Shown here piece after piece: positions 1-64,000 of a DNA stretch of 64,000 nt; positions within the stretch are counted from its first letter, which is position 1, and each line of letters opens with the position of its first letter. Under the pieces are notes generated by a model. It was not told where the DNA came from and did not search any database. It saw only the letters and a program-made list of their open reading frames with translations. Where the stretch lies: NCBI GenBank assembly GCA_024404875.1, contig JAKSPK010000003.1:16497-80496 (forward strand). The letters are read 5' to 3'. This DNA is from Oscillospiraceae bacterium. Its GTDB lineage: Bacteria; Bacillota; Clostridia; Oscillospirales; Ruminococcaceae. The position numbers were made by a program, and so were the translations under genes.

Positions 1-1353
1 GACACAGCCCTGTGCCTTCATAGCCTCTGCAACCTTCAGGAAACCTGCGATATTTGCACCTGCAACGAGGTCATCGCCGAGACCGTAGGTATTCGCAGCC
101 TCGATGGAAGCCTTGAAGATGTTCGCCATGATGCCCTTCAGCTTTGCATCGACTTCTTCAGCAGTCCAGCTCAGGCGCTCGCTGTTCTGGGACATTTCCA
201 GACCGGAAACTGCAACACCGCCGGCGTTGACAGCCTTGGACGGCGCAACAATGACGCCTGCTTCCTTCAGCAGAGCAATCGCCTCGTTGGTGGTCGGCAT
301 ATTTGCGACCTCAACATAATACTTCACACCGTTTGCAACGATCTGCTTTGCTTCTTCAAGGCCAACCTCATTCTGGGTTGCGCACGGCATGAGGATATCA
401 GCCTTGACACCCCACGGCTTCTGGCCAGCGAAGAACTGTGCAGACGGGAACTTGTCGGCATAGTCCTGTGCGCGGTTGCGGCAGGATGCTCTCATTTCGA
501 GCAGGAAATCAACCTTTTCGTCCGTGGAGATACCGTCCGGATCATAGACGTATCCGTCCGGTCCGGAGATCGTGACAACCTTACCGCCGAGCTCGTTGAC
601 CTTCTTGATGGTGCCCCATGCAACATTGCCGAAACCGGAAACTGCAAAGGTCTTGCCCTTGATCTCATCCTTAAAGTAGTCGAGCATATTCTGGACATAG
701 TAGACAGCGCCGTAGCCGGTTGCCTCCGGGCGGATCAGGGAACCGCCGTACGGAATGCCCTTACCGGTCAGAACGCCGGTGAACTCATTCTGGATTCTCT
801 TATACTGACCGAACAGATAGCCGATCTCTCTTGCGCCGACACCGATGTCGCCTGCCGGAACATCGAGGTTCGGGCCGATGTGACGGTAAAGCTCAGTCAT
901 AAAGCTCTGGCAGAAGCGCATGACTTCTGCATCAGACTTGCCCTGCGGATCGAAGTCGGAACCGCCCTTGCCGCCGCCCATCGGAAGAGAAGTCAGGGAG
1001 TTCTTGAAGGTCTGCTCGAAGCCAAGGAACTTGATGATGCCGATGTAGACATTCTTTGCGAAGCGGAGGCCGCCCTTGTACGGACCGATCGCGGAGTTGA
1101 ACTGAACGCGGAAGCCGCGGTTAACCTGCTGCTTGCCGTTATCGTCGATCCACGGAACACGGAAGATGATCTGACGCTCCGGCTCGACCATGCGCTCGAT
1201 CACGCCTGCCTCGACCAGATCAGGTCTCTTTTCGACAACCGGCTCCAGAGTGCTGAGCACTTCTGTGACGGTCTGGAGGAATTCCGGCTCGTTCGGGTTG
1301 CGCTTTTCAACCTGTTCGTAGACGGATTTGAGGTATGCATTCTTCAATTCCAT
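1..1353 (-). CDS. gdhA: NADP-specific glutamate dehydrogenase (C-terminus cut by window edge)
   Basis: Absent from the ORF track because it runs off the window. Manual reverse translation from ATG at 1353 (SD AAGGAG upstream) gives MELKNAYLKSVYEQVEKRNPNEPEFLQTV...GPYKGGLRF...PMGGGKGGSDFDPQGKSD..., the Glu/Leu/Phe/Val dehydrogenase signature. 451 codons stay open down to position 1. Confidence 0.9.
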   Translation of the reverse strand, partial: MELKNAYLKSVYEQVEKRNPNEPEFLQTVTEVLSTLEPVVEKRPDLVEAGVIERMVEPERQIIFRVPWIDDNGKQQVNRGFRVQFNSAIGPYKGGLRFAKNVYIGIIKFLGFEQTFKNSLTSLPMGGGKGGSDFDPQGKSDAEVMRFCQSFMTELYRHIGPNLDVPAGDIGVGAREIGYLFGQYKRIQNEFTGVLTGKGIPYGGSLIRPEATGYGAVYYVQNMLDYFKDEIKGKTFAVSGFGNVAWGTIKKVNELGGKVVTISGPDGYVYDPDGISTDEKVDFLLEMRASCRNRAQDYADKFPSAQFFAGQKPWGVKADILMPCATQNEVGLEEAKQIVANGVKYYVEVANMPTTNEAIALLKEAGVIVAPSKAVNAGGVAVSGLEMSQNSERLSWTAEEVDAKLKGIMANIFKASIEAANTYGLGDDLVAGANIAGFLKVAEAMKAQGCV

Positions 1354-1772
1354 TTTTAAAATCTCCTTACAAAATAGCGTTCGGACACGGTTTTGTCCTC
1401 TATCATTATACTGCATTTTGCACAGAATGAAAATGTTCTATTATAACCTATATTAACCCGTATTATTCCGTATATATTGCTATTTTTATTCATTTTTTTC
1501 AAAATAACTGTTATATTGTAGCCCATCAAAATGTTAATATTATATGAACATTGTTAAATTCAAAACGAACTTTTTTATCTATGCAATGCAGTTGACATTC
1601 CTGCTCGGTCAAATCTGATATACACAGCAAATCATATGCCATCTCACTGTATATCGGATACAATTGTAATCAAATTCAGCTAAATAGTCATAGCTTGGTA
1701 TGTAAAATATCAAAATCACATTTCGACTTGATTGTATCTGCTGTGTAATATGCCGAAATATTGGTTTACAGA

Positions 1773-1801
1773 TTGACAAAACACAAAAAAGAATGTATAC
1801 T
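1773..1801 (+). promoter_or_regulatory. Sigma-A-type promoter TTGACA-17-TATACT
   Basis: TTGACA at 1773-1778, a 17-nt spacer, TATACT at 1796-1801. No CDS follows within about 580 nt. Confidence 0.55.
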
Positions 1802-1807
1802 ATATAT

Positions 1808-1912
1808 AGTTTTCACCTGCAGAACGATGTGCGAAAGCGCGTCGATCTGCTTATGGTAACCTCTTTCCTTCATAACGGATGGCTGCACAGCAGACCGTCC
1901 GCTTTTTTTTGC
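1808..1912 (+). ncRNA. Candidate ~100-nt small RNA (promoter, long hairpin, CU-rich single strand, intrinsic terminator)
   Basis: Hairpin 1 spans 1819-1850 (GCAGAACGATGTGCG-AAA-GCGCGTCGATCTGC). A CCTCTTTCCTT linker sits at 1860-1870. The terminator stem CGGATGG/CCGTCCG (1876-1901) is followed by T8 (1903-1910). Confidence 0.4.
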
Positions 1913-2151
1913 CGGCAGTACCGGGAAGGCCGCTTTCGGCCTTGTCTACAGACCAAGACCTGACGCCTATTCTTTGGAATTCATTGTCATATCATTATCG
2001 TATCTCGAATGCAGCTTTCTCAATTTCGCAGTCCCTGTCGTGCCAGCTCTGAGAAACAAATTCCATTATACAAATTTCACGATAATTATTATTGGATATT
2101 CGAGGCACTTGTTTTTCCAGCATTCTTTCCGTCCCGATTTCGCGAAAAAAC

Positions 2152-2180
2152 TTGACAGCGGAGGGGTTATGTGATAAAAT
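2152..2180 (+). promoter_or_regulatory. Sigma-A-type promoter TTGACA-17-TAAAAT with TGn extended -10, driving the CapD-like gene through a ~200-nt leader
   Basis: TTGACA at 2152-2157 and TAAAAT at 2175-2180, preceded by TGA. The leader contains hairpins GCTGTATTC/GAATACAGC and CAGAACG/CGTTCTG. Confidence 0.55.
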
Positions 2181-2388
2181 ATATCTAAAAGCATACATCC
2201 GTGTCTAGCTGTATTCGTTGAATACAGCCTCTCGCCGCATGGGCTGCCTGCCGGCAGTCTATGTGTCTGCTCTGTACACTCTGCATAAATGAGTTACGGG
2301 GCGTGATGTGAAAAAAACGAGATCCTGAAAATTCGGTCATGTCAGAACGACCAAGGACCGGGATCCGTTCTGATATTGAGGTGTAAAA

Positions 2389-3891
2389 ATGGAAAACAAC
2401 GTCCACTCTTTGCGTACCATGATCATCGGCGGCGGCGTTGCTGCAAAAATTCTGCTGACGGAGATCCAGAACGCACGGCAGTCACCATATGAAGGGGATA
2501 AATATGCTGCGCAGTTCGAGCCGGTCTGTATCGTTGACAATGATCCGAAAAAACAGAACATTGAGATCATGGGTGTGAAGGTTGTCGGTACTGCATCAGA
2601 TATTCCGCAGATCGCAAGACGGTATCAGATTGAGCAGATCATTCTGGCCATACCGTCGCTGAAGGAGGATAACCGCAAGCTCCTCATCGATCTTTGCAAT
2701 GAAACCAACCTCCCGCTTAAAATCGTGCCCTTCATCGGTACGCTGCTCCTCGGCAAAAACACAAGTCTGATCGGTCAGGTTCGTGAAATCAAAACAGAGG
2801 AACTGCTCGGCCGGGAACCGGTCAAATTCAACAATCAGGATATCCGTGACTTTATTCATGATAAAGTCTGCATGGTCACAGGCGGCGGCGGCTCGATCGG
2901 TTCAGAGTTGGTACGGCAGATCGCGAAATATAATCCGAAGCAGATCGTGATCGTTGATATCTACGAAAATAATGCTTATGATATTCAGCAAGAGCTTATC
3001 ATGGAGTACGGCGATGGGCTGAATCTTGTGACACTGATTGCATCTGTCCGTGACTACTACCGTATGAATCAGATCTTCGAGAGCTATAAACCGGATGTCG
3101 TGTTCCATGCAGCGGCGCATAAGCATGTTCCGCTGATGGAAACTTCACCGATGGAAGCCATCAAGAATAATGTGATTGGTACATTTAATGTCGCGACACT
3201 TGCGCAGTATCATAAAGTCCGGAAATTTGTCATGATCTCAACAGATAAGGCGGTCAATCCGACCAACGCAATGGGTGCTTCCAAGCGCTGCTGTGAGATG
3301 ATCGTGCAGTATCTTGCACAGCAGCATGGGGAATGCACGGAATTTGTGGCGACGCGCTTCGGCAATGTGCTCGGCTCCAACGGCTCCGTAATCCCGATCT
3401 TCAAAAAACAGATTGAGCAAGGCAAACCTGTTACCGTGACACATCCGGATATTATCCGCTATTTTATGACAATCCCCGAAGCCGTCAGTCTGGTGTTAGA
3501 GGCTGCGGCTATGGCAAAGGGCGGCGAGATCTTTGTGCTGGATATGGGCAAACCGGTCAGGATTGTCACGCTGGCAGAAAACCTCATCCGTATGTACGGC
3601 AAGGAGCCCTATGTCGATGTGGAGATCAAGTTCACCGGTCTGCGTCCAGGTGAAAAACTGATGGAAGAACTGCTCATGAAGGAGGAAGGACTTGAACGCA
3701 CCTCCAACAAGCTCATCTATATCGGCAAGCAGATCGAAATAGACTCGGAAAGCTTTGTTAAGGCGCTCAGGGAACTGAGAGATGCGGCAAAGAAAAATGA
3801 CGATGCAATCGCCATTGCCGCACTGCATAAAATGGTTCCGACCTTTACCACTCCGGAAGAATTCAACCGGCTGGCGCTGTCCGGTGTCTGA
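2389..3891 (+). CDS. Polysaccharide biosynthesis protein, CapD/PglF-like NDP-sugar 4,6-dehydratase/epimerase (soluble form, no N-terminal TM region)
   Basis: 500 aa, SD GAGGTG. There are two Rossmann motifs (IIGGGVAAK and VTGGGGSIGSEL), and MGASKRCCE and FGNVLGSNGSVIP resemble the CapD family. Confidence 0.8.
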   Translation: MENNVHSLRTMIIGGGVAAKILLTEIQNARQSPYEGDKYAAQFEPVCIVDNDPKKQNIEIMGVKVVGTASDIPQIARRYQIEQIILAIPSLKEDNRKLLIDLCNETNLPLKIVPFIGTLLLGKNTSLIGQVREIKTEELLGREPVKFNNQDIRDFIHDKVCMVTGGGGSIGSELVRQIAKYNPKQIVIVDIYENNAYDIQQELIMEYGDGLNLVTLIASVRDYYRMNQIFESYKPDVVFHAAAHKHVPLMETSPMEAIKNNVIGTFNVATLAQYHKVRKFVMISTDKAVNPTNAMGASKRCCEMIVQYLAQQHGECTEFVATRFGNVLGSNGSVIPIFKKQIEQGKPVTVTHPDIIRYFMTIPEAVSLVLEAAAMAKGGEIFVLDMGKPVRIVTLAENLIRMYGKEPYVDVEIKFTGLRPGEKLMEELLMKEEGLERTSNKLIYIGKQIEIDSESFVKALRELRDAAKKNDDAIAIAALHKMVPTFTTPEEFNRLALSGV

Positions 3892-3940
3892 TGCGGAATA
3901 CCACGACGGCCAGAAGATCAGATAAAATACAATGCTATAC

Positions 3941-3992
3941 AAAAAGCAGTTATACAAAGCGATTTTTCGCTCCGTATAACTGCTTTTCTTTC
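3941..3992. terminator. Bidirectional intrinsic terminator between convergent genes
   Basis: Perfect 12-bp stem AAGCAGTTATAC/GTATAACTGCTT, with T-rich runs on both strands (TTTCTTTCC on +, TTTTTGTAT on -). Confidence 0.7.
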
Positions 3993-4097
3993 CATATGCA
4001 TATTTGAATCTCCGAGCATGGCGAAATGAATCGAGTTATAGTATACCATATGCTGCATAGAATGACAAACAGCCAGAAAAGGTCTGCCCTGCACGCA

Positions 4098-4727
4098 TCA
4101 CCCGCCCTGCATGAGCCAGGAAAATGCCTTTGCCGTACGGAGATCCGGCTCGGTAAAATGGCCGCCCTTATTCCATTCAAGCGTACAGGCTATGCCCTGC
4201 GATTGCAGCAGTGCGAAGTCTGCACGGATGCAGTCGCCGACCGCCGACATAACTGAATGCCGCGTCTTTTCCTCGCGGTCACCAAGACTCAAATATACCC
4301 TGCCTGTCCGAAGCAAATGCGTCTGCATATACGCAGAAAAATCCGGAAACCAGACCGACGGCGATGCTGCCGCAATGCCCGTGAAAAGATCCGTCTGATA
4401 TGCCGCCCAGAGCGCAAAAAGCCCCGCCAGCGAATAACCGCCCAGGTAATAGGTTTTGCTGCTGTCGGCACAAAGCGATAAGATCTGTGCAAGCGTTTCC
4501 GCTGCGCCGCCGCCGAACGGTTCATCACCGAATACTGCCGGAGCCTGCCACGGCGAAAGCGCATGATTCCAGCGATCGGTCTTGACTGCGACCAACTGAA
4601 AATCCTGCTTTGTCATCTCGCGGATCAGCCTGATTTCGGTGTCAATCGCTGAAAGATCATAAGCATTGACAGGCTGAATCAGAACAGTCTTCGCATCGCG
4701 GCCGAATTCAATGATCTCCATGAGCAT
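4098..4727 (-). CDS. Alpha/beta-fold hydrolase (putative esterase)
   Basis: 209 aa with nucleophile elbow G-Y-S-L-A-G in YYLGGYSLAGLFALWAAY. The SD GGAGG abuts the first ATG, so the true start may be the second ATG at 4721. Confidence 0.6.
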   Translation of the reverse strand: MLMEIIEFGRDAKTVLIQPVNAYDLSAIDTEIRLIREMTKQDFQLVAVKTDRWNHALSPWQAPAVFGDEPFGGGAAETLAQILSLCADSSKTYYLGGYSLAGLFALWAAYQTDLFTGIAAASPSVWFPDFSAYMQTHLLRTGRVYLSLGDREEKTRHSVMSAVGDCIRADFALLQSQGIACTLEWNKGGHFTEPDLRTAKAFSWLMQGG

Positions 4728-4851
4728 CCTCCATAGTATACATTCTTTTCCTTAGCTTCCGGCCAGAACAACACGAAATTATCCGTTCTCCGACGGCTGT
4801 CTCTATCCGGCGGGCTGCGGCACCGGGTTAATCCCCCTCACACCATAAATA

Positions 4852-4883
4852 GCGCCCCCGCAGAAAATGATTCTGCGGGGGCG
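4852..4883 (-). terminator. Hairpin terminator after coaX
   Basis: GC-rich stem CGCCCCCGCAGAA/TTCTGCGGGGGCG lies 20 nt downstream of the coaX stop. The U-tract on the minus strand is weak (CTATTTAT). Confidence 0.5.
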
Positions 4884-4902
4884 TCCGCTTGGGTTTTGTT
4901 AT

Positions 4903-5703
4903 TTATGCTTCGGAGCCGGAGACTTTCCCGGAATTTGTCGCTGTATTGCGCTGATAGATCAGCATCAGTCCCTTGAGCAGCAGATGCTCGTCATGAATGA
5001 TCTTTCGTCGGCAGAAGGGAATGATGCGCGGTGCATTGCCGCCGGTCGCTACGACCGTACACGGCTGTCCCAGTTCCTCCTCAATGCGTGCGGTCACGCC
5101 GTCGATCGCGCAGGCGGTGCTGTATATAATCCCGCTTTTCAGGCAATCAACGGTATTCGCTGCAATGAGCTTTTTCGGCGGTTCAAGTGATATTTCCGGC
5201 AGCTGTGCGGCGCGTCCTGTGAGTGAATCCAGCGCAACACGCACACCGGGAATGATGATCCCGCCGATAAATGTTTTGCTCGCATCGACAACGGAAACCG
5301 TCGTCGCTGTGCCCATATCGACAGTAATGACCGGACAGGGATAATAATGGGAAGCAGCAGCAGCATCTGCGACACGGTCACTGCCGAGCGCTGCAGGATT
5401 GTCCACATGAATTTTCAGACCGGTTTTTACCCCTGCGCCCAGAACCAACGGCTCTTTCCCAGTCATCCGAAGAATTGAGCTTCGGACGGTCTGCGTGACA
5501 GGCGGCACGACAGACGAAATGATACATCCATCGAAATCCCGGAAGTCCATGTCATTCAGCTCAAGGACGGTTTGGATCAGGACAATGTATTCCAGATCGG
5601 TTGAAAGCCGTTCCGTTGACATCCGCTCCATAAAGATGATCCTGTCATCTTCAAAGCTGCTGACAACGATATTTGTATTGCCGATATCGACAGCCAGAAT
5701 CAT
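4903..5703 (-). CDS. coaX: Type III pantothenate kinase
   Basis: 266 aa. The N-terminus MILAVDIGNTNIV and the ...ATGGNA... segment are typical of the CoaX/acetate-sugar kinase fold. The start lies 3 nt after the upstream stop. Confidence 0.9.
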   Translation of the reverse strand: MILAVDIGNTNIVVSSFEDDRIIFMERMSTERLSTDLEYIVLIQTVLELNDMDFRDFDGCIISSVVPPVTQTVRSSILRMTGKEPLVLGAGVKTGLKIHVDNPAALGSDRVADAAAASHYYPCPVITVDMGTATTVSVVDASKTFIGGIIIPGVRVALDSLTGRAAQLPEISLEPPKKLIAANTVDCLKSGIIYSTACAIDGVTARIEEELGQPCTVVATGGNAPRIIPFCRRKIIHDEHLLLKGLMLIYQRNTATNSGKVSGSEA

Positions 5704-5706
5704 AAT

Positions 5707-6348
5707 TTACGCTCCGTTGGATTTGTTCATCGGGAGAATGTGCGAGGCATAGAGCGCGGTGCCAACACCGCCGCTGACAATCGTAGAGACGATCATCTCG
5801 ACAACAGCATTGAGGCCGACAAACGCACAGATAAACAGGAATGTGCCGCTGAGAGACTGTTCCTGACCGAATTTCTGATAGAGTCCCTGCACATATTCGG
5901 TTTTGCCGAAGAGCAGGACGAGTCCGGTCATGAAGAAGGCCGTGTTAAGAAATGCGGAGCAGAAGCCCGTGATGAAGCTCGACACCTTTCCGCCGATCTT
6001 TTTTTCAAGCGCCTGATGCAGCAGGCCGAGCAGCAGACCGTCCAGTGCACGCGGAACAAATCGCTGCACGAATGCGAGGAACGGGTTGATGTCGAACAGA
6101 ATCGCGCCCATGCCGCTCGGTACACCAATGCCGATGCACTGTAAAAAGCTCAGCAGGCCGAATACGGATCCCATGACGAGGCCGCCTACAGGTCCGAGTG
6201 CGATCGCTGCGATCGCGACAGGAATGATGTTGAGTGTGATCGAGAGCGGCCCAATCGGAATGGTACCGATCGGTGTGAATGAGAACAGCAGCAGGACTGC
6301 TGTCATCAGACCGAGGATCACGATTGCCTTGGTTTTGGTGCTTTTCAT
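5707..6348 (-). CDS. ECF-transporter substrate-specific (S) component, PanT-like by context
   Basis: 213 aa, about 6 TM, SD AAGGAGG. It sits immediately upstream of and is coupled to coaX, which suggests pantothenate specificity (inference). Confidence 0.6.
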   Translation of the reverse strand: MKSTKTKAIVILGLMTAVLLLFSFTPIGTIPIGPLSITLNIIPVAIAAIALGPVGGLVMGSVFGLLSFLQCIGIGVPSGMGAILFDINPFLAFVQRFVPRALDGLLLGLLHQALEKKIGGKVSSFITGFCSAFLNTAFFMTGLVLLFGKTEYVQGLYQKFGQEQSLSGTFLFICAFVGLNAVVEMIVSTIVSGGVGTALYASHILPMNKSNGA

Positions 6349-6407
6349 TTTAAAGATTCCTCCTTGTTGTTATCATTCCCCTTTCGGGGATACAATACAG
6401 CAACATC

Positions 6408-6436
6408 ATTATAGCGCAAAAAAAAGCAAATGTAAA
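6408..6436 (-). promoter_or_regulatory. Sigma-A-type promoter TTTACA-17-TATAAT for the S-component/coaX operon
   Basis: Read on the minus strand as TTTACAtttgcttttttttgcgcTATAAT. Confidence 0.55.
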
Positions 6437-6467
6437 CAAATTCCGGCAGATTCGTCAAAACTGCCGG
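6434..6467 (-). terminator. Intrinsic terminator (CCGGCAG/CTGCCGG plus T-rich tail)
   Basis: The minus strand reads CCGGCAGttttgacgaatCTGCCGGaatttgttt. It lies just downstream of the decayed small ORF at 6495-6693. Confidence 0.5.
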
Positions 6468-6740
6468 ATTCCCGTATCAAACCGAAATGTGAATTTATAT
6501 ATTCAGCCATGCATCAACCATTGTTTTGCCAGGCCGAGCCTGGATCCATTTTGAGATCAGGCTGCGGAGATCGGGAAGAGCATTGAAGAAAAAGCAGAAT
6601 CTGCCTGTATTTGTCTATGGGAAGCTCGATCATCTCATAACCGATTCGCACATACGGATTATTTTTCTCACCATTGAACGCTGTGAGCGGCATATTTATA
6701 GTATGCTTTCGGAGTGATACATAGAATCCATCCCTGCCAC

Positions 6741-6780
6741 CAAAAATGCCAAAAGACCCGGACAGTTTCAACTGTCCGGG
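6741..6780 (-). terminator. Intrinsic terminator after lysA
   Basis: The minus strand reads CCCGGACAGttgaaaCTGTCCGGGtcttttggcattttt, a 9-bp GC-rich stem plus a U-rich tail. Confidence 0.75.
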
Positions 6781-6919
6781 TTGATTGATGTAACAACAAC
6801 CTCTTGACGCAATTTGACTTTCTTTTGGCTGCAAGGTTTTGTTTTTGAAATAAGGCACTGCTGTTTTGGCGCAGCAGATACGGATGACAGTACGAACGCT
6901 GTATAATCCGTGTCGTATT

Positions 6920-8188
6920 TCACTTCCGATATTTGTCCATGATATCGCAGAAATCAAAGGTTGCAAAATAATCAGCCGGTGTCTCTGCTCGGCGAATCAG
7001 CTTCACATTGCCGTCCTCGCAGAACAGCAGCTCCGCAGAACGCAGCTTTCCGTTATAGTTATAGCCCATAGAAAAACCGTGTGCGCCGGTATCGTGAATA
7101 TAAAGCAGATCACCGATTTCCACTGGCGGCAGCATCCGGTCAATCGCGAATTTGTCGTTGTTTTCGCACAGGCCGCCGGTTACATCGCAGAGATAAGAAC
7201 AGGGCTCGTCCTCTTTACCCAGCACAGTGATATGGTGATAAGCGCCGTATATGGCAGGACGCATCAGGTTTGCAGCGCAGGCATCGCAGCCGACATATTC
7301 TTTGTAGATATGTTTTTTGTGCAGAACGCGTGTGATCAGTCCGCCGAAAGGCGCGAGCATGAATCTGCCCATTTCCGTAAAAATCGCAACATCGCTGAGT
7401 CCTGCCGGAACAAGGATTTCCTCAAATACCCTGCGCACGCCCTCACCGATCGCGAGAATGTCATTCGGTGTCTGATCGGGATGATATGCCACGCCGACAC
7501 CGCCGGAAAGATTGATAAAGCGGATATCTGCGCCGGTCTCCTTTTTCAGATCAGCGGCGAGCTGAAACATCTCCCGCGCAAGCGTCGGATAGTATTCATT
7601 CGTGACAGTGTTCGATGCGAGAAATGCGTGGATGCCAAAATGCTTTGCACCCTTCTGCATCAGCATTCTGAAGCCCTCAAACATCTGCTCGCGGGTAAAG
7701 CCGTATTTTGCATCCTGCGGCTTATCCATTACGAATGTCGAGATCTTGAAATCGCCGCCGGCGTTGAATCGGCAGCAGATTGTTTCCGGAATGCCGGTCA
7801 GTTTTTCGAGGTATTCGATATGCGTGATATCATCGAGATTGATGTATGCACCGAGCTGATACGCAAGCTGATAATCCGCAGCCGGTGTCACATTCGATGA
7901 AAACATGATATCGCTGCCGGAAAAACCGCAGGCATCAGCCATTTGCAGCTCGGTCAGCGAGGAGCAGTCCGCACCGCATCCTTCCTCCTGCAGAATCTTC
8001 AGGATAAACGGATTCGGCGTTGCTTTGACTGCAAAATATTCGCGGAAGCCCTTATTCCATGCAAATGCCTGCTTGACAAGTCGTGCATTCTCTCGGATAC
8101 CGCGCTCATCGTAGATATGAAACGGCGTCGGATACTGCGCAGTGATCTCCTCAGCCTGCTCTTTTGTAATAAAGGGTGTTTTCTTCAT
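6920..8188 (-). CDS. lysA: Diaminopimelate decarboxylase (PLP-dependent Orn/DAP/Arg decarboxylase family)
   Basis: YFAVKATPNP carries the PLP lysine, and the protein has the fold-type III decarboxylase layout. It follows dapL and a dapF domain on the same strand. The start was chosen at the second ATG (MKKTPF, SD GAGGA 9 nt upstream); the ORF track start is 8203. Confidence 0.75.
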   Translation of the reverse strand: MKKTPFITKEQAEEITAQYPTPFHIYDERGIRENARLVKQAFAWNKGFREYFAVKATPNPFILKILQEEGCGADCSSLTELQMADACGFSGSDIMFSSNVTPAADYQLAYQLGAYINLDDITHIEYLEKLTGIPETICCRFNAGGDFKISTFVMDKPQDAKYGFTREQMFEGFRMLMQKGAKHFGIHAFLASNTVTNEYYPTLAREMFQLAADLKKETGADIRFINLSGGVGVAYHPDQTPNDILAIGEGVRRVFEEILVPAGLSDVAIFTEMGRFMLAPFGGLITRVLHKKHIYKEYVGCDACAANLMRPAIYGAYHHITVLGKEDEPCSYLCDVTGGLCENNDKFAIDRMLPPVEIGDLLYIHDTGAHGFSMGYNYNGKLRSAELLFCEDGNVKLIRRAETPADYFATFDFCDIMDKYRK

Positions 8189-8344
8189 TATTCTATTCCT
8201 CATCCTAACATCTCATGTTTTGATTGCCTTTTTGTTACAAACCGGTATTTATCTGACTGCAGCAGAAAAGAGTCATATATGCGCGAGATTCGGCGTATGG
8301 GCGAGGCCATGCCATGAGCCGAACACCGGCGCGGACTCTGCGCA

Positions 8345-9520
8345 TTACAATGCAGCGAGATACGCCGCAGCCTTTGTAACGGTCTCTCTTGTGCCGAATG
8401 ACGAGAACCGCAGCCAGCCCTGACCGGCTTTACCGAAGCCGGCGCCCGGTGTTCCGGCAATGCCGAAGCTGTTCAGCAGATAATCGAAGTATTCCCACGA
8501 ATCAGCACCGTCGGGGCACTGCATCCAGACATACGGCGCATTCTCGCCGCCGACAGAATGAATACCCGCTTTTGTCAGCGCAGCCTTGATGATCCGCGCA
8601 TTCTCCATGTAATAATCAATATCCTCATGAACGGCACGCAGACCCTCGTCTGTGAAAACCTTTGCAGCGGCGCGCTGAATAATATATGAAGTACCGTTGT
8701 ATTTTGTCGCCATGCGGCGGAACCACATATCATGCAGCGATGCGCCGTCAAATTGAAGTGTGCGCGGAACAACCGTCCAGCCGCAGCGGACACCGGTGAA
8801 GCCTGCCGTTTTCGAGAGTGAATTGATCTCGATCGCGCAGGTCTCCGCGCCGTCGATTTCAAAAATGCTGTGCGGCAGTTCGGGATCACGAATATACGCT
8901 TCATATGCTGCATCGAACAAGATCAGCGCGCCATTATCCTTTGCATATGCGATCCATTTCGCAAGCTGATCTTTCGTATAGACTGCGCCGGTCGGATTGT
9001 TCGGCGAACAGAGATAAATGATATCCGCATGAACTGCTGCATCAGGCATCGGCAGGAATCCGTTTTCCTTTGAGCCGCACGCGAAGATTACGCGCCGCCC
9101 CGCCATGATGCTTGTATCGTAATAGACCGGATAAACCGGATCCGGCAGCAGTACCGTGTTGTCTGAATCAAACAGATCACAGAGATTGCCGAGGTCGCAT
9201 TTGGCACCATCGCTGATGAACACATCTGCTGCATCAACCTTTATGCCGCGCTTCTGATAATATCCGGCGATTGTTTCCCGCAGGAACGGCTCGCCCTGCT
9301 CAGCACCGTAGCCGTGAAATGTCTCCGCATGAGACATATCTTCGGCGGCGGCTTTCATTTCATCAGTGATGATCGCTGCGAGCGGGCGCGTGACATCACC
9401 GATACTCAGCTTTAACAGCTCACGCTCAGGATGCGCCGCCTGAAAAGCGGAGATACGCTTTGCAACCTCCGAAAATAAATAATTCTGCTCCAATTCGAGC
9501 GCATGATGATTGACTTTCAT
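8345..9520 (-). CDS. dapL: LL-diaminopimelate aminotransferase
   Basis: MKVNHHALELEQNYLFSEVAKRISAFQAAHPERELLKLSIGDVTRPL is a typical DapL N-terminus. The ATG at 9520 sits 1 nt after the upstream TAA and is preceded by GAGGTG; the track's upstream extension to 9562 is rejected. Confidence 0.9.
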   Translation of the reverse strand: MKVNHHALELEQNYLFSEVAKRISAFQAAHPERELLKLSIGDVTRPLAAIITDEMKAAAEDMSHAETFHGYGAEQGEPFLRETIAGYYQKRGIKVDAADVFISDGAKCDLGNLCDLFDSDNTVLLPDPVYPVYYDTSIMAGRRVIFACGSKENGFLPMPDAAVHADIIYLCSPNNPTGAVYTKDQLAKWIAYAKDNGALILFDAAYEAYIRDPELPHSIFEIDGAETCAIEINSLSKTAGFTGVRCGWTVVPRTLQFDGASLHDMWFRRMATKYNGTSYIIQRAAAKVFTDEGLRAVHEDIDYYMENARIIKAALTKAGIHSVGGENAPYVWMQCPDGADSWEYFDYLLNSFGIAGTPGAGFGKAGQGWLRFSSFGTRETVTKAAAYLAAL

Positions 9521-9521
9521 A

Positions 9522-12500
9522 TTACACCTCAATTTCTCCGCTGAATACCAGAACCGCATCACCGGTCATATAAACAGCATCCTCTGTATAACGGATCACG
9601 AGATCGCCGCCGTTCAGATGAACTGTGACTTCCGTATCCGGTTCGCAATATCCGTTTCTGACTGCTGCTGCCGCCGCTGCACAGGCACCCGTTCCACAGG
9701 CCATCGTCTCACCGGATCCGCGTTCCCAAACGCGCATCCGCAGCGTATGAGCGTCGATAACCTGCACAAATTCTGTATTGACCTGCTCCGGGAAAACAGG
9801 ATGATGCTCGAACTCCGGCCCGACCGTTTCAAGATCGACCGCCCCGGCATTGAAAACAACACAGTGCGGATTGCCCATTGACACGCAGGTGACAGTGTAT
9901 TCTTTGCCGGCAGCTGTCAGCGGCTGCGCGATTACTTCCGGCAGTTCACTCTTCACGGGAATCTGGGCAGCATCAAAAATCGCTCTGCCCATATTGACCG
10001 CAGCAGATGTGACAACACCGTTCTGCGTCGTGACCGTAACTGTGCGAAGACCGCTTTTCGTCTCGATCATGATATCCTTTTTTGTGCAGATGCCGAAATC
10101 GTAAAGATATTTCGCGACACAGCGGATCGCATTGCCGCACATATTTCCCTCGCTGCCGTCGAGATTGAACATCCGCATTCTCGCGTCTGCAATTTCCGAG
10201 GATTCGATCAGAACCAATCCGTCACCGCCGATTCCAAAATGTCGGTCGGATAGCTGAACGGCAAGCGACTCCGGCGCAGATACGCGCTTTTCCATGCAAT
10301 TCACATAAATATAATCATTGCCGCAGCCCTGCATTTTCACAAAGGGAATGCGTCGCTTGGCTGTTCGCAGATGATTCATATTCATCAGTTCCACATTGGA
10401 ATCCCGATACCCGGTGTGCAGGCAGTTTGCAACAGCTGCCGCAGTATCAGTACATGTCAGACAAGGAATGCCGAGCGCAACCGCTTTCTTCCGGATCTTC
10501 GCTCCGTCGCGGGCAGCCATACGCGCATTTGCATCTGTTGAGACAATATAGCGGATCGTTCCATTCTCCATGAGATCGAAGGTCTCCGTATCGCCGGTGT
10601 GCAGCTTGCGCAGCATATGGACGGATAAGCCCGCGGAACGCAGTGCATCTGCGGTTCCCTCCGTTGCAAACAATTTGAAATCAAGCCGTGCAAATTTCCG
10701 TGCAATTTCGATGATATCCGGCTTGTCCGCGTCACACACCGTGAGCAGAACGCCGTTCTGATTTTTGCCGCTGTCCTCAAGCCGGTAACCGGCCGCACGA
10801 AGTCCTTTGTAAAGTGCTTCGGTCAGCGTTTTACCGATGCCGATGACCTCACCGGTCGATTTCATTTCCGGTCCGAGCATGGATTCGCCGCCAATTTTCT
10901 GGAATGAAAATACCGGTACTTTGACGGCGGTAAAGGGCGGTGTTTTGTAATAGCCCGTGCCGTATTCCATGGCCGCAAGTTTCTCGCCGAGACAGACACG
11001 CATTGCACAGTCGCAGAGCGGCAGACCGGTCAGCTTGCTCATGAACGGGACTGTTCGCGATGCACGCGGATTCACTTCGATCACATAGAGTGACTGCCCT
11101 TTGACGATATATTGCAAATTGATGAGTCCGACTGCATGCAGGCCGAGACAGATCTTTTTTGTATCCGTGAGAATCTTTTTCCGCATATCATCATCGATAT
11201 GCACCGGCGGACAGATCGCAATCGAGTCGCCGGAATGTACGCCCGTACGCTCAATATGCTCCATGATGCCGGGGATCAGAATATCCTTGCCATCACAGAT
11301 CGCATCAACTTCGATCTCTGTGCCGCGGATATACTGATCGATCAGCACAGGATTATCAATGCCGTCTGCAAGAATATTCTGCATGAATGCTTTGACATTG
11401 TCCGCATCAAATGCGATGTTCATATTTTGTCCGCCCAGCACATAGGAAGGGCGTACCAGAACCGGCAGACCGAGCTTTTTGACGGCCTCATCTGCTTCCT
11501 CGAGCGTATTGACAGTACAGCCGCGAGGCCGTTCGATCTCAAGCGACTCCAGCAGTGCGTCAAAGCGTTCGCGGTCTTCCGCGAGGTCAATGCTGTCCGC
11601 CGTTGCGCCGAGCAGCCGATAGCCTGCTTCCTCAATCACCCGTGCAAGCCGGATCGCTGTCTGTCCGCCGAATGCCGTGACCACGCCAACAGGCTTTTCC
11701 AGTGCAAGGATAGAGAGCACATCCTCCGGCGTCAGCGGCTCAAAATACAGCCGGTCAGCCGTATCAAAATCCGTCGAAACAGTCTCCGGATTATTGTTAA
11801 TCAGCACAACCTCATAGCCTGCACTTTTTAGTATCTGCACACAGTGAACTGCCGAATAATCGAACTCGATGCCCTGTCCGATTCGGATCGGCCCGCTGCC
11901 CAAAACGACAACGGTCTGATGCGGTTTTCCGGCAAGAAACAGAGCTGCTTCATCGGCTTCCGGTGTTGCATCCGGATTGCAGACGCCATAAAAATACGGT
12001 GTTTCTGCTGCAAATTCGCCCGCGCAGGTATCAACCATACGATAGATCGGACGATACTTTTTCTGCGGCAGGCCGCATCCGGAAAACGCTGCAATCGTAT
12101 CATCCGGATAGCCGAATCGCTTGGCAGTCCGATAAAGATCATCGGTCAGCGGTGCATTTTCCAGGCTGTTCTCGCAGACAACGAGATCGTGGATCTTATG
12201 CAGAAACCAAGTGTCGATTTTCGATAATGCGTGAATTTCATCTGCTGTCATTCCGCGCCTGAACGCCTCTGCTGCTGCAAACAAGCGTACATCATCCGCA
12301 TGAACCAAATGCTCATGCAATTCGCTGTCAGAGACATTGCGCAGCGCCCGCACGAGCAGCGCACTATGCTTGACTTCAGCGCCGCGCAGTGCTTTCAGCA
12401 GCGCAGATTCAAAGCTGTCGGAGATGGCCATGACCTCTCCGGTCGCTTTCATCTGCGTGCCAAGCTGATGTGACGACCCTGAAAATTTCTCGAACGGAAA

Positions 12501-13577
12501 CTTCGGCATCTTCACAGCTACATAATCCAAAGCAGGCTCAAATGCAGCGGATGTCTTGCCGGTCACTTTATTCGCGATTTCGTACAGTCTGTAGCCAACC
12601 GCAATCTTTGCGGCAACCTTGGCGATCGGATAACCCGTTGCTTTGGATGCAAGTGCTGATGAGCGGGATACACGCGGATTCACCTCAATGACGGCATATT
12701 CAAACGAATCCGGATTGAGTGCGAACTGACAGTTGCATCCGCCCTCAATTTTCAGAACCTCCGCGATTTTTAACGCAGCAGTCCGCAGCATCTGGTACTC
12801 TTTGTCTGCAAGCGTGACTGCCGGCGCAATTACAATACTGTCGCCCGTATGAATGCCGACCGGATCGAAGTTTTCCATCGAACAGACTGTGATTTTATTA
12901 CCGTCCGCATCTCGCACGATCTCAAACTCGATCTCCTTCCAGCCTGCGATGCACCGCTCCACCAGGATCTGATGAATCGGTGAAAGCCGCAGACCGTTTT
13001 CCGCGATCCGCTCCAAATCATCCGGCGTTTCCGCGATGCCGCCGCCGGTGCCTCCGAGCGTAAATGCCGGGCGGATAATGACCGGATAACCGATCTCCTC
13101 TGCAATGCTGCGTGCGGTCTCCATGTCCTCGGCAATACCGGACGGAACGCATGGCTGTCCGATCGAATCCATTGTTTCCTTGAACAGCTTGCGGTCTTCA
13201 GCACGCGCGATTGTCTCCGGATCAGCGCCAAGCAGCCGGATTCCGTTTTCTGCGAGAAATCCGCTTTCCGCGAGCTCCGCGCAAAGGTTTAATCCTGTCT
13301 GTCCGCCAAGACCGGAAAGGATGCTGTCCGGCTTTTCCTTGAGACAAATACGCTTGATGACCTCCGTTTTCAAAGGTTCCATATAGATCTGATCAGCAAT
13401 CCGTGTATCAGTCATGATCGTGGCCGGATTGGAATTGACCAGCACAACCTCGATCCCTTCCTCTTTCAGAGCACGACAAGCCTGTGTACCGGAATAGTCA
13501 AATTCCGCAGCCTGCCCAATGACGATCGGCCCGGAGCCGATGACAAGAACCTTATGAATATCCTGATTCAGCGGCAT
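9522..13577 (-). CDS. carB: Carbamoyl-phosphate synthase large subunit fused in frame to diaminopimelate epimerase (CarB-DapF)
   Basis: One 1351-aa ORF. The first ~1070 aa are a complete CarB: two ATP-grasp halves and an MGS-like allosteric domain ending ...NVELMNMNHL. The last 276 aa (9525-10352) are a complete DapF with both catalytic Cys motifs (GNMCGNAIRC and ETMACGTGACAA). There is no stop and no SD at the junction. Confidence 0.85.
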   Translation of the reverse strand: MPLNQDIHKVLVIGSGPIVIGQAAEFDYSGTQACRALKEEGIEVVLVNSNPATIMTDTRIADQIYMEPLKTEVIKRICLKEKPDSILSGLGGQTGLNLCAELAESGFLAENGIRLLGADPETIARAEDRKLFKETMDSIGQPCVPSGIAEDMETARSIAEEIGYPVIIRPAFTLGGTGGGIAETPDDLERIAENGLRLSPIHQILVERCIAGWKEIEFEIVRDADGNKITVCSMENFDPVGIHTGDSIVIAPAVTLADKEYQMLRTAALKIAEVLKIEGGCNCQFALNPDSFEYAVIEVNPRVSRSSALASKATGYPIAKVAAKIAVGYRLYEIANKVTGKTSAAFEPALDYVAVKMPKFPFEKFSGSSHQLGTQMKATGEVMAISDSFESALLKALRGAEVKHSALLVRALRNVSDSELHEHLVHADDVRLFAAAEAFRRGMTADEIHALSKIDTWFLHKIHDLVVCENSLENAPLTDDLYRTAKRFGYPDDTIAAFSGCGLPQKKYRPIYRMVDTCAGEFAAETPYFYGVCNPDATPEADEAALFLAGKPHQTVVVLGSGPIRIGQGIEFDYSAVHCVQILKSAGYEVVLINNNPETVSTDFDTADRLYFEPLTPEDVLSILALEKPVGVVTAFGGQTAIRLARVIEEAGYRLLGATADSIDLAEDRERFDALLESLEIERPRGCTVNTLEEADEAVKKLGLPVLVRPSYVLGGQNMNIAFDADNVKAFMQNILADGIDNPVLIDQYIRGTEIEVDAICDGKDILIPGIMEHIERTGVHSGDSIAICPPVHIDDDMRKKILTDTKKICLGLHAVGLINLQYIVKGQSLYVIEVNPRASRTVPFMSKLTGLPLCDCAMRVCLGEKLAAMEYGTGYYKTPPFTAVKVPVFSFQKIGGESMLGPEMKSTGEVIGIGKTLTEALYKGLRAAGYRLEDSGKNQNGVLLTVCDADKPDIIEIARKFARLDFKLFATEGTADALRSAGLSVHMLRKLHTGDTETFDLMENGTIRYIVSTDANARMAARDGAKIRKKAVALGIPCLTCTDTAAAVANCLHTGYRDSNVELMNMNHLRTAKRRIPFVKMQGCGNDYIYVNCMEKRVSAPESLAVQLSDRHFGIGGDGLVLIESSEIADARMRMFNLDGSEGNMCGNAIRCVAKYLYDFGICTKKDIMIETKSGLRTVTVTTQNGVVTSAAVNMGRAIFDAAQIPVKSELPEVIAQPLTAAGKEYTVTCVSMGNPHCVVFNAGAVDLETVGPEFEHHPVFPEQVNTEFVQVIDAHTLRMRVWERGSGETMACGTGACAAAAAAVRNGYCEPDTEVTVHLNGGDLVIRYTEDAVYMTGDAVLVFSGEIEV

Positions 13578-14662
13578 TTCTGCACCTCCATCATCTGAAC
13601 GAATTCATCAAAAATGAAAGCCGTATCCTGCGGGCCGGCACAGGCCTCCGGATGAAACTGCACGGATATGGCAGGGAAATTGCGGTAGCGCAATCCCTCA
13701 CAGGTATTGTCATTGAGGTTGACATAGAGCAGGTCGGCTTTCTTGCTGCAGTGCGGATCATCTGTATTATACTGCACCTGATATCCGTGATTCTGTGTCG
13801 TGATGGCCATGCGCTTCGTTTCAAGATTCAGAACCGGCTGATTCGCGCCGCGGTGACCAAACTTCATCTTTGCGGTCGTGATTCCGTTCGCGAGCGCCAG
13901 CAGCTGATGTCCGAGACAGATTGCCATAATCGGAATACCGAGCGTAATGATTTTTTGCAGCTCAGCGATAATCTCCGGATTATCTGCCGGATCTCCTGCT
14001 CCGTTGGATAGCATGATGCCGTCCGGATGCAGATTCGCAATATCCTCACATTTTGTATATGCGGGCACCACTGTAACACGGCATCCGCGTTCTGAAAGTG
14101 ACCGCGCGATATTTGCCTTTGCGCCGATGTCCAGCAGCACGACATGATACGGTGCATTGACATCGCCAATCGTATATGCATTCTCACAAGTCGTGTGCTT
14201 TACCGCATCAGTGACACGATATGCTCGTATCTTCGACATATCCGCCTGTTCCGGCGAATCGCAGATCATACCGTTCATCGTTCCGTGATCGCGCAGCACT
14301 CTGGTAAGTGTACGGGTATCCACACTCGTAAGAATGGGAATATTTTGCGCTGTCAGCCAATCAGCAAGCCGGCCTTCGCTCCGAAAGTTCGATGGATTCA
14401 TGCAAATCTCCGAAGCAATATAAGCAGATAAATGCGGTTTAACTGATTCAAAATCTTCAGGTATCACGCCATAGTTTCCAATCAGCGGAAAGGTCTGCAC
14501 GACCGCCTGACCGTAATAGCTCGGATCAGTCAGCGTCTCCAGATATCCGTTCATACCGGTCGCAAAAACGATTTCCGCCGTCACATTGTTCCGTGCGCCA
14601 AGCCGTTTTCCGCGGAATATCATACCGTTTTCCAATACAAGACAGCCCTCAGTTGCATCCAT
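13568..14662 (-). CDS. carA: Carbamoyl-phosphate synthase small (glutamine amidotransferase) subunit
   Basis: 364 aa with the triad Cys motif ICLGHQLLALANG and HRGANQPV. It overlaps the carB start by 10 nt. Confidence 0.92.
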   Translation of the reverse strand: MDATEGCLVLENGMIFRGKRLGARNNVTAEIVFATGMNGYLETLTDPSYYGQAVVQTFPLIGNYGVIPEDFESVKPHLSAYIASEICMNPSNFRSEGRLADWLTAQNIPILTSVDTRTLTRVLRDHGTMNGMICDSPEQADMSKIRAYRVTDAVKHTTCENAYTIGDVNAPYHVVLLDIGAKANIARSLSERGCRVTVVPAYTKCEDIANLHPDGIMLSNGAGDPADNPEIIAELQKIITLGIPIMAICLGHQLLALANGITTAKMKFGHRGANQPVLNLETKRMAITTQNHGYQVQYNTDDPHCSKKADLLYVNLNDNTCEGLRYRNFPAISVQFHPEACAGPQDTAFIFDEFVQMMEVQKCR

Positions 14663-14697
14663 GTTTCATTTCCTCACTTCCGAAATTTACACGGCAA

Positions 14698-14722
14698 GCC
14701 GCACTGCGTTTTGCAATGCGGC
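14698..14722 (-). terminator. Hairpin between glnN and carA (weak terminator or processing site)
   Basis: The minus strand reads GCCGCATTGCaaaaGCAGTGCGGC, followed by TTGCCGTGTAAATTT. The U-tract is poor, so read-through into carA is likely. Confidence 0.35.
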
Positions 14723-14742
14723 ACCGCTATAATTATTATTAA

Positions 14743-16812
14743 TCAAACACTGTAAAGCAGATCTGCATAGGTGGGGAAGGGCTGATATTCCTTTGCTGTC
14801 AGCGGTTCAAGCTGATCGGCAGCGGCACGCAGCTCATTCATTGCAGGAATGATCGTGTCACGGCAGTAGTACGACGGATGCTCGTTATCAAAGAGTCCGA
14901 TCATCACGTTTTCAAGTGCTTCAGTCTTTGCCGCGATCTCGTCGGTCAGCGCGCTGACTCTCCGCAGCAGATCGGTCTCGGCCAAGCCCTGCACACCGAG
15001 CTCCTTTTTCTTCATCGCATAATCCGCAAGTGCCTCACCGTACCGGAAGCCCGCCGGAATGATCTGCGTACGAGCCATGTCGATCATCGTATTTGCTTCA
15101 ATCACAATGAGCTTCGTGTAGTTCTCAAGCAGAATATCCTTACGAGAAACGACTTCGCTGTGATTGTAAACGCCGAACCGCTTGAAGAGTGCAACATTCT
15201 TTTCAGTAGCAAATGCATGCATCGCGTCGGCTGTTGTGCGGAGATTGAGCAGACCGCGGCGCTCTGCCTCTGCAACCCATTCCTGCGAATAGTTGTTGCC
15301 GTTGAAAATGATGCGGCCATGTGTTTTCAGTGTATCCGAGAGGATTTTCTGTACTGCCTCTGCAACATCCTCTGCGCCCTCCAGACGATCAGCAAAATTG
15401 CAAAGAGCTTCTGCAAAGATCGTATTCAGCGCAATATTTGTATCAGCGATGGAGTTCTCCGAGCCGAGCATACGGAACTCAAACTTATTGCCGGTGAAAG
15501 CCATCGGTGAAGTACGGTTGCGGTCTGAGGTGTCCTTCTTGAAATCGGGGAGAACATGAACGCCGGTCATCAGGGTTTCGTGGTGCTTCTGCTCATCGCG
15601 GCCCTCAGCGGCTGCTTCGAGCTGGAGCTGGAGGTCATCTCCAAGATATACCGAAACGATCGCAGGCGGTGCTTCATTTGCGCCAAGACGGTGGTCGTTT
15701 CCAGCGGATGCAACCGACATTCTCAGCAGATCCTGATGCTCATCTACAGCAGCAACAACCGCTGCAACCATCAGCAGGAACAGTCTTTTGCGCTCCGGCG
15801 TTTTGCCCGGTGCAAAGAGGTTGATGCCGGTATCGGTCGAGAGCGACCAGTTATTGTGCTTGCCGCTGCCATTGACACCTGCGAACGGTTTTTCATGCAG
15901 CAGGCACATCAGTCCGTGGCGTTCCGCGACCTTCTTCATGATCTCCATTGTGAGCTGGTTGTGGTCGCAGGCGAGGTTCATAGTCGTATAAACAGGTGCA
16001 AGCTCATGCTGTGCAGGAGCGACCTCATTATGCTCTGTCTTCGCGTAGATGCCGAGCTTCCAAAGTTCCTCGTTCAGATCCTTCATGAAAGCCTGTACAC
16101 GCGGCCGGATCACGCCGAAATAATGATCCTCCATCTCCTGACCTTTCGGTGCTTTTGCTCCGAACAGTGTTCTGCCGGTAAAGAGGATATCCTTGCGCTG
16201 CTTCGCGATTTCGCGGTCGATAAGGAAGTATTCCTGCTCCGGACCGACCGTTCCGCTGACGCGCTTCACATCGTCAAAGCCCAGCAGATGCAGCACCTTG
16301 ACTGCCTGCTCGCTGACGGCTTCCATAGAACGCAGCAGCGGCGTTTTCTTATCAAGTGCCTCACCGCTGTAGGAATAAAATGCAGTCGGGATGCACAGGC
16401 TGTTTTCCTTGATGAATGCATAGGATGTCGGGTCCCAGGCCGTATAGCCGCGTGCTTCAAAAGTTGCGCGGAGACCGCCCGACGGGAACGAAGATGCATC
16501 CGGTTCGCCCTTGATCAGCTCCTTGCCGGAAAATTCAAGAATCGCACCGCCATTTCCATCAGGGGAAAGGAAGCTGTCATGCTTCTCTGCGGTGATACCG
16601 GTCATCGGCTGGAACCAGTGCGTGTAATGCGTTGCGCCGTTTTCCACAGCCCATTCACGCATCGCGCTGGCGACCACATCCGCAACGGTCTGGTCAATGT
16701 CCTTGCCGTCCGCAATGGTCTCGTGCAGGGATTTGTAGACCGCTTTCGGCAGGCGCTCCTGCATTACGGCATCATTGAACACAAGTCTTCCGAATACATC
16801 AGTCGGTTTCAT
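14743..16812 (-). CDS. glnN: Glutamine synthetase type III
   Basis: 689 aa. The length and the N-terminus [29 protein letters not shown]...[12 protein letters not shown] are typical of GSIII. Confidence 0.9.
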
Positions 16813-16882
16813 AATCTTACATCCTTTCTGTATTTGGCATCTGTCCGAAATGCCGCTCTATGTATGACGGCATTCAGCAGAT

Positions 16883-16941
16883 AAACAAAAAAACAGCAAC
16901 GGCATCACGGGACTCATCCCGAAACAGCGCCGTTGCTGTTT
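16883..16941 (-). promoter_or_regulatory. Leader attenuator: intrinsic terminator overlapped by tandem small hairpins (ANTAR-target-like)
   Basis: The terminator is AACAGCAACGGC/GCCGTTGCTGTT (12 bp, perfect) plus T7. The alternative hairpins are CAGC-AACGGC-GCTG (16925-16938) and CGGG-ATGAGT-CCCG (16908-16921). Confidence 0.65.
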
Positions 16942-16951
16942 TCTGTATCAC

Positions 16952-16980
16952 ATCATAACACATTTTTTTGAATTTGTCAA
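16952..16980 (-). promoter_or_regulatory. Sigma-A-type promoter TTGACA-17-TATGAT (TGn extended -10) for glnN
   Basis: The minus strand reads TTGACAaattcaaaaaaatgtgtTATGAT. Confidence 0.65.
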
Positions 16981-16984
16981 TCAC

Positions 16985-17013
16985 TTGACAGAAAATTCAC
17001 AAAGTTTTACAAT
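16985..17013 (+). promoter_or_regulatory. Consensus promoter TTGACA-17-TACAAT pointing antisense into the ANTAR gene and glnA
   Basis: The plus strand reads TTGACAgaaaattcacaaagtttTACAAT. Its -35 box forms a palindrome (TGTCAA-tcac-TTGACA) with the -35 box of the glnN promoter. Confidence 0.4.
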
Positions 17014-17027
17014 CTGCCCATGAATTT

Positions 17028-17618
17028 TCATCGTTGCTCATAGGTTTTTAGGATATTTTCAGCAGCCGTCCGTTTTGAGATACGCTGATTCATTGCCTGC
17101 TGCTCAATGTATTTATGCGCCTGCTCCTCGGTCATTCCGAGATACTGAATAAGCGCATACTTTGCACGGTTGACAATGCGCAGATCGATGAGCTTGATCT
17201 GCAGGCGCTGGTTTTCCAGCAACAGAATCTGCGTTCTCGAATAGGCAGAGGCAGCATCATACAGCACCTGATGAAACGAAAAATGTGAGAACGGTCTGCC
17301 GAGCACAAAGATGCCGGCAGGTTCAAGCGACTGCCGGAACTCAGTCTCCTGTTCATTTTTTACGACAGCCACAACGGTCGAGGGGGTATTCTCTGCAAGA
17401 TCGCTTGCAAGCTCGGTGCCGCATTCATCAGCGAGTGGTATGTTGATAAGAACGACCGTACAGCGATTGCCCATCATTTTTTGACGTGCTTCCGTACAGG
17501 AGGCGGCACTGCCTGAGATCGTAAAGTCGCCATCCGGCAGGTTGTCCCGTACATAGCGATGAAAATTCTCGTTCGAGGAAATGACGAAAACCTCTTTCTG
17601 CTCCAAGCGTGTCAGCAT
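17028..17618 (-). CDS. ANTAR-domain RNA-binding antiterminator with degenerate receiver domain (NitR/AmiR-like)
   Basis: The C-terminus RAKYALIQYLGMTEEQAHKYIEQQAMNQRISKRTAAENIL is an ANTAR helix bundle. The ATG at 17618 has GGGGTG 8 nt upstream. The alternative GTG at 17630 overlaps the glnA stop (GTGA). Confidence 0.8.
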   Translation of the reverse strand: MLTRLEQKEVFVISSNENFHRYVRDNLPDGDFTISGSAASCTEARQKMMGNRCTVVLINIPLADECGTELASDLAENTPSTVVAVVKNEQETEFRQSLEPAGIFVLGRPFSHFSFHQVLYDAASAYSRTQILLLENQRLQIKLIDLRIVNRAKYALIQYLGMTEEQAHKYIEQQAMNQRISKRTAAENILKTYEQR

Positions 17619-17626
17619 GACCGGTG

Positions 17627-18853
17627 TCACCCCGTATATGCAGCAAGCAGATGCGCCGGCAGAGAGGCACGCATGAACTTGCTTTCAGACATTATTTTTC
17701 GCGCAGCGGCGAGATTCTCCGGCAGTGAGGCATATTGCGCAGCAATTTCTGCGGGCGCATCGAGCAGATTGACATTGCAGGAGGGCGGAGGTGTCAGGCC
17801 GCTAAGAATGCCGTCAAGACCTGCCCGCATAACCAGCGCGAATGCAAGATACGGATTGCAGGAAGCATCCGGTGAGCGCAGCTCCATGCGCTGATGCGAA
17901 GCATCTGCCGCCGGGATGCGGATGAGCTGCGAGCGGTTGCTCGGCGACCAGGAAACACGGTTCGGCGCTTTTTTCCTGCCCAGCCGCTCATAGGAACTGT
18001 CCAGCGGATTCAGTACCGCTGTCATCTCCGAAGTATGTGCAAGAATGCCCGCCATGAACGACTGAAACAACGACTCATTTACATCTGCACGAATGTCAGC
18101 TTTTGTGATCGAGCAGTTGATATGGAATCCGCTTCCGGCTTCATCCGCGATCGGCTTCGGCGCAAATGATGCCCAGAGCCCGTTCCGCGCAGCCACCGTG
18201 CTGACGACCTGCTTGAAGGTCACGACATGATCCGCTGCACTGAGCGCACTGCTGTACCGGAAATCAATTTCATTCTGACCGGGTCCCTGCTCATGATGCG
18301 AGCGCTCCGGCTGAATTCCCATAGTCTCAAGCGTCTGACAGATCTCTCTGCGGACATTCTCGCCGCCGTCTGCCGGCGCGATATCAAAATATCCGCCGCG
18401 GTCAAGCGGGATATTCGTCGGCTCGCCATGCTCGCTGAGCTTAAACAGATAGAATTCGCATTCCGCTCCGATATCACAGCGAAGACCATGCTCCGCGAAG
18501 AGCTGTTCGGTATCGGCGAGATAGCGGCGGCAGTCCGCAGAAAAAGGTGTGCCGTCCGGATTGCGGATTTCACAGAAAAAACGCGCAACGCCGCCGCGGG
18601 AAGGTCTCCACGGCAGCAGAGTCAGCGTTGTCGGATCAGGAAACAGAAACAGGTCGGATTGTGAAGCATCACGGAAGCCGTCGATCGAAGACGCATCGAA
18701 CGCAATGCCCTGTGTAAAGGCGCGTTCAAGCTCCGATGCCTGCACCGAAATATTCTTCTGCACACCGAATACATCGCAGAATGCCAGCCGCACAAATTTG
18801 ATATCACTGCTTTCGATCAGCTCTGCGGCTTCGCGCTGCGAAACACTCAACAT
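17627..18853 (-). CDS. glnA: Glutamine synthetase (type I family)
   Basis: About 408 aa with the GS beta-grasp and catalytic domains (KFVRLAFCDVFG..., NEIDFRY, GSGFHIN). The ATG at 18853 follows SD AGGTGGTG; the track start (GTG at 18865) lies inside the SD. Confidence 0.88.
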   Translation of the reverse strand: MLSVSQREAAELIESSDIKFVRLAFCDVFGVQKNISVQASELERAFTQGIAFDASSIDGFRDASQSDLFLFPDPTTLTLLPWRPSRGGVARFFCEIRNPDGTPFSADCRRYLADTEQLFAEHGLRCDIGAECEFYLFKLSEHGEPTNIPLDRGGYFDIAPADGGENVRREICQTLETMGIQPERSHHEQGPGQNEIDFRYSSALSAADHVVTFKQVVSTVAARNGLWASFAPKPIADEAGSGFHINCSITKADIRADVNESLFQSFMAGILAHTSEMTAVLNPLDSSYERLGRKKAPNRVSWSPSNRSQLIRIPAADASHQRMELRSPDASCNPYLAFALVMRAGLDGILSGLTPPPSCNVNLLDAPAEIAAQYASLPENLAAARKIMSESKFMRASLPAHLLAAYTG

Positions 18854-18890
18854 AATCAACACCACCTATGATTGAAAGATTCATCATTTT

Positions 18891-18920
18891 ATTATACCAT
18901 ATCCGGCGAATACTTGTCAA
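18891..18920 (-). promoter_or_regulatory. Sigma-A-type promoter TTGACA-18-TATAAT for glnA
   Basis: The minus strand reads TTGACAagtattcgccggatatggTATAAT. The -35 box contains the purF stop codon. Confidence 0.55.
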
Positions 18921-20335
18921 CCATGAATTTTCCGCTCAAAGCGGTCTTTGCATTCATCCTGCTCAACAGCCGTCGGGTAATCGCCGGTAAAGCAGGCAGT
19001 ACAGATCCCGTCTGAACCCGCAAGCGCCGGCAGCGCTTCCTGCGGCAGAAATCCAAGCGAATCCGCACCAATAATCTCCGCGATCTCCTGGACGGTATGA
19101 TGATTGGCGATCAGATTTTCTTCGGAATCAATATCCGTGCCGTAATAACAGGGATGCAGGAACGGCGGCGCAGAGATGCGCATATGGATCTCGCTTGCGC
19201 CGGCTTGACGCAGCAGATTGACAATGCGGCGGCTGGTCGTGCCGCGCACGATAGAATCATCGATCAGCACAAGGCGTTTTCCCGCGACTGTCTCACAGAT
19301 CGCGCTCAGCTTGAGCTGCACGCCGCTGTCACGCTCAGACTGCGACGGTGCGATGAATGTCCGCCCGATGTATTTGTTTTTGATCAGGCCAATGCCATAG
19401 GGAATGCCGGATGCCTCCGCGAATCCGAGTGCGGCATCCAATCCCGAATCCGGCACACCAATTACAACATCCGCTTCCGCCGGATGTGCAGCAGCGAGCA
19501 GTGCGCCCGCCTTTTTCCGTGCCGCATGAACGGAAACGCCGTCCAGGACAGAATCCGGACGCGCAAAATAAATATACTCAAAAATACAGGCGCGCTTCGG
19601 TGCGGTGCCGCAATATCTGCGGTCGGACTGCATCTTGCCGTCCGGTGTCAGCACGATCATCTCGCCAGGTTCGAGATCACGCAGGAATTCCGCTCCGACC
19701 GCTGAAAGTGCACAGCTCTCTGATGCTATCACATAGCCGCCGCGCGGCAGTCTGCCGATGCAGAGCGGCCGGAATCCGTGCGGATCACGGACGGCGATCA
19801 GCTTCTGCGCGGACATGATAATCAGCGAAAATGCACCCTCCAACTGCGGAACGGCAAGCCGAACAGCATCCTCGATCGAAACGGTTTGCAGCCGCGCCTG
19901 CGTAATGAGATACGCAATGATCTCGGTATCGCTCGTCGTATGGAAGATTGCGCCGCGTTGTTCGAGAACGCTGCGCAGTCTGCCGGCATTGCTGAGATTG
20001 CCGTTGTGGACGAGCGCCATTTTTCCCTTCTGGTGATTGACCTCCATCGGCTGACAGTTTCTCCGCTGACTGCCGCCGGTCGTGCCGTATCGTGTGTGAC
20101 CGACCGCGATCCTGCCCTGCGGAAAGCTGCCGAGAATCTGAGGCGTAAACACATGATCAACGAGCCCGAGATCCTTGTGCGTTGTGAATACGCCGTCATC
20201 ATTGACGGAGATTCCCGCACCCTCCTGCCCGCGATGCTGCAATGCAAACAGGCCGCAGTATGTGAGATGTGCGAGATTTTCCGGCTGCGGTGTCAGGATA
20301 CCAAATACACCGCATTCCTCGTGTAATGAACCCAT
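18917..20335 (-). CDS. purF: Amidophosphoribosyltransferase
   Basis: 472 aa. It has the Ntn amidotransferase N-terminus MGSLHEECGVFGI and a PRPP-binding loop VLIDDSIVRGTT. Confidence 0.93.
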   Translation of the reverse strand: MGSLHEECGVFGILTPQPENLAHLTYCGLFALQHRGQEGAGISVNDDGVFTTHKDLGLVDHVFTPQILGSFPQGRIAVGHTRYGTTGGSQRRNCQPMEVNHQKGKMALVHNGNLSNAGRLRSVLEQRGAIFHTTSDTEIIAYLITQARLQTVSIEDAVRLAVPQLEGAFSLIIMSAQKLIAVRDPHGFRPLCIGRLPRGGYVIASESCALSAVGAEFLRDLEPGEMIVLTPDGKMQSDRRYCGTAPKRACIFEYIYFARPDSVLDGVSVHAARKKAGALLAAAHPAEADVVIGVPDSGLDAALGFAEASGIPYGIGLIKNKYIGRTFIAPSQSERDSGVQLKLSAICETVAGKRLVLIDDSIVRGTTSRRIVNLLRQAGASEIHMRISAPPFLHPCYYGTDIDSEENLIANHHTVQEIAEIIGADSLGFLPQEALPALAGSDGICTACFTGDYPTAVEQDECKDRFERKIHG

Positions 20336-20338
20336 ATT

Positions 20339-21937
20339 TCACGCTCCCAGCGCTGCTTCGACAAGTCCGGCAAACAGCGGATGCGGCTTGTTCGGACGGC
20401 TTTTGAATTCCGGATGATACTGTACGCCGACATAGAACGGCAACTCCGTCAGTTCGACGGTTTCAACAAGATTGCCGTCCGGCGAGGTACCGCTGATGCA
20501 CAGCCCGGCATCGGTCAGCACATCACGGAACACATTGCTGAATTCATAGCGGTGACGGTGACGTTCTGCAATATGCGGCTGGCTGTAGCAGCGCATCATT
20601 GTCGTATTCGGCGCAATCACGCAGGGATAACTGCCGAGACGAAGCGTACCGCCCTTGTCGATGCTGTCCGACTGTCCGTCCATGAAATCAATGACCTTAT
20701 GCGCACAGTCCGGCGCAAATTCTCCGGAATGTGCATCGGTCAGACCGGCAATATGCCGCGCAAATTCGATAACCGCAATCTGCATTCCGAGACAGATGCC
20801 GAGAAACGGCTTTTTTGCTGTACGCGCATATTCCGCCGCCGCAATCATGCCCTCAATGCCGCGTTGACCAAATCCGCCGGGGATCAGGATGCCGTCGGCA
20901 TTTCTAAGGATTTCTGCAGCGTTCTCACGCGTGATCTGTTCGGAGTCAATCCAGTCAATCTGCACATTCGCACCGAGATGATAACCCGCATGACGCAGCG
21001 CCTCCGCAACTGATAAATATGCATCATGCAGCTGCACATATTTGCCGACCAGCGCAATCGTGACGCTTCTCTGAGGGAACCGGATGCGATCACAGAGTGC
21101 TTCCCATTCTCTCAGATCGGGCGGCGGTGTCTGCAAATTGAGCTCTCGGCAGACGATCTCTGAAAGATGTGCTTTTTCAAGCATCAGCGGTGCTTCATAA
21201 AGACTTTGAAGCGTGAGATTTTCGATCACGCAATCCGGCTTGACATTGCAGAAATGCGCAATCTTTGTGAAAATGCCGCGGTCAGTGATCGGTTCATCTG
21301 CGCGCAGAACGATCATATCCGGTGAGATGCCGAAGCCCTGCAACTCCTTGACAGAATGCTGCGTCGGCTTGGATTTATGCTCGCCGGAGGCTTTGAGATA
21401 CGGCACCAGTGTCACATGGATATAGAGCGTATTCTCACGCCCGACCTCGTGGCCGAGCTGCCGGATCGCTTCGAGAAAGGGCTGGCTTTCAATATCGCCG
21501 GTCGTGCCGCCGATCTCCGTGATAACGACATCCGCGTTGCCCTTTTCACCGACGCTGTAGATGAAATGCTTGATTTCGTCGGTGATATGCGGGATGATCT
21601 GCACGGTGCGTCCGAGATATTCGCCATGCCGCTCCTTATGCAGCACATTCGCATAAACCTTGCCGGTTGTGAGATTGGAGAAACGGTTTAAATCCTCGTC
21701 GATGAAGCGCTCATAGTGGCCAAGGTCAAGATCGGTCTCGGCGCCGTCTTCGGTAACATAAACCTCACCATGCTGATAGGGACTCATCGTGCCGGGATCG
21801 ACATTGATATACGGATCGAGCTTCTGCGCTGCGACCTTAAGCCCGCGAGATTTGAGCAGCCGTCCGAGTGATGCCGCTGTGATGCCCTTGCCGAGTCCTG
21901 ATACAACGCCGCCCGTGACAAATATATATTTCGTCAT
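20339..21937 (-). CDS. pyrG: CTP synthase
   Basis: [18 protein letters not shown] and the triad motif GICLGMQ. The start was chosen at the ATG 6 nt after GAGGTG; the upstream stop TGA is inside the SD. Confidence 0.93.
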
Positions 21938-21947
21938 CATGCACACC

Positions 21948-22670
21948 TCAGTTTGCTACATACATCTGCTTGTAGGGATTTCCGCTGTCCGGTGTGACCA
22001 GCGTAAACTGCGCATTCAGGATTTCATCGGCACTGCCGCCGAAATGCGCGCAGTATTCCTCCACATAGCCGCGGATCTCCGCCAGCTCCTCCGCTGATGC
22101 GATGCGGTGATGCACCTGATGCGGAAAATGGATGTCGCTGCATTCCGAGCGCAGAAACAGCTTTCCGCCGTGCATTCCGGTGCAGGGGAAATTACTGACG
22201 ATCGGGCGCTCGCCGCCGGAAAGTCCCAGCACGATGATGATGCCGCCCGCCTGATATTCACCGAGGAAGCTGCCGGTTCTGCCGCCGATCACCATGACCG
22301 GTACCTTGTCTTGATAGGCCTTCATATGAATGCCGGCGCGGTAACCTGCGTTGCCCTGCACGAAGATCCTTCCGCCGCGCATCGCATAACCAGCCGCATC
22401 GCCGATATTACCGTGAACGATGATTTCTCCGTCGTTCATCGTATCACCGACCGCATCCTGTGCATTGCCGAAGGTCTCGATGACTGAGCCGTTGAGATAA
22501 GCACCGAGCGCATTGCCTGCGATTCCGTTGATCTTCACATATTTACCGGTGGTGCCGGCTGCGAGGAAACGTTGTCCGATGCAGCCGGTAAGCGTAATCT
22601 CACTGTCGGCTGTCTGCCGCATCTGTTCATTGACCTCAGAAAAACCCATTTGTGATACATTCAGTTCCAT
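21948..22670 (-). CDS. Glutamate synthase GXGXG (GltB C-terminal-like) domain protein
   Basis: 240 aa with repeated G-x-G-x-G beta-helix motifs ([22 protein letters not shown]). Its ATG directly abuts the upstream stop. Confidence 0.8.
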
Positions 22671-23909
22671 TCAGACAACTCCCTTCAGCACTTTATTCCG
22701 GTAAGCCTCGCCCATTGCAGCAAGCTGCGGCTCAATCTTCAGTCGCGCAAAATCGACCTCGGAAAGCGGCGTCCGATTCCGGATCAGCGCAGTATAAATG
22801 CCTGTCCGGTGCATATGTCCGAGCAGCATAAAGCCGGTCAGTCTGTCATCCTTCACAAAGAGCCGCTTAATATGAGAATCGTCTGATTCCTCATACATTT
22901 CGCAGCCCTCCGGCTGGGAACCTGCGGTATGACAGTGCAGTCCGAAAAAGCCGATCGAGTTCATCGGGATCGCATTGTCAAACAATACCGCGCCGCCTGC
23001 CATATTGATTCCCGCAGTACGCCCCTGCATATAGGCATTCGGCATCAGCGCCATGACCTTGACTGAATTGGATGAAATATCGTGATACTCGGTGCAGTCG
23101 CCCGCCGCATACACATCCGGCAAGCTTGTTCTGCACACATCATCGACGAGAATGCCGCGGCTGACATTGCCGCCTGCATTCCTGACAATCGCTGTATTCG
23201 CACGGACGCCGACAGCCAGCACCAGCACATCAAACTCCACGGTCTCACCGCTTTGCATGACAGCGCTGTTTCCAATAAATTCCTTTGCACTTGTGCCAAG
23301 CAGGAAGCGAATGCCGTTCGCTTCGAGATGCTTTTGCATCATCGCGGCACATTTATCATCGAGGATTGAGGACAGCACACGCGGCGCAAGGTCGCAGACC
23401 GTGATCTGCTGTGCACGCCCATGCAGTCCCTCGGCACATTTCAGGCCAATCAGGCCGGCGCCGATGATGAGCACGCGGCTCTCCGGTGTGACTGCTTTTT
23501 CGAGGGCAAGCGTATCGTCGATCGTCATGAACGGGAACTTATTCTGTACGGTATCAAGCCCCTGCATCGGCGGGATAAACGGCGCAGAACCCGTGCAGAC
23601 GCAGAGTGCGTCATACGGCACCGTTTCGCCGTTATCCAGACTGATTTCTTTCTCATCTGTGTTGATCGCAAGAGCGGATACTCCGTATCTGACATCAGCA
23701 TGGTTGTCCGTATAGAACGAATCCGCACGGTAATTCATGCGCTTCAGATCGGTTTTCTTCTCAAGATAATAGGAGATCAGCGGGCGACAGTAGACCGGAT
23801 ATTTCTCAGCAGAGATCACCGTAATGCTGCCCTCTGCATCGGTGGAACGGATGCCTTCGATGCAGCCTGCCGCTGCAGTGCCGTTTCCGATGATTACATA
23901 TTTTTTCAC
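22671..23909 (-). CDS. FAD/NAD(P)-dependent pyridine nucleotide-disulfide oxidoreductase (putative electron-input subunit of the split glutamate synthase)
   Basis: 412 aa. It has the dinucleotide motifs VIIGNGTAAAG and VLIIGAGLIGLK, a GTG start and SD GAGAGGTGA. Confidence 0.75.
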   Translation of the reverse strand: MKKYVIIGNGTAAAGCIEGIRSTDAEGSITVISAEKYPVYCRPLISYYLEKKTDLKRMNYRADSFYTDNHADVRYGVSALAINTDEKEISLDNGETVPYDALCVCTGSAPFIPPMQGLDTVQNKFPFMTIDDTLALEKAVTPESRVLIIGAGLIGLKCAEGLHGRAQQITVCDLAPRVLSSILDDKCAAMMQKHLEANGIRFLLGTSAKEFIGNSAVMQSGETVEFDVLVLAVGVRANTAIVRNAGGNVSRGILVDDVCRTSLPDVYAAGDCTEYHDISSNSVKVMALMPNAYMQGRTAGINMAGGAVLFDNAIPMNSIGFFGLHCHTAGSQPEGCEMYEESDDSHIKRLFVKDDRLTGFMLLGHMHRTGIYTALIRNRTPLSEVDFARLKIEPQLAAMGEAYRNKVLKGVV

Positions 23910-23915
23910 AGTCCG

Positions 23916-24347
23916 TCACCTCTCTTCGTAAACGATCGCGTTGTTCGGACACCCCTTGACACAGGCCGGTGCGCCGCATGAATTCTTCATGCAAAGCTCA
24001 CATTTCTGCGCAACACCGCTGCCGTCCTCGATGACAGCGCCGTAGGGACAGACCAGCACGCAGGTCAGGCAGCCGACGCATTTTTCATGATCAATCTCAA
24101 TAACGCCGTCCTTTTTGGAGAGTGCGCCTGCAATACAGCTTTTCACACAGATCGGATCGTTGCAGTGCCGGCAGGAAACCGCAAAGGTCACGCCGTTCGC
24201 CTCGGTCTCAACCTGAATGCGCGGATAGATCTGCTTACCGCGCAGCGCCTTGGCCATATCCGTCATGCCGGAATTTGCAAATGCACAGTTATATTCACAC
24301 AGACGGCACCCGAGGCACCACTGTTCTTTCACATAGATTCGTTTCAT
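23916..24347 (-). CDS. 4Fe-4S dicluster ferredoxin-like protein
   Basis: 143 aa with several CxxCxxCxxxC(P) motifs (CLGCRLCEYNC, CVGCLTCVLVCP). Confidence 0.8.
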   Translation of the reverse strand: MKRIYVKEQWCLGCRLCEYNCAFANSGMTDMAKALRGKQIYPRIQVETEANGVTFAVSCRHCNDPICVKSCIAGALSKKDGVIEIDHEKCVGCLTCVLVCPYGAVIEDGSGVAQKCELCMKNSCGAPACVKGCPNNAIVYEER

Positions 24348-24363
24348 ACTTCACGCCCCCGCT

Positions 24364-25860
24364 TTATTCGCCTGCATGAGAGATGCCGAGAATTTCAAGC
24401 TCCTTTTCGGTCAGTCCGACACCGCGGAGCATCAGACGGTTTCCGCGCAGCGCTTCGATCGAATTGATGCCCATGCCGCCCATCAGCTCCTTGATCTCAT
24501 GCCGCCATGCGTCCATGAGATTGATGAGACGCTGCGAGCCGATATCCGGATTCAGGCGCTTGACCAGATCGGGGCGCTGTGTCGCAATGCCCCAGTTGCA
24601 TTTTCCGGTGTGGCAGCTCCGGCAGAGATGACATCCCATTGCGAGACAGGCCGCTGTCGCGATATAGCAGGCATCTGCGCCGAGCGCGATCGCCTTGACC
24701 ACATCTGCCGCAGAGCGTACAGATCCGCCGCAGACAATCGAAACATTGTTGCGGATGCCCTCATCGCGCAGCCGCTTATCGACGGCCGCAAGTGCCAGTT
24801 CAATCGGGATGCCGACATTGTCGCGGATGCGTGTCGGAGCCGCACCGGTTCCGCCGCGGAAGCCGTCGATCGCGATAATATCCGCGCCGGAGCGCGCAAT
24901 GCCGCTTGCGATCGCCGCAATGTTATGCACCGCTGCGACCTTGACAATGACCGGCAGACGGTATTCAGTCGCCTCCTTCAGCGAGAAGACAAGCTGACGC
25001 AAATCCTCGATACTGTAGATATCGTGATGCGGCGCAGGAGAGATCGCATCGCTTCCCTCCGGAATCATTCGTGTCTTGGAGACATCGCCGACAGCCTTTG
25101 TACCGGGCAGATGTCCGCCGATACCGGGCTTTGCGCCCTGTCCCATTTTGATCTCGATCGCGGCACCCGCTTCAAGATAATCCTTGTGTACGCCGAATCG
25201 GCCGGATGCGACCTGCACGATCGTATTTTTGCCATATTGGTAGAAATCCTCATGCAGACCGCCCTCGCCAGTGTTATAATAAATGCCGAGCGCTTCGGCA
25301 GCTCTCGCAAGGCTTGCATGGGCATTGTAGCTAATCGAGCCGTAGCTCATCGCAGAGAACATCACAGGCATGCTGAGCGTTAACTGCGGAGCAAGCTTGG
25401 TGTCAAGTATACCGTCCGGATTGCGCGTGATACGCTCCGGCTTTTTGCCGAGGAAAACACGCGTTTCCATCGGCTCACGCAGCGGGTCGATCGGCGGATT
25501 CGTGACCTGCGATGCGTTGATGAGGATTTTATCCCAGTAGACAGGCAGCGGATTTGGATTGCCCATAGACGAGAGCAGCACACCGCCGGTTTCGGCCTGC
25601 CGGTAGACCTCCTTGATCGTCTGATCGGAGTAATTGGCATTTTCGCGCAGGCGGCAGTCGCTCTTGACAATCTTGAGTGCCCTTGTCGGGCAGAGCGTCA
25701 CGCAGCGCTGGCAGTTGACGCATTTCGATTCATCGGCAAGCATGAACTTGCCGTCCTCATCATACCAATGCACCTCATTGGCGCATTGCCGTTCACATAC
25801 CTGACAGCGGATGCATCGGCTGTCATTACGCACGACCTCAAATTCCGGATAGAAATTCAA
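24364..25860 (-). CDS. Glutamate synthase FMN-binding/synthase domain protein with N-terminal 2x[4Fe-4S] module
   Basis: 498 aa with CIRCQVCERQC and CVNCQRCVTLCP, followed by the GltS central-domain signature (GEGG, QGAKPGIGGHLPG, IDGFRGGTGAAP). Its TTG start overlaps the upstream TGA (TTTTGA). Confidence 0.85.
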   Translation of the reverse strand: MNFYPEFEVVRNDSRCIRCQVCERQCANEVHWYDEDGKFMLADESKCVNCQRCVTLCPTRALKIVKSDCRLRENANYSDQTIKEVYRQAETGGVLLSSMGNPNPLPVYWDKILINASQVTNPPIDPLREPMETRVFLGKKPERITRNPDGILDTKLAPQLTLSMPVMFSAMSYGSISYNAHASLARAAEALGIYYNTGEGGLHEDFYQYGKNTIVQVASGRFGVHKDYLEAGAAIEIKMGQGAKPGIGGHLPGTKAVGDVSKTRMIPEGSDAISPAPHHDIYSIEDLRQLVFSLKEATEYRLPVIVKVAAVHNIAAIASGIARSGADIIAIDGFRGGTGAAPTRIRDNVGIPIELALAAVDKRLRDEGIRNNVSIVCGGSVRSAADVVKAIALGADACYIATAACLAMGCHLCRSCHTGKCNWGIATQRPDLVKRLNPDIGSQRLINLMDAWRHEIKELMGGMGINSIEALRGNRLMLRGVGLTEKELEILGISHAGE

Positions 25861-26951
25861 AACGCTCCCTCCTTTACCCGAACAATGACCGGCTCACCGC
25901 CGGCGGGCGACCAGATATTCTGAATATCCGGTGCCATCACGCGAATCGCGGCTTCCTCACTTGCGATATAGACCATATCGCCCTGCTCGCCGACAACCAT
26001 TGACCGCAGCTTCAGGCGATCGTTGAGCGCCATGAGTCCGCCCTCAAAGCCGAGGATGATCGAGAACGGCCCCGTGACCAGCATGCTCGGAAAGGCGTTC
26101 CGCAGATAGGTATAAATCTGCTTCTCTGCTTCGGGCATTTTGTCGATCGTTGACCAGAACGGTGCCGCGATGACCGCAGCCGTTTCTTCGAGCGTCAAGC
26201 CCTGCCGACGAAGCAGATAATCCGCGATATAGGCGATGACTTCGGTATCAGTCTGCAGAGTGCATTTGTAGCCGTACATCTCAATGAAGCGGCGGTTCGC
26301 GTCATAGGACGAGATCTCGCCGTTATGAACGATCGAATAATCGAGCATACAGAACGGATGCGCACCGCCCCACCAGCCCGGCGTATTCGTCGGATATCTG
26401 CCGTGCGCCGTCCAGCAGTAGGCCTCGTATTCTTCCAGCCGGTAATATCTGCCGACATCCTCCGGAAAACCGACAGCCTTGAACGCGCCCATATTCTTGC
26501 CGCAGGAGAAGACATAGCTGCCGTCCAGCTCTGCATTGATGCGGTTAACAACGCGCACCACAAGCTCCTTTTCGTCGATCTGCAAATGCCGCAGAACAGA
26601 CTGCATCGGCGAGACAAATACGCGCCGGATGATCGGCTCATCGGTGATCTGCGGAATTTTCCGCACCTTGATATGCTCGTCCTGCACGATCTCAAAGTAT
26701 TCGCGCAGCAGCGTCATGCATTCGCTCCGGCATTGCCGGTCATTGAAAAAAATATGCAGTGCATAGAAATCCTTGTATTCCGGGTAAATGCCGTATGCCG
26801 CAAAGCCGCCGCCGAGACCGTTTGAGCGGTCGTGCATCGGCACCATGCTCTGTATGACCGATTCACCGTTCATGCGTCTGCCGTCACGGGAGATCATCGC
26901 GGAAACAGCACATCCGGACGGGATGCGCACCTGGCCTTCCAGTGGGATCAT
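25857..26951 (-). CDS. Glutamate synthase class II glutamine amidotransferase domain protein
   Basis: The start was chosen at the ATG at 26951 (SD AAGGAGG 8 nt upstream), giving MIPLEGQVRIPSGCAVSAM... It contains HNGEISSY, typical of Ntn class II GATases. The track start at 26987 is rejected. Confidence 0.8.
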   Translation of the reverse strand: MIPLEGQVRIPSGCAVSAMISRDGRRMNGESVIQSMVPMHDRSNGLGGGFAAYGIYPEYKDFYALHIFFNDRQCRSECMTLLREYFEIVQDEHIKVRKIPQITDEPIIRRVFVSPMQSVLRHLQIDEKELVVRVVNRINAELDGSYVFSCGKNMGAFKAVGFPEDVGRYYRLEEYEAYCWTAHGRYPTNTPGWWGGAHPFCMLDYSIVHNGEISSYDANRRFIEMYGYKCTLQTDTEVIAYIADYLLRRQGLTLEETAAVIAAPFWSTIDKMPEAEKQIYTYLRNAFPSMLVTGPFSIILGFEGGLMALNDRLKLRSMVVGEQGDMVYIASEEAAIRVMAPDIQNIWSPAGGEPVIVRVKEGAF

Positions 26952-26971
26952 CTCAAATTCCTCCTTGCAAA

Positions 26972-27030
26972 CAAAAAAAGCGTCCATTCAGAGACACGAA
27001 TCCCGTGTATCCGAATGAACGCCTTTGTTC
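26972..27030 (-). promoter_or_regulatory. Leader attenuator of the glutamate synthase operon (terminator plus overlapping ANTAR-target-like hairpin)
   Basis: The terminator is GCGTTCATTC/GAATGGACGC plus T7. The alternative hairpin GAAC-AAAGGC-GTTC (27017-27030) sequesters the 5' terminator arm. An inner hairpin CACG-GGATT-CGTG is also present. Confidence 0.6.
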
Positions 27031-27044
27031 ATTTCATTGTCGAT

Positions 27045-27073
27045 ATTATAACACATTGTGAAAGTTCTGTCAA
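27045..27073 (-). promoter_or_regulatory. Sigma-A-type promoter TTGACA-17-TATAAT (TGn extended -10) for the glutamate synthase operon
   Basis: The minus strand reads TTGACAgaactttcacaatgtgtTATAAT. It shares the AATGTGTTAT -10 context with the glnN promoter. Confidence 0.65.
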
Positions 27074-27205
27074 TATTCGGCGGACAGTTTTCCGTATCAC
27101 AGACACAATTTCGGAGAAAACGCCGGAATCTTACGGAGCCAGCGAGAAGAAAACTGTGTGTTTCCACAATCCGCGCTTGCGTGACAATCAGAAACCGGCA
27201 GTCCA

Positions 27206-28132
27206 CTAAAACAGCGTAAGCTGATTGTCTATCCAGCTTTCCTGCTTTGCAGAATGAACGGTCTCGCCCGCCTGCACAGAGCCGATAAGCAGTGGCGAAC
27301 AAGGATCATGGAGCTGCATATTGTGACGAACATTCTCCCTGTTATGATTGGCGTAGCAGTAGCGGCAGAGATGCCCGCAGGTATCATATGTTCCGATATC
27401 CGAACCGAGGACGCAGGTACATTCTGTCCGCTGTGATTTTGTTTTCGGAATGCACAGCTTACTGCCGACCGCAGATTCAAAGGTCTCCTTTGTCATGCAG
27501 CCGGAACAATCGACGCCGAAGCGTGCAAGTGCCGTTCCTTCAGCGCAGGCCTTGACGGTGATTCCGTACTGTCTTCCAATCTCCGCAAAGGCGCTTCCAA
27601 GGGCGATCCGTTCCTGCTCTGTGACCGTTCTTGCCTGCGGATAATTGCGCAGAACTTTCTCATACAGGTCTATGAAGCTGATGACGCATACACCGGTATA
27701 GCCGGAGAGTGTCCGGCACATCGCTGAGAAATCTGCAATGTGCCGTTCGATCGTGTATGTACTGTCGATCAGGATCGGATCATACCGCCAACCGATACAG
27801 TCAAGTCCGACCGCCTTTGAAAGCGTGATGAAATGCTGCATGACAGTTTCCTTCGGCGGCACATTCGGTTCAATCTCCGCTCCGTAGGGTGTGATCGTGA
27901 CAAACCAATACTGATGAAAGCGCTTCAGCACATCCATATATTGCAGCATCGGCGCGGGATTCTTGGTGCAGAATACGATGCAGTCCACGACCGCCGGGTC
28001 CAACTCATAGCGAGTGATCCAATCCGGGCGGAAGGGATTGCGAACCATCACAAAGCCTGCCCGTATTCTGTTCATGAACCATTCTGCATAGAAAGCCGGA
28101 ATATCCGTCCGCATACCTGTGTTGAGTATCAT
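27206..28132 (-). CDS. DUF1848-like protein with C-terminal CX3CX2C cysteine cluster (function unknown)
   Basis: The N-terminus MILNTGMRTDIPAFYAEWFMNRIRAGFVMVRNPF matches my memory of the DUF1848 family. The C-terminal CGHLCRYC is a radical-SAM-type spacing. The ATG at 28132 is preferred over the GTG at 28141. Confidence 0.6.
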   Translation of the reverse strand: MILNTGMRTDIPAFYAEWFMNRIRAGFVMVRNPFRPDWITRYELDPAVVDCIVFCTKNPAPMLQYMDVLKRFHQYWFVTITPYGAEIEPNVPPKETVMQHFITLSKAVGLDCIGWRYDPILIDSTYTIERHIADFSAMCRTLSGYTGVCVISFIDLYEKVLRNYPQARTVTEQERIALGSAFAEIGRQYGITVKACAEGTALARFGVDCSGCMTKETFESAVGSKLCIPKTKSQRTECTCVLGSDIGTYDTCGHLCRYCYANHNRENVRHNMQLHDPCSPLLIGSVQAGETVHSAKQESWIDNQLTLF

Positions 28133-28171
28133 TGCTCTCACCGTCCTTGCTTTATTTGCAGATACGATAAC

Positions 28172-28211
28172 GAAAAAAGGCGTACAGATATCCTCCCGGC
28201 ATCTGTACGCC
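28172..28211 (-). terminator. Intrinsic terminator ending the trp transcription unit
   Basis: The minus strand reads GGCGTACAGATgccgggaggatATCTGTACGCC plus TTTTTT. Confidence 0.8.
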
Positions 28212-28228
28212 TGAATCTATTGAATGCT

Positions 28229-28483
28229 TCAGTGATGATCTTCCGTTTCTTTCTTCCGGCGCTTGTTGCTGAGGTGATTCTGGATTCCCTTGACGATCGT
28301 GATCAGAACCGCATAGACCAGTGACTCAAACGCAATTTCGCCGATCTGGAAGGTATCGGTGCGACCGGTCGCCTTCGACCAGAGCAGACGGAATACAAAA
28401 AGAATCACCAACAGAAAACTGAAATGCACCGCAAAATACAGCAGCCAGAAGCGCGGCGCGGATCGGTTTACAGGAATACTCAT
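28229..28483 (-). CDS. Small membrane protein (2 predicted TM, basic/His C-terminal tail), function unknown
   Basis: 84 aa, SD AAAGGAGGA. It is the last cistron before the terminator, and no terminator separates it from trpA. Confidence 0.5.
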   Translation of the reverse strand: MSIPVNRSAPRFWLLYFAVHFSFLLVILFVFRLLWSKATGRTDTFQIGEIAFESLVYAVLITIVKGIQNHLSNKRRKKETEDHH

Positions 28484-28606
28484 GATGTATCCTCCTTTCG
28501 GAACAAACAGATTCGGACATGTACTGGAACAATCTTTTTTGATTTGTATCGTTACTCAAGAGACGTTGTTTGAAATGCCAAATGTCGCCCCGAAATTTTG
28601 TTTGTT

Positions 28607-29377
28607 TTACCGAATGGCATTTTTCATGCTGCGCACATATTCTCCGACGGCCGGCGCAGCATCTCTGCCCTGCTCTCCGATCCGGCGGACGATCGCCGAG
28701 CCGACGATCACGCCATCTGCGGTCGCGGCCATTGCGGCTGCCTGCTCCGGTGTCGAAATGCCGAAGCCAATCGCACATGGGATATCCGTATTCGCACGGA
28801 TCTGCGCGGTCATCGACGCAAGATCGGTGTTAATCTCACTGCGCACACCCGTTACGCCGAGACTCGATACCACATAAAGAAAGCCTTCTGCATCCTTCGC
28901 AATCTCGGCAATGCGGTTTTCGGAGGTCGGCGCGATCAGCGAGATAAAGTCGATCCCGCAGGCACGGCAGGCCGGCGCAAACTCCTCTTTCTCCTCATGC
29001 GGCACATCCGGCAGAATGATGCCGTCGATGCCGGTCTCGGCGCATTTCTGCACAAAGCGCTCAATGCCGTAGGAAAATACCACATTCGCATAGGTCATGA
29101 ATACGAGCGGCACGCGGACATCCTTCCGCAGCTCCTGCACAAAATCGAAAACGCGGTCGGTCGTGACGCCGCCTGAAAGTGCGCGGATATTTGCGCCCTG
29201 GATGACCGGTCCTTCTGCGGTCGGATCGGAAAACGGAATGCCCAGCTCAATAAGATCTGCACCCGCTGCCTCCATTTCGCGGACGATCTTCCCCGTTGTT
29301 TCGAGGTCGGGGTCGCCGCATGTGATAAACGGAATGAATGCCTTTCCATTGCGGAAAGCGTCCCTGATCTTACTCAT
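28607..29377 (-). CDS. trpA: Tryptophan synthase alpha chain
   Basis: [23 protein letters not shown]..., [17 protein letters not shown]. Its ATG overlaps the trpB stop (ATGAGTAA). Confidence 0.92.
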
Positions 29378-30560
29378 GGATATCCTCCCCTCTGTATCGT
29401 GCGATCGCCGCACAGTCCTTGTCGCCGCGGCCTGAGATCGTGATAACGATGATCTGATCCTTGCGCATCTGCGGTGCGATCTTCATCGCATGAGCGACAG
29501 CGTGCGCGGATTCGATCGCCGGAATGATGCCCTCTGTCCGCGAAAGATATTCAAACGCATTGACTGCTTCATCATCGGTGACAGCGACATATTCCGCTCT
29601 GCCGGTATCATGCAGATGTGCGTGCTCCGGGCCGATGCCGGGATAATCGAGTCCCGCCGAGATCGAATAGACCGGCGCGATCTGGCCGTATTCATCCTGA
29701 CAGAAATAAGATTTCATGCCGTGGAAAATGCCGAGCTTTCCGGTATTGATCGTTGCGGCGGTCTCAAAGGTGTCAATGCCTCTGCCAGCAGCCTCACAGC
29801 CGATCAGCCGTACATCCGCATCCGGAATAAAGTGGTAGAAGGTGCCGATCGCATTGGAGCCGCCACCGACGCACGCGATGACCGCATCGGGCAGTCTGCC
29901 TTCTTTTTCGAGAATCTGCGAACGGATTTCCTTCGAGATAACCGCCTGAAAATCGCGGACGATCGTCGGGAACGGATGCGGACCCATGACCGAACCGAGA
30001 CAGTAATGCGTATCCGCAATGCGGCTTGTCCATTCGCGCATTGCCTCGGAAACGGCATCCTTCAGTGTTGCCGTACCAGATGTAACCGGAATCACCTCCG
30101 CGCCAAGCAGCCGCATTCTGTAGACATTGAGTGCCTGTCTTTTGGTATCTTCCTCACCCATGAAAACGACGCATTCCATGCCCATGAGTGCAGCAGCGGT
30201 CGCCGTCGCAACGCCGTGCTGACCGGCTCCGGTCTCTGCGATCAGGCGCGTTTTGCCCATTTTCTTCGCCAGCAATGCCTGACCAAGCACATTGTTGATC
30301 TTGTGCGCACCAGTGTGATTGAGATCCTCGCGCTTGAGATAAATCTTTGCACCGCCGAGATCTGCGGTCATTTTGGCCGCGTAATAGAGCAGCGACGGAC
30401 GGTTTGCATATTCATTGAACAGCGTCTCCAGCTCCGCATTGAAGGCAGGATCGTTTTTATAGAAATCATACGCCTGTTCCAGCTCAATCACGGCATTCAT
30501 CAGTGTTTCGGGGATATACTGCCCGCCGTGAATGCCGAAGCGTCCTTTCGGATTTGTCAT
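29370..30560 (-). CDS. trpB: Tryptophan synthase beta chain
   Basis: [20 protein letters not shown]..., HTGAHKINN (PLP lysine). The start at 30560 follows SD AGGAGG; the track extension to 30632 is rejected. Confidence 0.93.
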
Positions 30561-30905
30561 ATCGTACCTCCTGTAAACTGTTTTCCGTGCAGCCGGACAA
30601 TGATGCACAGCAGCACTGTGAGAATCATGCACGCTGCAGTACCAAAGTCAAAAGTAGTATTATTCAGCAGCATATGGATGAAGACCGCAATAGGAATCAG
30701 CCCTTTGCAGTTTTCGTAATGCACCGCCCGCGCGCTCAGCACGGAAAGTGCCATGTGAAATACGAGATTCGCGGCGCTGCCGTGCCTGATCCCGTAACAG
30801 AGCGCCGATCAGCCAAACCGTCAACCGTTCGCCGGTGAATGTCTTCGCGCCCTGCACAAAGACACTACGCAGGAAAAAGTCCACGAACTGAAGCGTTGAA
30901 AATAT
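30557..30905 (-). pseudogene. Relic of a CPBP (CAAX-type) intramembrane protease gene, N-terminally truncated and frameshifted
   Basis: Two adjacent frames read ...FVDFFLRSVFVQGAKTFTGERLTVWLIGALL then YGIRHGSAANLVFHMALSVL...GLIPIAVFIHMLLNN (FxxxH and HxxxN motifs). No start codon is present. The stop overlaps the trpB ATG (ATATGA). Confidence 0.4.
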
Positions 30906-30907
30906 TG

Positions 30908-31519
30908 TCAGCCTGTCCTTTCACATTGTCTGACTGCTGTTGTAAATGCACGCATCTTCGAGATATCTTTCTGCCCGTCCGTTTCAATGCCGGAGCTTGT
31001 GTCCACGCCGTAGGGATGATACTGCGCGATCACTGCTGCTGCATTTTCCGGTGTCAGTCCGCCTGCGAGAAAGTATGGCCTTGTGCATCCCGCGAGCAGC
31101 GTATGATCGAAGGTGCTTCCCGTTCCGGTTCCGGCATCCAGAAGCACCATATCTGCATCGGAGCACATCGCCGTCTGCACATCCGCCTCTGTCCGGATCG
31201 TATACGCTTTCATGATCGGCAGCTTACAGACCATGCGCAGCTCCCGGATGAAGGCAGCATCCTCGTCACCGTGAAGCTGCACAAGCTGAATGATTCCGCG
31301 CTCGGCAAAATCCGCAATCTCCGTGATCTGCGCATTTACAAATACACCGACCGCCGGAATGCGATCTGAGAGCGCTTTGCGAATCGCCATTGCGGTCTCC
31401 CGCGTAACGGAGCGCCGGAATCCAGCCGAGAGGATGATGCCCGCGAAATCGGGACAAACCGTATTGCAGGCAGCGGCATCCTCCGGCCGCATCATACCGC
31501 AGAGCTTGATTTTGGTCAT
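30908..31519 (-). CDS. trpF: Phosphoribosylanthranilate isomerase
   Basis: 203 aa, MTKIKLCGM..., LHGDED. It has an ATGA overlap with trpC. Confidence 0.9.
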   Translation of the reverse strand: MTKIKLCGMMRPEDAAACNTVCPDFAGIILSAGFRRSVTRETAMAIRKALSDRIPAVGVFVNAQITEIADFAERGIIQLVQLHGDEDAAFIRELRMVCKLPIMKAYTIRTEADVQTAMCSDADMVLLDAGTGTGSTFDHTLLAGCTRPYFLAGGLTPENAAAVIAQYHPYGVDTSSGIETDGQKDISKMRAFTTAVRQCERTG

Positions 31520-32313
31520 CGTTTTTCACCTTTCAGATACCGCAGCATCGTGGCTTTGTCATCGGCGCGCATCAGCGTTTCACCGATCAGCACGGCATCT
31601 GCGCCGGCATCCCGCGCTGACTGAATATCCGCCGGAGTACGCATTCCGCTCTCGACAACAAACAACGCATCTGCAGGCGCATATTTCCGCAGACTTCCCG
31701 CACGCTGAGGATCAACGGAAAAATCGCGCAGATTGCGGTTATTGACGCCGATGATCCGCGCACCCGCTTCTGCAGCGGCTTCGATCTCTCTCTCGTCATG
31801 GGCTTCGACCAATGCCGAAAGTCCGACCGACTCCGCAATACTATGATACTCCTTCAGCGCCGATTTGTCAAGGATCGCGCAAATCAGCAGCACAGCCGAT
31901 GCGCCGAGCAGCTTCGCTTCATAGATCATATAGGGATCGACCGTAAAATCCTTCCGCAGACAGGGAATTGAAACGGCTGCGGCGATCTCCGCAAGATACC
32001 GGTCGCTGCCGAGAAAGCGTTCCGGCTCTGTCAGGACAGAAATGCAGTTCGCTCCGGCACTTTCATATTCCTGCGCGATTTTAAGATACGGGAAATCCGG
32101 TGCGATCAGCCCTTTCGAAGGCGATGCTTTTTTGCATTCGCAGATAAATGCGATATCATCGGTATGCAGCGCATTCTCAAATCGGAAGCTGCCCTTCGGC
32201 ATGGCCTCCGCATCGCGCCGGACGGATTCCGCAGAGCGAAGACGCTTGGCGCGTTCAGTGCGGGACGCTGCGGATTCCGCCAGTACTTGTAAAATATCCT
32301 GCATCGCGCTCAC
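31516..32313 (-). CDS. trpC: Indole-3-glycerol phosphate synthase
   Basis: 265 aa, [12 protein letters not shown]..., NNRNLRDF. The GTG at 32313 overlaps the trpGD stop; an ATG at 32304 is an alternative start. Confidence 0.9.
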
Positions 32314-33989
32314 CGGTTCGATGCAGCGGCAAAGGCTTCGAGCTTTTCGAGTGCCGCGCCGCTGTCGATCAGCTCCGCCGCAAGCTTGATGCCCTCTGCC
32401 ATGGACGGCGCTTTATCTGCAATGTAAAGTGCAGCACCCGCATTCATGAGAACGGCTGTGCGTTTGCCGCCCTGCTCCTTGCCGGACAGCACCGCGCGGG
32501 TAATCGCCGCATTCTGCTCCGGAGAACCGCCGAGCAGCTCTGCGCGGTCGCAGCGCACCAGACCGAAATCTTCCGGCGAGACGGTGTAGGTCTTGGACTG
32601 CTCCACATCAAATTCGCAGACAAGCGTATCCGCACAGGCGGAGATTTCATCGAGCCGGTCGAGACCGTAGACGACCATGCCGCGCTTGACACCGAGACGC
32701 ATCAGCACCTCCGCGATCGGATTGACCAGCGATGCATCATAAACACCAATAAGCGTCCGTTTTGCATTTGCAGGATTCGTCAGCGGGCCAAGGATATTGA
32801 AGACGGTGCGCACGCCAAGCTCTTTGCGGATCGCGCCGACAAAGCGCATCGAGGTGTGATAAAGCTGCGCAAAAAGGAAACACATTCCAACCTCATTAAG
32901 CATTGCGGCTGCTTTCTCCGGCGGCTGCTGGATATTTACACCGAGCGCTTCGAGACAGTCCGCTGTTCCGCACTTCGAGGATGCAGCGCGGTTGCCGTGC
33001 TTTGCGAGGGCTGCGCCTCCCGCTGCAGCGACAAGTGCAGATGTTGTGGAGATGTTGAAGCTGTTGGCATTATCACCGCCTGTACCGACGATCTCCAGCA
33101 CATCAAGATCATGCTCGACATGAAGCGCGTGCTCACGCATTGCCGTCGCACAGCCGGTAATCTCGTCAATCGTCTCGGCCTTTGTGCTTTTGGTTGAGAG
33201 CGCCGCGAGAAATGCAGCATTCTGCGTCGGTGTCGTTTCGCCATTCATGATCTCGTTCATAACGGCATAGGCTTCTGCATAGGTCAGGTCATTTTTACCC
33301 ACGATCTTTTTGATTGCTTCAGCGATCATTTTCGGTTCCTCCTCAGAGCGGGGCGTGCCCGCATCTTTTTTTTCAATGTTATTCGGTTCTTTTGTCACAG
33401 GCCGGGCTGTCAGATCCTCAGAATCAGAATGGATAAAATTGCGGAGCATCTGCATCCCGTCCGGCGTCAGGATGGATTCCGGATGAAATTGCAAACCGTA
33501 AACCGGATATTCCCGATGCTGAACGGCCATGATCTCGCCGTCCTCCGTTCGGGCGGTAATGCGCAGGCAATCCGGCATCGTATCAGGATCGGCAGCGAGG
33601 GAATGATACCGCGCAGCCGGAACAGTCTCCGTCAGGCCGCGGAACAGCGCACAGTCCGGCATAAGAATGATCTCAGACTGCTTGCCGTGCATAAGCTGCT
33701 TTGCATGAATGATCTTCGCGCCATATGCGGCACAGATCGCCTGATGACCAAGACAGACACCAAGGATCGGAATGCGGCCGCCGAGCTTTTGTACGACTTC
33801 AATGATGATGCCGGCATCCTCCGGTCTTCCGGGACCGGGCGAAAGGATAATATGAGAGGGGGCAAGTGCCTCGACCTCTGCAACAGTCATTGCGTCGTTC
33901 CGGATCACGCGGATATCCTCGGTCAGCGTACCGAGATACTGATAGAGATTATAGGAAAAGCTGTCGTAATTATCAATCAGCAGGATCAT
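32310..33989 (-). CDS. trpGD: Bifunctional anthranilate synthase component II (glutamine amidotransferase) / anthranilate phosphoribosyltransferase
   Basis: 559 aa. The N-terminal half is [18 protein letters not shown]...GVCLGHQ (TrpG). The C-terminal half has GTGGD and [11 protein letters not shown] (TrpD). Confidence 0.9.
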
Positions 33990-35448
33990 TGAGCGCCTCC
34001 TGTTCCTTCAGCGCACGGACGACCGCCGCTGCTTTGTTCATGCATTCCTGATATTCCTTTTCCGGCACGGAATCCGCGACGATTCCCGCACCGCTGCAAA
34101 CATAGACCGTATCGCCCTTGCGGTAAGCGAGTCGGATCGCGATACAGGCATCCAGATCGCCCTGAAAAGAGAGATAGCCGACCGCGCCGCCATAGATGCC
34201 GCGCTTTGCGCCCTCAAGCTGACCGATCAGCTGGCAGGCACGGATCTTCGGCGCACCGGAAAGCGTTCCGGCAGGCAGCACTGCAGCAACCGCATCCAGT
34301 GCATCGAATTCCGGCCGGATCTCACCGCGCACCGTCGAGCCAATGTGCATGACATGAGAATACCGCTCAATCGAATGAAGCTTTTCGACCGAGACTGAAC
34401 CGAAGCGGCTGATCTTTCCGAGATCGTTTCTGCCGAGATCGACGAGCATATTATGTTCGGCAAGCTCCTTTTCATCCGCGAGCAGATCGGCTTCGAGCGC
34501 CTTGTCCTCGGCAGCGGTCTTGCCGCGCGGTCTGGTTCCGGCGAGCGGAAAAGTATGCAGAACACCGTCCTCCAGCCGGACGAGTGTTTCCGGTGAAGCA
34601 CCTGCGGTTTCGATATCCGTGCCGGAGAAATAGAACATATACGGCGATGGATTCAGTGTCCGCAGCATCCGGTAGGTGTTAAGCAGCGAACCCTCAAACG
34701 GTGCCGAAAAACGGTTTGCGAGGACAATCTGAAAAATGTCGCCCTCATGAATATAATGCTTTGCCTTCTCGACCATTTCGCAGTATTCCGCCGGCTGAAA
34801 GAGCGGCGTCAACTCACCTGTCATGCGGCTGACCGGTTCGCTGGCGGGCTTGCCGCTGCGGATTAGATCTGCCATCTGCTGAAGCGCAAGCGATGCGCGG
34901 TGGTATTCCGTTTCCGGCTGGCTGAGCTGCATATTGGCGATCAGGATGATCTTCTGACGGAAGTGATCAAAGGCGATCACCTTGTCGAAGAGCATGAGAT
35001 CGAGATCCTGAAAATGCGCATCGTCAGCAGCAGCCGTACGGATGCTTGGCTCCTGATAGCCGAGATAATCAAATGCGAAATAGCCGACAAATCCGCCGGA
35101 AAAGGGCGGAAGCTGCGGGAGCTTCGGACTGCGGTATTTGCGCAGCAGTGAACGCAGAACCGCTGCGGGATCATCAGTCTCCGTTTCGGCATCACCGATC
35201 CGGAGTTTTCCGTCCCGGCAGGAAACATCGAGCTTCGGATCATAGCCGAGGAAGGTATAGCGCCCGTGCGATTCGGGGCCAGAGACCGATTCGAGCAGAT
35301 AGCAGTGTGCGGAAACGCGGCGGAGCTTCCGCAGAACGCCGAGCGGGGTGATGTCATCGCAGAGCAGTTCACAGCTCAGCGGCAACAGGTCATAGCTTCC
35401 CTCTGCGGCAAAGCGCCGCACCTCGTCAAGAGTGAATGATACTTGCAT
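33973..35448 (-). CDS. trpE: Anthranilate synthase component I
   Basis: 491 aa with the chorismate-binding signature ...[26 protein letters not shown]. Confidence 0.92.
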
Positions 35449-35765
35449 ATTTACCTCCGTTCCGGTTCAGAGGGCAACAAAAAACGCCCGTCCTGAACCT
35501 GATTACAGTTCAAGGACGAGCGTATATACACTCGCGGTGCCACCTTGATTCGCAGATACAAGATCTGCGCACTTTTGAGCAGGATACCAGCATATCCCCG
35601 ACAGGTTACGGCTGTCCGGCCGTCGCAGTTTTACCGGCCGAGCCGACTGCGCCCTCAGCGGGCCATTTGCGAGGCTGTGTTCCCGTCCGGCTCTCAGCTG
35701 CCCGGACTCTCTGTAGGGTCATACAACGCGTTATCTCCGCTTCAACGGTTTGTGATGCTGTTATC
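35449..35765 (-). promoter_or_regulatory. T-box riboswitch leader (tRNA-Trp) with terminator/antiterminator
   Basis: The T-box sequence AATCAAGGTGGCACCGCG is at 35533-35550. The terminator CGCTCGTCCTTGAAC/GTTCAGGACGGGCG plus T6 spans 35477-35522. In Stem I I read AGAGAG (the AG bulge) and GCTGAGAG (the distal loop). The candidate specifier UGG is at 35662-35664. Confidence 0.85.
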
Positions 35766-35794
35766 ACTATACAACATTTTGCGTCGTTTGTCAA
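35766..35794 (-). promoter_or_regulatory. Sigma-A-type promoter TTGACA-17-TATAGT for the trp operon
   Basis: The minus strand reads TTGACAaacgacgcaaaatgttgTATAGT. Confidence 0.6.
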
Positions 35795-35921
35795 TACTGT
35801 TTTATAATTATTTTTCATTTAACATAAAACGCATATTCCGGTACCGGTTCTAATCCCTGCAGCAGCGGCATAGAATATAACAAAACCAGAGCGGCACTGC
35901 CGCAGAAACCGGAGGAATGAT

Positions 35922-37472
35922 ATGATACCGATCAACAACTGGAGCCTTCAGCGCACAACTGTGCTGACACCGCTGCATTTGCCGGAGCTGACACAGGAAC
36001 AGAGTGTAGAGCTCGATTATGTGCTGCCGGATTACTATCCGGATTTTTTTCGTCTGCTGCACTGCACGGCCGAAGCTGCCGTGACGGAGCACAACATCAC
36101 AGACGGCGCTGTACAGTATGCGCTGCGTGTGACGCTCCATGTACTGTACTGCGGCGAACAGACCGCGACTGTGCAGTCCGTAACACAGACACTCGATTAC
36201 CGCGGAGCGATTCCGCTGCCGCAGGAGGCCGCCGATGCTGATCGTTTGCAGATCAGGCTCACCGGCGAGCCATCCTATCTCAACTGCAGGGCAGTCAGTC
36301 CGCGGCGCATTGATCTGCGCGGTGCCGTCCGGATCCGCGGGATTCTTTGCGGCGAAAGGCGGCGTGAGGTGCTGCAAAGCGCCGAAGGACTCCATACACA
36401 GATGCGCAGTACGCCGGTACGGTATGTCTCAGAACTGATGCGCACGGAGAAAGCGTTCCTGCTCACCGATGATATCCGGCTCCCGGATGCACAGCCGGCG
36501 CTGCTCTCCGTTCTGCGGATGCAGACTGCACTGAATGTTACGGAAACGCGGGTTGTTGCAGGAAAGCTCGTCATCAAGGGTGAAGCAAATGTCTCCCTGT
36601 TGTATACAGCATCAGACGGCATTGAGCATCTGGATGCAATCCTGCCGTTCAGCCAGATCGCAGAGCTGGATGCGCTTTCCGATGAGATGCCTGCAATCGT
36701 GACGGCTGTGCTCACGGAGCAGACACTCACGCCTGAGGCTGAGCGCGACGGCGATATCCGACTGCTGCATTGTGACCTCGGCATCGTCCTGCAGTGCGCG
36801 GTCATCCGGACATCGTCCGCCGATCTGCTGACCGATATCTATTCAACCATGCATCCATCCGAGCCGATCCGTGCAGAGATCCCGCTGCTGACAGCGCCGA
36901 TGCAGTTTTCCGAGCATAATCAGCAAAAGATCATCCTGACCAAACCGGATGCTGTTATCACAAGGGTCTATGCGGCATGGGCGGAGCCGCGACAGATCCA
37001 GTCCACCGTAAATGCATCCGGCGGAACGATCATCAGCGGCGAGCTGCAATGCTGTGTACTGGCGGCCGATGCAGAAGATCATCCGATGATGCTGGAGGAA
37101 TGCAGACCGTTCACATGGGAACTGCCGCAGCTTTCTTCGGCACAGACGCTGCCCCCGCTGCGCGTCCAGAGCTGCTCCTATATGCTTTCAGGCTCGGATT
37201 CGGTCACGCTGCAGCCGGAGCTTCTGCTCAGCGGAACAGTAATGCAGGCACAGCAGATATCCCTGCTGACGGATATTCTCATTGATCCGGAGGCGGCGCT
37301 GCCGCAGCGGACGCAGTATGCACTGCGGCTCTACTTTGCACATCCGAATGAATCGGTCTGGGAGATCGCCAAGCGCTATCACACCGCTGAATCCGCAATC
37401 CGTGAGGAAAACCAGCTCACGGCCGATACCCTGACCGAGCCGCAGATGCTGCTTATCCCCGCAGTCACATAA
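35922..37472 (+). CDS. SipL/SpoVID-like spore morphogenetic protein (DUF3794/SPOCS-type repeats plus C-terminal LysM)
   Basis: 516 aa. LDYVLPDYYPDFFRLLHC is typical of DUF3794. The C-terminus YALRLYFAHPNESVWEIAKRYHTAESAIREENQL is a LysM domain. It lies directly upstream of spoIVA. Confidence 0.65.
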   Translation: MIPINNWSLQRTTVLTPLHLPELTQEQSVELDYVLPDYYPDFFRLLHCTAEAAVTEHNITDGAVQYALRVTLHVLYCGEQTATVQSVTQTLDYRGAIPLPQEAADADRLQIRLTGEPSYLNCRAVSPRRIDLRGAVRIRGILCGERRREVLQSAEGLHTQMRSTPVRYVSELMRTEKAFLLTDDIRLPDAQPALLSVLRMQTALNVTETRVVAGKLVIKGEANVSLLYTASDGIEHLDAILPFSQIAELDALSDEMPAIVTAVLTEQTLTPEAERDGDIRLLHCDLGIVLQCAVIRTSSADLLTDIYSTMHPSEPIRAEIPLLTAPMQFSEHNQQKIILTKPDAVITRVYAAWAEPRQIQSTVNASGGTIISGELQCCVLAADAEDHPMMLEECRPFTWELPQLSSAQTLPPLRVQSCSYMLSGSDSVTLQPELLLSGTVMQAQQISLLTDILIDPEAALPQRTQYALRLYFAHPNESVWEIAKRYHTAESAIREENQLTADTLTEPQMLLIPAVT

Positions 37473-37523
37473 TATGAAAATATCCTATCACGGAAACGGT
37501 CAACCGATTTTGGAGGAGCATAT

Positions 37524-38996
37524 ATGAATGATATTTACGCAGATATTGCCCGCAGAACCGGCGGTGATATTTATATCGGCGTTGTCGGACCGGTACGGAC
37601 AGGTAAATCGACGCTCATCAAACGATTTATGGAAACGCTCGTAATCCCGAATATCTCCGACGATGCAAGGCGCGAACGCGCAACAGATGAGCTGCCTCAG
37701 AGCGCGGGCGGCAAGACAATCATGACGACAGAGCCGAAATTCGTGCCGGAAACCGCCGTCGGAATCGAGCTTTCGGATGGTGTGCACTGCGCCGTCCGCA
37801 TGATCGACTGCGTCGGATATATCGTACCGAGCAGCCTCGGATACATTGAAGCAGAAGCGCCGCGCATGGTGAAAACGCCGTGGTTCGAGGAAGCAGTGCC
37901 ATTCAATATGGCTGCGGAGATCGGAACGCAGAAGGTCATCACCGAACACGCAACCGTTGGGCTTGTCGTCACGACGGACGGCTCTGTGACCGATATCCCG
38001 CGCAGCGAATATGCCGCCGCAGAGGAGCGCGTCATCTCCGAATTGCAGGCGCTGGGCAAACCGTTTGTAATCCTGCTCAACTGCGTCACACCGGAATCCA
38101 CCAAAGCAAAGGCACTCGCTGCGGAAATGGAGGAGCAGTATCATGCACCGGTGATCGCGGTCAGCTGTCTGTCACTCGACGAGGACACAATCCGCACGAT
38201 TCTCTCACGCCTGCTGGATATGTTCCCAATCCGAGAAATCAGCGTGGAAACTGCAGGATGGCTCCCTGCACTGCGCAGCGGTCACTGGCTGAAAACGGCT
38301 GTATTCGATGCCGTGCGGCAGGCAGCACAGAGTCTTGCGGTCATGCAGGATGTCCGTGCACTGCCGGAGCAGCTTCGCGAATGTGAATATATACAGGAAT
38401 GCGCCGTCCGGCAGATCAAACTCGGCACCGGCAATGTCATTCTGCGGCTTGCGCTGGATCCGGAACTGTTCTACCGTGTGCTGGGTGAAGAAACGGGCAT
38501 TGAAATTCACGGCGAAAATGAGCTGTTTCCGGTGCTGTTGGAGCTGGCACAGATCCGGCGCGAATATGAACGCGTTCGGCCGGCACTGGAGGAGGCCGAA
38601 GCGACCGGCTACGGCATAATCATGCCTGAAGCGGAGGAGCTGACGCTCGAAGAACCGGAGATGATACGGCAAGGCGGGCGATACGGTGTGCGTCTGCGCG
38701 CTTCGGCACCCTCTCTGCATATCATGAAGGCCGGCATCCAGACGACCGTCAGCCCGATTGTTGGCAGCGAAAAACAAAGCGAGGAGCTGGTGCTGTATCT
38801 GCTCCGCGAATTCGAGGAGAATCCCGCACAAATCTGGGAATCCAATATCTTCGGAAAATCGCTGCACGAGCTGGTCAACGAGGGACTGCATACCAAGCTC
38901 AGTAAAATGCCGCCGGAGGCCCGCCTGAAATTGCAGGAGACGCTGGAGCGCGTCATCAATGAGGGCTGCAGCGGTCTGATCTGTTTTATCCTGTAA
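37524..38996 (+). CDS. spoIVA: Stage IV sporulation protein A (coat/cortex basement-layer ATPase)
   Basis: 490 aa, MNDIYADIARRTGGDIYIGVVGPVRTGKSTLIKRFME (Walker A). SD GGAGGAG. Confidence 0.93.
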   Translation: MNDIYADIARRTGGDIYIGVVGPVRTGKSTLIKRFMETLVIPNISDDARRERATDELPQSAGGKTIMTTEPKFVPETAVGIELSDGVHCAVRMIDCVGYIVPSSLGYIEAEAPRMVKTPWFEEAVPFNMAAEIGTQKVITEHATVGLVVTTDGSVTDIPRSEYAAAEERVISELQALGKPFVILLNCVTPESTKAKALAAEMEEQYHAPVIAVSCLSLDEDTIRTILSRLLDMFPIREISVETAGWLPALRSGHWLKTAVFDAVRQAAQSLAVMQDVRALPEQLRECEYIQECAVRQIKLGTGNVILRLALDPELFYRVLGEETGIEIHGENELFPVLLELAQIRREYERVRPALEEAEATGYGIIMPEAEELTLEEPEMIRQGGRYGVRLRASAPSLHIMKAGIQTTVSPIVGSEKQSEELVLYLLREFEENPAQIWESNIFGKSLHELVNEGLHTKLSKMPPEARLKLQETLERVINEGCSGLICFIL

Positions 38997-39018
38997 TACA
39001 ATTCAGCGAATACTGCAA

Positions 39019-39052
39019 CAGCCGCCGATGTGTTTCTGCACACCGGCGGCTG
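39019..39052. terminator. GC-rich hairpin between convergent spoIVA and mgtE
   Basis: CAGCCGCCGATGTG/CACACCGGCGGCTG with one mismatch. The U-tracts are poor on both strands. Confidence 0.45.
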
Positions 39053-39115
39053 TATATGATCGGGATCTTCATTGTGAACGGCTCAGCTCTCCGCACAGAG
39101 CCTGCGTAAACGCAG

Positions 39116-40555
39116 TCATTCATTCAGGTGCAGCACATTAAGCAGAAGGATCCAGCTCATGCCGTAATAAGTCATAACTGCGACAAGGTCATTGATTGTT
39201 GTAATGAGCGGGCCGGATGCGACTGCGGGATCAATTTTAATCTTTTTGAAGAACAGCGGGATCAGCGTGCCGACAGCGCTGGATATCAGCATTGCTATGA
39301 CCAGCGAAAGGCCGATGCAGCCGGAGACAGCAAATGAAAAGCCCGCTGTACGCTGCTTTATGAGCATGATATATCCGCCGACCATCACAAAGGACAAAAT
39401 GCCGAGCAGCAAACCGTTGCAGAGGCCGACGCGCATCTCCTTGAATACCAGCCCCATTTTCTGCCGGAAGGTCAGTGTCTCGTCCATGAGCACGCGAATG
39501 GTCACCGCGAGGGACTGCGTGCCGACATTTCCTGCCATATCAAGGATCAGCGACTGAAACGCCATGATGAGCGTAAGCTGCGAGATCACCCGCTCGAAAA
39601 TGCCGACGACGCTCGAAACGATCAGGCCAAGTCCAAGCAGAATCAGCAGCCACGGCAGGCGTTTCCGCATACTGCGGCCGAGCGGCTCCTGCAAATCCTC
39701 CTCTGCGGTCAAACCTGCGAATTTCGCATAGTCTTCGCCCATTTCATCATCAACGACCTCAATCAGACTGGCCGCTGTAATAACACCAAGCATCTGGTTT
39801 CCGTTGTCGAGTACGGGAATGGAGTCCTCGGAATAGTCCTTCAGCTTTTCGATACAGTCGTCAATAGCCTCATGCGCATAGACATAAGGAAACGAGGTTG
39901 AGATAAGACTTTCGAGCGGAACACTGTTGCGCGCGGTGATGAGTTCCTTCAGGTCGATCGCGCCGTAATACGCGCCATATTCATCCACAACAAAAATCGT
40001 GGAAATATTATCGTTTTCCTCCGCCTGCCGAACAAGCTCATTCATGGCTTGCTTTACGGTCAGGTTTTCGCGGATAATGATGCAGTTTGTTGTCATCTTG
40101 CTGCCGATCTCGTCATCATCAAAGGATGCGATCAAGCGGATCTCTTTCCGCAGTGCGTCAGGCAGCATTTCAATGAGCAGCGTGCGGCGTTCGCGGTCGA
40201 TCTCGTGCAGAACATTTGCCGCGGTATCTGTTTCCAGATCAGCAATGACAGCCGCAGCTTTCGGAAGATCCATTTCCCGCAGATAGCCGCCCGCAGCGGA
40301 TTCCTCAAGATGCTCATAGATCTCCGCGAGCATTTCCGCTCCGCAGACGCGATAGAGCTTTTTGCGTTCCGATTGCGAAAGCTGTTCCATAATGTCGGCA
40401 ATGTCGCTGCCGTGATAGTCTGTCAGCATTGTCTGCATCGCCCGCGGGGAGAAATTTCCGCGGATTATGCTGATGATCTCATTTCCGTAATCAGGCTTGA
40501 CTGCAACGACGGTCTCCTCATTCATTACAGCATCCTGCCGGATTTCTGTCGCCAT
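39116..40555 (-). CDS. mgtE: Magnesium transporter MgtE
   Basis: 479 aa with the MgtE N-domain, a CBS pair and a C-terminal 5-TM channel domain (…GNVGTQSLAVTIR…). Confidence 0.9.
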   Translation of the reverse strand: MATEIRQDAVMNEETVVAVKPDYGNEIISIIRGNFSPRAMQTMLTDYHGSDIADIMEQLSQSERKKLYRVCGAEMLAEIYEHLEESAAGGYLREMDLPKAAAVIADLETDTAANVLHEIDRERRTLLIEMLPDALRKEIRLIASFDDDEIGSKMTTNCIIIRENLTVKQAMNELVRQAEENDNISTIFVVDEYGAYYGAIDLKELITARNSVPLESLISTSFPYVYAHEAIDDCIEKLKDYSEDSIPVLDNGNQMLGVITAASLIEVVDDEMGEDYAKFAGLTAEEDLQEPLGRSMRKRLPWLLILLGLGLIVSSVVGIFERVISQLTLIMAFQSLILDMAGNVGTQSLAVTIRVLMDETLTFRQKMGLVFKEMRVGLCNGLLLGILSFVMVGGYIMLIKQRTAGFSFAVSGCIGLSLVIAMLISSAVGTLIPLFFKKIKIDPAVASGPLITTINDLVAVMTYYGMSWILLLNVLHLNE

Positions 40556-40810
40556 ATATGTACCCTCCGTTTTTTCATGAAATCTGCTGCGATCTCATGA
40601 CAGCAACGGACAAATGGACAAAGATCCCCCGTCTGCAATGCAAACAGGGGATCATCAGAGGATACGGTCAGAGCACCGAGAAGCAATGCGGCGAACCAGC
40701 CAGTCCGCGCATTCCGGTGCTCCGCCGTATCAGCGTTAATCGTCCGTTTGCACCACAACTGTCACTGTTTGCCACATTTCTCACCTCACATTATCATTGG
40801 TTTTGCAACG
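40556..40810 (-). promoter_or_regulatory. Long structured leader with terminator upstream of mgtE; candidate M-box (Mg2+) riboswitch
   Basis: The 5' GTGAGGTGAG resembles the conserved M-box GUUAGGUGAGG. The terminator is GATCCCCTGT/ACGGGGGATC followed by TTTGTCCATTTGT. The leader is about 250 nt. The family assignment is not verified. Confidence 0.45.
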
Positions 40811-40815
40811 AGTTT

Positions 40816-40844
40816 ATTATAACACAACTAACCGAAAAAGTCAA
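40816..40844 (-). promoter_or_regulatory. Sigma-A-type promoter TTGACT-17-TATAAT (TGn extended -10) for mgtE
   Basis: The minus strand reads TTGACTttttcggttagttgtgtTATAAT. Confidence 0.6.
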
Positions 40845-40852
40845 GCAAGCAC

Positions 40853-40914
40853 CAACAAAAGAACAGACGGATACACTGAGGATTCATCATGATCCGGAAG
40901 ATGCAGCCATCTGT
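40853..40914 (-). terminator. Putative terminator of the three-gene membrane-protein operon
   Basis: The minus strand has stem ACAGATGG/CCGTCTGT with a large internal loop, followed by TCTTTTGTT. Confidence 0.35.
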
Positions 40915-40942
40915 CAATCAGGGTGCCGGAGCGCATTGGGCT

Positions 40943-41788
40943 TTATGTACCGCTGAACTCATGAAGCAGAAATTTTCTTGCCGCGGGAAATACATCAACG
41001 CTGTCAGCCGTGAGCTGCATTTCGAGCAGGATCTCGGCTTCAGCCGGACAAAGCGTCTCCGGCTGACGACGGATATAATCCTGCTGCATATTTTCGAGCC
41101 GCAGGTCACCGTCCGGTTGAATCTGCAGCGCAATTTCCGTGCAGAGCCATGTGTCCGCGGCAAAGCCCATACCAGCGTAATCGCCGCTGACATAGAGATG
41201 TCCGTCCGAAAAGCGTACAGTATATTCGCACCACTGCATCTTGCATTCAAATTCATCAAGCAGCTTCGCGCTCCCGTCAAGATCGGTGTAGAGCTGAAAT
41301 ACCGGCACGGCGGCACACCCATCCTGCACGGCATCCAGCCGGATCACAAGCAGATCCTCTTTCCCTTCGCCGCGGAAATCTCGCAGATAAGCCGCCGCAA
41401 TGCCTGCATTCTCATACGGCGTTTTCGGTTCATCTTTTCCGGAAACGCCCCATCGGGGAATGAGAATCTCGTTCATCAGTGTGTCATAAGCAGGGGGCAG
41501 TGGATTCTCTGTCACGGCGGTTGTCGCTGCCGGTTCCGAACCGGTCTCAGCCACAGCTGTCACGGGGACTTCTGTCGTCTGAACTGGCGTTGTGACGGTT
41601 GATGCTGCAGTTGTATTTGTCTGTTCAGCGGTCTCTGCGACTGTGGTTTCCGTCCATGCAGCCTCCGGCCCCGGCGCATTTCGTTCCGGATGCAGCACGA
41701 TCAGTGCAATCGCTCCGATCAGTACCGGAATGCCGAGCAGAACTGCCGCCACAAAAAGCTGCGGATCGCCGCCGGGTATTCGTTTCAT
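40943..41788 (-). CDS. Hypothetical membrane-anchored protein (N-terminal TM, Thr/Ala-rich linker, globular C-domain)
   Basis: 281 aa with TM LFVAAVLLGIPVLIGAIALIVL and linker TTVAETAEQTNTTAASTVTTPVQTTEVPVTAV. I recognise no family. Confidence 0.6.
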   Translation of the reverse strand: MKRIPGGDPQLFVAAVLLGIPVLIGAIALIVLHPERNAPGPEAAWTETTVAETAEQTNTTAASTVTTPVQTTEVPVTAVAETGSEPAATTAVTENPLPPAYDTLMNEILIPRWGVSGKDEPKTPYENAGIAAAYLRDFRGEGKEDLLVIRLDAVQDGCAAVPVFQLYTDLDGSAKLLDEFECKMQWCEYTVRFSDGHLYVSGDYAGMGFAADTWLCTEIALQIQPDGDLRLENMQQDYIRRQPETLCPAEAEILLEMQLTADSVDVFPAARKFLLHEFSGT

Positions 41789-41800
41789 ACAGGCGCCCCC

Positions 41801-42376
41801 TTATTTGAGCCAAAGGATCAGTCCGATGATATTTGCAATAATAAGCGCCGCATTGGCTGCTATCAGAATCTTGCGAAGCTTCTGATCCCCGGTCTGCGCA
41901 TCAGCGTCAATCTGCTGCGTATATGCAGCCTGCCGGGCTGTCTGGGGTGCAGGTGCCGGGCGTGTCTGCCTGACCGCCTGCGCCGGCACGGGCGCCGGAG
42001 CAGCGTTTTGTGCAGACTGCGGAAAATCCGCAGGATCCAGCCTCCACAACGTATCAGCCTGCTGCGCTGCGGCAGGCGCATGCTCCTCTGTCGGCTGTGT
42101 TTCGGGGGCCGCGCCGCTGACCGGCGGCTGCACAGATTGAAACAGAAAATCCGGTTCATCCGGCCGCTGCACCAGCTCTTTCCGCTCCGGCGGCATCTCA
42201 CCTAGCGCTGCCGGCTGAAACAGAAAATCCGGATCCATTCCGTGCTGCACCTGTGCAGAGGGCAGCGGGGGCGGAGCAAATGCCGTATTCTGAATCTGCG
42301 GCTGATGACAGATCGGACAAAAATTCATATTCATTGCATTTTCGGAATTACAATTCCGGCATATCCAAGTCTTCAT
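41801..42376 (-). CDS. Hypothetical tail-anchored protein (N-terminal zinc ribbon, Pro/Gln-rich linker with D-P-D-F-L-F-Q repeats, C-terminal TM)
   Basis: The start is at the ATG at 42376 (SD AGAGAGG), giving MKTWICRNCNSENAMNMNFCPICH (CxxC...CxxC). The repeats are DPDFLFQ, EPDFLFQ and DPADFPQ. The C-terminal TM is ILIAANAALIIANIIGLILWL. Confidence 0.6.
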   Translation of the reverse strand: MKTWICRNCNSENAMNMNFCPICHQPQIQNTAFAPPPLPSAQVQHGMDPDFLFQPAALGEMPPERKELVQRPDEPDFLFQSVQPPVSGAAPETQPTEEHAPAAAQQADTLWRLDPADFPQSAQNAAPAPVPAQAVRQTRPAPAPQTARQAAYTQQIDADAQTGDQKLRKILIAANAALIIANIIGLILWLK

Positions 42377-42401
42377 GATAGCCTCTCTTTTCTGAAATCG
42401 T

Positions 42402-43892
42402 TCAGGATTGGCACAGAGATCCGTTTGCAAAGATCACGCCCGTATTGCGGAGATCATCCGTCCCTGCCGGGACAACACTGATGCTCAGCACATTGATGCC
42501 GCTGATATCCTGCCGGATATGCAGCACACCGGACTTTGCCGTAACCGCATATTGCTCCAGCAATCTGCCGTCTCCGCTGATCCGGATATACACTGTTCTG
42601 TCAGCTGCAAAGCCGGCAATCGGCGCTGCATCGACAGTCAATACGCCGTACTGCCCGCCTGTCCGGAAATCGGCAGAGCTGATCTTCCGGCCGGTCAGTG
42701 TTTCCTCATAAGAATGATACAGATTGCCCTCCGCAGCGGGATATGACTTGCCGGAGCAGTCTGTCAGATCAGATTCCGCAAGATAAAAATCGCGCATATC
42801 CGTATCTTCTGCATCGGATAACCTGCATGGCTGATAGGCGGCGAGTTGTGCGCGCAAATCGGCTATGATCTCGGCCTCCGGCGCGATCTGCTCCGCCTCA
42901 TCGGCGAGCGCCTGCGCTGCTTCATAATCACCGCGCTGCAAAAGCAGGGTAACTCTGCGCGGCACAAGCCGAAGCCATCGGCTGTAATAGCTGTTTTTTG
43001 AAGCAGTCAGCACGGCATCCTCCTGCATGGATTCCGGCAGACCGATAAATGCGCCGAATGCTTGCTGATAATGTCCGTCAGAAAATTCCAGTGCGGCAGT
43101 GCGCAGCGTCTCCGACCGCAGTACGGCATCGCGCAGCTCTGTGATCCGCGCTGCTTCGGCCGTCAGCTCGATATCGTCCGGCAGAAGGCGGAGTGCTTCC
43201 TGCAAAGCTGACAGCGCCGCGGGATAATCCGGATTGGCACTGTTCACTGCGACTGCTGCAAGCTCCAGCGCATTCTGCCTGCATTTTCCCTGCAATGCGA
43301 TCATCTGCACTTCGGCATCGGCAAAGATGTCCTTTTCGGATTTCGGTATTTTGCGGTAGGTATCCATTGCGGATTCATAATCGCCTGCCGCTGCAAATTG
43401 CTGCGCAGTCGATTGCAGAACGGCGGCGGCTTCCCGTACCCGCAGTGCTTCCAGCTTCGGTTTGACTGCCGCCGAGACTTCGGGGATATCAAGGAGCATA
43501 AGAGAGCGCATGGCAGAGCTGGCATCTTCTGCCGTGCGTTCTCCTGCCTGATATGCATCATAGAGCTGCTGCGGTTTTTCCCGCAGCGCTGCAGCAATAT
43601 CCTCCGGAAGATCTGTACCCGGATCACGCAGATCCAGCATCTGCTTCGCGGCAGCATAGTCCTCTGCCGTCACCGCCTTGCGCAGAGCAGCATCGGGATC
43701 CGCCTGTTCTGTCTGAACCGGTTCGGAAACCACTGTATCGATATTCCCCTCCATCTCTGCGGCCGAACGATAACGGCGTGCAAGAATAATGCTCTCGGCT
43801 GCAAGGCAGCAGATGAAAACAGGCAGACTGATCCGCAGCACCCGCCGGATTTTCCGATCGCGGCGCCGCTGTGCTGATGAACGCTTTTTCAT
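42402..43892 (-). CDS. Hypothetical membrane-anchored protein (basic N-terminus and TM, long helical-repeat region, beta-rich C-terminal domain)
   Basis: 496 aa, MKKRSSAQRRRDRKIRRVLRISLPVFICCLAA. It has TPR-like helical pairs (GDYESAMDTYRKI, GDYEAAQALADEA). The C-terminus ...VYIRISGDGRLLEQYAVTAKSG...VIFANGSL looks like a lectin/NPCBM-type beta sandwich (guess). Confidence 0.6.
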   Translation of the reverse strand: MKKRSSAQRRRDRKIRRVLRISLPVFICCLAAESIILARRYRSAAEMEGNIDTVVSEPVQTEQADPDAALRKAVTAEDYAAAKQMLDLRDPGTDLPEDIAAALREKPQQLYDAYQAGERTAEDASSAMRSLMLLDIPEVSAAVKPKLEALRVREAAAVLQSTAQQFAAAGDYESAMDTYRKIPKSEKDIFADAEVQMIALQGKCRQNALELAAVAVNSANPDYPAALSALQEALRLLPDDIELTAEAARITELRDAVLRSETLRTAALEFSDGHYQQAFGAFIGLPESMQEDAVLTASKNSYYSRWLRLVPRRVTLLLQRGDYEAAQALADEAEQIAPEAEIIADLRAQLAAYQPCRLSDAEDTDMRDFYLAESDLTDCSGKSYPAAEGNLYHSYEETLTGRKISSADFRTGGQYGVLTVDAAPIAGFAADRTVYIRISGDGRLLEQYAVTAKSGVLHIRQDISGINVLSISVVPAGTDDLRNTGVIFANGSLCQS

Positions 43893-44163
43893 TCTGCACC
43901 CCCTCCTGCTGTCTTTTTGTTTCCATTATAATACATTATATCATATTATGGAAAAAAGTGCAATGGATACCAAAAATAAAACGCCGGATTTCACATCCTA
44001 ATCTCATATCAGAGCCGGGCACTGCGGACTGGCCTTCACCGGAAATACCAACCATTTCTTCCGCCCCAATCGCACTTTTGTTGATTTCTTCTTTTTCGTC
44101 CCCGGTACTGCCATAAAGCATCCTGCATTTACACACTTGTTCTTTTATTTTTACATTTGAGAG

Positions 44164-45366
44164 TCAAGACTCATGCTGAAGCAGTTTTGAATATGTTCTG
44201 TCAATCCCTATTGCTCCCAGCGGAGCTGTGATGAGTATCGCAAGCACTGCCACCGAAAGCACAATCTTTCCGCATGGCAAACCCAAAGACAACGGCACCG
44301 AGCCGATAGCCGCTTGAACTGTAGCTTTCGGAAGATAGGCGATCACACAGAAGATACGCTCTTTTGTGTTCAGCTCAGTACCAAACAGACACAGCCACAC
44401 CCCCACAGCCCGGAACGCAAGTGCTGTGAAGATCATCAACACAGCCATTCCTCCTGCCGACAGGGTGTATCGAATATCGACCGCAGCCCCCACAAGCACG
44501 AAAAGCATGACTTCGGCGGCGATCCACAGCTTTCCGAACTTCTCTGACAGGCCGGAAGAAACGCCCTTGTCAGTTTTCAGCTTTATCACGCAGGCCATAG
44601 CAACAACAGCGAGCAGCCCAGACAGCGCAACATACGGATTTATGAGTGTTTCTATACTCATCAGCAGAAACGATGTACCAAGCAGGATAATAACCTTTGT
44701 GCTGTTCCTGATCCTGTGCCCTTTCTGATAACAGCTTTCAAAAAGCAGATATACCAGCAGTCCGACCGCCGCACCAAGCAGAACGCCGAGCACAATGGAT
44801 ATGGGGATATTCAGGAAATCCATCACCTTTGCCGAACCGCCCTGAGCCATGGTCAAGAATGTGGAAAACAGTACGATCACAAAAATGTCATCGCAGGATG
44901 CTCCTGCAAGTATCATCTGCGGTATACTTCTTTGCGTACCCCATTTATCTTCTATCAGCCTGACCATTCTGGGAACGACCACAGCAGGAGATACCGCACT
45001 CAGCACGGCACCCATAACAGCGGCTTCGATACGGTCAACTCCGAGCAGGATCGGAGCAAACACCACATACCCGGCAATCTCACAGCAGGCGGGCACGAAG
45101 GACATCATCACCGCAGGTCTTCCGACTTTTTTCAGATCAGAAAGATTCAGCGAAAGACCTGCCTTTATCAGAATAATGATAAGTGCGATTCGCCGAAGCT
45201 CTGAGGATATGCCGAGTATAGATGGATCAAGCAAGTCAAGAACATAAGGACTTACCACAATACCCACGCCGAGCATACCGATGATGCGAGGCAGGCCGAT
45301 CTTCTCAAATACAGCAGCGGCTGACAGCCCGACAAGAAAAATGATTGCAAGTGATAACAGCATCAA
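44164..45366 (-). CDS. Cation:proton antiporter (Na+/H+ exchanger family)
   Basis: 400 aa, about 11-12 TM. The N-terminus MMLLSLAIIFLVGLSAAAVFEKIGLPRIIGMLGVGIVVSP is typical of CPA-family exchangers. Confidence 0.8.
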   Translation of the reverse strand: MMLLSLAIIFLVGLSAAAVFEKIGLPRIIGMLGVGIVVSPYVLDLLDPSILGISSELRRIALIIILIKAGLSLNLSDLKKVGRPAVMMSFVPACCEIAGYVVFAPILLGVDRIEAAVMGAVLSAVSPAVVVPRMVRLIEDKWGTQRSIPQMILAGASCDDIFVIVLFSTFLTMAQGGSAKVMDFLNIPISIVLGVLLGAAVGLLVYLLFESCYQKGHRIRNSTKVIILLGTSFLLMSIETLINPYVALSGLLAVVAMACVIKLKTDKGVSSGLSEKFGKLWIAAEVMLFVLVGAAVDIRYTLSAGGMAVLMIFTALAFRAVGVWLCLFGTELNTKERIFCVIAYLPKATVQAAIGSVPLSLGLPCGKIVLSVAVLAILITAPLGAIGIDRTYSKLLQHES

Positions 45367-45503
45367 AACACCTCCGGATAAAATAAAAAGCCGACAACTA
45401 TTGCGTATGATACGCAGAAGTCATCAGCTTGATAAAGCGGTTTCGCAGGCTCAGCCTGAGCCGTCCGTGGGAGAACATCATTCCTATATGAAATTACAAG
45501 AAC
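45367..45503 (-). promoter_or_regulatory. 5' leader with intrinsic terminator upstream of the antiporter (candidate riboswitch/attenuator)
   Basis: The terminator spans 45379-45430: AAGCTGATGAC...GTTGTCGGCTT enclosing GCGTAT-C-ATACGC, followed by TTTATTTTAT and then SD GGAGG. An upstream hairpin GGCTC-aggct-GAGCC is present. Confidence 0.5.
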
Positions 45504-45532
45504 ATTATACTACTGCTGATAAAAATTGTCAA
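45504..45532 (-). promoter_or_regulatory. Sigma-A-type promoter TTGACA-17-TATAAT for the antiporter
   Basis: The minus strand reads TTGACAatttttatcagcagtagTATAAT. Confidence 0.6.
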
Positions 45533-45632
45533 TACCTTTCAGCCTGATTCTCTATCCGGCTGCATCAATAGGCACAATGCACAAAACAATGGCTGATTAT
45601 TCGTAATTGCTCATGAACTTTTTTAAATCTGA

Positions 45633-45661
45633 TTGACATTACATTTGGAAAATGGTATGAT
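45633..45661 (+). promoter_or_regulatory. Sigma-A-type promoter TTGACA-17-TATGAT (TGn) for the LRR/dockerin gene
   Basis: The plus strand reads TTGACAttacatttggaaaatggTATGAT. Confidence 0.6.
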
Positions 45662-45706
45662 ATGATAAATATGGGATTATATTTCTGTTCTGAGGGGGCT
45701 ATTTTT

Positions 45707-48130
45707 ATGAACACAATCAGCCGCGTAATGCGCAGGCTGAGCAGCGCACTGCTTTCCTGTGCGCTGCTGTCCGGCAGCATCCTGCCGATGCCGCTTTCTG
45801 TATCAGCAGCAGGCGGAAGCTGCGGCACATCCGCTGCATGGGACTATACCGACGGCAAGCTGACGATCAGCGGAACCGGCGCGGTCTCCAATGTAGCATG
45901 GGGTGTATACCGCAATTCGATCACATCCGTCACGATTGAGGACGGCATCACGGCGCTGCCCGCGCACGCATTCGACAGCTGCTCGGCACTCAAAGAGCTT
46001 TATATGGCTGACAGCGTGACGAACATGGGCAACTATATGTGTAATTATTGCAGTCAGCTGACGACGGTCCGGCTCTCACAGAATCTCACACAAATCAATA
46101 CCCAGGCGTTCAACAGCTGTACAAAGCTCATGCCGTTTACACTTCCGCCCAATCTTGTTTCGATCGGCAGCACTGCTTTTTACGGCAATCTCGCACTGAC
46201 AGAACTCACGCTGCCCGATACGGTCACAAGCATCGGAGCCAGCGCATTTTACGGCACCAATATTCAGACTGTCACGCTCAGCAGTTCGCTTCAGTCAATC
46301 GGTTCGAAAGCATTCGGAATGTCCTGCTTCAAGTCCATCGCAATTCCGGAAAGCGTGACGATAATTGAAACCGATGCGATCGGCAAGTACTATGATGAAA
46401 TCAAATACCAGAACAATAAAATGGTCGGTACCTATGTCGGTGCCCCCGGCATCACAACAATCTACGGCAAAGCGGGCTCTGCGGCACAGACATATGCAAA
46501 CGCTGCCGGACTAAATTTCGTGGCGATCGGCAGCTCGGAGCATTCTCATGTCTGGTCGGCCTGGGGGGTCACAGCAGCCGTAACCTGTACCGCAAACGGA
46601 AAGCGTGAACGCACCTGCTCCGGATGCGGTGTGACAGAAACCGAAACCATTCAGGCGACAGGACATCAGTGGAGCAGCTGGAGCGTCAAGGAAGCCGGCT
46701 GTGAGACAACCGGTGAGCGTTCGCGTATCTGCACAGTCTGCGGCACCGGTGAACAAGAGATTTTGCTTGCAAACGGACACAATTACGGTGACTGGACTGT
46801 CGAGACCGAAGCCTCCTGCGGAGTGACCGGCTCCCGCTTCCGCGAATGCAAAGACTGCGGAAAACGCGAGTATCAGATGAGCGCTGCACTGGCTCATTCC
46901 TTCGGCGAGTGGATCACGGATTATCCCGCAAACTACAACTCCGAAGGCCGAGAACACCGCGTATGTTCAAACTGCGGAGAGACCGAGTACCGTTCGATTC
47001 CGGCGATGTCACATTCTTTCGGTGAATGGCGCGTTGAAAAGGCTGCATCCTGTACCGAAAACGGCACCGAAGTTCGGGAATGCGCTGACTGCGGTCTGAA
47101 AGAATACCGCGAAATCTTTGCAGCCGGACATGATTTCTCGGATTGGATAATGGAATCGTCACCAAGCTGCGACACATCCGGCAGAAACTATACCGAATGT
47201 TCCAGATGCGGCTACAGGGAATACAGGGATATCCCAGCAGCCGGCCACAGTTGGGGCAACTGGCAAACCGTCAGAGAACCTTCAATCTATGATGCCGGAA
47301 TCTCCGAACGAGTTTGCAGCGTCTGCGGCAGCAAGCAGTCTGTCGCGATTCCGAAGCGCGGCAGCTTTACGGTCAGCACAATGGCTTCCGGTCAGGGCGG
47401 CAGCATCTCACCATACGGCGAAACACTCGTTGAAGCTGGCGGCAGTCTCACGATCCGCGTCTCACCAGATGCCGGATATCATCTCCAGTCCATACTGCTT
47501 GACGGCGCGGAAACATTTCTGCTCAACGGCGAGCTGACGATCTCAGATATTCGCGAGAACCATACGGTTGCTGCGGTATTTGAAAAGGATGCGCCGGTAC
47601 AGACCAGAAGCTGTACGATGATCTCGGCATCGTCCAAGGTCGCTGCATGGCGCACGGATGACACAGATATTGCAAATATTGCGAATTATTCGATCCTTGC
47701 TTATATTTCCGAAAACGGCAATGCAGGCTGGCAGAATATCACGGAAAGCTGTGTCTGTCAGGGCATGCCCGATCTCTCGCAGGAAGGGAGCGCAAAGCTG
47801 ACATTCCGCTATCAGGGCGGCGACAGTGCGGTATCTGCTTATGCAAACAGCAATACAATCACGCTGACCGTCCCCTGCCATCTGCGCGGTGACGGAGACT
47901 TCAGCCGCAGCATTTCCAGCAAGGATGCATTACAGGCATTGCAGGCCTATACCGCAGACATCACCGGCTCCAGCGAATACAAGCTGAACGATATTGAACA
48001 GCGAATCCTGGATGTTGACAACTCCGGCAAAGTGGATCTGCGGGATGCAATGGCGATCCTGATCTTCTTTACCGAACAGATGATCAGCAACCAGCCAACA
48101 TGGCAGCAGGTTCTCGCTCAGCTCAGCTGA
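45707..48130 (+). CDS. Secreted leucine-rich-repeat (BspA-like) protein with His/Cys tandem modules, an InlB-B-repeat-like domain and a C-terminal dockerin
   Basis: The start is at the ATG at 45707 (SD GAGGGGG), with signal peptide MNTISRVMRRLSSALLSCALLSGSILPMPLSVSAA. The LRRs carry ...SVTSIGASAFYG... motifs. The dockerin Ca-loop is DVDNSGKVDLRDAMAIL. Confidence 0.8.
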   Translation: MNTISRVMRRLSSALLSCALLSGSILPMPLSVSAAGGSCGTSAAWDYTDGKLTISGTGAVSNVAWGVYRNSITSVTIEDGITALPAHAFDSCSALKELYMADSVTNMGNYMCNYCSQLTTVRLSQNLTQINTQAFNSCTKLMPFTLPPNLVSIGSTAFYGNLALTELTLPDTVTSIGASAFYGTNIQTVTLSSSLQSIGSKAFGMSCFKSIAIPESVTIIETDAIGKYYDEIKYQNNKMVGTYVGAPGITTIYGKAGSAAQTYANAAGLNFVAIGSSEHSHVWSAWGVTAAVTCTANGKRERTCSGCGVTETETIQATGHQWSSWSVKEAGCETTGERSRICTVCGTGEQEILLANGHNYGDWTVETEASCGVTGSRFRECKDCGKREYQMSAALAHSFGEWITDYPANYNSEGREHRVCSNCGETEYRSIPAMSHSFGEWRVEKAASCTENGTEVRECADCGLKEYREIFAAGHDFSDWIMESSPSCDTSGRNYTECSRCGYREYRDIPAAGHSWGNWQTVREPSIYDAGISERVCSVCGSKQSVAIPKRGSFTVSTMASGQGGSISPYGETLVEAGGSLTIRVSPDAGYHLQSILLDGAETFLLNGELTISDIRENHTVAAVFEKDAPVQTRSCTMISASSKVAAWRTDDTDIANIANYSILAYISENGNAGWQNITESCVCQGMPDLSQEGSAKLTFRYQGGDSAVSAYANSNTITLTVPCHLRGDGDFSRSISSKDALQALQAYTADITGSSEYKLNDIEQRILDVDNSGKVDLRDAMAILIFFTEQMISNQPTWQQVLAQLS
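46541..47355 (+). repeat. Seven tandem ~39-codon coding repeats (H-x-W/F-G/S-x-W ... C-x9-C-x2-C-G-x2-E)
   Basis: Read directly from the translation: HVWSAW..CTANGKRERTCSGCG, HQWSSW..CETTGERSRICTVCG, HNYGDW..CGVTGSRFRECKDCG, HSFGEW..RVCSNCG, HSFGEW..CTENGTEVRECADCG, HDFSDW..CDTSGRNYTECSRCG, HSWGNW..RVCSVCG. Confidence 0.85.
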
Positions 48131-48176
48131 ACAGACGAATTGATATGACAATACCAACCACATAGGGGGAGAAAGA

Positions 48177-48216
48177 GCAAGTCCGCACCGGAGTCTAGGA
48201 GCCGGTGCGGACTTGC
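48177..48216. terminator. Bidirectional terminator (perfect 15-bp stem) between convergent genes
   Basis: GCAAGTCCGCACCGG-agtctaggag-CCGGTGCGGACTTGC. Confidence 0.7.
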
Positions 48217-48249
48217 CGCATTTCTTCATACAACACTGCATTAATGGAC

Positions 48250-49092
48250 TCATTCCTTCAATCCTCCGGATTCCGGCGCGGCACTGCGCTGCGATGCGAA
48301 AAACAGTATGATCTGCGGCAGCATCGCAATGCAGCAAACTGCCAGCACACGGTTCCATGCAAACCCGCTGTCCGCATCCATTGAGAGCTTCACATAAACA
48401 GAAAGCGGATAACGCGCAGGTGTTTTCACATAGAGCAGCGGCCCCATGTAGTCGTTCACTGTCCAGAGCAGCTGCAAAACACCCACGGACATCAGGACCG
48501 GCCGAAGCTGCGGCACAAGAATATACCACAGTATTTGCAGCGAATTGCAGCCGTCGAGCCGCGCCGCTTCATCATAGGTGCGCGGGATGCTGCGGATAAA
48601 CTGGATCAGCATGATAACCAGAACCGTGTCGCCGGCGAGCGCTGCCGGAACGATCAGCGGCAGATAATGCGGCGAGTCGATCCAGCCAAGCCGATTGAAC
48701 AGGATGAACTGCGGCACATATAACACTGTCTGCGGCAGAAAGACTGTCGCAAAAAGCAGTGCTGTCAAAAGCCGCTTCCCCGCAAACCGGAACCGCGCAA
48801 AGCCGTAAGCCGTCAGCGTAACGGAAATCAGCGTCAGCAGCATTTTCGGCAGCGCGATCATATATGTATTGCGCAGCGCTTTCATCAGACTGATCTGTCC
48901 GCCATAGGACGCAAACGCATTGCGCCAGCCATCAAATGTCACGGAACGCGGGAACAGTCCCGCATCGGAAAACAGCTCCGAATTGCTGCGGAATGTCGCA
49001 CTCACGAGCCAGAGCAGCGGGAAGATCATCACGGCCGCGCCGGCACTCAATATCACCATACGCAGAAGGCGCTCCCGTCTGACACGCTTCAT
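48250..49092 (-). CDS. Carbohydrate ABC transporter permease (MalG-like)
   Basis: 280 aa, 6 TM, EAA loop YDEAARLDGCNSLQILWYILVPQLRP. Confidence 0.88.
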   Translation of the reverse strand: MKRVRRERLLRMVILSAGAAVMIFPLLWLVSATFRSNSELFSDAGLFPRSVTFDGWRNAFASYGGQISLMKALRNTYMIALPKMLLTLISVTLTAYGFARFRFAGKRLLTALLFATVFLPQTVLYVPQFILFNRLGWIDSPHYLPLIVPAALAGDTVLVIMLIQFIRSIPRTYDEAARLDGCNSLQILWYILVPQLRPVLMSVGVLQLLWTVNDYMGPLLYVKTPARYPLSVYVKLSMDADSGFAWNRVLAVCCIAMLPQIILFFASQRSAAPESGGLKE

Positions 49093-49994
49093 GCTTTAGC
49101 CTCCCCGTCCGGATCATAAACGAACCGCCGCCGCAGAAGCAGAAACCCCGCACTAACTGATGCCGACAGCAGAAATAACACCCACGCCAGCGCACAGGCA
49201 TAGCCCATTTCATTCGCTGTGAATGCACTGCGATAAAGCAGCAGCGAAAACAGCGTCGTCGCACCGCGCGGCCCGCCGTCCGTAATGACAAAGGGGGCAT
49301 TGAACTCCTGCATCGCCGCACAGAATCCCAGCATCAGATTATAGTACAGCACCGGGGAGATCATCGGCAGCTTGACCGAGAAAAATGTGCGCAGCTTTCC
49401 CGCGCCGTCGAGGGCTGCTGCATCAGCATATTCCTGCGGAATCTGCTGAAGAGCCGCCAGCAGCATCAGCATCGGAGAGCCGAATTCCCAGACACGCAGC
49501 AGGATAATGGTCCACATCGCGGAATGCGGCTCCGCAAGCCAAGAATGCACCGGAAGATGCAGCGCCGTGAGCATCGCATTAACCACGCCGTGATCGCGGA
49601 ACATCGCCTTCCAGAGCACCGATGCCGCAACTGATCCGCCGAGGATCGAGGGCAGATAATAAAGCGTCCGGAAGATCCGGATGCCGCGGAGCTGCTTCGC
49701 AAGCAGGGCTGCACATAACAGTGCCGCACCAATCTTCAGCGGTACGCTCAGAAATGCGAATTTCAGCGTCAGGCCGATCGAATGCATTGTCTCGGAATCT
49801 TCAAAAATGCGAACATAATTCATCATGCCGGTCTGCGATACACCGCGAAACAGATTGAAATCGGTAAAACCGCAGATCAGTGAATACAGCATCGGCGCCG
49901 CCTGAAAGATCAGAAAGCCAATCAGCCACGGCAAAATATAAAGAAGATGCCGGTTCCGTCTGAGGAAACCGGCAGATCGGTTTTGATTCAGCAT
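49089..49994 (-). CDS. Carbohydrate ABC transporter permease (MalF-like)
   Basis: EAA loop ADAAALDGAGKLRTFFSVKLPMISP. The start was chosen at the ATG at 49994 (SD GGAGGAG 6 nt upstream); the track start is 50030. Confidence 0.88.
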   Translation of the reverse strand: MLNQNRSAGFLRRNRHLLYILPWLIGFLIFQAAPMLYSLICGFTDFNLFRGVSQTGMMNYVRIFEDSETMHSIGLTLKFAFLSVPLKIGAALLCAALLAKQLRGIRIFRTLYYLPSILGGSVAASVLWKAMFRDHGVVNAMLTALHLPVHSWLAEPHSAMWTIILLRVWEFGSPMLMLLAALQQIPQEYADAAALDGAGKLRTFFSVKLPMISPVLYYNLMLGFCAAMQEFNAPFVITDGGPRGATTLFSLLLYRSAFTANEMGYACALAWVLFLLSASVSAGFLLLRRRFVYDPDGEAKA

Positions 49995-50016
49995 ATCGTT
50001 CTCCTCCGGCGGATGC

Positions 50017-51132
50017 TCAAAACGCTGCACAGCGCTGCGCAGCCGCCGTTTTCTGATTCCGGATGCGCACCGCCTCCGCCATCATCAGGACACCTGTGCC
50101 TTTCGGATCATCTGAAACGACCGGCTCCGAAAGATAATAGGCTGCAGTCCCGTCGCGGTGATCCGCACCGCCGAGCCCGGCTGCGCTGCAGATGCCGCAG
50201 AGCGAAATGCCGCCGTCGGTCTGCACGAGCTTTTCGCGCTTCACCGCTTCGAGCATCTCCGCACCCGCCTGGAATGCATCCTCCGGCAAGGCCTGAAGCT
50301 CTGCGCCGTACATCATTGCATAGGCTGCCATCAGACTGCCGGATGTCTCCTCATAATTGCCAGCAGCAGGCGGCTGATCCGCGATCTGACAGAGCATGCC
50401 GTTTTCCGTGCGGAACGGCAGCAGCGCACCAACCGCATCCTGAAGCGTTTCCGCGAGGAATCCGCGCAGCTCCGCTTCCGATTCCGGCAGCAGCGCGATC
50501 GTATCGGTCAGCGCCATGAGAAACCAGCCGATACCGCGCAGCCAGCAGGAACGCGAAAGTCCGGTCACAGGATCCGCCCAGTGCTGTGTGCGGGATTCGT
50601 CCAGCGCATGATAGAAGAGTCCTGTTTCAGGATCGCGCATATGCGCAGTGACATAATGGAATGCACGGCTGATCTCTGCAAAGCAGCTGCTGTCGCCGGT
50701 ACGCTTTGCATATTCCGCGAGGAATGGTGCGAACATATAAACGCCGTCAATCCAGACCTGTTCCGGATAAATCTGCTTATGCCAGAAGATGCCGCTGCCC
50801 GTCCGCGGATGCACAGCAAGCTGCTCCGCCTGCCAGTGTGCAGCAGCGGCATAGCGCTCATCGTGTGTCAGATCATAGGCGAAAAAGAGCACCTTGCTGC
50901 AATTAAAGCTGTCCAGCGCATTCCGGCTGACCGGATATCCCGGAATAGAACCGTCCGGCCGGACGCGTTCCGCCAGATACTGCAAAACAAATTCTGCGTA
51001 GCAGGCAGCACCAGTCGCCTGAAACATCCGGATGCACCCGAGCAGCACGCAGCCGTCCTCATAATTCCAGTAATCCTTAAACGGCCGGTAATGCTTCAGA
51101 TAATCCTGAAAATACTGTTCTGTCATGGTCAT
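50017..51132 (-). CDS. Glycoside hydrolase family 88/105 (unsaturated glucuronyl/rhamnogalacturonyl hydrolase)
   Basis: 371 aa. YWNYEDGCVLLG..., FWHKQIYPEQVWIDGVYMFAPFLAEYA is typical of YteR/UGL-type (alpha/alpha)6 hydrolases. It has an ATGA overlap with the binding-protein gene. Confidence 0.8.
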   Translation of the reverse strand: MTMTEQYFQDYLKHYRPFKDYWNYEDGCVLLGCIRMFQATGAACYAEFVLQYLAERVRPDGSIPGYPVSRNALDSFNCSKVLFFAYDLTHDERYAAAAHWQAEQLAVHPRTGSGIFWHKQIYPEQVWIDGVYMFAPFLAEYAKRTGDSSCFAEISRAFHYVTAHMRDPETGLFYHALDESRTQHWADPVTGLSRSCWLRGIGWFLMALTDTIALLPESEAELRGFLAETLQDAVGALLPFRTENGMLCQIADQPPAAGNYEETSGSLMAAYAMMYGAELQALPEDAFQAGAEMLEAVKREKLVQTDGGISLCGICSAAGLGGADHRDGTAAYYLSEPVVSDDPKGTGVLMMAEAVRIRNQKTAAAQRCAAF

Positions 51133-52406
51133 TCTCCGGCAAGGGCAGCCTGAATTCCGGCACAGAGCCGTTCTGCCGCTTGGGAAACCGAGTAATCACC
51201 GTAGCTCAGTCCGGTGAACACATCCTCATAGAGACCCCCATCTCCTTTAAGAGAGGCGTGTTCAAAATCCGGATCAATTCTTAGCGTAATGTAATCATTC
51301 ATCGTGCTGTATGCTTTCGCAGCGATATCGCCGAGCAGATCCGCCTCTTCACAGATCTCATAGGCACGATGATTCAGCGGTACGCCGCGCTCCGTTCCGA
51401 GCAGCGTAACCGCTTTTTCATTGCTGACCAGGTAGGCGATCAGCTCTGCGCAGGCCTCCGGCGAAGCGGTATGCTTCGAGATCGCAAAACCCTGCGCAAT
51501 CTTGGAAAATCCGCCGTGGCAGCTGCCGAGGTCATCGAAATATTGCCCGACGATCAATTCCTGTCCTTCGGCAAGTGCATCGACAAATTTGCCGGCGGAG
51601 GAATCCCATTCGTAAATGCCGGCATATTTGCCGGTGATAAAACTCTCGTCCTTATCAAAGCTGTCCGCGCCGCCGCCCGCAATCTGCTTCAGCGGCGGAA
51701 TCACATGATCCGCTTCCATCTGCACAATGTGCTGCATTCCTGCCTCAATCTCCGCCTGCGAATACTGCAGAACACCGTTCTTCACCCATTCGCGTCCGTA
51801 ACGGCACTGCAGATCATAGACGAGAAAAAGCATCCGGTCATACCAGCCGAGTGCCAGCGGATACCATTCCTCGCCGAGCTTCTCGCGGAAGATTCTGCCG
51901 GCCTCGCAAAGTGCGGAAAAACTCTCCGGCACTGACAATCCGGCAGCCGCATAGGTTGTCCCGTTCCAAAAGAAAACACGCCCTGTTTCGCTGAGCGGCA
52001 GGCAAAGCAGCTTGCCGTCAACGGTACACATATCCAGTACATCCTTGTCGTACTGCTGCAAATCAATGATGCTGCGGAATGCGTTCAGGTCAAGGAATCC
52101 GGCACTCTCCGAGCAGTAGTCGGTGATCCAGTTCTGATTGACCTGCATGACATCCGGCTCGGTGCCAGCATAGAGCGCAGCGGCAGCAGCCTCCTCCCAG
52201 CCGTTCCATGCGCCGTATTCGGTACGAACGGCGATATCCGGATGATCTGCAGTGAAGCTGTCAACAGCGGCCTGCGTAGCCTGATGGCGGGACTGTCCTC
52301 CCCACCATGAGAACCGGATCCCGGTGCCGCTGCCGGACTCTCCGCATCCGGTACAGCACAGCATGACCGCGGCCGTGACACACAGCGTCCCCACTCGTTT
52401 TTGCAT
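51129..52406 (-). CDS. ABC transporter extracellular solute-binding lipoprotein (sugar)
   Basis: The start is at the ATG at 52406, giving MQKRVGTLCVTAAVMLCCTGCG (lipobox). It has family 1 SBP size and layout. Confidence 0.85.
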   Translation of the reverse strand: MQKRVGTLCVTAAVMLCCTGCGESGSGTGIRFSWWGGQSRHQATQAAVDSFTADHPDIAVRTEYGAWNGWEEAAAAALYAGTEPDVMQVNQNWITDYCSESAGFLDLNAFRSIIDLQQYDKDVLDMCTVDGKLLCLPLSETGRVFFWNGTTYAAAGLSVPESFSALCEAGRIFREKLGEEWYPLALGWYDRMLFLVYDLQCRYGREWVKNGVLQYSQAEIEAGMQHIVQMEADHVIPPLKQIAGGGADSFDKDESFITGKYAGIYEWDSSAGKFVDALAEGQELIVGQYFDDLGSCHGGFSKIAQGFAISKHTASPEACAELIAYLVSNEKAVTLLGTERGVPLNHRAYEICEEADLLGDIAAKAYSTMNDYITLRIDPDFEHASLKGDGGLYEDVFTGLSYGDYSVSQAAERLCAGIQAALAGE

Positions 52407-52470
52407 CACATACTCCATTCATGCTTTCTGGCGCAGCGCACATCTGCGCCGCACCGATCCTCTCCTGCAT

Positions 52471-52499
52471 ATTATAACGGTTTTCCGCCTGCTTGTCAA
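52471..52499 (-). promoter_or_regulatory. Sigma-A-type promoter TTGACA-17-TATAAT for the sugar-uptake operon
   Basis: The minus strand reads TTGACAagcaggcggaaaaccgtTATAAT. Confidence 0.6.
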
Positions 52500-52603
52500 T
52501 GTACAATTGTCCGATGTTCCTTTGCAATCATCCGCTGCGGGAGCGTTTTTTATGCACCCAGCCGAAATTGCGAGAAAATCATACTGTTATCGGGTTTTGC
52601 TTA

Positions 52604-52632
52604 TTGCTTTTTTTTTATTTTTATGGTATACT
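52604..52632 (+). promoter_or_regulatory. Sigma-A-type promoter TTGCTT-17-TATACT (TGn) for the atp operon
   Basis: The plus strand reads TTGCTTtttttttatttttatggTATACT. Confidence 0.55.
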
Positions 52633-52662
52633 GTTTAGAGAATCGGAAAAGGAGGCATCGGT

Positions 52663-53076
52663 ATGCCATCAGACAGCCCGGCGCGGGAAATTCGCGCTCT
52701 GATGAAGCGTGCGGTATTTCTGGATATTGCGGCTTATCTCATCAGCGTACTGTTTCTCGGACTGACGCTGTCCTTCGCGCTCGGACTGCTCCTCGGAACT
52801 GCGGTTCTGCTGATCACGCTGCTTCTGCTTCGGATCAGCGTCCTGCATATGGAGGAGGACGCAAGGCGCTTCGGCACATCCAGCCAGCGGCGGCATCTGC
52901 TTTTCTATGCGGCAAGGCTTGGCGTTTTCGCACTGGGATTCGGTGCAGCGCTGCTCCTGCGCAGCAGGATCTCGCCGGTTGCTGTTGTGATCCCGATGCT
53001 GTATCCGCGCATCGTCTATACCGCCGGCGCGCTGTTGTTCCGGACCGATTCTGCATCCGGCAAAAAAAAGAGGTGA
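52663..53076 (+). CDS. atpI: ATP synthase protein I (AtpI/AtpZ-like small membrane protein)
   Basis: 137 aa, 4 hydrophobic segments. It is the first cistron of the atp operon. SD AAGGAGG. Confidence 0.7.
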   Translation: MPSDSPAREIRALMKRAVFLDIAAYLISVLFLGLTLSFALGLLLGTAVLLITLLLLRISVLHMEEDARRFGTSSQRRHLLFYAARLGVFALGFGAALLLRSRISPVAVVIPMLYPRIVYTAGALLFRTDSASGKKKR

Positions 53077-53088
53077 AAAGCAACAGTT

Positions 53089-53853
53089 ATGGCAATCCCC
53101 GAATTTTTGCAGGGGCCGTCGGAGCTTGATGTCTCCGGCCCGAAAGTCATTACATCCTTCAAGCTCTTCGGCCTGACGATCAATTTCACAGAGACCGTCG
53201 TACTGGAATGGATCGTCATGGCGATCATCATCGGGCTGGTGATCTTCCTGACGCGGAATCTGCGCGTGCGGAATATTTCCAAACGGCAGGCGGTTGCGGA
53301 AATGGCGGTCGAGGCGATCTCGAATCTCGTCCGTGATACGATGGGAAAACGATTTCTCAGTTTCACGCCCTACATCGCAACGATCTTCTGCTTCTCGATC
53401 TTCGGCAGCCTCATCAGTCTGCTCGGTCTGCGCGCCGTGACCTCGGATTTCTCCGTCCTGCTGACATGGGCGGCGATCACATTCATTCTCATCACGGCAA
53501 CCAAGATCCGCTTCGGCGGTGTCGGCGGCTATCTCAAGGGCTTTGCAGATCCGATCCCTGTCATGCTGCCGATCAACATTCTGAGTGAAGTCGCGACACC
53601 AACTGCAATGGCGCTCCGTCATTTCGGTAACATCGCCGGCGGCTCAATCATCATGGGACTGGTCTATTACGGCCTGACCGCGCTCTGCCACATGATCCGC
53701 CTGCAGATTCCGATTCTGACGGTCGGTATCCCGGCAGTCCTGTCACTCTATTTTGACCTGTTCTCTGACTTCATGCAGGCATTCATTTTCATCATGCTGA
53801 CAATGGTATTCATCAGCAATGCGGGTCCTGCGGATGACGCAGCCGAAGCCTGA
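53089..53853 (+). CDS. atpB: F0F1 ATP synthase subunit a
   Basis: 254 aa with the conserved Arg region ALRHFGNIAGG. Confidence 0.92.
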   Translation: MAIPEFLQGPSELDVSGPKVITSFKLFGLTINFTETVVLEWIVMAIIIGLVIFLTRNLRVRNISKRQAVAEMAVEAISNLVRDTMGKRFLSFTPYIATIFCFSIFGSLISLLGLRAVTSDFSVLLTWAAITFILITATKIRFGGVGGYLKGFADPIPVMLPINILSEVATPTAMALRHFGNIAGGSIIMGLVYYGLTALCHMIRLQIPILTVGIPAVLSLYFDLFSDFMQAFIFIMLTMVFISNAGPADDAAEA

Positions 53854-53908
53854 GCGCTCCCCTGCCCCGTCCCCGCATCCCAAAACACATTTTTTTCGGA
53901 GGTATTGA

Positions 53909-54163
<255 letters not shown>

Positions 54164-54199
54164 TTCGGCTGAAATACAGATCAGAGAGGCTGGGACTAT

Positions 54200-54700
54200 A
54201 TGAAACTCGGATTTTTATCCATTGACATCGGCACCATTCTCTTTACCCTCTGCAATACGCTGATCCTGTTTCTCGCACTGAAGCACTTCCTCTTTGCGCC
54301 GGTGCAGAAGATCCTCTCAGAGCGCAAAGCGGCCGTCGATCAGACGCTCGCAGACGCAGAGGATGCCCGCAGCCGCGCAGAAGCCGCAGAAACAGAGTAT
54401 AACGAGAAGCTCGCAAATGCAAAGGAAGAATCTGCGGAGATGCTCCGGACGGCAACCCGCCGCGCACAGCAGCGCTCGGATGAGATTGTTGCGCAGGCGC
54501 GCGAGGAGGCAGCCGGCATCATGCAGCAGAACCGCGATGAGCTGGAGCGTGAGCGCCGCAGAGCAGCAAGCGCCCTGCGCAGCGAAATCTCCGGACTGGC
54601 AGTTGCAGCGGCAGAGAAGGTCGTCGAACGTGAGATCAATCAGGCAGATCACGAAAGACTGATTGATGAATTTATTGATTCGGTGGGTGATGTACAGTGA
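54200..54700 (+). CDS. atpF: F0F1 ATP synthase subunit b
   Basis: 166 aa with an N-terminal TM followed by a long charged helix. Confidence 0.88.
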   Translation: MKLGFLSIDIGTILFTLCNTLILFLALKHFLFAPVQKILSERKAAVDQTLADAEDARSRAEAAETEYNEKLANAKEESAEMLRTATRRAQQRSDEIVAQAREEAAGIMQQNRDELERERRRAASALRSEISGLAVAAAEKVVEREINQADHERLIDEFIDSVGDVQ

Positions 54701-55227
54701 GCTCGGAGGTTTCTTCCGTTTATTCGGGTGCGCTGTTTTCACTCGCGAAGGAACAAGGCGATACAGTCATGCAGCAGACGCGAAATGATCTGCGGCAGTG
54801 TGCACTGATGTTCTCGCTCAATCCCGATCTGACAAGGCTGCTCTCGCTGCCGACGGTCTCCGTTTCGGAGCGGCAGCAGATCGCTGAAAAAATCTTCGGG
54901 GATGAGGGACTTGCTGCCCGTCTGCTCCTGCTGCTGATCGACCACGGCAGAGTCTCGTATATCGGCGAGATCGCAGACGATTTCGATGCAATGATGCTCG
55001 AATTCAACGATCTGGCAGTTGTCAGCGTGACCACTGCCGTCCCGCTGAGCGAGACACAGCAGGAACGTCTGCGCACGGCACTCGAACGCAGAATGCATAA
55101 GACTGTGCAGATCCGTGAGCGAATCGACCGCAGTATTCTCGGCGGCGTAATTGTGCAGTACGGCGATACGCGGATCGACAACAGCGTGAAATACCGTCTG
55201 GATGCGCTGAAGAAGCGTCTCTCCTGA
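54697..55227 (+). CDS. atpH: F0F1 ATP synthase subunit delta
   Basis: 176 aa, OSCP-like, with C-terminus GGVIVQYGDTRIDNSVKYRL. It has a 4-nt overlap with atpF. Confidence 0.88.
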   Translation: MSSEVSSVYSGALFSLAKEQGDTVMQQTRNDLRQCALMFSLNPDLTRLLSLPTVSVSERQQIAEKIFGDEGLAARLLLLLIDHGRVSYIGEIADDFDAMMLEFNDLAVVSVTTAVPLSETQQERLRTALERRMHKTVQIRERIDRSILGGVIVQYGDTRIDNSVKYRLDALKKRLS

Positions 55228-55251
55228 CGGAAACAGTTGGTAGGTGTAAGA

Positions 55252-56757
55252 ATGAATTTAAGACCAGATGAAATTACCGGCATCATCAAGGAACAGCTCA
55301 AAAACTATGAAGCAAAGCTGAACCTTGCCGATGTCGGAACGGTAATCACGGTCGGCGACGGCATAGCAAATGTCCACGGTCTGGAACAGTGTATGTCCGG
55401 CGAGCTGCTCGAATTCGAGGGCGGCATCTCCGGCATGGCGCTGAATCTGGAGCATGACTTTGTCGGTGCTGTTCTGCTCGGCTCTGATCACGATATCAAA
55501 GAGGGCGCTTCGGTCAAGCGCACAAAGCGCATCGTCTCTGTTCCGGTCGGCGAGGAGCTGCTCGGCAGAGTCGTCAATGCGCTCGGTGAACCGATCGACG
55601 GCAAGGGGGCGATTCTGACTGAAAAGTCCATGCCGATCGAAAAGATCGCGCCCGGCATCATCACAAGAAAATCGGTGCATGAGCCGCTGCAAACCGGTAT
55701 CAAGGCGATTGACTCCATGATCCCGATCGGCAGAGGACAGCGTGAGCTCATCATCGGCGACCGTCAGACCGGCAAGACAACGATCGCCCTCGACACAATC
55801 ATGAATCAGAAGGACAAGAATGTCATCTGTATTTATGTCGCGATCGGTCAGAAGCGTTCCACCGTCGCAAATGTCGTGGAAACGCTGACGAAAGCGGATG
55901 CGATGAAGTATACGATCGTGGTCTCCGCGACCGCGTCCGAACTGGCTCCGCTGCAGTACATCGCGCCGTATTCCGGCTGTACAATGGGTGAATATTTCAC
56001 CGATCAGGGCAAAGATGTACTGATCGTTTACGATGATCTTTCCAAGCACGCAGTCGCATACAGAACGCTCTCGCTGCTGCTGAAGCGTCCGCCGGGACGC
56101 GAGGCCTATCCGGGCGATGTATTCTATCTGCATTCGCGTCTGCTGGAACGCGCCTGCTGCCTGAATGAGAATTACGGCGGCGGATCGCTGACGGCACTCC
56201 CGATCATCGAGACACAGGCGGGCGATGTTTCCGCCTATATTCCGACAAATGTCATCTCCATCACGGACGGACAGATCTTTCTGGAAACGGATCTTTTCAA
56301 TGCAGGCGTACGGCCGGCAGTCAATCCGGGTATTTCGGTTTCCCGTGTTGGCTCTGCAGCACAGATTCCCGCAATGAAAAAGGTTTCCGGTTCACTGAAG
56401 CTGACCTATTCGCAGTTCCGCGAATTGCAGGCTTTCTCGCAGTTTGGCTCCGATCTCGACAAGGACACGAAGGAGCGTCTGGCAAAGGGCGAGCGTGTGG
56501 TCGAGGTGCTGAAGCAAGGTAAGAACAGCCCGCTCTCGGCAGAGGATCAGGTCGTCATCCTCTACGCTGTAACGAACAATCTTATGCGTGATGTTCCGGT
56601 CGCGAGCGTCGCGGATTTCGAGGATGCATTGCTGCGTGAGGTACATGAAACGCACAGCGAACTGATCGTCTCGATCCATGAAACCGGCAAGCTGCTCCCT
56701 GAGACCGAAAAAGAACTGAAAACGGTCATCACCGAATTCGTACAGACCTTTGTATGA
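55252..56757 (+). CDS. atpA: F0F1 ATP synthase subunit alpha
   Basis: [15 protein letters not shown]..., Walker A GDRQTGKT. The ATG at 55252 follows GGTAGGTG; the track start is 55237. Confidence 0.95.
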
Positions 56758-56771
56758 CGGGAGGTTGAATC

Positions 56772-57638
56772 ATGGCAGCTTCCAATATGAAGGCGATCAA
56801 ACGCCGCATCAAGAGCGTCGAGAGCACCATGCAGATCACCAAGGCAATGGAGCTCGTCTCCTCCTCTAAGCTGCGCAAGGCGAAGGAACGCGCAGAGCAG
56901 GCAGTCCCGTTCTTCAATCTGCTCTATCAGACCATGAGTGAGGTCGCATCGGAGGCGGTCGGCTTTCATTCGGTATTCACCGAGCTGCGCGACAGCGGTG
57001 CGGTGCTGCTGATCGTCATGGCCGGCGACAGAGGTCTTGCCGGCGGCTTCAATCTCAATGTATTCCGGCTGGCAGATGCACGTATCCGAGAACTGCAGAA
57101 AGCGGGCAAAGAGGCTGTGCTGATGACAGTCGGCAGAAAGGCCTCCGAACATTATGCCAAGACCGACTGCCGTATTCTCGGCACATTTGATAATGTCGGT
57201 GAAACGGTCACGACCTATACCGCGCTGCATATGGCGGATCATATCGTGCATCTGTTCGGGCAGGGACATCTGGCGGCGGTCGAGGTATTCTTTACAAATA
57301 TGGTCTCGCCGCTGGCACAGGAGGCGCGGCGTATGCAGGTCATCCCCGTGCCGAATCTGGAACGGAATCCCGGCGTGCAGAGCCTGACGCATTATGAACC
57401 AAGCCCCGAAGCCGTGTTCGATTCGCTGATCCCGCAGTATCTCGGCGGCATTCTCTACTGCACGATCGTCGATACCTATGCCTCTGAACAGGCTGCGCGG
57501 CGCATCGCAATGGAAAATGCTACCGACAATGCACAGGAGATGATCGACGATCTCTCCCTGAAATACAACCGTGCGCGGCAGGCATCCATTACGCAGGAGC
57601 TGACGGAAATCGTTTCCGGCGCAAATGCACAGCACTAA
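56772..57638 (+). CDS. atpG: F0F1 ATP synthase subunit gamma
   Basis: 288 aa, MAASNMKAIKRRIKSVESTMQITKAMELV..., with C-terminus ITQELTEIVSGA. Confidence 0.93.
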   Translation: MAASNMKAIKRRIKSVESTMQITKAMELVSSSKLRKAKERAEQAVPFFNLLYQTMSEVASEAVGFHSVFTELRDSGAVLLIVMAGDRGLAGGFNLNVFRLADARIRELQKAGKEAVLMTVGRKASEHYAKTDCRILGTFDNVGETVTTYTALHMADHIVHLFGQGHLAAVEVFFTNMVSPLAQEARRMQVIPVPNLERNPGVQSLTHYEPSPEAVFDSLIPQYLGGILYCTIVDTYASEQAARRIAMENATDNAQEMIDDLSLKYNRARQASITQELTEIVSGANAQH

Positions 57639-57651
57639 TTTTAGAAAGTGA

Positions 57652-59492
<1,841 letters not shown>

Positions 59493-59512
59493 CAATACAG
59501 AAAGGTTTATGT

Positions 59513-60190
59513 ATGGGAAAAAGTCGTTTTCTTGGCGTGGCGACAATGGTCGCTCTGGTTTTTGGCGTTGTGTTCCTCACAAATACCCCGCAGTTCCTGA
59601 AATATACAAAGGGTGATATCAAGAATTTTGAGGAGCTTGAGCCCAACGAACTTAACATCGGTGATCTTGTAAAGGGCACGATTGATTTCACGGACGGCTC
59701 ATTCGCAGAAATGGAGGAGACCAATACCACATTCGGTATTGAGACCTCCAAGCGCACCACGAAGCAGTATTATGCGGTGTATATGTATAATGATATGTAT
59801 GTTGCTTATGAGACCGGAAATTCCGAGCAAATCGCGAAGCTCGACAAGCTCGCGGAAGAATGCCAGGAGTATTATGAAAGCCTCGAGAATGCATATTACA
59901 ATAATGATGACGATCCGGATCTCTCCGAGATTGTTCAGCCTTCGACCGAAGTCGAATTCGAGGGCACGGTCAAGGAGCTTCCTACCGATCTCGACAAACT
60001 CTTCCGCGAATGGTACGGCGAAGGCTACGACGACGAGGTCGAAAAGGTGCTCATCACCCGTGCGGATTTTAACCGGATGGGCTACATCGTTTATGCCGGC
60101 CTTGGATGCGCTGTACTGGGCATCATCCTGCTGATCGTGACAATCATTGTCTGGCGCAAAGAGAAAACAGAGAATTCCTTCAGCTATTGA
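59513..60190 (+). CDS. Hypothetical protein with N- and C-terminal TM helices and an acidic extracytoplasmic domain
   Basis: 225 aa. It starts 20 nt after atpC and is visibly more AT-rich than its neighbours. I recognise no family. Confidence 0.55.
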   Translation: MGKSRFLGVATMVALVFGVVFLTNTPQFLKYTKGDIKNFEELEPNELNIGDLVKGTIDFTDGSFAEMEETNTTFGIETSKRTTKQYYAVYMYNDMYVAYETGNSEQIAKLDKLAEECQEYYESLENAYYNNDDDPDLSEIVQPSTEVEFEGTVKELPTDLDKLFREWYGEGYDDEVEKVLITRADFNRMGYIVYAGLGCAVLGIILLIVTIIVWRKEKTENSFSY

Positions 60191-60230
60191 CATCCGCAGC
60201 ATTCATTCTGAAAAAAGAGGGGTTTTTTGA

Positions 60231-61961
60231 ATGAAAATAATGTCCAAGCTGGCTGCTCTGCTTTCAGCAGCAGCAATGCTTGCAATGCAGGGTACGATGC
60301 TGCCCGCCCAGCCTGTCTTAGCCGCCCGCGATACGCACAGCGATGACTGGCTCCATGTCGAAGGCGACAAGATCGTCGATCTGGACGGCAATGAGGTCTG
60401 GCTCACCGGTGTCAACTGGTTCGGCTACAATGTCGGCTCGCAGGTGTTTGACGGTGTCTGGTCACAGAATATGCACTGGTGCCTCGAGCTGATCGCCGAT
60501 CACGGCTTCAATCTGCTGCGTGTGCCGGTGTCCACACAGCTCCTGCTGCAATGGAAGGACCGCGCGCCCGAAGGGCCGCTCGTTAAGGTCAACACATATG
60601 AGAACCCGGAGCTCACCGAGGAGGGCATCGAAGGCGGCACACCGAAATACAGCCTTGATATCTGGGACCAGGCGGTCGAATGGTGCCGTGAACTTGGCAT
60701 CAAGATCATGGTCGATATTCACTGTGCAACGACCGCTTCCAACGGCCACACGCTCCCGCTGTGGTATGATAACAACTATTCTGAAGACGACTGGGTTGAG
60801 GCACTTGAATGGGTCGCGGATTACTATAAAGACGATGACACAATCATTGCGATCGACCTGAAAAATGAGCCGCACGGAAAGCCGGAAGAAACCAACTTCG
60901 CCAAGTGGGATAATTCCAACGATGAGAACAACTGGAAACGTGCTGCTGAGCGCGGTGCAAAAGCTGTGCTCGATATCAACCCCAATCTGCTGATTATGGT
61001 CGAGGGCATTGAGTGTTATCCCGATTTCTCCCGCGGCGCTGATTGGTCTACGCCTTCGATTGACTATGCGCATTATGACGAACCGAGCAAGATCTTCGGC
61101 GCATGGTGGGGTGCAAATTTCCGCGGTGTTCGCGATTATCCGATTGACCTCGGAGAATACCAGAGCCAGCTCGTCTACTCTCCGCATGACTACGGCCCGG
61201 AGGTCTATAATCAGAAGTGGTTCTATCTGGCGGATGACAGCAAAACCTTCTCCCGCGAGACGCTGCTCGATGACTACTGGCGCGACACCTGGGCATTCAT
61301 TGCCGAGGAACACATCGCACCGCTGCTCATGGGCGAATGGGGCGGCTGGGTCGATGCGGAACACGACAAATCCGGCGAAAATGTTCACTGGCTCCAGGAG
61401 ATCCGCGATTACATGATCGACAACCATATTCATCACACCTTCTGGTGCTTCAACGAAAATTCCTCAGATACCGGCGGCCTTGTCTATGATAACTTCGGCA
61501 AGTGGGATGATGTGAAATATGACTTCATCAAGTCGGCGATCTGGCAGGATGAAAATGGTGTATTCATCGGTCTGGATCATACCATTCCGATCGGCGCAAA
61601 CGGTCAGACAGTCACGCAGTATTACAGCGGCACATCCCCGCAGCCGCAAGAACCGCCGGAGGAGCCGAAGGTCACGACAGCCGCTGCAACGACAACAACG
61701 GCCGTCACGACAACCGGCGATTCTGAACCGCAGGACAATCTGATGCCCGGCGATGCAAACTGCGACGGCTATATTGATGTTGAAGATACTGTTCTGATCG
61801 CCCGCGTGCTGGCAGAGGATGACAAAGCAGTTCTTTCAACAACCGGCAAAATCAATGCAGATTGCGACGGCGTCAAGGGACTTTCGATGGATGACAGCAC
61901 TGCGATCCTCCTTGTGATCGCAAAGCTGAATCCGGCGGACAGTCTGACTGCACCACAATAA
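60231..61961 (+). CDS. Glycoside hydrolase family 5 endoglucanase with Thr-rich linker and C-terminal dockerin
   Basis: It has a signal peptide, the GH5 acid/base motif DLKNEPHG and the nucleophile motif MGEWGG. The dockerin duplicated Ca-loops are DANCDGYIDVEDTVLIARV and NADCDGVKGLSMDDSTAILLVI. Confidence 0.9.
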   Translation: MKIMSKLAALLSAAAMLAMQGTMLPAQPVLAARDTHSDDWLHVEGDKIVDLDGNEVWLTGVNWFGYNVGSQVFDGVWSQNMHWCLELIADHGFNLLRVPVSTQLLLQWKDRAPEGPLVKVNTYENPELTEEGIEGGTPKYSLDIWDQAVEWCRELGIKIMVDIHCATTASNGHTLPLWYDNNYSEDDWVEALEWVADYYKDDDTIIAIDLKNEPHGKPEETNFAKWDNSNDENNWKRAAERGAKAVLDINPNLLIMVEGIECYPDFSRGADWSTPSIDYAHYDEPSKIFGAWWGANFRGVRDYPIDLGEYQSQLVYSPHDYGPEVYNQKWFYLADDSKTFSRETLLDDYWRDTWAFIAEEHIAPLLMGEWGGWVDAEHDKSGENVHWLQEIRDYMIDNHIHHTFWCFNENSSDTGGLVYDNFGKWDDVKYDFIKSAIWQDENGVFIGLDHTIPIGANGQTVTQYYSGTSPQPQEPPEEPKVTTAAATTTTAVTTTGDSEPQDNLMPGDANCDGYIDVEDTVLIARVLAEDDKAVLSTTGKINADCDGVKGLSMDDSTAILLVIAKLNPADSLTAPQ

Positions 61962-61977
61962 TCTATCACTCAGTGCG

Positions 61978-62003
61978 GGCGGCAGATCATGCCGCCTGTT
62001 CTG
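61978..62003 (+). terminator. Weak hairpin terminator after the GH5 gene
   Basis: GGCGGCA-gatca-TGCCGCC followed by TGTTCTG. The U-tract is poor. Confidence 0.35.
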
Positions 62004-62021
62004 CAATACGGAGGTTTTACT

Positions 62022-63209
62022 ATGAGTCTGGAACAGGTTCCCGCCTCGGAGCGGATCCACATCGGTTTTTTTGGCGCACGAAATGCCGGAAAATCCAGTC
62101 TTGTCAATGCGCTGACCGGACAAGAGGTCTCGATCGTTTCCGATGTCGCCGGCACAACGACAGATGCGGTCATGAAAAGCATGGAGCTGCTTCCGCTCGG
62201 AGCTGTCGTGCTGACCGATACAGCAGGATATGACGACGATGACGAGGCGCTCGGCGCACAGCGCATTGCAAAAACAAAACGCGAACTTTACCGCACGGAT
62301 ATTGCCGTGCTCGCGGCCGATGCTGCAAAGCCGATGAACGAAACGGAAGCAGCACTGATCCGTCTGTTTGAGCAAGAGCATACACCCTATCTCATCGCGC
62401 TGACAAAATGCGACCAACTGACAGAACGCCGCAGCGATCTACCCGAAAATGTCGTCTATGTCAGTGCAAAAACCGGTGAGGGAATCGAACGGCTCAAGGA
62501 GATGCTCGGTGTGCTTTCGCAGAGCGATGCACCGGAGCGGTATATCATCCGCGATATGCTGAAGCCGGATGACTTGGTAATCCTCGTGACGCCTATCGAC
62601 GAATCCGCACCGAAGGGACGGCTGATCCTCCCGCAGCAGCAAACGCTGCGCGAGGTACTGGATGCAAATGCGAATGCACTGCTCGTTCAGCCGGAACAGC
62701 TCAACGGTCTGCTTGCAGCACTGAAGTACCCGCCGCGCATCGTCGTGACGGACAGCCAGGCATTTGCCGCAGTCGCGGCGACCGTACCGGAATCTATCCC
62801 ACTGACTTCTTTCTCGATCCTCATGGCACGCTACAAGGGCTTTTTGCAAACGGCGTTCGAAGGCGTCCGGACGCTGAAAGAACTGCCGGGAAACGCAAAG
62901 ATCCTCATTGCCGAGGGCTGTACGCATCACCGGCAGTGCGGCGACATCGGAACGGTCAAACTGCCGAAAGCCATCCAAAAGCTGACCGGAAAGCAGTTTG
63001 CACTGTCATGGTGTTCGGGCGGCACATTTCCGGAGGATCTTCGCGGCTATGATCTCGTGATCCACTGCGGCGGCTGTATGCGCACAGAGCGCGAGATGCA
63101 ATGGCGGATGCGGACAGCGCTGGCGCAGGGCGTTCCGTTCACGAATTACGGTATCACACTCGCTGCGTGTACGGGTATTCTGGACCGTGCAGCGGCTCCG
63201 GTCACATAA
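62022..63209 (+). CDS. hydF: [FeFe]-hydrogenase H-cluster maturation GTPase HydF
   Basis: G1 GARNAGKSSL, G2 GTTTD, G3 DTAG, G4 TKCD. The C-terminal cluster ligands are CTHH...HCGGC. The ATG at 62022 follows SD GGAGG. Confidence 0.88.
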   Translation: MSLEQVPASERIHIGFFGARNAGKSSLVNALTGQEVSIVSDVAGTTTDAVMKSMELLPLGAVVLTDTAGYDDDDEALGAQRIAKTKRELYRTDIAVLAADAAKPMNETEAALIRLFEQEHTPYLIALTKCDQLTERRSDLPENVVYVSAKTGEGIERLKEMLGVLSQSDAPERYIIRDMLKPDDLVILVTPIDESAPKGRLILPQQQTLREVLDANANALLVQPEQLNGLLAALKYPPRIVVTDSQAFAAVAATVPESIPLTSFSILMARYKGFLQTAFEGVRTLKELPGNAKILIAEGCTHHRQCGDIGTVKLPKAIQKLTGKQFALSWCSGGTFPEDLRGYDLVIHCGGCMRTEREMQWRMRTALAQGVPFTNYGITLAACTGILDRAAAPVT

Positions 63210-63305
63210 TCATTCAAACAGCTTCCCACACTATATTGATCGCAGCAATTTTAAGCTTTGTCTGTAAAATCTGATACCATATGTATTTTAATTGTATATA
63301 TAGAA

Positions 63306-63338
63306 AAAGCTGAGTAACTTTTTGGGTTACTCAGCTTT
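63306..63338. terminator. Perfect 13-bp palindromic hairpin (bidirectional terminator)
   Basis: AAAGCTGAGTAAC-tttttgg-GTTACTCAGCTTT. T-runs flank it on both strands. Confidence 0.6.
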
Positions 63339-63661
63339 ACACTTATTAATTCTATTATTCATTGTATCAAGCCGATACAGAAACCAATTTTCTTATCCTT
63401 TCAAGAAAAAAATTCAACTGCATTTCCAGCATCTTCTGGCCCGTTGCAATGACAACTGCTTTTTTTATAAATACCTCCGATTATTTCAATGACAAGGTAA
63501 TTTTCACATCACCTTTGCCGAGAATACTTATTAATTCCTTCTGTGTCAGATTGTCAACAGGACCGATTAATGAGATGATTTATGAGGATATTCGCTCGCA
63601 ACTCATTGCTGCACTGAAAAAGTTCTGTCCCCAGACACTTTACCGAGAATTCAGATCATGC

Positions 63662-63690
63662 AAAAAGAGAGGGCCTCGGCCCTCTCTTTT
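63662..63690 (-). terminator. Intrinsic terminator after the partial membrane-protein gene
   Basis: AAGAGAGGGCC-tc-GGCCCTCTCTT, followed on the minus strand by TTTTG. Confidence 0.7.
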
Positions 63691-63702
63691 ATCATCCGGA
63701 TA

Positions 63703-64000
63703 TTATGCAATCCACAGCTGCAGTGCAGCGGAAAATGCAAGCAGCAGTCCGCTGATTGCAATATTCAGAATATGTGCAGCCGGCTTTGCGTTCTGTTTCC
63801 TTTTCACAAACAGGAAAAACAGAGAAGCCAGCAAAGACACTCCATAACACCCTATGCACATCATCTCTGCATACTTTGTCAATGTTTTACAGAGCGTGAA
63901 TACACCTGAATAGGAAAGCAAGAAAATATAATAAATCACAATGCCGGCAAGAGATACAATACCCGCAGCCCGTGAAAGAATGATAAACTGCCATCCGCCG
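63703..64000 (-). CDS. Multi-pass membrane protein, C-terminal part only (N-terminus outside the window)
   Basis: The frame is open from the window edge: GGWQFIILSRAAGIVSLAGIVIYYIFLLSYSGVFTL...LLLAFSAALQLWIA. It is hydrophobic throughout, and the track shows only its last 78 codons. Confidence 0.55.
   Translation of the reverse strand, partial: GGWQFIILSRAAGIVSLAGIVIYYIFLLSYSGVFTLCKTLTKYAEMMCIGCYGVSLLASLFFLFVKRKQNAKPAAHILNIAISGLLLAFSAALQLWIA

Follow-up and report, generated by a model that had tools for sequence, protein, structure and literature searches.

The window analysed here is a 64,000-nt stretch of DNA from an Oscillospiraceae bacterium. Between positions 4098 and 35448 it carries 25 same-strand ORFs, the longest of 660 such runs in the assembly according to a crude longest-ORF gene call (the runner-up has 19). 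An earlier note on this DNA had described 25 intact genes on the minus strand from 6920 to 35448, with very short or overlapping junctions. The strand assignment stands, but the count does not: 22 ORFs were found (21 of the 23 submitted ORFs, which have Pfam support, plus an 84-aa ORF at 28229–28483), two of which are fusions (carB::dapF and trpG-D). All the genes listed for the minus strand are identified by Pfam and NCBIfam profile matches. At 13 of the 20 junctions the genes overlap or lie no more than 16 nt apart, as claimed, but the other seven measure 51–465 nt and contain promoters, attenuators or terminators. A single operon over the 28.5 kb is contradicted by four strong promoter-like sites and by internal terminators, namely a strong one at 28173–28212 and two within leaders. 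The run rather consists of two unrelated parts, a trp/DUF1848 block (35.8–28.2 kb, minus strand) and a nitrogen array (27.07–6.75 kb, minus strand) of three units spanning about 20 kb; we read them as two systems because the trp operon has a probable T-box leader and a terminator of its own. Past the array, a plus-strand gene (2389–3891) breaks the run between the lysA side and gdhA, which does lie on the same strand (1–1416, minus), 5.5 kb beyond lysA. GC skew is negative across 1–53 kb of the window, as would be expected if the minus strand were the leading one there.

The trp unit begins with a promoter-like site (35766–35794, 11/12 consensus) followed by a probable T-box leader (35509–35754) upstream of trpE. 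The match to Rfam RF00230 is full-length and includes the T-box/terminator helix, scoring 84.1 bits (E 6e-17) against a gathering score of 93; a UGG in the specifier-loop region was located by visual inspection only. The genes trpE, trpG-D, trpC, trpF, trpB and trpA occupy 28607–35448 (Pfam, NCBIfam). The structured trpF–trpB spacer (30633–30907) is 275 nt long, against about 25 nt in relatives, and is unique within the genome. After trpA come the 84-aa hydrophobic ORF, which has a GGAGG ribosome-binding site and no family match, the strong intrinsic terminator (12-bp stem and T6) and the DUF1848 gene (27206–28141, Pfam). Among the relatives examined, the trp operon adjoins GOGAT only in one sister species (G164), besides this genome, and DUF1848 does not lie between trpA and GOGAT there; in both relatives where that gene was found it is located elsewhere. 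The position of the trp operon beside the nitrogen array is best explained as a recent rearrangement that brought in an unrelated neighbour. Its own leader and terminator and so restricted a linkage do not support placing the operon, TrpG included, in the glutamine hub, as the earlier note had done.

Promoters within the nitrogen array were found at 27073, 18920 and 16980 only, all on the minus strand. The first (27045–27073) matches the consensus at 12/12 positions, has an extended -10 and is identical at 26 of 29 bases, spacer included, to the promoter of amtB-glnK on another contig (C35). It is followed by attenuator 1 (26973–27036). Here hairpin P1 (27015–27032, hexaloop AAAGGC) shares nucleotides with the 5′ arm of a terminator whose 12-bp stem (27011–27022 with 26980–26991) is followed by T7. 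Five genes of a split glutamate synthase (GOGAT) come next (21948–26951): the GATase_2 (true start at 26951), Glu_synthase and GXGXG domains are encoded by separate adjacent ORFs (Pfam), with genes for Fer4 and Pyr_redox_2 proteins interspersed. pyrG (CTP synthase, 20339–21946) starts 1 nt past GXGXG and purF (18917–20335; TIGR01134, 505 bits) 3 nt past pyrG, all junctions from GATase_2 through purF being of 0–16 nt. pyrG is present in a single copy in the assembly; the placement of this sole copy behind a conditional terminator would imply a leaky switch, unseen internal promoters or a unit that is mostly on. Inspection of the purF–glnA junction revealed no terminator with a U tract.

The second unit starts at the purF stop codon with a consensus promoter (18891–18920, minus strand) that is kept in 8/8 aligned genus members and has no attenuator downstream. 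It comprises glnA (17627–18865), coding for a 412-aa type I glutamine synthetase (Pfam, NCBIfam), and, overlapping it by 4 nt, a gene for an ANTAR regulator with a pseudo-receiver domain (17028–17630). The ANTAR domain (PF03861, residues 142–194) scores 48.5 bits against a cut-off of 27.3, and the Response_reg match, at 24.5 bits, is under its cut-off of 30.2. Across 31 aligned orthologues the phospho-acceptor of the receiver is a near-invariant Asn (N63) instead of Asp, and the acidic pair is replaced by Ser/Ala; we take N63 to be the acceptor position, having placed it by eye against the general receiver pattern. In 34 loci the ANTAR gene lies next to glnA, the two being separated by -4 to 69 nt. 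The regulator is thus where it had been said to be, within the array, between the two attenuator-led units; that it alone gates the entire 28.5 kb is not supported.

In the third unit a promoter with 11/12 consensus positions and an extended -10 (16952–16980, minus strand) precedes attenuator 2 (16887–16944), where the 5′ arm and loop of P1 (16922–16941, hexaloop AACGGC) also serve as the 5′ half of a 12-bp terminator stem (16929–16940 with 16892–16903), followed by a T run. The type III glutamine synthetase gene glnN (14743–16812, Pfam) is separated from carA (13568–14662, Pfam) by an 80-nt spacer with a conserved hairpin (14693–14725); it has no U tract, and a terminator with one was not seen at this junction. 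The next gene (9522–13577; Pfam, NCBIfam) codes for a 1351-aa CarB-DapF fusion matching TIGR01369 (1372 bits, residues 4–1053) and TIGR00652 (287 bits, residues 1078–1349), both over the cut-off. PF01678 occurs in all of the 120 best database matches to this protein, most of which are 1310–1357 aa long, and the fusion of a full CarB to a full DapF recurs in relatives. It overlaps both carA and the gene for LL-diaminopimelate aminotransferase, dapL (8345–9562; TIGR03542, 520 bits), whose presence had been correctly noted. The dapL–lysA spacer contains a hairpin and then a weak T-rich tail, and may be a weak terminator. A lysA-type diaminopimelate decarboxylase gene (6920–8203; 282.8 bits against the TIGR01048 cut-off of 297.9) and a terminator-like hairpin with a T run (6749–6780) close the array.

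A third leader of the same type, with a near-identical promoter and hexaloop AAAGGG, precedes amtB-glnK. The hexaloop hairpin with A1 and G4 described by Ramesh et al. (2012) is present in all three. In an alignment of 20 leaders the hexaloop is near-invariant, pairing reaches 97.5% in the P1 hairpin, compensatory changes occurring in 4/6 pairs, and 93.7% in the terminator, where they occur in 9/12, both percentages being inflated because the alignment took in sequences chosen by a scan for pairing. Orthologous leaders precede GOGAT in 12/13 relatives and glnN in 13/13. The second A1/G4 hexaloop, overlapped by the terminator (Ramesh et al., 2012), does not occur in these leaders: their second hairpin is the apex of the terminator, with variable loops of 4–7 nt and no conserved letters, and it is hairpin 1, not hairpin 2, that the terminator overlaps. 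A covariance model of the leaders did not detect the glnN and amtB leaders of this genome, which were recognised by pattern and eye. In two loci a dedicated promoter and attenuator stand directly before pyrG (L191, 47.5 bits; L199, 28.6 bits).

The five glutamine-dependent amidotransferases attributed to the run (TrpG, the GOGAT GATase_2, PyrG, PurF and CarA) are all there. To say that nearly every such enzyme is encoded here goes too far, as at least nine lie elsewhere in the 87%-complete assembly (GuaA, HisH, CobQ, two AsnB, two GlmS, PurL and GatA); an additional PurF-like ORF elsewhere is under its family cut-off. Similarly, GlnA and GlnN do belong to the array, but they are not the only glutamine synthetases, a third one, a second GSIII, being encoded on contig C46. 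The amtB-glnK fusion, unlinked here, is part of the array gene set in relatives.

We then consider how far this arrangement extends beyond the genome. Of 24 genus genomes, 12 match the array collinearly at the DNA level, 78–87% of positions being identical. Protein maps of 17 same-genus genomes gave the complete order of the nitrogen array in 12, a consistent order cut by contig ends in 3 and other orders in 2, one of the latter having the same genes, all on one strand; of 44 other species in the genus, 16 have no copy of this GOGAT by the query used. Elsewhere the core appears with glnN divergent from GOGAT-glnA-ANTAR, and pyrG, purF, carAB, guaA, asnB, glmS, nadE and dapF/dapL are added in varying orders. 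At least one of pyrG, purF, guaA, asnB, glmS and carA is chained to the core in 27 of 46 order-level genomes outside the genus, at least two in 13, at least three in 7 and five in one, the genomes with chains spanning 14/18 families; only genes of a fixed query set could extend a chain, so that unknown genes break it, and because the genomes are related, fewer separate events took place than the counts suggest. An amidotransferase gene is chained directly downstream of the ANTAR gene in 49 of 65 named loci, for instance in Harryflintia acetispora, Anaerotruncus colihominis, Romboutsia and Defluviitalea. The control genes purL, gatA, hisH and cobQ were found in 0/46 order-level maps and, among 80 named loci, in three (hisH), one (gatA) and none (purL, cobQ). 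The rule is that stand-alone amidotransferase genes join the hub and those of pathway operons (purL, hisH, gatA, cobQ, trpG) stay out. Linkage of one functional set in differing gene order, as in an uber-operon, recurs across many lineages, many gut Clostridia among them, and this recurrence of membership while order is reshuffled argues for selection rather than inherited synteny alone. The synteny comparison proposed in the earlier note bears out the grouping of the nitrogen genes, but not that of trp, confined to this genome and one sister species among the relatives examined.

Considering the gene identities and anatomy of the locus, the conservation and covariation of hairpins and terminators and the recurrent, reshuffled linkage, all of which are observed, the run is probably a trp operon next to a 20-kb, three-unit nitrogen super-operon under ANTAR attenuation. 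We infer from sequence the ANTAR binding, co-transcription, transcription units, read-through and nitrogen (inducing) signal that this reading involves. In two units a strong promoter is followed after about 10 nt by a small A-x-x-G hexaloop hairpin competing with an intrinsic terminator; the middle unit, with a strong promoter and without a terminator, supplies the pseudo-receiver ANTAR protein. The latter is predicted to bind the hexaloop hairpin in the nascent RNA and so to block the terminator, RNA polymerase reading on into GOGAT-pyrG-purF at attenuator 1 and into glnN-carA-carB::dapF-dapL-lysA at attenuator 2, and the same switch on the other contig would serve amtB-glnK. The capacity to make glutamine and glutamate would rise and fall with the main stand-alone consuming entry enzymes, those for CTP, purines, carbamoyl phosphate and diaminopimelate. 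The proposal that the genes are clustered for co-regulation is supported for the nitrogen array by the attenuator type common to two of its units and the unlinked amtB-glnK, by the ANTAR gene between those units, by the same functional set around GOGAT/glnA/ANTAR/glnN in many orders and by the attenuator that pyrG has of its own in two loci. The inclusion of the trp operon, a single gate for the 28.5 kb and a near-complete amidotransferase set are not supported.

It is unlikely that the genes are co-regulated by another leader-reading factor or by a DNA-binding regulator of the promoters, the ANTAR protein serving glnA only. The likeness of the GOGAT and amtB promoters, which extends to the spacer, the absence of a canonical loop in hairpin 2 and the Asn at the usual phosphorylation site would all suit such control. 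Nevertheless, within the order and outside it the leaders are accompanied by the ANTAR gene, A1 and G4 of the hexaloop fit the published recognition rule (PMC3369931), and among the genes of the locus that could be named, the ANTAR gene is the sole conserved regulator gene. We regard as more improbable a passive origin, by which leading-strand bias and inherited synteny would have assembled independently regulated genes and the glutamine theme would be post hoc. The GC skew, the seven long junctions and the genes of the run with no glutamine link (the trp operon, DUF1848 and, on the lysA side, genes such as coaX) are in keeping with it; the re-forming of the functional set in many families with different orders and core arms, the near absence of purL, gatA, hisH and cobQ from the same stretches and the attenuator copies of pyrG speak against it.

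Co-localised translation, the alternative raised in the earlier note, with assembly of a glutamine-channelling complex, in place of transcriptional control, is very improbable: two fusions and many seemingly translationally coupled junctions could be so explained, but membership and order vary freely between genomes, which is unexpected for a fixed complex. It is hardly credible at all that assembly of this genome from a metagenome mis-joined the trp/DUF1848 block and the GOGAT array. Homology does end at about 27.11–27.17 kb in 12 same-genus genomes whose trp operons are on other contigs; independently assembled contigs nonetheless span the joins of the run. In run X1, possibly the source sample of the assembly, a separate 4922-nt contig covers 25000–29393 with 4 differences and a 21.5-kb contig covers 34229–37500, with even depth of about 14–15, and the sister species also has trpA directly upstream of GATase_2.

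Within the preferred reading, ANTAR attenuation of the nitrogen array, a possible though doubtful refinement is that GlnA acts as the sensor, holding or releasing the ANTAR protein according to glutamine or feedback state. The idea comes from the non-phosphorylatable pseudo-receiver and from the position of its gene directly after glnA in 34 loci. AmiR, which the pseudo-receiver resembles, is under the control of a partner protein rather than of phosphorylation; AmiC holding AmiR and NasS holding NasT would be the analogues. If so, one enzyme-regulator pair would set the transcription of genes for ammonium uptake, for GS/GOGAT and for the chief users of glutamine (PyrG, PurF, CarAB, GuaA, AsnB, GlmS), a glutamine supply-and-demand circuit widespread in gut Clostridia, and the glnA-ANTAR pair is a testable candidate for kinase-free nitrogen sensing. 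Much less is known about nitrogen control in Clostridia than about NtrBC in enteric bacteria or TnrA/GlnR in Bacillus. The array groups genes for making glutamine and glutamate with genes whose products use glutamine for nucleotides, arginine and cell-wall precursors. An ANTAR attenuation regulon, if it holds, would in many gut and rumen Clostridia tie the production of glutamine and glutamate to the entry reactions for pyrimidines, purines, arginine, amino sugars, asparagine and diaminopimelate, and metabolic models of gut anaerobes would gain specific regulon predictions from it.

In its shuffled-order grouping across lineages the array resembles the uber-operon, a concept that Lathe, Snel and Bork are said to have put forward in 2000 for related gene sets kept together while their order reshuffles; our literature search did not find this glutamine set described. 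An antisense RNA has reportedly been found at glnA of Clostridium acetobutylicum, and we know of no amidotransferase linkage at the glnA-nitR locus of that species. There, as in the array, a glutamine synthetase gene is paired with an antiterminator gene, nitR (Fierro-Monti 1992, cited in PMC4676874). The core gene set is the same in C. thermocellum, where the co-expressed cluster Clo1313_2030-2036 combines split GOGAT genes with the gene for an ANTAR response regulator and glutamine synthetase genes lie close by; its authors proposed the ANTAR protein as an ammonia-assimilation antiterminator (PMC4676874). Their account mentions no linked pyrG, purF, carAB, guaA, asnB or dapF/dapL and no leader RNA, whereas in the present array pyrG-purF interrupt the core and carAB::dapF-dapL-lysA extend it.

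In Prevotella ruminicola, amtB, glnK, asnB, glnN, gltBD, dapF and pyrG respond to ammonium supply, and the cluster of strain 23 (amtB, glnK, asnB, glnN-2, gltBD, dapF), which reacts to it as a group, combines, like the array, ammonium transport, GSIII, GOGAT, an amidotransferase and dapF; it differs in belonging to Bacteroidota, with scattered pyrG, a gltBD-type GOGAT and no ANTAR attenuators in the published account (PMC5552732). Predicted ANTAR target RNAs have been placed upstream of nitrogen-metabolism genes, including those of glutamate/glutamine synthesis (PMC3369931), and ANTAR antitermination systems include EutV/EutW of Enterococcus faecalis, AmiR/AmiC, NasR and NasT/NasS (PMC3369931, PMC3795266). 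The array leaders have in common with these systems an A1/G4 hexaloop hairpin competing with an intrinsic terminator and an enrichment of targets at nitrogen genes. They depart from the published dual-hexaloop definition in having one hairpin with a conserved loop and the terminator over hairpin 1; the locus contains no kinase or known sensor-partner gene, and, unlike in these systems, its predicted target operons include nucleotide and diaminopimelate genes.

Between positions 6920 and 35448, all supported ORFs lie on the minus strand, and 21 of the 23 ORFs submitted obtained Pfam support, with concordant NCBIfam names. In transcription order, the first seven genes are trpE, a fused trpG-D, trpC, trpF, trpB, trpA and a DUF1848 gene. 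They are followed by the five genes of a split glutamate synthase (GOGAT; GATase_2, Glu_synthase, Fer4, Pyr_redox_2 and GXGXG), pyrG, purF, glnA, the gene for a 200-aa ANTAR protein, glnN (type III glutamine synthetase), carA, a carB::dapF fusion, dapL (TIGR03542 match, 520 bits) and a lysA-type decarboxylase gene. gdhA (1-1416) is found on the same strand, separated from the run by a plus-strand gene at 2389-3891. In a crude gene call over the whole assembly, based on longest ORFs, the 25 same-strand ORFs at 4098-35448 constitute the longest of 660 runs, the runner-up having 19. GC skew is negative across 1-53 kb, from which the minus strand is read as the leading strand.

The earlier note had described this run as holding nearly every glutamine amidotransferase and both glutamine synthetases, which overstates its content. 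In the assembly, which is 87% complete, GuaA, HisH, CobQ, two AsnB, two GlmS, PurL, GatA and a PurF-like ORF are located outside the array, and a third glutamine synthetase is present. TrpG, which had been counted as a hub member, belongs to the run only through juxtaposition of the trp genes. The third synthetase is a second GSIII gene (G000:C46:14461-16719), which shares 72% DNA identity with glnN, and no ANTAR-type leader was seen upstream of it. A second gdhA (G000:C43:2077-3405) shows 57% protein identity; gdhA of this second type is divergent from GOGAT in the related genomes G006, G147 and G155.

No sign of a mis-join, a possibility named in the earlier note, was found. In sequencing run X1, possibly the source sample, a separately assembled 4922-nt contig spans positions 25000-29393 with four differences and a 21.5-kb contig spans 34229-37500, depth being even at ~14-15; runs X2-X4 yielded short, mostly divergent pieces only. 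In the sister species G164 (96-97% protein identity), trpA likewise immediately precedes GATase_2, DUF1848 being absent from between them. When synteny was compared, the array proved not to be unique to this assembly. A DNA search showed that 12 of 24 same-genus genomes are collinear over 6.9-27.1 kb (78-87% identity), the remaining 12 being without this GOGAT, which is present in 28 of 44 other species of the genus. In all 12 collinear genomes homology stops at ~27.11-27.17 kb and the trp operons are on other contigs. Taken with the adjacency seen in the sister species, this indicates that the trp adjacency is a recent event common to two species. Mapping at the protein level, done for 17 genus genomes, showed the full order GOGAT-pyrG-purF-glnA-ANTAR-glnN-carA-carB::dapF-dapL in 12; three more agree with it and are interrupted by contig ends, one (G160) has the same genes in a different order, on one strand throughout, and one (G150) has a simpler core only. 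The distribution of the 20-kb array marks it as a trait of a clade inside the genus. In five related genomes (G003:C7, G007:C38, G013:C29, G016:C156 and G023:C96), a T-box match lies directly beside a trpB-trpA match, the sole trp match listed there; these genomes may keep tryptophan synthase alone, perhaps for indole salvage.

Thirteen of the 20 junctions in the run overlap or measure up to 16 nt, and the other seven measure 51-465 nt. Strong minus-strand promoter-like sites occur in only four of the seven long gaps, at 35794, 27073, 18920 and 16980, and we infer from the sequence four transcription units, all on the minus strand. Unit 1 comprises a probable T-box leader (84.1 bits, short of the Rfam gathering score of 93), the trp genes and a small ORF, and is ended by a 12-bp terminator at 28173-28212. 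Unit 2 has its promoter at 27073 and a leader at 26973-27036, after which come the five GOGAT genes, pyrG and purF, spaced by -4 to 16 nt; GATase_2 starts at 26951, behind an AAGGAGG site, the ATG at 26987 falling within the terminator. Unit 3 would start from the promoter at 18920, which abuts the purF stop codon and is kept in 8/8 aligned genus members; it contains glnA and the ANTAR gene, overlapping by 4 nt, and no attenuator follows its promoter. Unit 4, with its promoter at 16980 and a leader at 16887-16944, includes glnN, an 80-nt spacer, carA, carB::dapF, dapL, a 141-nt spacer and lysA, and ends at a terminator-like hairpin (6749-6780).

Several features of the spacers deserve mention in their own right. 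A hydrophobic ORF of 84 aa (28229-28483, minus strand) separates trpA from the trp terminator; it is preceded by a good ribosome-binding site and matches no family. The 275-nt trpF-trpB spacer (30633-30907, minus strand), which is ~25 nt long in relatives, has a stable fold (-102 kcal/mol for 296 nt), no Rfam match and no second copy in the genome. The hairpin at 14693-14725 (minus strand), within the 80-nt glnN-carA spacer, is kept in 8/8 aligned genus members. Its loop varies and a U tract is lacking, and it could serve in processing or stabilisation or bind a protein. A genome repeat check of the trpF-trpB, trpA-DUF1848 and leader spacers found no other copies except for a 36-nt promoter match: the GOGAT promoter (27045-27073, minus strand) and that of amtB-glnK (G000:C35:27369-27404) agree at 26 of 29 bases, spacer included (TTTCACAATGTG), a likeness that could mark added DNA-level control.

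Each leader forms a 6-7-bp hairpin with the hexaloop AAAGGC or AACGGC (A at position 1, G at position 4). A 12-bp terminator with a T run behind it shares one of its arms with this hairpin; the two structures are therefore mutually exclusive. Orthologous leaders, occasionally in tandem, precede GOGAT in 12 of 13 relatives and glnN in 13 of 13. Among 20 aligned leaders, pairing reaches 97.5% in the hairpin and 93.7% in the terminator, both far higher than in slid or shuffled controls, although these percentages are inflated because the sequences were chosen by a scan demanding pairing; the informative part of the alignment is the compensatory changes, observed at 4 of 6 hairpin pairs and 9 of 12 terminator pairs. 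Run on 90 order-level loci, a covariance model of the leaders produced 96 matches at E up to 0.1, a total that counts reverse-strand echoes; almost all fall in the gap between the divergent glnN and GOGAT, and a few precede amtB-glnK or asnB. A promoter with an attenuator directly precedes pyrG in two loci of the named genome collection.

When applied to the window's own genome, the model recovered the GOGAT leader alone, plus a reverse-strand echo of it. Strict pattern scans of the genome gave one or two leaders and a relaxed scan seven matches. A third leader (loop AAAGGG), before an amtB-glnK fusion on contig C35, was recognised by its promoter match, by the relaxed scan and by inspection. 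Among matches of the relaxed scan on other contigs, one on C82 is on inspection an ordinary terminator downstream of a gene, that on C49, just past the 3' end of the purL ORF, was read as a gene-end terminator, and those on C1 and a second on C82 were judged unlikely leaders because of their weak stems. Rfam at gathering thresholds matched solely a fluoride riboswitch in the whole window, and relaxing the limit to E up to 1 over 6-46 kb brought in the T-box alone, the attenuators matching no family. The riboswitch (45408-45494, minus strand; 35.1 bits against a gathering score of 34) lies behind a 12/12 promoter, with a Na_H_Exchanger-family gene (44164-45366) directly downstream.

The regulator has a clear ANTAR domain (48.5 bits, Pfam), and its N-terminal half matches the receiver family only weakly, at 24.5 bits where the cut-off is 30.2. 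Across 31 orthologues, Asn almost always occupies the acceptor position, and the acidic pair is missing. By these residues, the protein is an AmiR-like pseudo-receiver. In 34 loci the ANTAR gene adjoins glnA at a distance of -4 to 69 nt. Locus L166, from a Clostridiaceae MAG, carries a pair of ANTAR genes separated by 6.9 kb, one after GOGAT and the other after glnA, with carA, dapF, pyrG and dapL between them.

Beyond the genus, 46 of the 120 high-quality genomes examined from the order have this GOGAT, representing 18 of 26 families. Its neighbourhood was mapped in the 46 genomes over up to ~40 kb, less where contigs ended. The common core consists of glnN divergent from GATase_2, Glu_synthase, (Fer4, Pyr_redox_2), GXGXG, glnA and ANTAR, and other nitrogen-spending genes occupy either arm in variable order. 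Examples are glnN, amtB-glnK, asnB, glmS, guaA, pyrG, purF, dapF and dapL (G130); glnN, amtB-glnK, asnB, guaA, pyrG and purF (G027); ANTAR, purF, carA, carB::dapF, nadE and dapL (G062 and G083); and GOGAT, purF, carA, carB::dapF and guaA (G074). Counting as linked only same-strand chains with gaps <500 nt, at least one of pyrG, purF, guaA, asnB, glmS and carA is linked in 27 of 46 genomes and 14 of 18 families (at least two in 13 genomes, at least three in 7, at least four in 2 and five in one); these are recurrence counts and not event counts, related genomes being non-independent. By our rough estimate, if six genes are placed randomly in a 2-Mb genome, one is expected within 20 kb in about one genome in 10. 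The control genes purL, gatA, hisH and cobQ appear in none of the 46 maps.

The named genome collection contains 588 relatives of the ANTAR protein, the best 80 of which were used. Of the corresponding loci, 65 offer 2.5 kb or more of downstream sequence, and in 49 of them the ANTAR gene is immediately followed by a chain holding one or more of the six genes counted above (pyrG, purF, guaA, asnB, glmS and carA); the chain opens with pyrG in 23, carA in 11, purF in 5, dapF in 5 and guaA in 3. Harryflintia acetispora has glnA, ANTAR, purF, carA, carB::dapF, pyrG, nadE and glmS, and chained loci also occur in Anaerotruncus colihominis, Pygmaiobacter massiliensis, a Romboutsia, Defluviitalea phaphyphila and Spirochaetes MAGs. 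In an Elusimicrobium genome the core is accompanied by nadE and amtB, none of these amidotransferase genes being present.

The carB::dapF gene (9522-13577, minus strand) is one frame of 1351 aa. Of 7993 candidates scored against its junction and DapF part, 6973, with lengths of 743-2365 aa, matched at E up to 0.001; some of the weaker matches may be plain CarB. All 120 best matches have the DAP-epimerase domain, and the taxa include Oscillospiraceae, Ruminococcus and Herbinix hemicellulosilytica.

The most likely reading is that of an ammonium-assimilation regulon controlled by ANTAR-type attenuation; it would have repeatedly captured stand-alone entry enzymes consuming glutamine or glutamate. 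In this clade, three units are joined head to tail on one strand. As there is no U-tract terminator between purF and glnA, transcription of unit 2 could continue into the unit that encodes the regulator, a possible positive loop on the regulator. The main difficulty for the regulon reading is that the single pyrG lies behind a conditional terminator.

In a search of open-access papers, no account emerged of pyrG, purF, carAB, guaA and glmS being repeatedly captured by the locus; neither did we find there a link of ANTAR or nitrogen control to pyrG, purF or carAB, nor a description of the CarB-DapF fusion. The core cluster and the proposal of an ANTAR antiterminator for it have already been published (PMC4676874), and ANTAR RNAs have been predicted before nitrogen-metabolism genes, including those for glutamate and glutamine synthesis (PMC3369931); the supplementary lists of predicted targets in the latter may already name such genes. 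Likewise, a Prevotella nitrogen cluster with asnB and dapF has been described, together with an ammonium-responsive pyrG (PMC5552732).

Follow-up and report, generated by a model that had tools for sequence, protein, structure and literature searches.

A fusion of the carbamoyl-phosphate synthase large subunit with diaminopimelate epimerase in Oscillospirales and other bacteria

We identified a genuine fusion of carB, which encodes the large subunit of carbamoyl-phosphate synthase (CPS), with dapF, which encodes diaminopimelate (DAP) epimerase, in a 64-kb stretch of DNA (hereafter the window) from a Ruminococcus-like gut bacterium. Judging from sequence comparisons, we consider it probable (around 80%) that one bifunctional polypeptide serves as both CPS large subunit and DAP epimerase, and that it derives from an old, vertically maintained fusion within a carA-carB-dapF-dapL operon. 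Our literature searches found no published description of a CarB-DapF fusion, nor does it figure in the papers that we checked on gaps in amino-acid biosynthesis.

Identification of the fusion

The fusion is listed as a single open reading frame (ORF) with an ATG start, 1351 codons and a stop, and its translation contains no internal stop codon. An earlier note on this DNA had described one ORF with a full-length CarB and a full-length DapF, and both parts indeed scored above the cut-offs of their equivalog families. The gene has these features:

9522..13577, minus strand: carB::dapF fusion gene
10368..13577, minus strand: CarB part, amino acids (aa) 1 to ~1070, complete (Pfam, NF003671, TIGR01369)
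10347..10367, minus strand: basic linker RTAKRRI, about aa 1071-1077 (sequence; constant length in 21 aligned relatives)
9525..10346, minus strand: DapF part, aa 1078-1351 (274 residues), complete and two-lobed (TIGR00652, PDB 2OTN)
10137..10139, minus strand: codon of Cys1147, equivalent to Cys73 of Haemophilus influenzae DapF, intact in the motif NMCGN (sequence)
9696..9698, minus strand: codon of Cys1294, equivalent to Cys217 of H. influenzae DapF, intact in the motif ACGTG (sequence)

Pfam matched CPSase_L_D1 and CPSase_L_D2 twice each, CPSase_L_D3, MGS, and DAP_epimerase (PF01678) twice. Besides two pre-ATP-grasp/ATP-grasp units, the CarB part thus has an oligomerisation domain and, at its C-terminus, the MGS-like allosteric domain. 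It has the full domain set and the length of Escherichia coli CarB (PDB 1JDB, 1BXR, 1A9X). It matched the NCBIfam CarB equivalog NF003671 end to end (1410.7 bits for a cut-off of 599; aa 1-1055, model positions 1-1048 of 1058), and TIGR01369 with 1372.3 bits for a cut-off of 1027. The allosteric domain aligns to residues 906-1059 of E. coli CarB, with the phosphate-binding Lys/Thr positions (GDK, ATxGTA) conserved. E. coli CarB ends ~14 residues past the aligned region, whereas the chain in the window runs without a stop into the 274 residues of DapF. With its end-to-end score, its duplicated domain set and a carA encoded alongside, as for standalone bacterial carB, which also pairs with an upstream overlapping carA, this part is most likely the large subunit of a glutamine-dependent CPS that pairs with CarA.

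The DapF part matched the equivalog TIGR00652 over both lobes (287.4 bits for a cut-off of 114.65; aa 1078-1349, model positions 2-268 of 270) and the DapF of Bacillus anthracis (PDB 2OTN) at 1.2e-72. The alignment with standalone DapF (2OTN; H. influenzae 1GQZ and 2GKE; TIGR00652) extends over the whole fold and includes both cysteines and the Asn, Glu and Arg binding motifs. The motifs GNDY, FNLDGSE, MCGN, GNPH, NTEF, WERGSGET and ACGTG are all intact, so that the two catalytic cysteine motifs reported earlier are there, and the substrate-binding motifs of the family, GND(F/Y), FN-DGSE, GNPH, N-EF and ERG-GET, are all present. At conserved positions the domain equals the consensus of 47 standalone DapFs. 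It scored 112.6 bits with the profile of the bifunctional DapF/glutamate racemase (NF038284), for a cut-off of 350. We conclude that this part is most likely a catalytically competent diaminopimelate epimerase.

The junction (nt about 10344-10400) reads ...NVELMNMNHL-RTAKR-RIPFVKMQGCGNDY. We found neither a stop codon nor a GGAGG-like motif in this interval, which bears out the claim that there is no stop and no Shine-Dalgarno sequence between the two parts, but the linker measures about 5-7 residues instead of the "about 8" given before. An internal translation start for a separate DapF was rejected: as the earlier note had stated for the internal Met codons, no ribosome-binding site precedes M1065, M1067 or M1082, unlike in unfused comparators (see below). 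Hence, the fused DapF differs from standalone DapF in lacking its own start codon and ribosome-binding site, and in having its N-terminus tethered to the CPS allosteric domain. In an AF2 model of the MGS and DapF domains, both domains were confident and the linker was of low confidence (mean pLDDT ~59 at aa 1060-1069, just upstream of it, and ~76 over it), with a pTM of 0.63 and no predicted fixed interface between MGS and DapF; the model speaks neither for nor against such an interface. Cleavage at the basic linker would also yield separate CarB and DapF products.

Genetic context

The fusion lies in a compact set of genes on the same strand:

16952..16980, minus strand: promoter-like site TTGACA-17-TATGAT, 11/12, with TG, 5' of the GSIII gene (consensus match only)
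14743..16812, minus strand: type III glutamine synthetase, GSIII (Pfam GSIII_N, Gln-synt_C, Gln-synt_C-ter)
13568..14662, minus strand: carA, CPS small subunit (NF009475, 453.5 bits; sequence)
8345..9520, minus strand: dapL, LL-diaminopimelate aminotransferase (TIGR03542, 519.7 bits; sequence)
6920..8203, minus strand: probable lysA, diaminopimelate decarboxylase (TIGR01048, 282.8 bits, just under the cut-off of 297.9)
6858..6877, minus strand: terminator-like hairpin directly after lysA (consensus match only)

The carA gene overlaps the start of the fusion by 10 nt, and GGAGGTG stands ahead of the fusion ATG. At the other end, the ATG of dapL follows the fusion stop TAA by 1 nt, and its ribosome-binding site (GAGGTG) lies inside the last codons of the fusion. 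The sequence and TIGR03542 thus agree with the earlier assignment of dapL, and the lysA said to follow it is probable, its score being below the cut-off. Standalone dapF likewise has dapL and lysA as neighbours. The promoter-like and terminator-like sites, both known from consensus matches only, bracket the genes from GSIII to lysA, and the GSIII gene is probably the first of the transcription unit. An Rfam scan for a lysine riboswitch or another operon leader found none, the sole match being a distant fluoride riboswitch. There is no second dapF or carB within the window.

By the 10-nt overlap and the 1-nt gap, carA, carB::dapF and dapL are translationally coupled, and they probably share one transcript that begins 5' of GSIII and runs to just past lysA. 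The CarB part, with CarA, would carry out glutamine-dependent synthesis of carbamoyl phosphate. The fused DapF would take the LL-DAP made by DapL and turn it into meso-DAP, which peptidoglycan synthesis and LysA both use. We infer that both activities reside in one protein in vivo, and that the fused DapF is the working epimerase of the cell. The word "welded", used earlier for the tie between the DAP branch and CPS, is right at the level of the polypeptide; a functional coupling may exist besides.

Distribution and origin of the fusion

The same in-frame junction was found in at least 37 species-level genomes, at protein identities of 48-62%, and in hundreds of 90%-identity protein clusters; more than 100 clusters align at 53-59% identity with 100% coverage from MGS through DapF. 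The carriers, many of them Clostridia of the gut, are mostly Oscillospirales, with some Treponema/Spirochaetaceae and Selenomonadaceae MAGs. The match was a single full-length HSP in 31 species-level genomes, intact ORFs of 1341-1430 aa were present in all 31 fusions that could be extracted whole, and the junction had no indels among 21 aligned sequences. The locus set consists of 80 loci among the matches listed; genome-wide counts from it are lower bounds, and the lack of a second locus for any of these genomes carries no weight. Two of these loci, in Neglectibacter (L009) and Acutalibacter (L021), hold a standalone dapF 0.7-1.8 kb downstream of the fusion. In a profile search of a 50%-identity representative library, only about 10 of the best 150 matches span both domains; the conserved CarB part collapses nearly all fusions into a few clusters, and the search is no guide to the frequency of the fusion. 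We rejected a truncated CarB'-DapF architecture (matches of 446-790 aa), the two examined being pieces of genes broken by frameshifts in long-read contigs (L001) or by scaffold gaps (L002). A 287-aa match (P0044) comes from a 1.6-kb contig on which the gene was called from an internal Met.

The note had left room for an assembly error or for a recent loss of the stop codon. All that speaks for an artefact, or for a very recent lineage-specific loss, is the prior that an odd fusion in a draft assembly is often an error. Against it, at least nine full-length 1351-aa members of the 90% cluster of the window protein come from separate assemblies, which excludes an error, and base composition is even across the junction (GC of 0.530 on both sides, GC3 of 0.57 and 0.56). 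A recent loss is refuted by the wide distribution of the junction, down to 48% identity and with a linker of constant length. We therefore regard this explanation as exceedingly improbable.

A comparison of orthologous loci for a stop between carB and dapF, which had been suggested as a check, also retrieved unfused relatives. Two uncultured Clostridia (L063 and L075) encode carB-TAA-(GAAGGA or GGGAGG)-ATG-dapF-dapL. They share with the fusion the gene order, the frame and the distance between "IN" at the C-terminus of CarB and "FTKM" of DapF, but they have the TAA stop, the ribosome-binding site and the ATG. The route by which the fusion arose is therefore visible, and these loci support an old loss of the stop codon as its origin: the stop and the short ribosome-binding-site spacer would have become the ~7-residue basic linker. 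Trees of the CarB and DapF parts agree in the main. In a neighbour-joining tree of 85 DapF domains, the deep nodes are star-like and the window domain falls among standalone DapFs, whereas in a 32-sequence tree it groups with a fused domain (L003). Because of this difference, the trees leave unsettled whether there were one or several fusion events. One origin is favoured by the linker, which has the same length and conserved Arg and Lys/Arg residues across the family. By these comparisons, the fusion is old and vertically maintained.

Loss of a catalytic cysteine in part of the family

The fusions fall into two classes. In type 1, which includes the window and Ruminococcus, both cysteines are retained and dapL usually follows the fusion; it lies directly downstream in seven other fusions with intact cysteines. 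The window protein is of this type and not of type 2, with Cys at position 1147 and dapL 1 nt downstream, and 116 of its 120 nearest relatives keep Cys73. At conserved positions, type-1 fused domains are indistinguishable from the 47 standalone DapFs. Type 2 comprises Oscillibacter-like Clostridia, Treponema/Spirochaetaceae and Selenomonadaceae MAGs (e.g., L017, L018, L022 and L026). It resembles the window fusion in architecture, linker length and CarB part, with 65% mean identity between classes, but has Ala, Gly or Ser in place of Cys73, the changes C1094N, S1110C and M1337L (window numbering), and no dapL downstream or nearby.

The residue at Cys73 is Ala, Gly or Ser in 18 of 32 full-length fusion genes, compared with Cys in all 47 standalone copies of the fetched loci. 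Among the 120 nearest relatives of an Oscillibacter-type protein there were 104 Ala, 8 Ser, 6 Gly and 2 unparsed residues, and not a single Cys; Cys217 and the binding motifs were kept. Purifying selection acts on the Cys-less domain (dN/dS of 0.17-0.32 at dS of 0.7-0.8), which was never truncated, the ORF being full length in 18 of 18 type-2 genes sampled. Hence, the presence of a DapF domain alone is no proof of epimerase activity, Cys73 being gone in about half of the sampled fusions. Because type 2 keeps the epimerase part without the catalytic cysteine, the module may do more than catalysis. It probably also has a structural or regulatory role for CPS; it might, for example, bind DAP as a sensor, or serve the allosteric domain as a scaffold for dimerisation.

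Discussion

CPS and DAP epimerase share no substrate or intermediate, and therefore no catalytic rationale for their fusion is evident. This lends itself to a neutral explanation, in which a stop codon was lost in a densely packed operon and the fusion persisted as a frozen accident, with the halves working independently on a flexible tether and the fusion kept only since re-splitting needs a new stop, ribosome-binding site and start. The unfused comparators indicate that a single stop-to-sense change suffices, and the short linker was of low confidence in the model. Yet, one would then expect nonsense truncations after the loss of Cys73, and the type-2 ORFs are full length and constrained; the linker length and its basic residues are also conserved family-wide. 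We consider neutrality unlikely. The stoichiometric or regulatory coupling raised as a possibility in the earlier note is in turn indirectly supported by the purifying selection on the domain after the loss of the cysteine.

One could go further and suppose that in the window organism, too, the module is mainly a non-catalytic appendage of CPS, in which binding of LL- or meso-DAP tunes carbamoyl-phosphate output or dimerisation fixes the oligomeric state of CPS, with the working epimerase encoded elsewhere. The type-2 genes agree with this, by the loss of Cys73 in fusions but not in standalone copies, the constraint on the Cys-less domain and the absence of dapL, as do the two genomes with a fusion plus a standalone dapF. 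Moreover, E. coli DapF is known to act by protein binding as a regulator of RppH (PMC4227774, PMC6061791). However, the window protein retains both cysteines and every conserved DapF position, as nearly all its closest relatives retain Cys73. It is encoded directly 5' of dapL, to which it is apparently coupled, and then lysA, which is where the epimerase of the pathway is expected. The window holds no other DapF, and the model predicts no fixed interface with the allosteric domain. A mainly non-catalytic module in this organism is thus quite improbable, and we retain a bifunctional enzyme as the preferred reading.

Fusions of CPS with other enzymes have precedents. In eukaryotic CAD and fungal Ura2, CPS is fused C-terminally to other enzyme domains, and yeast Ura2 retains an inactive dihydroorotase-like domain as a structural element, a parallel to the Cys-less DapF domain of type 2. 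In CAD, however, the fused partners carry the pathway of CPS through its following steps, whereas DapF belongs to an unrelated one. The chlamydial DapF/glutamate racemase likewise belongs to the DapF family and has more than one role, but it is a single-domain enzyme and not a fusion.

Carbamoyl phosphate feeds pyrimidines, and hence UDP-MurNAc precursors, as well as arginine. Our tentative suggestion is that the DapF module on the allosteric domain could be a built-in regulatory element, either a sensor of LL- or meso-DAP or a DapF-DapF dimerisation clamp, that links the supply of cell-wall and lysine precursors to carbamoyl-phosphate output. Type 1 would then be a moonlighting enzyme-sensor, and type 2 a pseudo-epimerase left after the loss of the thiol. 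If true, CPS, a textbook enzyme, would be subject to allosteric control of a new kind.

Public annotations name only one half of these proteins, as "carbamoyl-phosphate synthase large subunit" or as "diaminopimelate epimerase, partial". Metabolic reconstructions of gut and rumen Ruminococcus/Oscillospiraceae, where these bacteria are abundant, can therefore overlook dapF, or assign a working one to type-2 genomes in error. The pathway with DapF and DapL is, to our knowledge, absent from animals, and both are considered antibacterial targets. Tethering to an essential 118-kDa enzyme may make DapF behave unlike its free form. The family forms a natural series, from the unfused operon through the active fusion and the fusion with a standalone copy to the fusion whose catalytic site is dead. 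With this series one can test whether an epimerase fold was recruited as a regulatory domain of CPS, and it is a clean system to study why enzymes of unrelated pathways fuse and stay fused.

The fusion gene and its junction

A single open reading frame on the minus strand (9522-13577, 1351 codons, start codon ATG, no internal stop in the translation) encodes both the large subunit of carbamoyl-phosphate synthase (CPS), CarB, and diaminopimelate (DAP) epimerase, DapF. The Pfam domain series of CarB is complete (CPSase_L_D1 twice, CPSase_L_D2 twice, D3, and the allosteric MGS domain), and DAP_epimerase is matched twice. Each part passed the cut-off of its NCBIfam equivalog: residues 1-1055 scored 1410.7 bits with NF003671 (cut-off 599) and residues 1078-1349 scored 287.4 bits with TIGR00652 (cut-off 114.65). 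The junction reads ...NVELMNMNHL RTAKR RIPFVKMQGCGNDY; neither a stop codon nor a purine-rich ribosome-binding motif was found there (nt about 10344-10400), and GC and GC3 are equal on the CarB and DapF sides. The two catalytic cysteines, equivalent to Cys73 and Cys217 of Haemophilus influenzae DapF, are both present:

10137-10139, minus strand, catalytic Cys C1147
9696-9698, minus strand, catalytic Cys C1294

The in-frame fusion had been proposed in the earlier note from the sequence alone, and every checkable detail of that description held except the length of the linker, which is about 5-7 residues and not 8. When the C-terminal 452 residues were modelled with AF2, we obtained two confident domains and a low-confidence linker region (pLDDT about 59, pTM 0.63), which fits a DapF tethered to the CPS allosteric domain rather than held at a fixed interface.

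Gene context and probable operon

Features around the fusion gene, from upstream to downstream

21948-22670, minus strand, GXGXG-domain (glutamate-synthase-like) protein
20339-21946, minus strand, CTP synthase
18917-20335, minus strand, PurF-like amidotransferase
17627-18865, minus strand, glutamine synthetase (GS) type I
17028-17630, minus strand, ANTAR regulator
16980-16952, minus strand, promoter-like site upstream of GS type III (consensus match only)
14743-16812, minus strand, GS type III (GSIII), carA coming next
13568-14662, minus strand, carA, with a 10-nt overlap with the fusion start
from 1 nt past the fusion TAA, minus strand, dapL, its GAGGTG lying inside the last fusion codons
6920-8203, minus strand, probable lysA, downstream of dapL
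6877-6858, minus strand, terminator-like hairpin past lysA (consensus match only)

The ATG of the fusion is preceded by GGAGGTG. The transcription unit likely extends from the promoter-like site through GSIII, carA, carB::dapF, dapL and lysA to the terminator-like hairpin. Upstream of carA, glutamine and nitrogen genes are lined up on the minus strand over 14743-22670, and the fusion stands at the end of this series. The gap between dapL and lysA (141 nt, 8204-8344) contains a weak promoter-like site at 8216-8187 and gave no Rfam match; the sole Rfam match in the window is a fluoride riboswitch (RF01734, 45408-45494, minus strand, 35.1 bits for a gathering score of 34). No clear lysA was found in the other fetched fusion loci, where we obtained one weak match (27%, opposite strand, locus L014).

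Distribution and age of the fusion

Proteins of 1351 aa recur in separate assemblies at NCBI and ENA: the exact window protein, plus at least eight more from its 90% cluster. Using the last 452 residues of the fusion (allosteric domain and DapF) as a query, we retrieved over 100 clusters (identity 53-59%, query coverage 100%) that contain both PF02142 and PF01678; those with a name bear the labels Ruminococcus, R. bicirculans, Oscillospiraceae or Clostridiales. There were no indels at the junction in 21 aligned relatives (consensus NTELVDINxMRxxKxxLxFTKMQGCGNDY). The fusion was present in about 37 of the 80 loci among the matches listed in a survey of one genome per species, a species count to be read as "at least". 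In 31 loci the whole window protein (residues 1-1351) was matched by tblastn as one HSP in a single frame, and all of them have intact ORFs of 1341-1430 aa. The hosts include Ruminococcus, Oscillospiraceae, Oscillibacter, Acutalibacter, one Christensenellaceae metagenome-assembled genome (MAG), and the cultured Neglectibacter caecimuris and Ruminococcaceae AM07-15, as well as MAGs labelled Treponema or Spirochaetaceae (three) and Selenomonadaceae (one). When CarB and DapF were placed in separate trees by distance-based neighbour joining (NJ), the two trees were broadly congruent, which shows that both halves have travelled together. Judged from these sequence comparisons, the CarB-DapF fusion is real and old.

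We rejected a truncated fusion architecture: both short matches that we looked up (462 and 636 aa) were fragments, associated with a frameshifted contig or a scaffold gap. At 4175-9389 of L001, a locus on a 114-kb ENA contig, carA-carB::dapF is broken by frameshifts into many short called genes, a pattern typical of uncorrected long-read assembly; there, NAD synthase and not dapL adjoins the fusion downstream.

Two subfamilies of fused DapF

The first catalytic cysteine (MCGN) is kept in all 47 standalone DapF of the fetched loci, a count that includes the unfused carB-adjacent copies of loci L063 and L075. The Cys73 position is Ala, Gly or Ser in 18 of 32 full-length fusion genes. We compared two sets of 120 relatives each, those closest to the C-terminus of the window protein and those closest to an Oscillibacter-type C-terminus (L017). 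Cys73 was present in 116/120 of the former (type 1) and in 0/120 of the latter (type 2: 104 Ala, 8 Ser, 6 Gly, 2 unparsed); Cys217 was present in 120/120 and at least 108/120, respectively. An alignment of 119 type-1, 116 type-2 and 47 standalone DapF domains revealed only four positions conserved in standalone DapF yet consistently changed in type 2 (C1147A, C1094N, S1110C and M1337L, window numbering), and no difference between type 1 and standalone DapF at such positions. The new cysteine at position 1110 accompanies the loss of Cys73 and might replace the missing thiol if it lies close to the active site.

In three Oscillibacter-type genomes the dN/dS of the Cys-less DapF domain was 0.17-0.32 (dS 0.7-0.8) and that of the CarB parts 0.10-0.19. 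By this measure purifying selection acts on the domain that lacks the cysteine, and truncation was never found in the type-2 ORFs checked. Gene order tracks the two types: as in the window, dapL lies directly downstream of seven other Cys-intact fusions, and no dapL was found within 6 kb in the fetched type-2 loci. Neglectibacter (L009) and Acutalibacter (L021) encode the fusion and a standalone dapF 0.7-1.8 kb downstream, then pyrG and later dapL. The fused DapF domain of L021 lost both cysteines and Glu208. A LURP-one-related gene (PF04525) separates fusion and standalone dapF in both (L009 7657-10022, L021 6174-7703), and in L021, a MAG, a frameshift near 4411-4486 interrupts carB.

A large Oscillibacter-type clade (L017, L018, L023, L026-L028, L080) has D(F/Y)IxLHxR in the allosteric stretch just upstream of the junction, where type 1 has DSVKIRRKA. 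We take this stretch to correspond to EDSRVIRRSA of E. coli, which belongs to the nucleotide-effector pocket, and effector binding of CPS may also be changed in this clade. The Treponema and L030/L034 type-2 proteins are without this change.

The type-2 fusions of L022, L024, L056 and L028 (about 2672-7392 in each locus, contigs of 93-130 kb) are from the MAGs labelled Treponema, Spirochaetaceae and Selenomonadaceae; those of L022 (1430 aa) and L056 (1391 aa) have insertions. The three spirochaete copies group together in the NJ trees of both parts, CarB and DapF, which points to horizontal acquisition from Clostridia or to misbinned contigs.

Origin of the fusion

Two more distant Clostridia (L063, L075) encode carA-carB-dapF-dapL with carB and dapF unfused but in the same frame; between them lie TAA, then GAAGGA or GGGAGG as ribosome-binding site, then ATG. 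The distance from the C-terminal "IN" of CarB to the "FTKM" of DapF is 10-11 codons in these loci, and equal in the fusions. Given the same frame and spacing, stop loss and conversion of the spacer into a basic linker are enough to produce the fusion. An Arg and a Lys/Arg of the linker are conserved in all fusions, including that of the window, and favour a single origin, of which the NJ trees are no proof.

Function and persistence of the fusion

The window copy is of type 1, with all catalytic and binding motifs intact, and its DapF domain aligns with solved DapF structures at an E value of 1e-72. The gene stands precisely where the CPS genes meet dapL-lysA and is translationally coupled, and no second DapF was found within the 64-kb window. 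For these reasons, the window protein is most likely bifunctional, acting both as CPS large subunit and as DAP epimerase.

Channelling does not explain the fusion, since the two reactions share no substrate. A useless C-terminal domain should be lost by nonsense mutation, and the type-2 domain has been kept without its thiol, an argument that the DapF module serves CPS in some way other than catalysis. By inference, two mechanisms seem plausible. Homodimerisation is required for the activity of E. coli DapF, and the allosteric-domain interface governs how E. coli CPS partitions between dimer and tetramer; DapF homodimers might act as a clamp joining two alpha-beta protomers at this interface. 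Alternatively, the almost unchanged DAP pocket might be a sensor coupling meso-DAP supply to the synthesis of pyrimidine and arginine precursors; UDP-MurNAc-peptide requires both meso-DAP and UTP. The CPS fusion of yeast Ura2 retains an inactive dihydroorotase-like domain, a precedent for a non-catalytic role of the DapF module. Another is E. coli DapF itself, described in two reports as a protein-binding activator of RppH (PMC4227774, PMC6061791).

We found no PDB chain with both domains (CarB chains have 1073 aa, DapF chains 274-317 aa) and no published description of the CarB-DapF fusion in the literature, including work on gaps in amino-acid biosynthesis. Database names reflect one half only, either "diaminopimelate epimerase, partial" or "carbamoyl-phosphate synthase large subunit" (protein entries P0001, P0052, P0121, P0393 and others), with no bifunctional naming among these entries. 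On sequence grounds, we class the fusion as a multifunctional CPS with a partner from an unrelated pathway, and its sister subfamily as a putative pseudo-enzyme.

Follow-up and report, generated by a model that had tools for sequence, protein, structure and literature searches.

How expression of glnN, the gene for a type III glutamine synthetase (GSIII), is controlled is the question raised by a short leader in the window analysed here, a 64,000-nt stretch of an Oscillospiraceae contig in which a gene for an ANTAR regulator ends shortly before a promoter, a terminator and glnN itself. An initial annotation of this DNA had read the leader as a terminator under ANTAR control, with tandem hexaloop hairpins, forming a nitrogen switch on a GSIII gene. 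Our analysis leads to much the same regulatory assignment with a different RNA architecture: the leader is very probably a protein-dependent transcription attenuator of the NitR/GnfR type that puts glnN under nitrogen control. This reading draws on the alternative folds of the leader, on a hairpin that is conserved and covaries, on gene association and on a loop consensus identical to that of a site shown by experiment to be bound by an ANTAR protein.

The glnN leader and its alternative folds

The presumed regulated gene, glnN (14743..16812, minus strand), encodes a protein of 689 aa in which a Pfam search found all three parts of a GSIII: the N-terminal domain (GSIII_N, PF12437, E = 2.8e-81), the catalytic domain (Gln-synt_C, PF00120, E = 7e-23) and the C-terminal domain (Gln-synt_C-ter, PF18318, E = 4.6e-42). 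It is followed downstream by carA and carB. All features of its leader lie on the minus strand. The promoter (16952..16980) scores 11/12 and has an extended -10 element (TTGACA, 17 nt, TGtTATGAT), with the -35 box at 16980-16975, the TG at 16960-16959 and the -10 box TATGAT at 16957-16952. It is kept in two relatives (L001 and L002), and of about 65 related leaders 52 have an equivalent promoter at a constant spacing, the -10 box ending a median of 15 nt before the hexaloop. The -35 box lies 47 nt past the end of the ANTAR gene (17028), close to the 50 nt or so of the initial annotation, which had also recognised the consensus promoter.

An intrinsic terminator follows (16884..16940, minus strand). 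Its 5' arm AACAGCAACGGC (16940-16929) and 3' arm GCCGUUGCUGUU (16903-16892) form a perfect 12-bp stem, and the adjoining U7 run reaches 16887; the terminator of the initial annotation is present. From the end of the U-tract to the glnN ATG there are about 72 nt, in agreement with the earlier estimate of roughly 70 nt. The terminator had been placed about 20 nt after the promoter; this spacing is corrected here, the stem beginning 12 nt past the -10 hexamer, at roughly position +4 of the RNA. The folding energy of the leader is -54.9 kcal/mol (z = -5.5), and none of 200 shuffled sequences was as stable.

The first element of the RNA, starting at about +3 to +5, is the candidate recognition or antiterminator hairpin AAACAGC-AACGGC-GCUGUUU (16922..16941, minus strand), identified by folding, a covariance model and conservation. 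The four-pair hairpin CAGC-AACGGC-GCUG of the initial annotation, with A and G at loop positions 1 and 4, is thus real and extends to 7 bp. Its hexaloop carries A1, A2, G4 and G5, and the hairpin in isolation has a folding energy of -7.2 kcal/mol. With a stem of at least 3 bp and a loop of six nucleotides containing A1 and G4, the segment 16941-16922 has the form that Ramesh et al. (2012) described for ANTAR target hairpins; it also matches the minimal single-hexaloop or GnfR site, being an AANGGC loop closed by a C-G pair, with a Watson-Crick second pair, in a nitrogen-gene leader where it overlaps the terminator. A covariance model built for the hairpin gave 25.0 bits for this site and 25.5 bits for a second one before a glutamate synthase (GOGAT) operon, both sites belonging to the seed of the model. 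The next-best match in 128 kb reached 12.7 bits (34960-34983, plus strand) and, lying antisense within an anthranilate synthase gene, is attributed to chance. The leader hairpin is above chance level. Rfam 15 gave no relevant match in the whole window at gathering scores, and only chance-level matches (E of at least 0.16) in 16700-17100 when E values up to 10 were admitted.

The 5' stem of the recognition hairpin, together with its loop, doubles as the 5' arm of the terminator, and the two structures are mutually exclusive. The terminator fold of the leader has an energy of -33.0 kcal/mol; enforcing the hexaloop hairpin, a constraint already proposed in the initial annotation, removes the terminator and gives -15.2 kcal/mol, which bears out the suggestion that the 5' arm has an alternative fold as a small hairpin. 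When folding is followed on a growing chain the hairpin arises first. Exclusion of an intrinsic terminator by the hairpin, as required by Ramesh et al. (2012), is therefore found here. Unlike the glnN leader of the window, 42 of 69 related leaders form the 5' arm of the terminator from the loop and the 3' stem of the hairpin.

Three further candidates in the region were rejected. A promoter-like site on the plus strand (16985-17013), antisense to the ANTAR gene, is probably a chance occurrence because its -10 box is not kept in L001 and L002. A hairpin between the terminator and the ribosome-binding site (16880-16835) is unconserved even in these two relatives. A possible upstream P1 hairpin, UGUCA-AGUGAU-UGACA (16990-16975), lies 33 nt before the recognition hairpin and overlaps the -35 box; its loop is a 4-nt AGUA in L001 and L002, and it was retained only as a possible DNA palindrome.

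Conservation of the hairpin and a twin leader before glutamate synthase

In about 45 of 78 glnN leaders of other Clostridia, a stem-AAnGGC-stem element overlaps a terminator; in about 30 the motif is absent. Cultured carriers include Herbinix hemicellulosilytica T3/55 (L048), Claveliimonas monacensis DSM 108991 (L032), Anaerotignum lactatifermentans (L059) and Ruminococcus flavefaciens. Curated hits were used in place of the loose anchor CA[AC].G[GA].G, which was too permissive (65 matches against 17 expected). When 68 hairpins were aligned, 85% of cells were paired as compared with 64% in shuffles, a statistic that is partly built in because the search demanded the first three stem pairs. The covariation score was 0.656 against 0.256 in shuffles, and none of 500 shuffles reached the observed value. 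The fourth pair, for which no selection was made, is paired in 66 of the 68 hairpins (CG 33, GC 15, AU 13). Columns C9, A10, A11, G13 and G16 of this alignment (A1) are invariant, giving the loop AAnGGC. When the window is compared with L001 and L002, the sequence is conserved from the -35 box to the U-tract, the few substitutions falling mainly at the apical loop, and it is divergent beyond.

The motif also keeps company with ANTAR genes in the neighbourhoods covered, which reach 5 to 6 kb from the anchor gene. All 13 genome loci with an ANTAR gene within 5 kb carry it before glnN, as does the window. A metagenome set that is independent of these loci and anchored on ANTAR genes includes 13 loci with glnN; 12 of them have the exact pattern before glnN (in L103 before asnA-glnN), and in the thirteenth (L160) the loop is the variant GAAGGC, again overlapping a stem like that of a terminator. 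No motif was seen within 6 kb in L104-L136, a large group of gut ANTAR loci, so regulator and target do not always lie side by side.

A second leader of the same design (26973..27073, minus strand) was recognised by the covariance model (25.5 bits) and by folding. It comprises a promoter (TTGACA at 27073-27068, TGtTATAAT with its -10 box at 27050-27045), the hairpin AAUGAAC-AAAGGC-GUUCAUU (27033-27014) and a terminator with U7 (27026-26973); the corresponding energies are -33.4 kcal/mol and, with the hairpin enforced, -16.5 kcal/mol. It precedes an operon for a split, archaeal-type glutamate synthase (21948..26951, minus strand; Pfam), whose subunits carry the domains GATase_2, Glu_synthase with Fer4, Fer4, Pyr_redox_2 and GXGXG. 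The first gene probably starts at 26951, and the start of the longest open reading frame (26987) falls within the terminator of the leader. In other genomes the element is likewise found before GOGAT genes and also before glnA-like/ANTAR, amtB-glnK, asnA, pyrG, purA and an aspS-like gene. The glnA-like leader of the window (18890-18866) has neither motif nor terminator, which argues against autoregulation at this site, unlike the glnA-like/ANTAR leaders of L005, L032, L064 and L142, where an autoregulatory motif is present. The nitrogen switch on a GSIII gene proposed in the initial annotation is supported.

The ANTAR protein, its putative partner and competing readings

The ANTAR gene (17028..17630, minus strand) encodes a NitR/AmiR-like regulator of 200 aa with a pseudo-receiver. 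Its ANTAR domain (PF03861, E = 7.6e-13) scores 48.5 bits, above the cut-off of 27.3, the motifs R..RAK and AH.Y.E..AM are retained, and its PDB matches are Rv1626, EutV and AmiR. The receiver (REC) match of 24.5 is below the gathering score of 30.2, and Asn63 aligns with the phospho-acceptor Asp of Rv1626 and EutV (Asp54 in the latter). Among 13 homologues near glnN this position is N, Q or H in 12 and D in one. No histidine kinase gene adjoining the ANTAR gene was found in the Pfam assignments of neighbouring genes, and the protein does not have the makings of a two-component response regulator.

The first gene of the regulator operon (17627..18865, minus strand; Pfam) encodes a glnA-like protein of 412 aa and overlaps the ANTAR start by 4 nt, an arrangement in which the ANTAR gene is predicted to be translationally coupled to it. 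The protein has a Gln-synt_C domain (E = 6.8e-88), and its best PDB relatives are GSI-alpha enzymes (about 1e-103). It scores 345 bits against TIGR00653, short of the cut-off of 429, and the Glu-flap motif GYEAP is replaced by RKKAP; it does not classify as a functional GSI of the TIGR00653 GlnA family. We take the flap Glu to be catalytic, as E327 of S. typhimurium and E304 of B. subtilis. The operon lacks a terminator of its own: past the ANTAR stop (17028), the first one is that of the glnN leader. Given a receiver without its phospho-acceptor Asp and the lack of a neighbouring kinase gene, the sensor or partner of the ANTAR protein is likely, if speculatively, to be the co-translated GS-like protein; what points to it is the linkage of the two genes together with the loss of the Asp in one product and of the flap Glu in the other.

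From these elements the following course of events can be proposed. Transcription would begin at the sigma-A promoter, or arrive from the glnA-like/ANTAR operon, and the first structure in the RNA would be the 7-bp hairpin with the hexaloop AACGGC. If the hairpin stays unbound, the 3' arm GCCGUUGCUGUU, which emerges some 25 nt further on, would capture its 5' stem and loop, and the 12-bp terminator with U7 would stop transcription before glnN, the default-off state. When nitrogen is limiting, which is the direction we infer for the signal, the ANTAR protein, presumably that of the neighbouring gene, would bind the hexaloop and its closing C-G pair and lock the hairpin; the terminator could then not nucleate, and RNA polymerase would read into glnN-carAB. 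The same protein would act on the twin GOGAT leader 10 kb upstream, so that GS and GOGAT would be switched together. More tentatively, it is possible that one hexaloop at the 5' end, with no recruitment hairpin, suffices for a nitrogen regulon of Clostridia (glnN, GOGAT, amtB-glnK, asnA, pyrG and purA), and that a GS pseudoenzyme sensing glutamine or energy, not phosphorylation, controls the antiterminator; if so, a GS pseudoenzyme would be the receptor of an RNA-binding regulator.

Competing readings differ in what they make of the hairpins. The initial annotation had proposed tandem hexaloops, so that the leader would be a canonical substrate with both hairpins recognised by an ANTAR dimer. 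The second hairpin, CGGG-AUGAGU-CCCG (16908..16921, minus strand), does exist and abuts the first, its CGGG/CCCG stem is kept in the window, L001 and L002, and its loop begins with A. The annotated hairpin is thus present at 16921-16908, but not as an ANTAR element. Position 4 of its loop is A instead of the G called for by Ramesh et al. (2012), RNAfold favours 5 bp with a UGAG tetraloop, and the loops in L001 and L002 are UAGAUA and ACGAUU (closest relatives, n = 3; L081 lies outside the apical-loop comparison). In 69 related leaders the equivalent apical part has loops of 3 to 15 nt with no conserved A1 and G4, weak candidates for these residues occurring in only 12, and most relatives have no discrete second hairpin. 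Aligning the leaders, a check put forward with the annotation, thus bore out the first hairpin, with its covarying stem, and showed the second to be variable. The linker between the two is 0 to 3 nt, compared with 5-12 nt in eut leaders, and induction by EutV is drastically reduced when the linker is cut to 3 nt (PMC3369931). The apical hairpin, moreover, forms in terminated and read-through folds alike and so cannot contribute to the switch. A scan of 78 glnN leaders for the canonical dual A..G.. hexaloops returned only 8 matches, mostly spurious, for which reason the dual-hairpin model was dropped; we consider it unlikely. An upstream hairpin is excluded by the promoter, since a median of 15 nt separates the -10 box from the loop. 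As the apical hairpin fails and the promoter blocks an upstream one, the leader element is taken to be a single 5'-terminal hexaloop. EutV antitermination requires P1 and a defined linker (PMC3369931; PMC8934654); a single hairpin could therefore be insufficient, barring a different mechanism in this subfamily.

The remaining alternatives concern the role of that single hairpin. Recognition by a factor other than ANTAR, be it another RNA-binding protein, a small RNA or a small ligand, would accommodate the many motif-bearing genomes that have no ANTAR gene within 5 kb. Nevertheless, known riboswitch aptamers are larger than this 20-nt hairpin, which has no Rfam match, its loop consensus is identical to a site bound in vitro by an ANTAR protein, and hairpin and ANTAR genes are found together in both of two independent sets of loci; such a factor appears improbable. 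That the terminator is a plain, unregulated one ending the glnA-like/ANTAR operon, with the small hairpin incidental, we regard as very improbable. The lack of another terminator there speaks for it, and read-through from upstream will be stopped by the leader terminator; but a conserved near-consensus promoter sits between the ANTAR stop and the terminator, the order promoter-hairpin-terminator-RBS-gene is also found where no co-oriented gene lies upstream (divergent arrangements and the GOGAT leader), and the hairpin loop is conserved while its stem covaries. Least probable is a DNA operator, in which ACAGC-N6-GCUGU would bind a dimeric repressor just past the promoter. The palindrome does fall at about +3 to +22, and a second conserved palindrome, TGTCAA-N4-TTGACA, overlaps the -35 box. 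Against this, the half-sites change in compensatory fashion (CAGC/GCUG, GAAC/GUUC, ACAC/GUGU, CGGC/GCCG) while the asymmetric AAnGGC centre stays, which indicates an RNA stem-loop rather than a site of protein-DNA contact; overlap with a terminator is constant, and the element also occurs between genes where there is no promoter, for example in amtB leaders after glnN. The ANTAR-regulated terminator of the initial annotation is thus retained as the preferred reading, with a conserved, covarying hairpin, a loop equal to the GnfR site and an ANTAR gene next to it.

Comparison with known nitrogen and ANTAR systems

GS-GOGAT is the main route of ammonium uptake in rumen and gut Clostridia, and its regulation is barely studied. 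The leaders described here yield a testable rule, in which a 20-nt hairpin of the form C-AAnGGC-G with a covarying stem and overlap with a terminator marks nitrogen-controlled operons. The rule applies to many uncultured Oscillospiraceae, Lachnospiraceae and relatives and is usable for annotating regulons in metagenomes. Work on EutV found two hexaloops to be required, and single-hexaloop leaders offer a natural test of how general that requirement is. That an ANTAR protein with a pseudo-receiver is paired with a GS homologue devoid of the flap Glu points to a way in which nitrogen status may be read without a kinase.

The glnN leader is a nitrogen switch of an already known kind, with one recognition hairpin in place of the textbook two. 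Table S2 of Ramesh et al. (2012) predicted Firmicute ANTAR targets before genes for glutamine synthetase, ANTAR, GOGAT, amtB (Cthe_1499) and asparagine synthase (PMC3369931). This is the same regulon as found here, with hits overlapping terminators in both; that study used a dual-hairpin model, was limited to prediction and did not name GSIII or Oscillospiraceae. The same gene cluster, with an ANTAR regulator, has been noted in C. thermocellum (PMC4676874). As ANTAR control of GS, GOGAT and amtB had already been predicted or reported, including by way of NitR, the novelty implied by the initial annotation is lower than it seemed.

NitR of Clostridium saccharobutylicum (Stutz et al. 2007, as cited in PMC6316151 and PMC4676874) is close in organisation: GS and GOGAT genes are reported to be induced under nitrogen limitation (PMC6316151), and in the glnA-nitR operon of this clostridial Firmicute, whose product acts by antitermination, a GSI gene is immediately followed by the ANTAR gene (PMC6316151, PMC4676874). 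The regulated GS there is glnA (GSI), and an antisense RNA also takes part, whereas here it is glnN (GSIII) and the glnA-like protein lacks the flap Glu. Close at the RNA level is GnfK/GnfR of Geobacter sulfurreducens (Ueki and Lovley 2010), where the ANTAR response regulator GnfR binds RNA with CAGGCAAGGGCGCC and the consensus is CAGGCAANGGCGCC (GGC-AANGGC-GCC); hexaloop consensus and closing pairs are the same as here, the single conserved site described overlaps a terminator, and nitrogen genes, amtB and glnK included, are antiterminated (PMC2995071). In contrast, GnfK phosphorylates GnfR, a true response regulator; the promoters there are of the sigma-54 type, the host is a deltaproteobacterium, and the targets are nif, glnK and amtB (PMC2995071), where ours are glnN and GOGAT.

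In EutV and NasR, A1 and G4 are the recognition residues (PMC3369931), and the minimal ANTAR site is a single hexaloop (Walshe 2022, PMC8934654). EutV/EutW of Enterococcus faecalis likewise uses an A1/G4 hexaloop hairpin that excludes an intrinsic terminator (PMC3369931, PMC8934654), and the Arg and Lys of RxxxxAK are kept in both proteins. EutV relies on two hexaloops with a linker of 5-12 nt, P2 at the base of the terminator and a phosphorylated Asp54 (PMC3369931, PMC8934654), whereas the present leader has a single hexaloop, placed at the 5' end of the RNA, and its presumed regulator has Asn in place of Asp and, as in AmiR, His at the position of the stacking Tyr164. In AmiC/AmiR of Pseudomonas aeruginosa and NasS/NasT of Paracoccus denitrificans, an unphosphorylated receiver-like ANTAR protein works with a co-encoded partner that senses the ligand, the model that may also apply here. 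AmiC and NasS are sensors of amide and nitrate resembling periplasmic binding proteins, in contrast to the putative partner in this locus, a GS homologue, for whose role GS-TnrA of B. subtilis offers a further analogue.

Gene neighbourhood and the glnN leader

The genes of interest are all encoded on the minus strand. An archaeal-type split glutamate synthase (GOGAT) operon (26951-21948) precedes pyrG (21946-20339), purF (20335-18917), a GSI-like gene (18865-17627), an ANTAR gene overlapping the latter by 4 nt (17630-17028) and glnN, the type III glutamine synthetase (GSIII) gene 3' of the leader studied here (16812-14743). After glnN come carA and a carB-dapF-like fusion ORF. This ORF is single and uninterrupted (1351 aa; 9522-13577, minus strand), shares 10 nt with the end of carA and encodes a complete carbamoyl-phosphate synthase large chain with two DAP_epimerase domains. 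Genes for an aminotransferase and a lysA-like decarboxylase come next. The fusion may be genuine, or it may reflect an artefact of assembly or a frameshift. Elsewhere in the window, a fluoride riboswitch (RF01734; 45408-45494, minus strand) was matched at 35.1 bits, barely over the gathering score of 34, with a Na+/H+ exchanger family gene (44164-45366) downstream.

The glnN promoter scores 11/12 and combines TTGACA (16980-16975) with TGtTATGAT (last base 16952) over a 17-nt spacer. On the same minus strand it is followed by hairpin 1, AAACAGC-AACGGC-GCUGUUU (16941-16922), an apical hairpin, CGGG-AUGAGU-CCCG (16921-16908), and the terminator 3' arm GCCGUUGCUGUU (16903-16892), with a U run to 16887. 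The initial annotation had described this promoter, both hairpins and a terminator competing with the first of them; all of the elements were located, and the terminator is the minimum-energy fold of the 138-nt leader (-54.9 kcal/mol, z = -5.5 versus shuffles). For the 63-nt leader RNA, the terminator fold has -33.0 kcal/mol, against -15.2 kcal/mol for the best fold with the hexaloop hairpin enforced; folded alone, hairpin 1 has -7.2 kcal/mol. When folding was followed on the growing chain, the hexaloop hairpin formed earliest and was kept until the 3' arm emerged, whereupon the terminator replaced it. The apical hairpin is formed in both the terminator and the hexaloop-enforced fold and is therefore unable to discriminate between them. 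As modelled, the fold order looks like that of a default-off attenuator in which a factor must keep the first hairpin in place.

When the window is compared with its closest relatives, L001 and L002, few substitutions separate them between the -35 and the U-tract, mostly in the apical loop; past the terminator the sequences diverge as far as the RBS. A stable hairpin between terminator and glnN RBS, AUCUGCUGAAUGCCGUC...GGCAUUUCGGACAGAU (16835-16880, minus strand), is different or missing in both relatives. A palindrome, TGTCAA-GTGA-TTGACA (16975-16990), overlaps the promoter -35 and is conserved in L001/L002 as TTGTCAA-AGTA-TTGACAA. It could be a DNA operator that adds control at the promoter, or a pair of -35 boxes arranged back to back. 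On the plus strand, a promoter-like site at 16985-17013 (TTGACA, 17 nt, TACAAT; 11/12) faces the ANTAR gene in antisense orientation, which is reminiscent of clostridial glnA, for which an antisense RNA has been reported; the site is probably due to chance, its -10 not being conserved in L001/L002.

A single conserved hexaloop and its regulon

The leader was compared with 80 genomic loci carrying GSIII relatives, two at 92-93% identity and the others at about 60-64%, from diverse Clostridia and a few MAGs labelled Spirochaetes; 78 upstream regions were usable. A stem-AAnGGC-stem hairpin occurs in about 45 of these 78 glnN upstream regions, most commonly as ACAGC-AAAGGC-GCUGU, and overlaps an intrinsic terminator in every case. 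The terminator 5' arm is made of the loop and 3' stem in 42 leaders, the classical geometry, and of the 5' stem and loop in 27 leaders including the window; under both arrangements the terminator stem takes up the nucleotides of the loop. When 68 such hairpins, drawn from glnN and other leaders, were aligned, the C-AA-G-G frame was invariant, 85% of cells were paired versus 64% in shuffles, and the covariation score was 0.656 versus 0.256, with none of 500 shuffles scoring as high and the signal lost on sliding the partners. Since the search required the first three stem pairs, the cleanest evidence of pairing is the unselected fourth pair, paired in 66 of 68 hairpins (CG 33, GC 15, AU 13). 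The compensatory changes anticipated for both small hairpins in orthologous leaders were thus seen in hairpin 1, whose stem covaries around a constant AAnGGC loop; the loop of the second hairpin varies.

As published, an ANTAR substrate comprises two hexaloop hairpins (P1 and P2), each with A at loop position 1 (A1) and G at position 4 (G4), joined by a short linker, with P2 at the terminator base (PMC3369931). The tandem hexaloops claimed in the initial annotation do not follow this pattern: the apical loop AUGAGU has A, not G, at position 4, and the apical loops of the window and its closest relatives read AUGAGU, UAGAUA and ACGAUU. Apical loop size ranges from 3 to 15 nt over 69 leaders, and a weak second A1/G4 candidate appears in only 12; a direct dual-hairpin scan matched 8 of 78 leaders. 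A P1 hairpin further upstream was also considered and is excluded by the promoter, which in 52 of about 65 leaders scores at least 10/12 and ends 10 to 22 nt (median 15) 5' of the loop, which puts the first stem nucleotide near transcript position +1 to +6. Because the second loop fails G4, the apical part varies and an upstream P1 is excluded, the predicted glnN-leader element is a single 5'-terminal hexaloop. Such leaders agree with structural work that redefined the minimal ANTAR site as a single hexaloop, and do not fit the requirement of a recruitment hairpin for antitermination by EutV (both PMC8934654). Claveliimonas monacensis (L032) carries tandem hexaloop/terminator units before glnN (4808-4960; CGGC-AACGGU-GUCG and GCGGC-AAUGGA-GUCGC), and a third unit before a divergent glnA-like/ANTAR operon.

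When the 64-kb window was scanned with a covariance model of the hairpin, just two sites matched strongly (25.5 and 25.0 bits). Since the model seed contained both of them, what counts is the drop to 12.7 bits for the next match. The second match belongs to an attenuator before the glutamate synthase operon (26973-27073, minus strand) with the same layout as the glnN leader: its hairpin AAUGAAC-AAAGGC-GUUCAUU (27033-27014) lies 12 nt after a consensus extended -10 promoter, and is followed by a terminator with U7 and then an RBS. The longest ORF of the GOGAT amidotransferase subunit (25857-26987, minus strand) has its ATG, at 26987, within the terminator stem; the gene probably starts at the 26951 ATG, past the RBS AAGGAGG.

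In other loci the element precedes the GOGAT amidotransferase subunit gene, glnA-like/ANTAR operons, asnA, pyrG, large gltB, purA and an aspS-like gene; before amtB-glnK fusions it forms an intercistronic attenuator after glnN, without a promoter. The hexaloop is common to all gene classes, and the stem sequences are class-specific across genomes (ACAGC/GCUGU for glnN, GAAC/GUUC for GOGAT and glnA-like genes, ACAC/GUGU for amtB-glnK), a pattern taken from several of the genomic loci L003-L080 (e.g. L004 7118, L050 7141, L053 2578, L060 7084, L063 7190). Attenuators before purA, pyrG, aspS-like and PucR-like regulator genes (L150 635, L154 4342, L039 2943, L070 3440, L076 2763) were also noted, and extend the regulon to nucleotide synthesis steps using glutamine or aspartate.

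The ANTAR protein and its putative GS-like partner

The ANTAR domain of the encoded protein is unambiguous, and Rv1626, EutV and AmiR can be aligned with it. Where an ANTAR gene lies within 5 kb of glnN, the motif is present, in all 13 genome loci and the window. An independent test used 80 metagenome loci anchored on the ANTAR protein family, about 62 of which have a GS-like gene directly 5' of the ANTAR gene. Among the 13 also holding glnN, the exact pattern was found in 12, before glnN (in L103 before asnA-glnN). The thirteenth, L160, carries the variant GAGAC-GAAGGC-GUCUC about 100 nt 5' of glnN, with G for A at loop position 1, over a terminator-like stem and short U run (UUUUC), a natural test of the A1 requirement. 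No hexaloop/terminator motif was found within 6 kb of the glnA-like/ANTAR pair in the human gut metagenome contigs L104-L136, so the targets of their ANTAR protein must lie elsewhere or differ; these contigs represent one frequently sampled species with the GS-like flap AFGAP.

The loop consensus is identical to CAGGCAANGGCGCC, the RNA that GnfR, an ANTAR regulator of Geobacter, binds in vitro; this site overlaps leader terminators of nif, glnK and amtB (PMC2995071). The glnN leader probably operates as an ANTAR-type attenuator; the nitrogen switch initially proposed for glnN is retained in this respect and abandoned as an assembly of tandem hexaloops.

The receiver domain lacks a phospho-acceptor, Asn63 aligning with the Asp of EutV and Rv1626; this position is N, Q or H in 12 of 13 homologues. 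The N-terminal acidic pair is Ser-Ser, and His occupies the base-stacking Tyr164 position of EutV, as in AmiR. No kinase gene was found near the ANTAR gene. The GS-like protein (18865-17627) is closest to GSI-alpha enzymes (about 1e-103), scores 345 bits, under the GlnA equivalog cut-off of 429, and is about 30 residues short at the C-terminus. Its flap reads RKKAP versus GYEAP in active enzymes, with loss of the catalytic flap Glu. Besides the window, this observation concerns L001, L002, L032, L054, L059, L064 and a large share of L081-L160. At this flap position, 25 ANTAR-linked GS-like genes have G (for the most part a single gut species resampled), 13 have K and 9 have E; five unlinked GS genes have E throughout. 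The GS-like protein may be a pseudoenzyme with a sensor function. As the evident candidate partner, being co-translated with the ANTAR protein, it would sense glutamine or energy status and sequester or release that protein, a tentative model proposed with low confidence. Expression would be on under nitrogen limitation, as is reported for NitR (PMC6316151) and as follows from GS-GOGAT function.

Relation to known systems

In lacking a phospho-acceptor and a nearby kinase gene, the ANTAR protein resembles AmiR, whose activity is under the control of a partner protein. ANTAR substrates were predicted in 2012 before Firmicutes genes for glutamine synthetase, ANTAR proteins, glutamate synthase, amtB and asparagine synthase (Ramesh et al., Table S2). 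NitR of the C. saccharobutylicum glnA-nitR operon is described as inducing GS/GOGAT genes by antitermination (PMC6316151), and the same cluster was noted in C. thermocellum, with a receiver-ANTAR gene beside a GS gene and split GOGAT genes (PMC4676874). Together with GnfR, from a proteobacterium and with the same RNA site, these precedents place the window leader in a known kind of system. Stutz et al. (2007) may already describe the hairpin; beyond the literature covered, the present analysis may add GSIII as a target in rumen Oscillospiraceae, a single 5'-terminal hexaloop design consistent over dozens of genomes, and the loss of the flap Glu in many partner GS homologues.

Follow-up and report, generated by a model that had tools for sequence, protein, structure and literature searches.

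A NitR-like ANTAR antiterminator with a predicted phosphorylation-blind receiver, co-translated with a glutamine synthetase-derived candidate nitrogen sensor, in a rumen Clostridia genome

The most likely candidate for the sensor that turns on nitrogen-assimilation genes in this rumen bacterium is, judging from its sequence, a crippled copy of glutamine synthetase (GS) that is co-translated with the regulator it would control. That regulator is a NitR-like ANTAR antiterminator whose receiver domain may have been turned into a protein-interaction or sensor module, controlled through the GS-like, 2-oxoglutarate-sensing neighbour; we give this reading about an even chance of being right, and what we infer in it is that the two proteins touch, which ligand is sensed and in which direction control runs. 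All coordinates refer to the window, i.e., the 64,000-nt stretch of DNA that was analysed, which lies on contig C38 of a rumen Clostridia genome (assembly completeness 87%). The relevant genes are arranged in the window as GOGAT-pyrG-purF / GS-like-ANTAR / glnN-carAB.

The open reading frame of the ANTAR gene is present on the minus strand at 17028-17630 when counted from a GTG. Both of the starts that an earlier note had proposed are there: the GTG (17630-17628) overlaps the upstream TGA (17629-17627) as GTGA, and an ATG at 17618 lies 9 nt past the upstream stop, preceded by a Shine-Dalgarno-like GGGGTG run. The ATG is the start used by the homologues (196-197 aa), and we describe the gene as 17028..17618 (minus strand), encoding 196 aa: a NitR-like pseudo-receiver plus ANTAR antiterminator, on the combined evidence of the reading frame, Pfam, homologues, an AlphaFold2 model and fold matches. 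Pfam ANTAR (PF03861) scores 48.5 bits against a cut-off of 27.3 and is covered from profile position 2 to 54 of 54; Response_reg (PF00072) reaches 24.5 bits, under its cut-off of 30.2. Structure prediction of the protein alone, as the earlier note had suggested, gave a model with a mean pLDDT of 93.3 and a complete (βα)5 receiver fold, followed by helices at residues 112-160, 164-178 and 182-193, that is, a long coiled-coil helix and then a three-helix C-terminal bundle. We assign residues 8-111 (17286..17597, minus strand) to the pseudo-receiver, from alignments to Rv1626, EutV and DevR, family alignments and the secondary structure of the model; residues 112-160 (17139..17285, minus strand) to a coiled-coil linker, from DSSP of the model and the EutV fold match; and 17049..17207 (minus strand) to the RNA-binding ANTAR three-helix bundle, from PF03861 and from six residues (K153, E164, A167, H168, I171, E172) that are invariant in 45 homologues. 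The equivalent linker serves dimerisation in EutV and AmiR. The top fold matches of the model are EutV, Rv1626 and AmiR, and many receiver domains match too; RNA-bound EutV superposes with a TM of 0.76-0.78, and AmiR (1qo0 chains D, E) with a TM of 0.58-0.65 (E-values 2e-7 to 7e-7).

A key observation to emerge from the receiver half is that its phosphorylation chemistry is gone. Residue equivalences were taken from pairwise HMMER alignments to Rv1626, EutV and DevR, with numbering from the ATG. The acidic-pair positions after β1 hold Ser14-Ser15, and Asn59 stands at the position of the acceptor Asp; in the model, Asn59 is the final residue of strand β3 (55-59), which is the acceptor position. 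Pairwise and family alignments further place Val86 at the Thr/Ser switch of β4, and Arg108 at the conserved Lys of β5, where the family has Lys or Arg. The two losses that the earlier note had read by eye, of acidic pocket and phospho-acceptor, are thus borne out, the alignments giving no conserved Asp at the acceptor position. Of the 74 homologues from related loci that could be read at the acceptor position, only three have a residue other than Asn, and the acidic pair occurs in 0/74. A broader metagenomic set has Asn as acceptor in 23/28, Asp in 4 and Glu in 1; the acidic pocket was never found in that set, and it is also absent from those homologues that have an acceptor Asp. These alignments mark the substitutions as a family trait rather than noise. 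The former phosphorylation face carries a near-invariant patch, N59-x-P61-L62-x-D64-E65-x-G67. On the strength of the aligned residues, the receiver belongs with the AmiR-type pseudo-receivers, blind to phosphorylation, as had been proposed, and AmiR is among its fold matches. The remark that no histidine kinase lies in the window extends to the whole contig: neither HisKA nor HATPase_c finds a match anywhere on C38. The genome encodes seven histidine kinases, all on other contigs and mostly beside their own regulators; one of them, on contig C76, lies on a contig without a receiver match.

The gene immediately upstream (17627..18853, minus strand; 408 aa) encodes a GS-I-alpha-like protein, recognised by Pfam Gln-synt_N and Gln-synt_C and characterised by alignments and residue tables, and it is the candidate sensor partner. 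Its closest sequence matches are archaeal GS I-alpha (E about 1e-103), and its score against the GlnA equivalog model TIGR00653 is 345.3 bits, below the cut-off of 429.15. The flap Glu (E304 in Bacillus, E327 in Salmonella) is replaced by Lys; the other 11 of 12 catalytic residues are kept, with D50, both metal sites, H269, R321, R339, R344, E357 and R359 in place. Since the metal, glutamate and ATP ligands survive apart from the flap Glu, residual or altered catalysis is possible. The C-terminus is short by about 27 residues: the alignment stops near residue 420 of the 447-aa Methanosarcina mazei GS, in which the C-terminal helices H14/H15 make the ring-to-ring interface (PMC11957540). All told, the residues mark this upstream ‘glnA’ as something other than a normal glutamine synthetase, and the premise that the neighbour is an ordinary feedback-inhibitable GlnA has to be given up in view of the flap Lys, the missing C-terminal stretch and the sub-threshold TIGR00653 score.

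The same decay recurs among relatives. In the 74 GS-like proteins that are linked to an ANTAR gene, all 12 catalytic residues are intact in 10; the flap Glu is the sole loss in 41, with Lys in 38 of these, all with a short C-terminus; and further catalytic losses are found in 23, with at least three residues lost in 18 and metal ligands among the losses in several. A quick maximum-likelihood tree requires at least 5 independent changes to the degenerate state. The comparison indicates that these GS-like proteins have lost catalytic residues repeatedly while staying linked to the ANTAR gene.

What survives is a ligand pocket. With the 2-oxoglutarate site defined as in PMC11957540 and PMC10799026 (M. 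mazei numbering), F24, R/K26, the small residue at 40, R87, R172, R173 and S189 are kept in 73-74 of the 74 linked proteins and persist even in catalytically dead forms; at the three positions of this site that discriminate, B. subtilis GS carries Tyr, Glu and Thr. The glutamine-locking Arg (R62 of B. subtilis GS), a residue whose loss abolishes glutamine inhibition (PMC10799026), occurs in 0/74. Because the 2-oxoglutarate site is so widely kept, the locking Arg is absent and catalytic residues have been lost repeatedly, 2-oxoglutarate appears more likely than glutamine to be the signal. The analogy with Bacillus GS-TnrA/GlnR drawn in the earlier note, with glutamine as the signal delivered by an active, glutamine-bound enzyme, is the less likely version given this retention of the 2-oxoglutarate site, and it fits poorly with the Lys of the flap and the missing R62 equivalent.

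Comparative genomics makes the GS-family neighbour the best candidate for a protein partner. A GS-I-like gene lies immediately 5' of the ANTAR gene on the same strand in 72 of the 75 related loci with room to tell (a script counted 71; the 72nd is L029, where the GS-I-like gene lies beyond a 233-nt gap). The related loci are the best 80 of 393 matches to the ANTAR protein, 22 of them from one genus-level clade, and the locus counts are therefore not independent. When 300 Clostridia genomes were sampled evenly, about half carried the ANTAR family; of the 86 strong ANTAR hits, approximately 77 are found downstream of a GS-I hit at a distance of no more than about 0.5 kb, as judged by eye from the coordinates. 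The co-occurrence across Clostridia that the earlier note had put forward as a check is thus found in both sets. Its claim of coupling to glnA holds as tight coupling to the upstream GS-family gene, which is no normal glnA, and its nomination of GlnA as the partner stands only for the GS-like neighbour, not for an ordinary GlnA. Adjacency within one nitrogen regulon could also mean co-regulation only. Four of the sampled genomes (G124, G051, G024 and G062; completeness 99, 98, 85 and 73%) have no GS-I match at E<=1e-30; there the ANTAR gene lies in a GOGAT operon or beside glnN, and four related loci (L053, L058, L060, L062) likewise have ANTAR genes without a neighbouring GS-I-like gene. An apparent 527-aa fusion in the ANTAR frame of G024 was rejected as an artefact, the open frame running over glnN, which is encoded on the opposite strand. 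Other sensors are few in the genome under study: ANTAR and GS-I-like genes occur once each and glnN twice, and the sole PII domain forms part of a fusion with AmtB. Co-folding of the GS-like and ANTAR proteins at 1:1 (alignments A2 and A3, respectively), run without controls, scored 0.02 and 0.06, where the mark is 0.32, which tells neither for nor against binding; a ring oligomer and a dimer may call for a stoichiometry other than 1:1.

Predicted targets of the antiterminator can be recognised in the window itself. The GS-like/ANTAR operon has a consensus sigma-70 promoter (18891..18920, minus strand; TTGACA-18-TATAAT with TG, scan 12/12) and a short leader with no terminator (fold z-score 0.65). 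The operons on either side differ: glnN-carAB has a promoter (16952-16980) and attenuator within 16887..16980 (minus strand; fold z-score -5.96), with orthologous hairpins in relatives, and GOGAT-pyrG-purF a promoter (27045-27073) and attenuator within 26973..27073 (minus strand; fold z-score -6.81). The hairpin of the first is AAACAGC-AACGGC-GCTGTTT (16922-16941, minus strand), with a competing terminator that ends in the T-run 16887-16893; that of the second is AATGAAC-AAAGGC-GTTCATT (27014-27033, minus strand), its competing terminator having the T-run 26973-26979. Both leaders are of the ANTAR type, in keeping with the earlier suggestion that glnN and the GOGAT operon are under antitermination. 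The glnN gene (14743..16812, minus strand; Pfam GSIII_N 271 bits, Gln-synt_C-ter) encodes a type III glutamine synthetase, which is likely to be the working GS, and heads one of the target operons; a second glnN, on contig C46, has no ANTAR-type leader hairpin in a scan of its own genome. With a strict motif (C-AANGGY-G, stem of at least 4, T-run), that scan returned the two window leaders and one likely chance hit, and nothing more; the amtB-PII leader has two AANGGG hairpins overlapping terminators, which only a relaxed loop pattern finds. On the gene strand of the 80 loci the motif occurs 38 times versus 0-2 in shuffles, and the stems differ while their pairing is kept. In many relatives the GS-like/ANTAR operon itself stands behind the same hairpin-terminator leader. 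Rfam, at gathering thresholds, reported no ANTAR-target family in the window and only a fluoride riboswitch. The sequencing runs listed for 16800-18950 of the window are of DNA or metagenomes, with no RNA run among them.

Bearing in mind this evidence, we weighed other sources of the signal. The pseudo-receiver could itself be the sensor, binding a small ligand where the acceptor face has been remodelled, or could partner GlnN or AmtB-PII, the GS-like gene being merely co-transcribed. The genomes that lack a detectable GS-I-like gene, whose ANTAR proteins keep an Asn or His acceptor, would fit such an arrangement, as would the several loci where the ANTAR gene adjoins glnN and the near-invariance of the patch at the former phosphorylation face; set against this are the adjacency in 72/75 and about 77/86 cases, the tethering of the sole PII domain to AmtB, and the retention and continued linkage of the GS-like gene after metal-ligand loss, which would be odd for a mere enzyme, and we think it unlikely, though a serious contender. 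An active, glutamine-feedback-inhibited GS might instead bind the regulator as B. subtilis GS binds TnrA/GlnR, glutamine being the signal: Bacillus offers a precedent for GS as a regulator's partner (PMC6316151, PMC10799026), and with the active-site residues that the window's protein retains, glutamate or glutamine plus ATP could still bind. The flap Glu, however, is required for both catalysis and the glutamine lock, and it is Lys here and in 38/74 relatives; its partner Arg is missing throughout, and the 18 relatives that have lost at least three catalytic residues, in several cases including metal ligands, are nonetheless ANTAR-linked, so that we rate this version as distinctly improbable.

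Two further possibilities dispense with a sensor next door. If the antiterminator were constitutively active and controlled by the amount made, the hairpin-terminator leader in front of the GS-like/ANTAR operon of many relatives would give autoregulation; in the window, however, a consensus promoter drives the operon and no attenuator follows it, and a constitutive regulator would then always override its target terminators, which would make them pointless. The receiver-like domain is also highly conserved, and little weight can be given to this idea. As for a cryptic kinase, or acetyl phosphate, acting on a non-canonical residue, the seven histidine kinases of the genome (including the one on C76) and the minority of distant homologues with an acceptor Asp are the points in its favour, but loss of the acidic pair leaves no Mg2+ site, the acceptor is almost uniformly Asn, the acceptor-Asp homologues still lack the pocket, and the 80 loci show only nitrogen-metabolism neighbours (among the reference genes tested) and no kinase; its probability seems to us minimal.

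The closest known system is glnA-nitR of clostridia, by gene order and published description. In the NitR clusters (Clostridium saccharobutylicum NCP262, C. acetobutylicum, and Clo1313_2030-2036 of C. thermocellum), as here, the ANTAR gene is found right after a type I GS and beside GOGAT, and this order agrees with that of the related loci; the C. thermocellum cluster runs ANTAR (Clo1313_2030), glnA (2031), GOGAT (2032-36) (PMC4676874). NitR antitermination controls the GS/GOGAT genes of C. saccharobutylicum, according to the summary in PMC6316151, which together with PMC4676874 describes NitR as inducing such genes by antitermination under nitrogen limitation. The published accounts that we found name no signal input for NitR. 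Unlike in those clusters, the GS partner in the window is truncated and flap-mutated, the working GS is the type III glnN, and transcription of the operon starts from a promoter of its own, with no attenuator. Deletion of glnA in C. thermocellum ‘deregulates nitrogen metabolism’, in the words of a title (Rydzak et al. 2017) cited in PMC9888227. That deletion may act by polarity on the downstream ANTAR gene.

The pairing of pseudo-receiver, coiled coil and ANTAR domain is that of AmiR in the AmiC-AmiR complex of Pseudomonas aeruginosa (1QO0), in which AmiR is sequestered by a ligand-binding partner encoded next door (PMC3369931), whereas the partner here is putative. AmiC has a periplasmic-binding-protein fold and an amide ligand; the candidate partner here is a GS-derived oligomer, with 2-oxoglutarate as the proposed ligand. 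EutV/EutW of Enterococcus faecalis (6WW6, 6WSH) and Rv1626/PdtaR are the closest structure and sequence matches and share the three-part architecture; the hexaloops that such ANTAR domains recognise have A as their first and G as their fourth base (PMC3369931), and so do the loops here. In contrast, EutV and Rv1626 are genuine response regulators, possessing an acceptor Asp and served by a kinase of their own, whereas the protein in the window has Asn at the acceptor and no kinase gene on its contig, and their RNA target is a dual hairpin, whereas here each terminator has one conserved AANGGY hairpin. The B. subtilis system uses GS I-alpha as a nitrogen sensor through protein contact, as is proposed here, but there an active, glutamine-inhibited enzyme binds the C-tails of the DNA-binding TnrA/GlnR; the GS-like protein here lacks the residues of the glutamine lock, and its neighbour is an antiterminator that binds RNA. 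Finally, the archaeal GS I-alpha enzymes (M. mazei GlnA1 and Methanothermococcus thermolithotrophicus GS) are activated by 2-oxoglutarate, and all of their 2-oxoglutarate-pocket residues are shared (PMC11957540; PMC10799026); they are active and form dodecamers via the C-terminal helices H14/H15, whereas in the GS-like protein of the window the final ~27 residues are missing and the flap Glu has been lost.

We therefore return to the preferred reading, in which the co-translated GS-like protein is the sensor, and set out how it might operate. A shared strong promoter without an attenuator would drive the GS-like and ANTAR genes, and with the genes 9 nt apart, the antiterminator and the GS-I-alpha-derived protein would be made in fixed proportion. 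The GS-like protein, with its flap Glu changed to Lys, its shortened C-terminus and its intact archaeal-type 2-oxoglutarate pocket, would report nitrogen status by holding or releasing the ANTAR dimer in response to 2-oxoglutarate, and possibly to ATP, glutamate or glutamine bound at the active site that it retains. The polarity that we favour is AmiC/AmiR-like: the sensor would sequester the regulator when nitrogen is plentiful. Once free or activated, the ANTAR dimer would bind the single AANGGY-loop hairpin, closed by C-G, in nascent leaders, block the overlapping terminator, and so permit read-through into glnN-carAB(-dapF) and GOGAT-pyrG-purF, and probably into amtB-PII, whose AANGGG loops fall outside the strict motif.

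NitR has been known since the 1990s-2000s; to our knowledge, the nitrogen sensing of most Clostridia is unsettled. More tentatively than for the locus itself, and at somewhat short of an even chance, we hypothesize that a GS-derived pseudoenzyme is the 2-oxoglutarate receptor of gut and rumen Clostridia, gating, by direct contact, ANTAR antitermination of the entire regulon for ammonium assimilation and glutamine-consuming biosynthesis, and that the pair is the main nitrogen switch of a large bacterial class, in place of NtrBC, GlnR/TnrA and free PII. If the GS-like neighbour is the sensor, a single model would cover nitrogen control in many gut, rumen and industrial Clostridia. It would also explain why deletion of ‘glnA’ in C. 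thermocellum deregulates nitrogen genes; Rydzak and colleagues are said to have found in 2017 that nitrogen-assimilation genes are up in that deletion despite high glutamine. The family would then record a stepwise evolution from enzyme to receptor (intact, flap-mutated, catalytically dead), and annotation would need correcting, since metabolic models of rumen bacteria should not list such ‘glnA’ genes among their glutamine synthetases.

The ANTAR gene was confirmed as a minus-strand open reading frame at 17028–17630, in a metagenome-assembled genome (MAG; 2.37 Mb, 87% complete) whose closest relatives are Oscillospiraceae MAGs from rumen and gut, labelled 'Ruminococcus'. The earlier note had placed its start either overlapping the glnA stop or 9 nt after it, and both candidates were located: a GTG at 17630, which shares bases with the upstream gene's TGA (GTGA), and an ATG at 17618, 9 nt past that stop, which is the start favoured by the database homologues, all of them 196–197 aa. 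A GGGGTG run lies across the stop, and the two genes are translationally coupled whichever start applies.

The ANTAR domain is complete (48.5 bits, Pfam), and the match to Response_reg falls below threshold (24.5 against a cut-off of 30.2). HMMER alignments to DevR and to two ANTAR regulators of solved structure, Rv1626 and EutV, place Ser14-Ser15 at the position of the Mg2+-binding acidic pair and Asn59 at that of the acceptor Asp; by position in these and a family alignment, the Thr/Ser switch is replaced by Val86 and the Lys by Arg108. In an AlphaFold2 model (pLDDT 93.3) the (βα)5 fold is intact and Asn59 sits where β3 ends; a 49-residue helix and then a three-helix bundle come after the receiver. 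The top Foldseek matches are Rv1626, EutV (TM 0.76–0.78 for EutV) and AmiR. Of the 74 homologues read at the acceptor position in the related loci, only three lack Asn, and the pocket is never acidic. Furthermore, a domain search of the window's contig (100 kb plus) found neither HisKA nor HATPase_c. All points of the original observation are therefore confirmed: a receiver lacking both its acidic pocket and its phospho-acceptor Asp, with no histidine kinase gene nearby. The gene belongs to the known group of NitR-like ANTAR regulators with an AmiR-style pseudo-receiver; pseudo-receivers that act via protein partners, with AmiR–AmiC as the type case, are a recognised ANTAR class (PMC3369931).

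The gene directly upstream (17627–18853, minus strand) encodes a 408-aa protein with both glutamine synthetase (GS) domains. Its score of 345 bits lies below the GlnA equivalog cut-off of 429 bits, and among solved structures the protein is closest to the archaeal I-α enzymes of Methanosarcina mazei, then to Bacillus subtilis GS. Compared with these enzymes its C-terminus is ~27 residues short, and a Lys stands in for the catalytic Glu of the flap (Salmonella E327, Bacillus E304); the remaining eleven catalytic residues checked are all present. In the M. mazei dodecamer, the stretch that is missing here forms terminal helices through which the rings contact each other (PMC11957540), and any stacking of the GS-like protein into dodecamers is putative. 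The genome contains no other type I GS and two type III glnN genes, to which the enzymatic work probably falls. With its flap Lys, short C-terminus and sub-cut-off score, the upstream 'glnA' is not a normal GS: GlnA as partner survives as the best available explanation, but not as an ordinary enzyme.

The earlier note had named co-occurrence of glnA–ANTAR pairs across Clostridia as a check on its partner proposal. Among the 80 loci that best match the window's ANTAR protein, 75 have room to tell, and in 72 of these a GS-I-like gene lies directly upstream on the same strand; these loci span Oscillospiraceae, Acutalibacteraceae, Lachnospiraceae, Anaerovoracaceae, Peptostreptococcaceae and Christensenellales. 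A less biased set of 300 genomes, drawn evenly from the class and searched with both proteins, contained the ANTAR family in 147 and a GS-I match in 188; some 77 of 86 strong ANTAR matches lie within ~0.5 kb downstream of a GS-I match (coordinates compared by eye), as do most members of another, more distantly related ANTAR group. Several exceptions are cuts at contig ends, and five are real: the ANTAR gene lies within a glutamate synthase (GOGAT) operon in G124 and G195, and faces glnN in G051 and G024; G062, the fifth, is ambiguous. In the search of this sample, four of the five gave no GS-I match (E ≤ 1e-30), and their ANTAR proteins are still pseudo-receivers. A GS-I-like partner is therefore the norm without being obligatory. 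Two genomes (G061, G209) each carry two separate pairs, and G192 has two tandem GS-I genes before one ANTAR gene (G192:C1:2277610-2280992), which suggests duplication and divergence of the module.

Catalytic decay is common among the ANTAR-linked GS-like proteins: all 12 catalytic residues are kept in only 10 of 74, the flap Glu alone is lost in 41 (to Lys in 38, always with a short C-terminus), and 23 have further losses, reaching three or more in 18 and including the metal ligands E212, E220 and H269. In a quick maximum-likelihood tree the flap-Lys forms all fall in one well-supported clade of 50, within which further decay occurred several times, with separate decays outside it; supported branches force at least five changes. 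On the other hand, the 2-oxoglutarate (2-OG) site known from the GS of M. mazei and M. thermolithotrophicus (PMC11957540, PMC10799026), made up of F24, R26, a small side chain at 40, R87, R172, R173 and S189, is kept in 73–74 of the 74, dead forms included. The three positions that discriminate are Tyr, Glu and Thr in B. subtilis GS, which makes no use of the site. Because the site is kept while catalytic residues decay, the constraint would appear to act on the allosteric pocket and the fold rather than on catalysis, as would be expected of a sensor.

Each of three minus-strand units has its own near-consensus promoter: GOGAT-pyrG-purF (27045–27073), GS-like/ANTAR (18920) and glnN-carAB (16952–16980). 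The first and last have leaders that fold well beyond shuffles (z −6.8 and −6.0, respectively), each with a 7-bp hairpin, hexaloop AAAGGC or AACGGC, that shares one arm with a strong terminator; the GS-like/ANTAR leader is short and unstructured. Across the 80 loci, the gene strand carries 38 C-AANGGY-G hairpins with a T-run downstream, against 0–2 in shuffles; the stems vary in sequence with pairing kept, and in many distant relatives the hairpin precedes the GS-like/ANTAR operon itself. The loops obey the A1/G4 rule for ANTAR substrates (PMC3369931), with one conserved hairpin per terminator, not two. A likely third target, outside the window, is an AmtB-PII fusion (C35:27380-29280; locus L085; 577-aa frame), which has the assembly's sole PII domain. 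Its promoter is almost identical to that of glnN and of GOGAT and leads into two hairpin-terminator units in tandem; their loops, AAAGGG and AATGGG, match a relaxed motif only. All three target promoters share TTGACA ... CTTTCACAATGTG-TATAAT with a TG-extended −10, a likeness beyond that imposed by the consensus, perhaps owing to a shared additional control or to recent duplication. The second type III glnN (C46:~15500-17760, locus L004) has its own promoter, without a hairpin-terminator leader, and appears to lie outside the ANTAR regulon.

The GOGAT at 21948–26987 (minus strand) is of the split 'archaeal' type, with GATase_2, FMN (Glu_synthase), 4Fe-4S ferredoxin, pyridine-nucleotide oxidoreductase and GXGXG parts as separate proteins; pyrG and purF follow, and all products of the unit consume or make glutamine or glutamate. 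The 'carB' frame (9522–13577, minus strand, 1351 aa) fuses, in frame, the carbamoyl-phosphate synthase large subunit to the diaminopimelate epimerase DapF (last 276 aa; Pfam, 200 bits). In six distantly related loci (L035, L038, L040, L044, L083 and L088) a separate dapF-like gene lies between the ANTAR gene and pyrG; dapF therefore belongs to the same regulon. Elsewhere in the window, a gene of the Na+/H+ exchanger family (44164–45366; Pfam, 140 bits) is preceded by a fluoride riboswitch (45408–45494, minus strand; RF01734, 35.1 bits, gathering score 34).

NitR of C. saccharobutylicum, as summarised in PMC6316151 from Stutz et al. 2007, is encoded after glnA and, when nitrogen is limiting, induces GS/GOGAT genes as an ANTAR antiterminator. 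In C. thermocellum, Clo1313_2030 (receiver plus ANTAR) adjoins glnA (Clo1313_2031) and GOGAT (2032–2036) (PMC4676874), and glnA deletion 'deregulates nitrogen metabolism', in the title of Rydzak et al. 2017 (cited in PMC9888227). A literature search that covered few subscription journals found no paper proposing a GS-like protein or 2-OG as the input of NitR-type regulators. Rydzak et al. 2017 reportedly saw nitrogen-assimilation genes up in the deletion despite high glutamine. This effect fits a GS-I protein as negative partner; a polar effect is possible.

The earlier note had feedback glutamine as the signal carried by a GS-family partner. None of the 74 GS-like proteins has the Arg (R62) with which Bacillus GS locks glutamine to the flap, and in the archaeal enzyme the lack of this Arg abolishes glutamine inhibition (PMC10799026). 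That part of the proposal appears less likely. The partner hypothesis, thus modified, is the best available explanation, and we rate it at even chances at most, mainly because the GS-I-like partner is not obligatory. The regulator's partner would be a protein derived from GS, probably with weak catalytic activity or none, and its conserved pocket suggests 2-OG, rather than glutamine, as the input.
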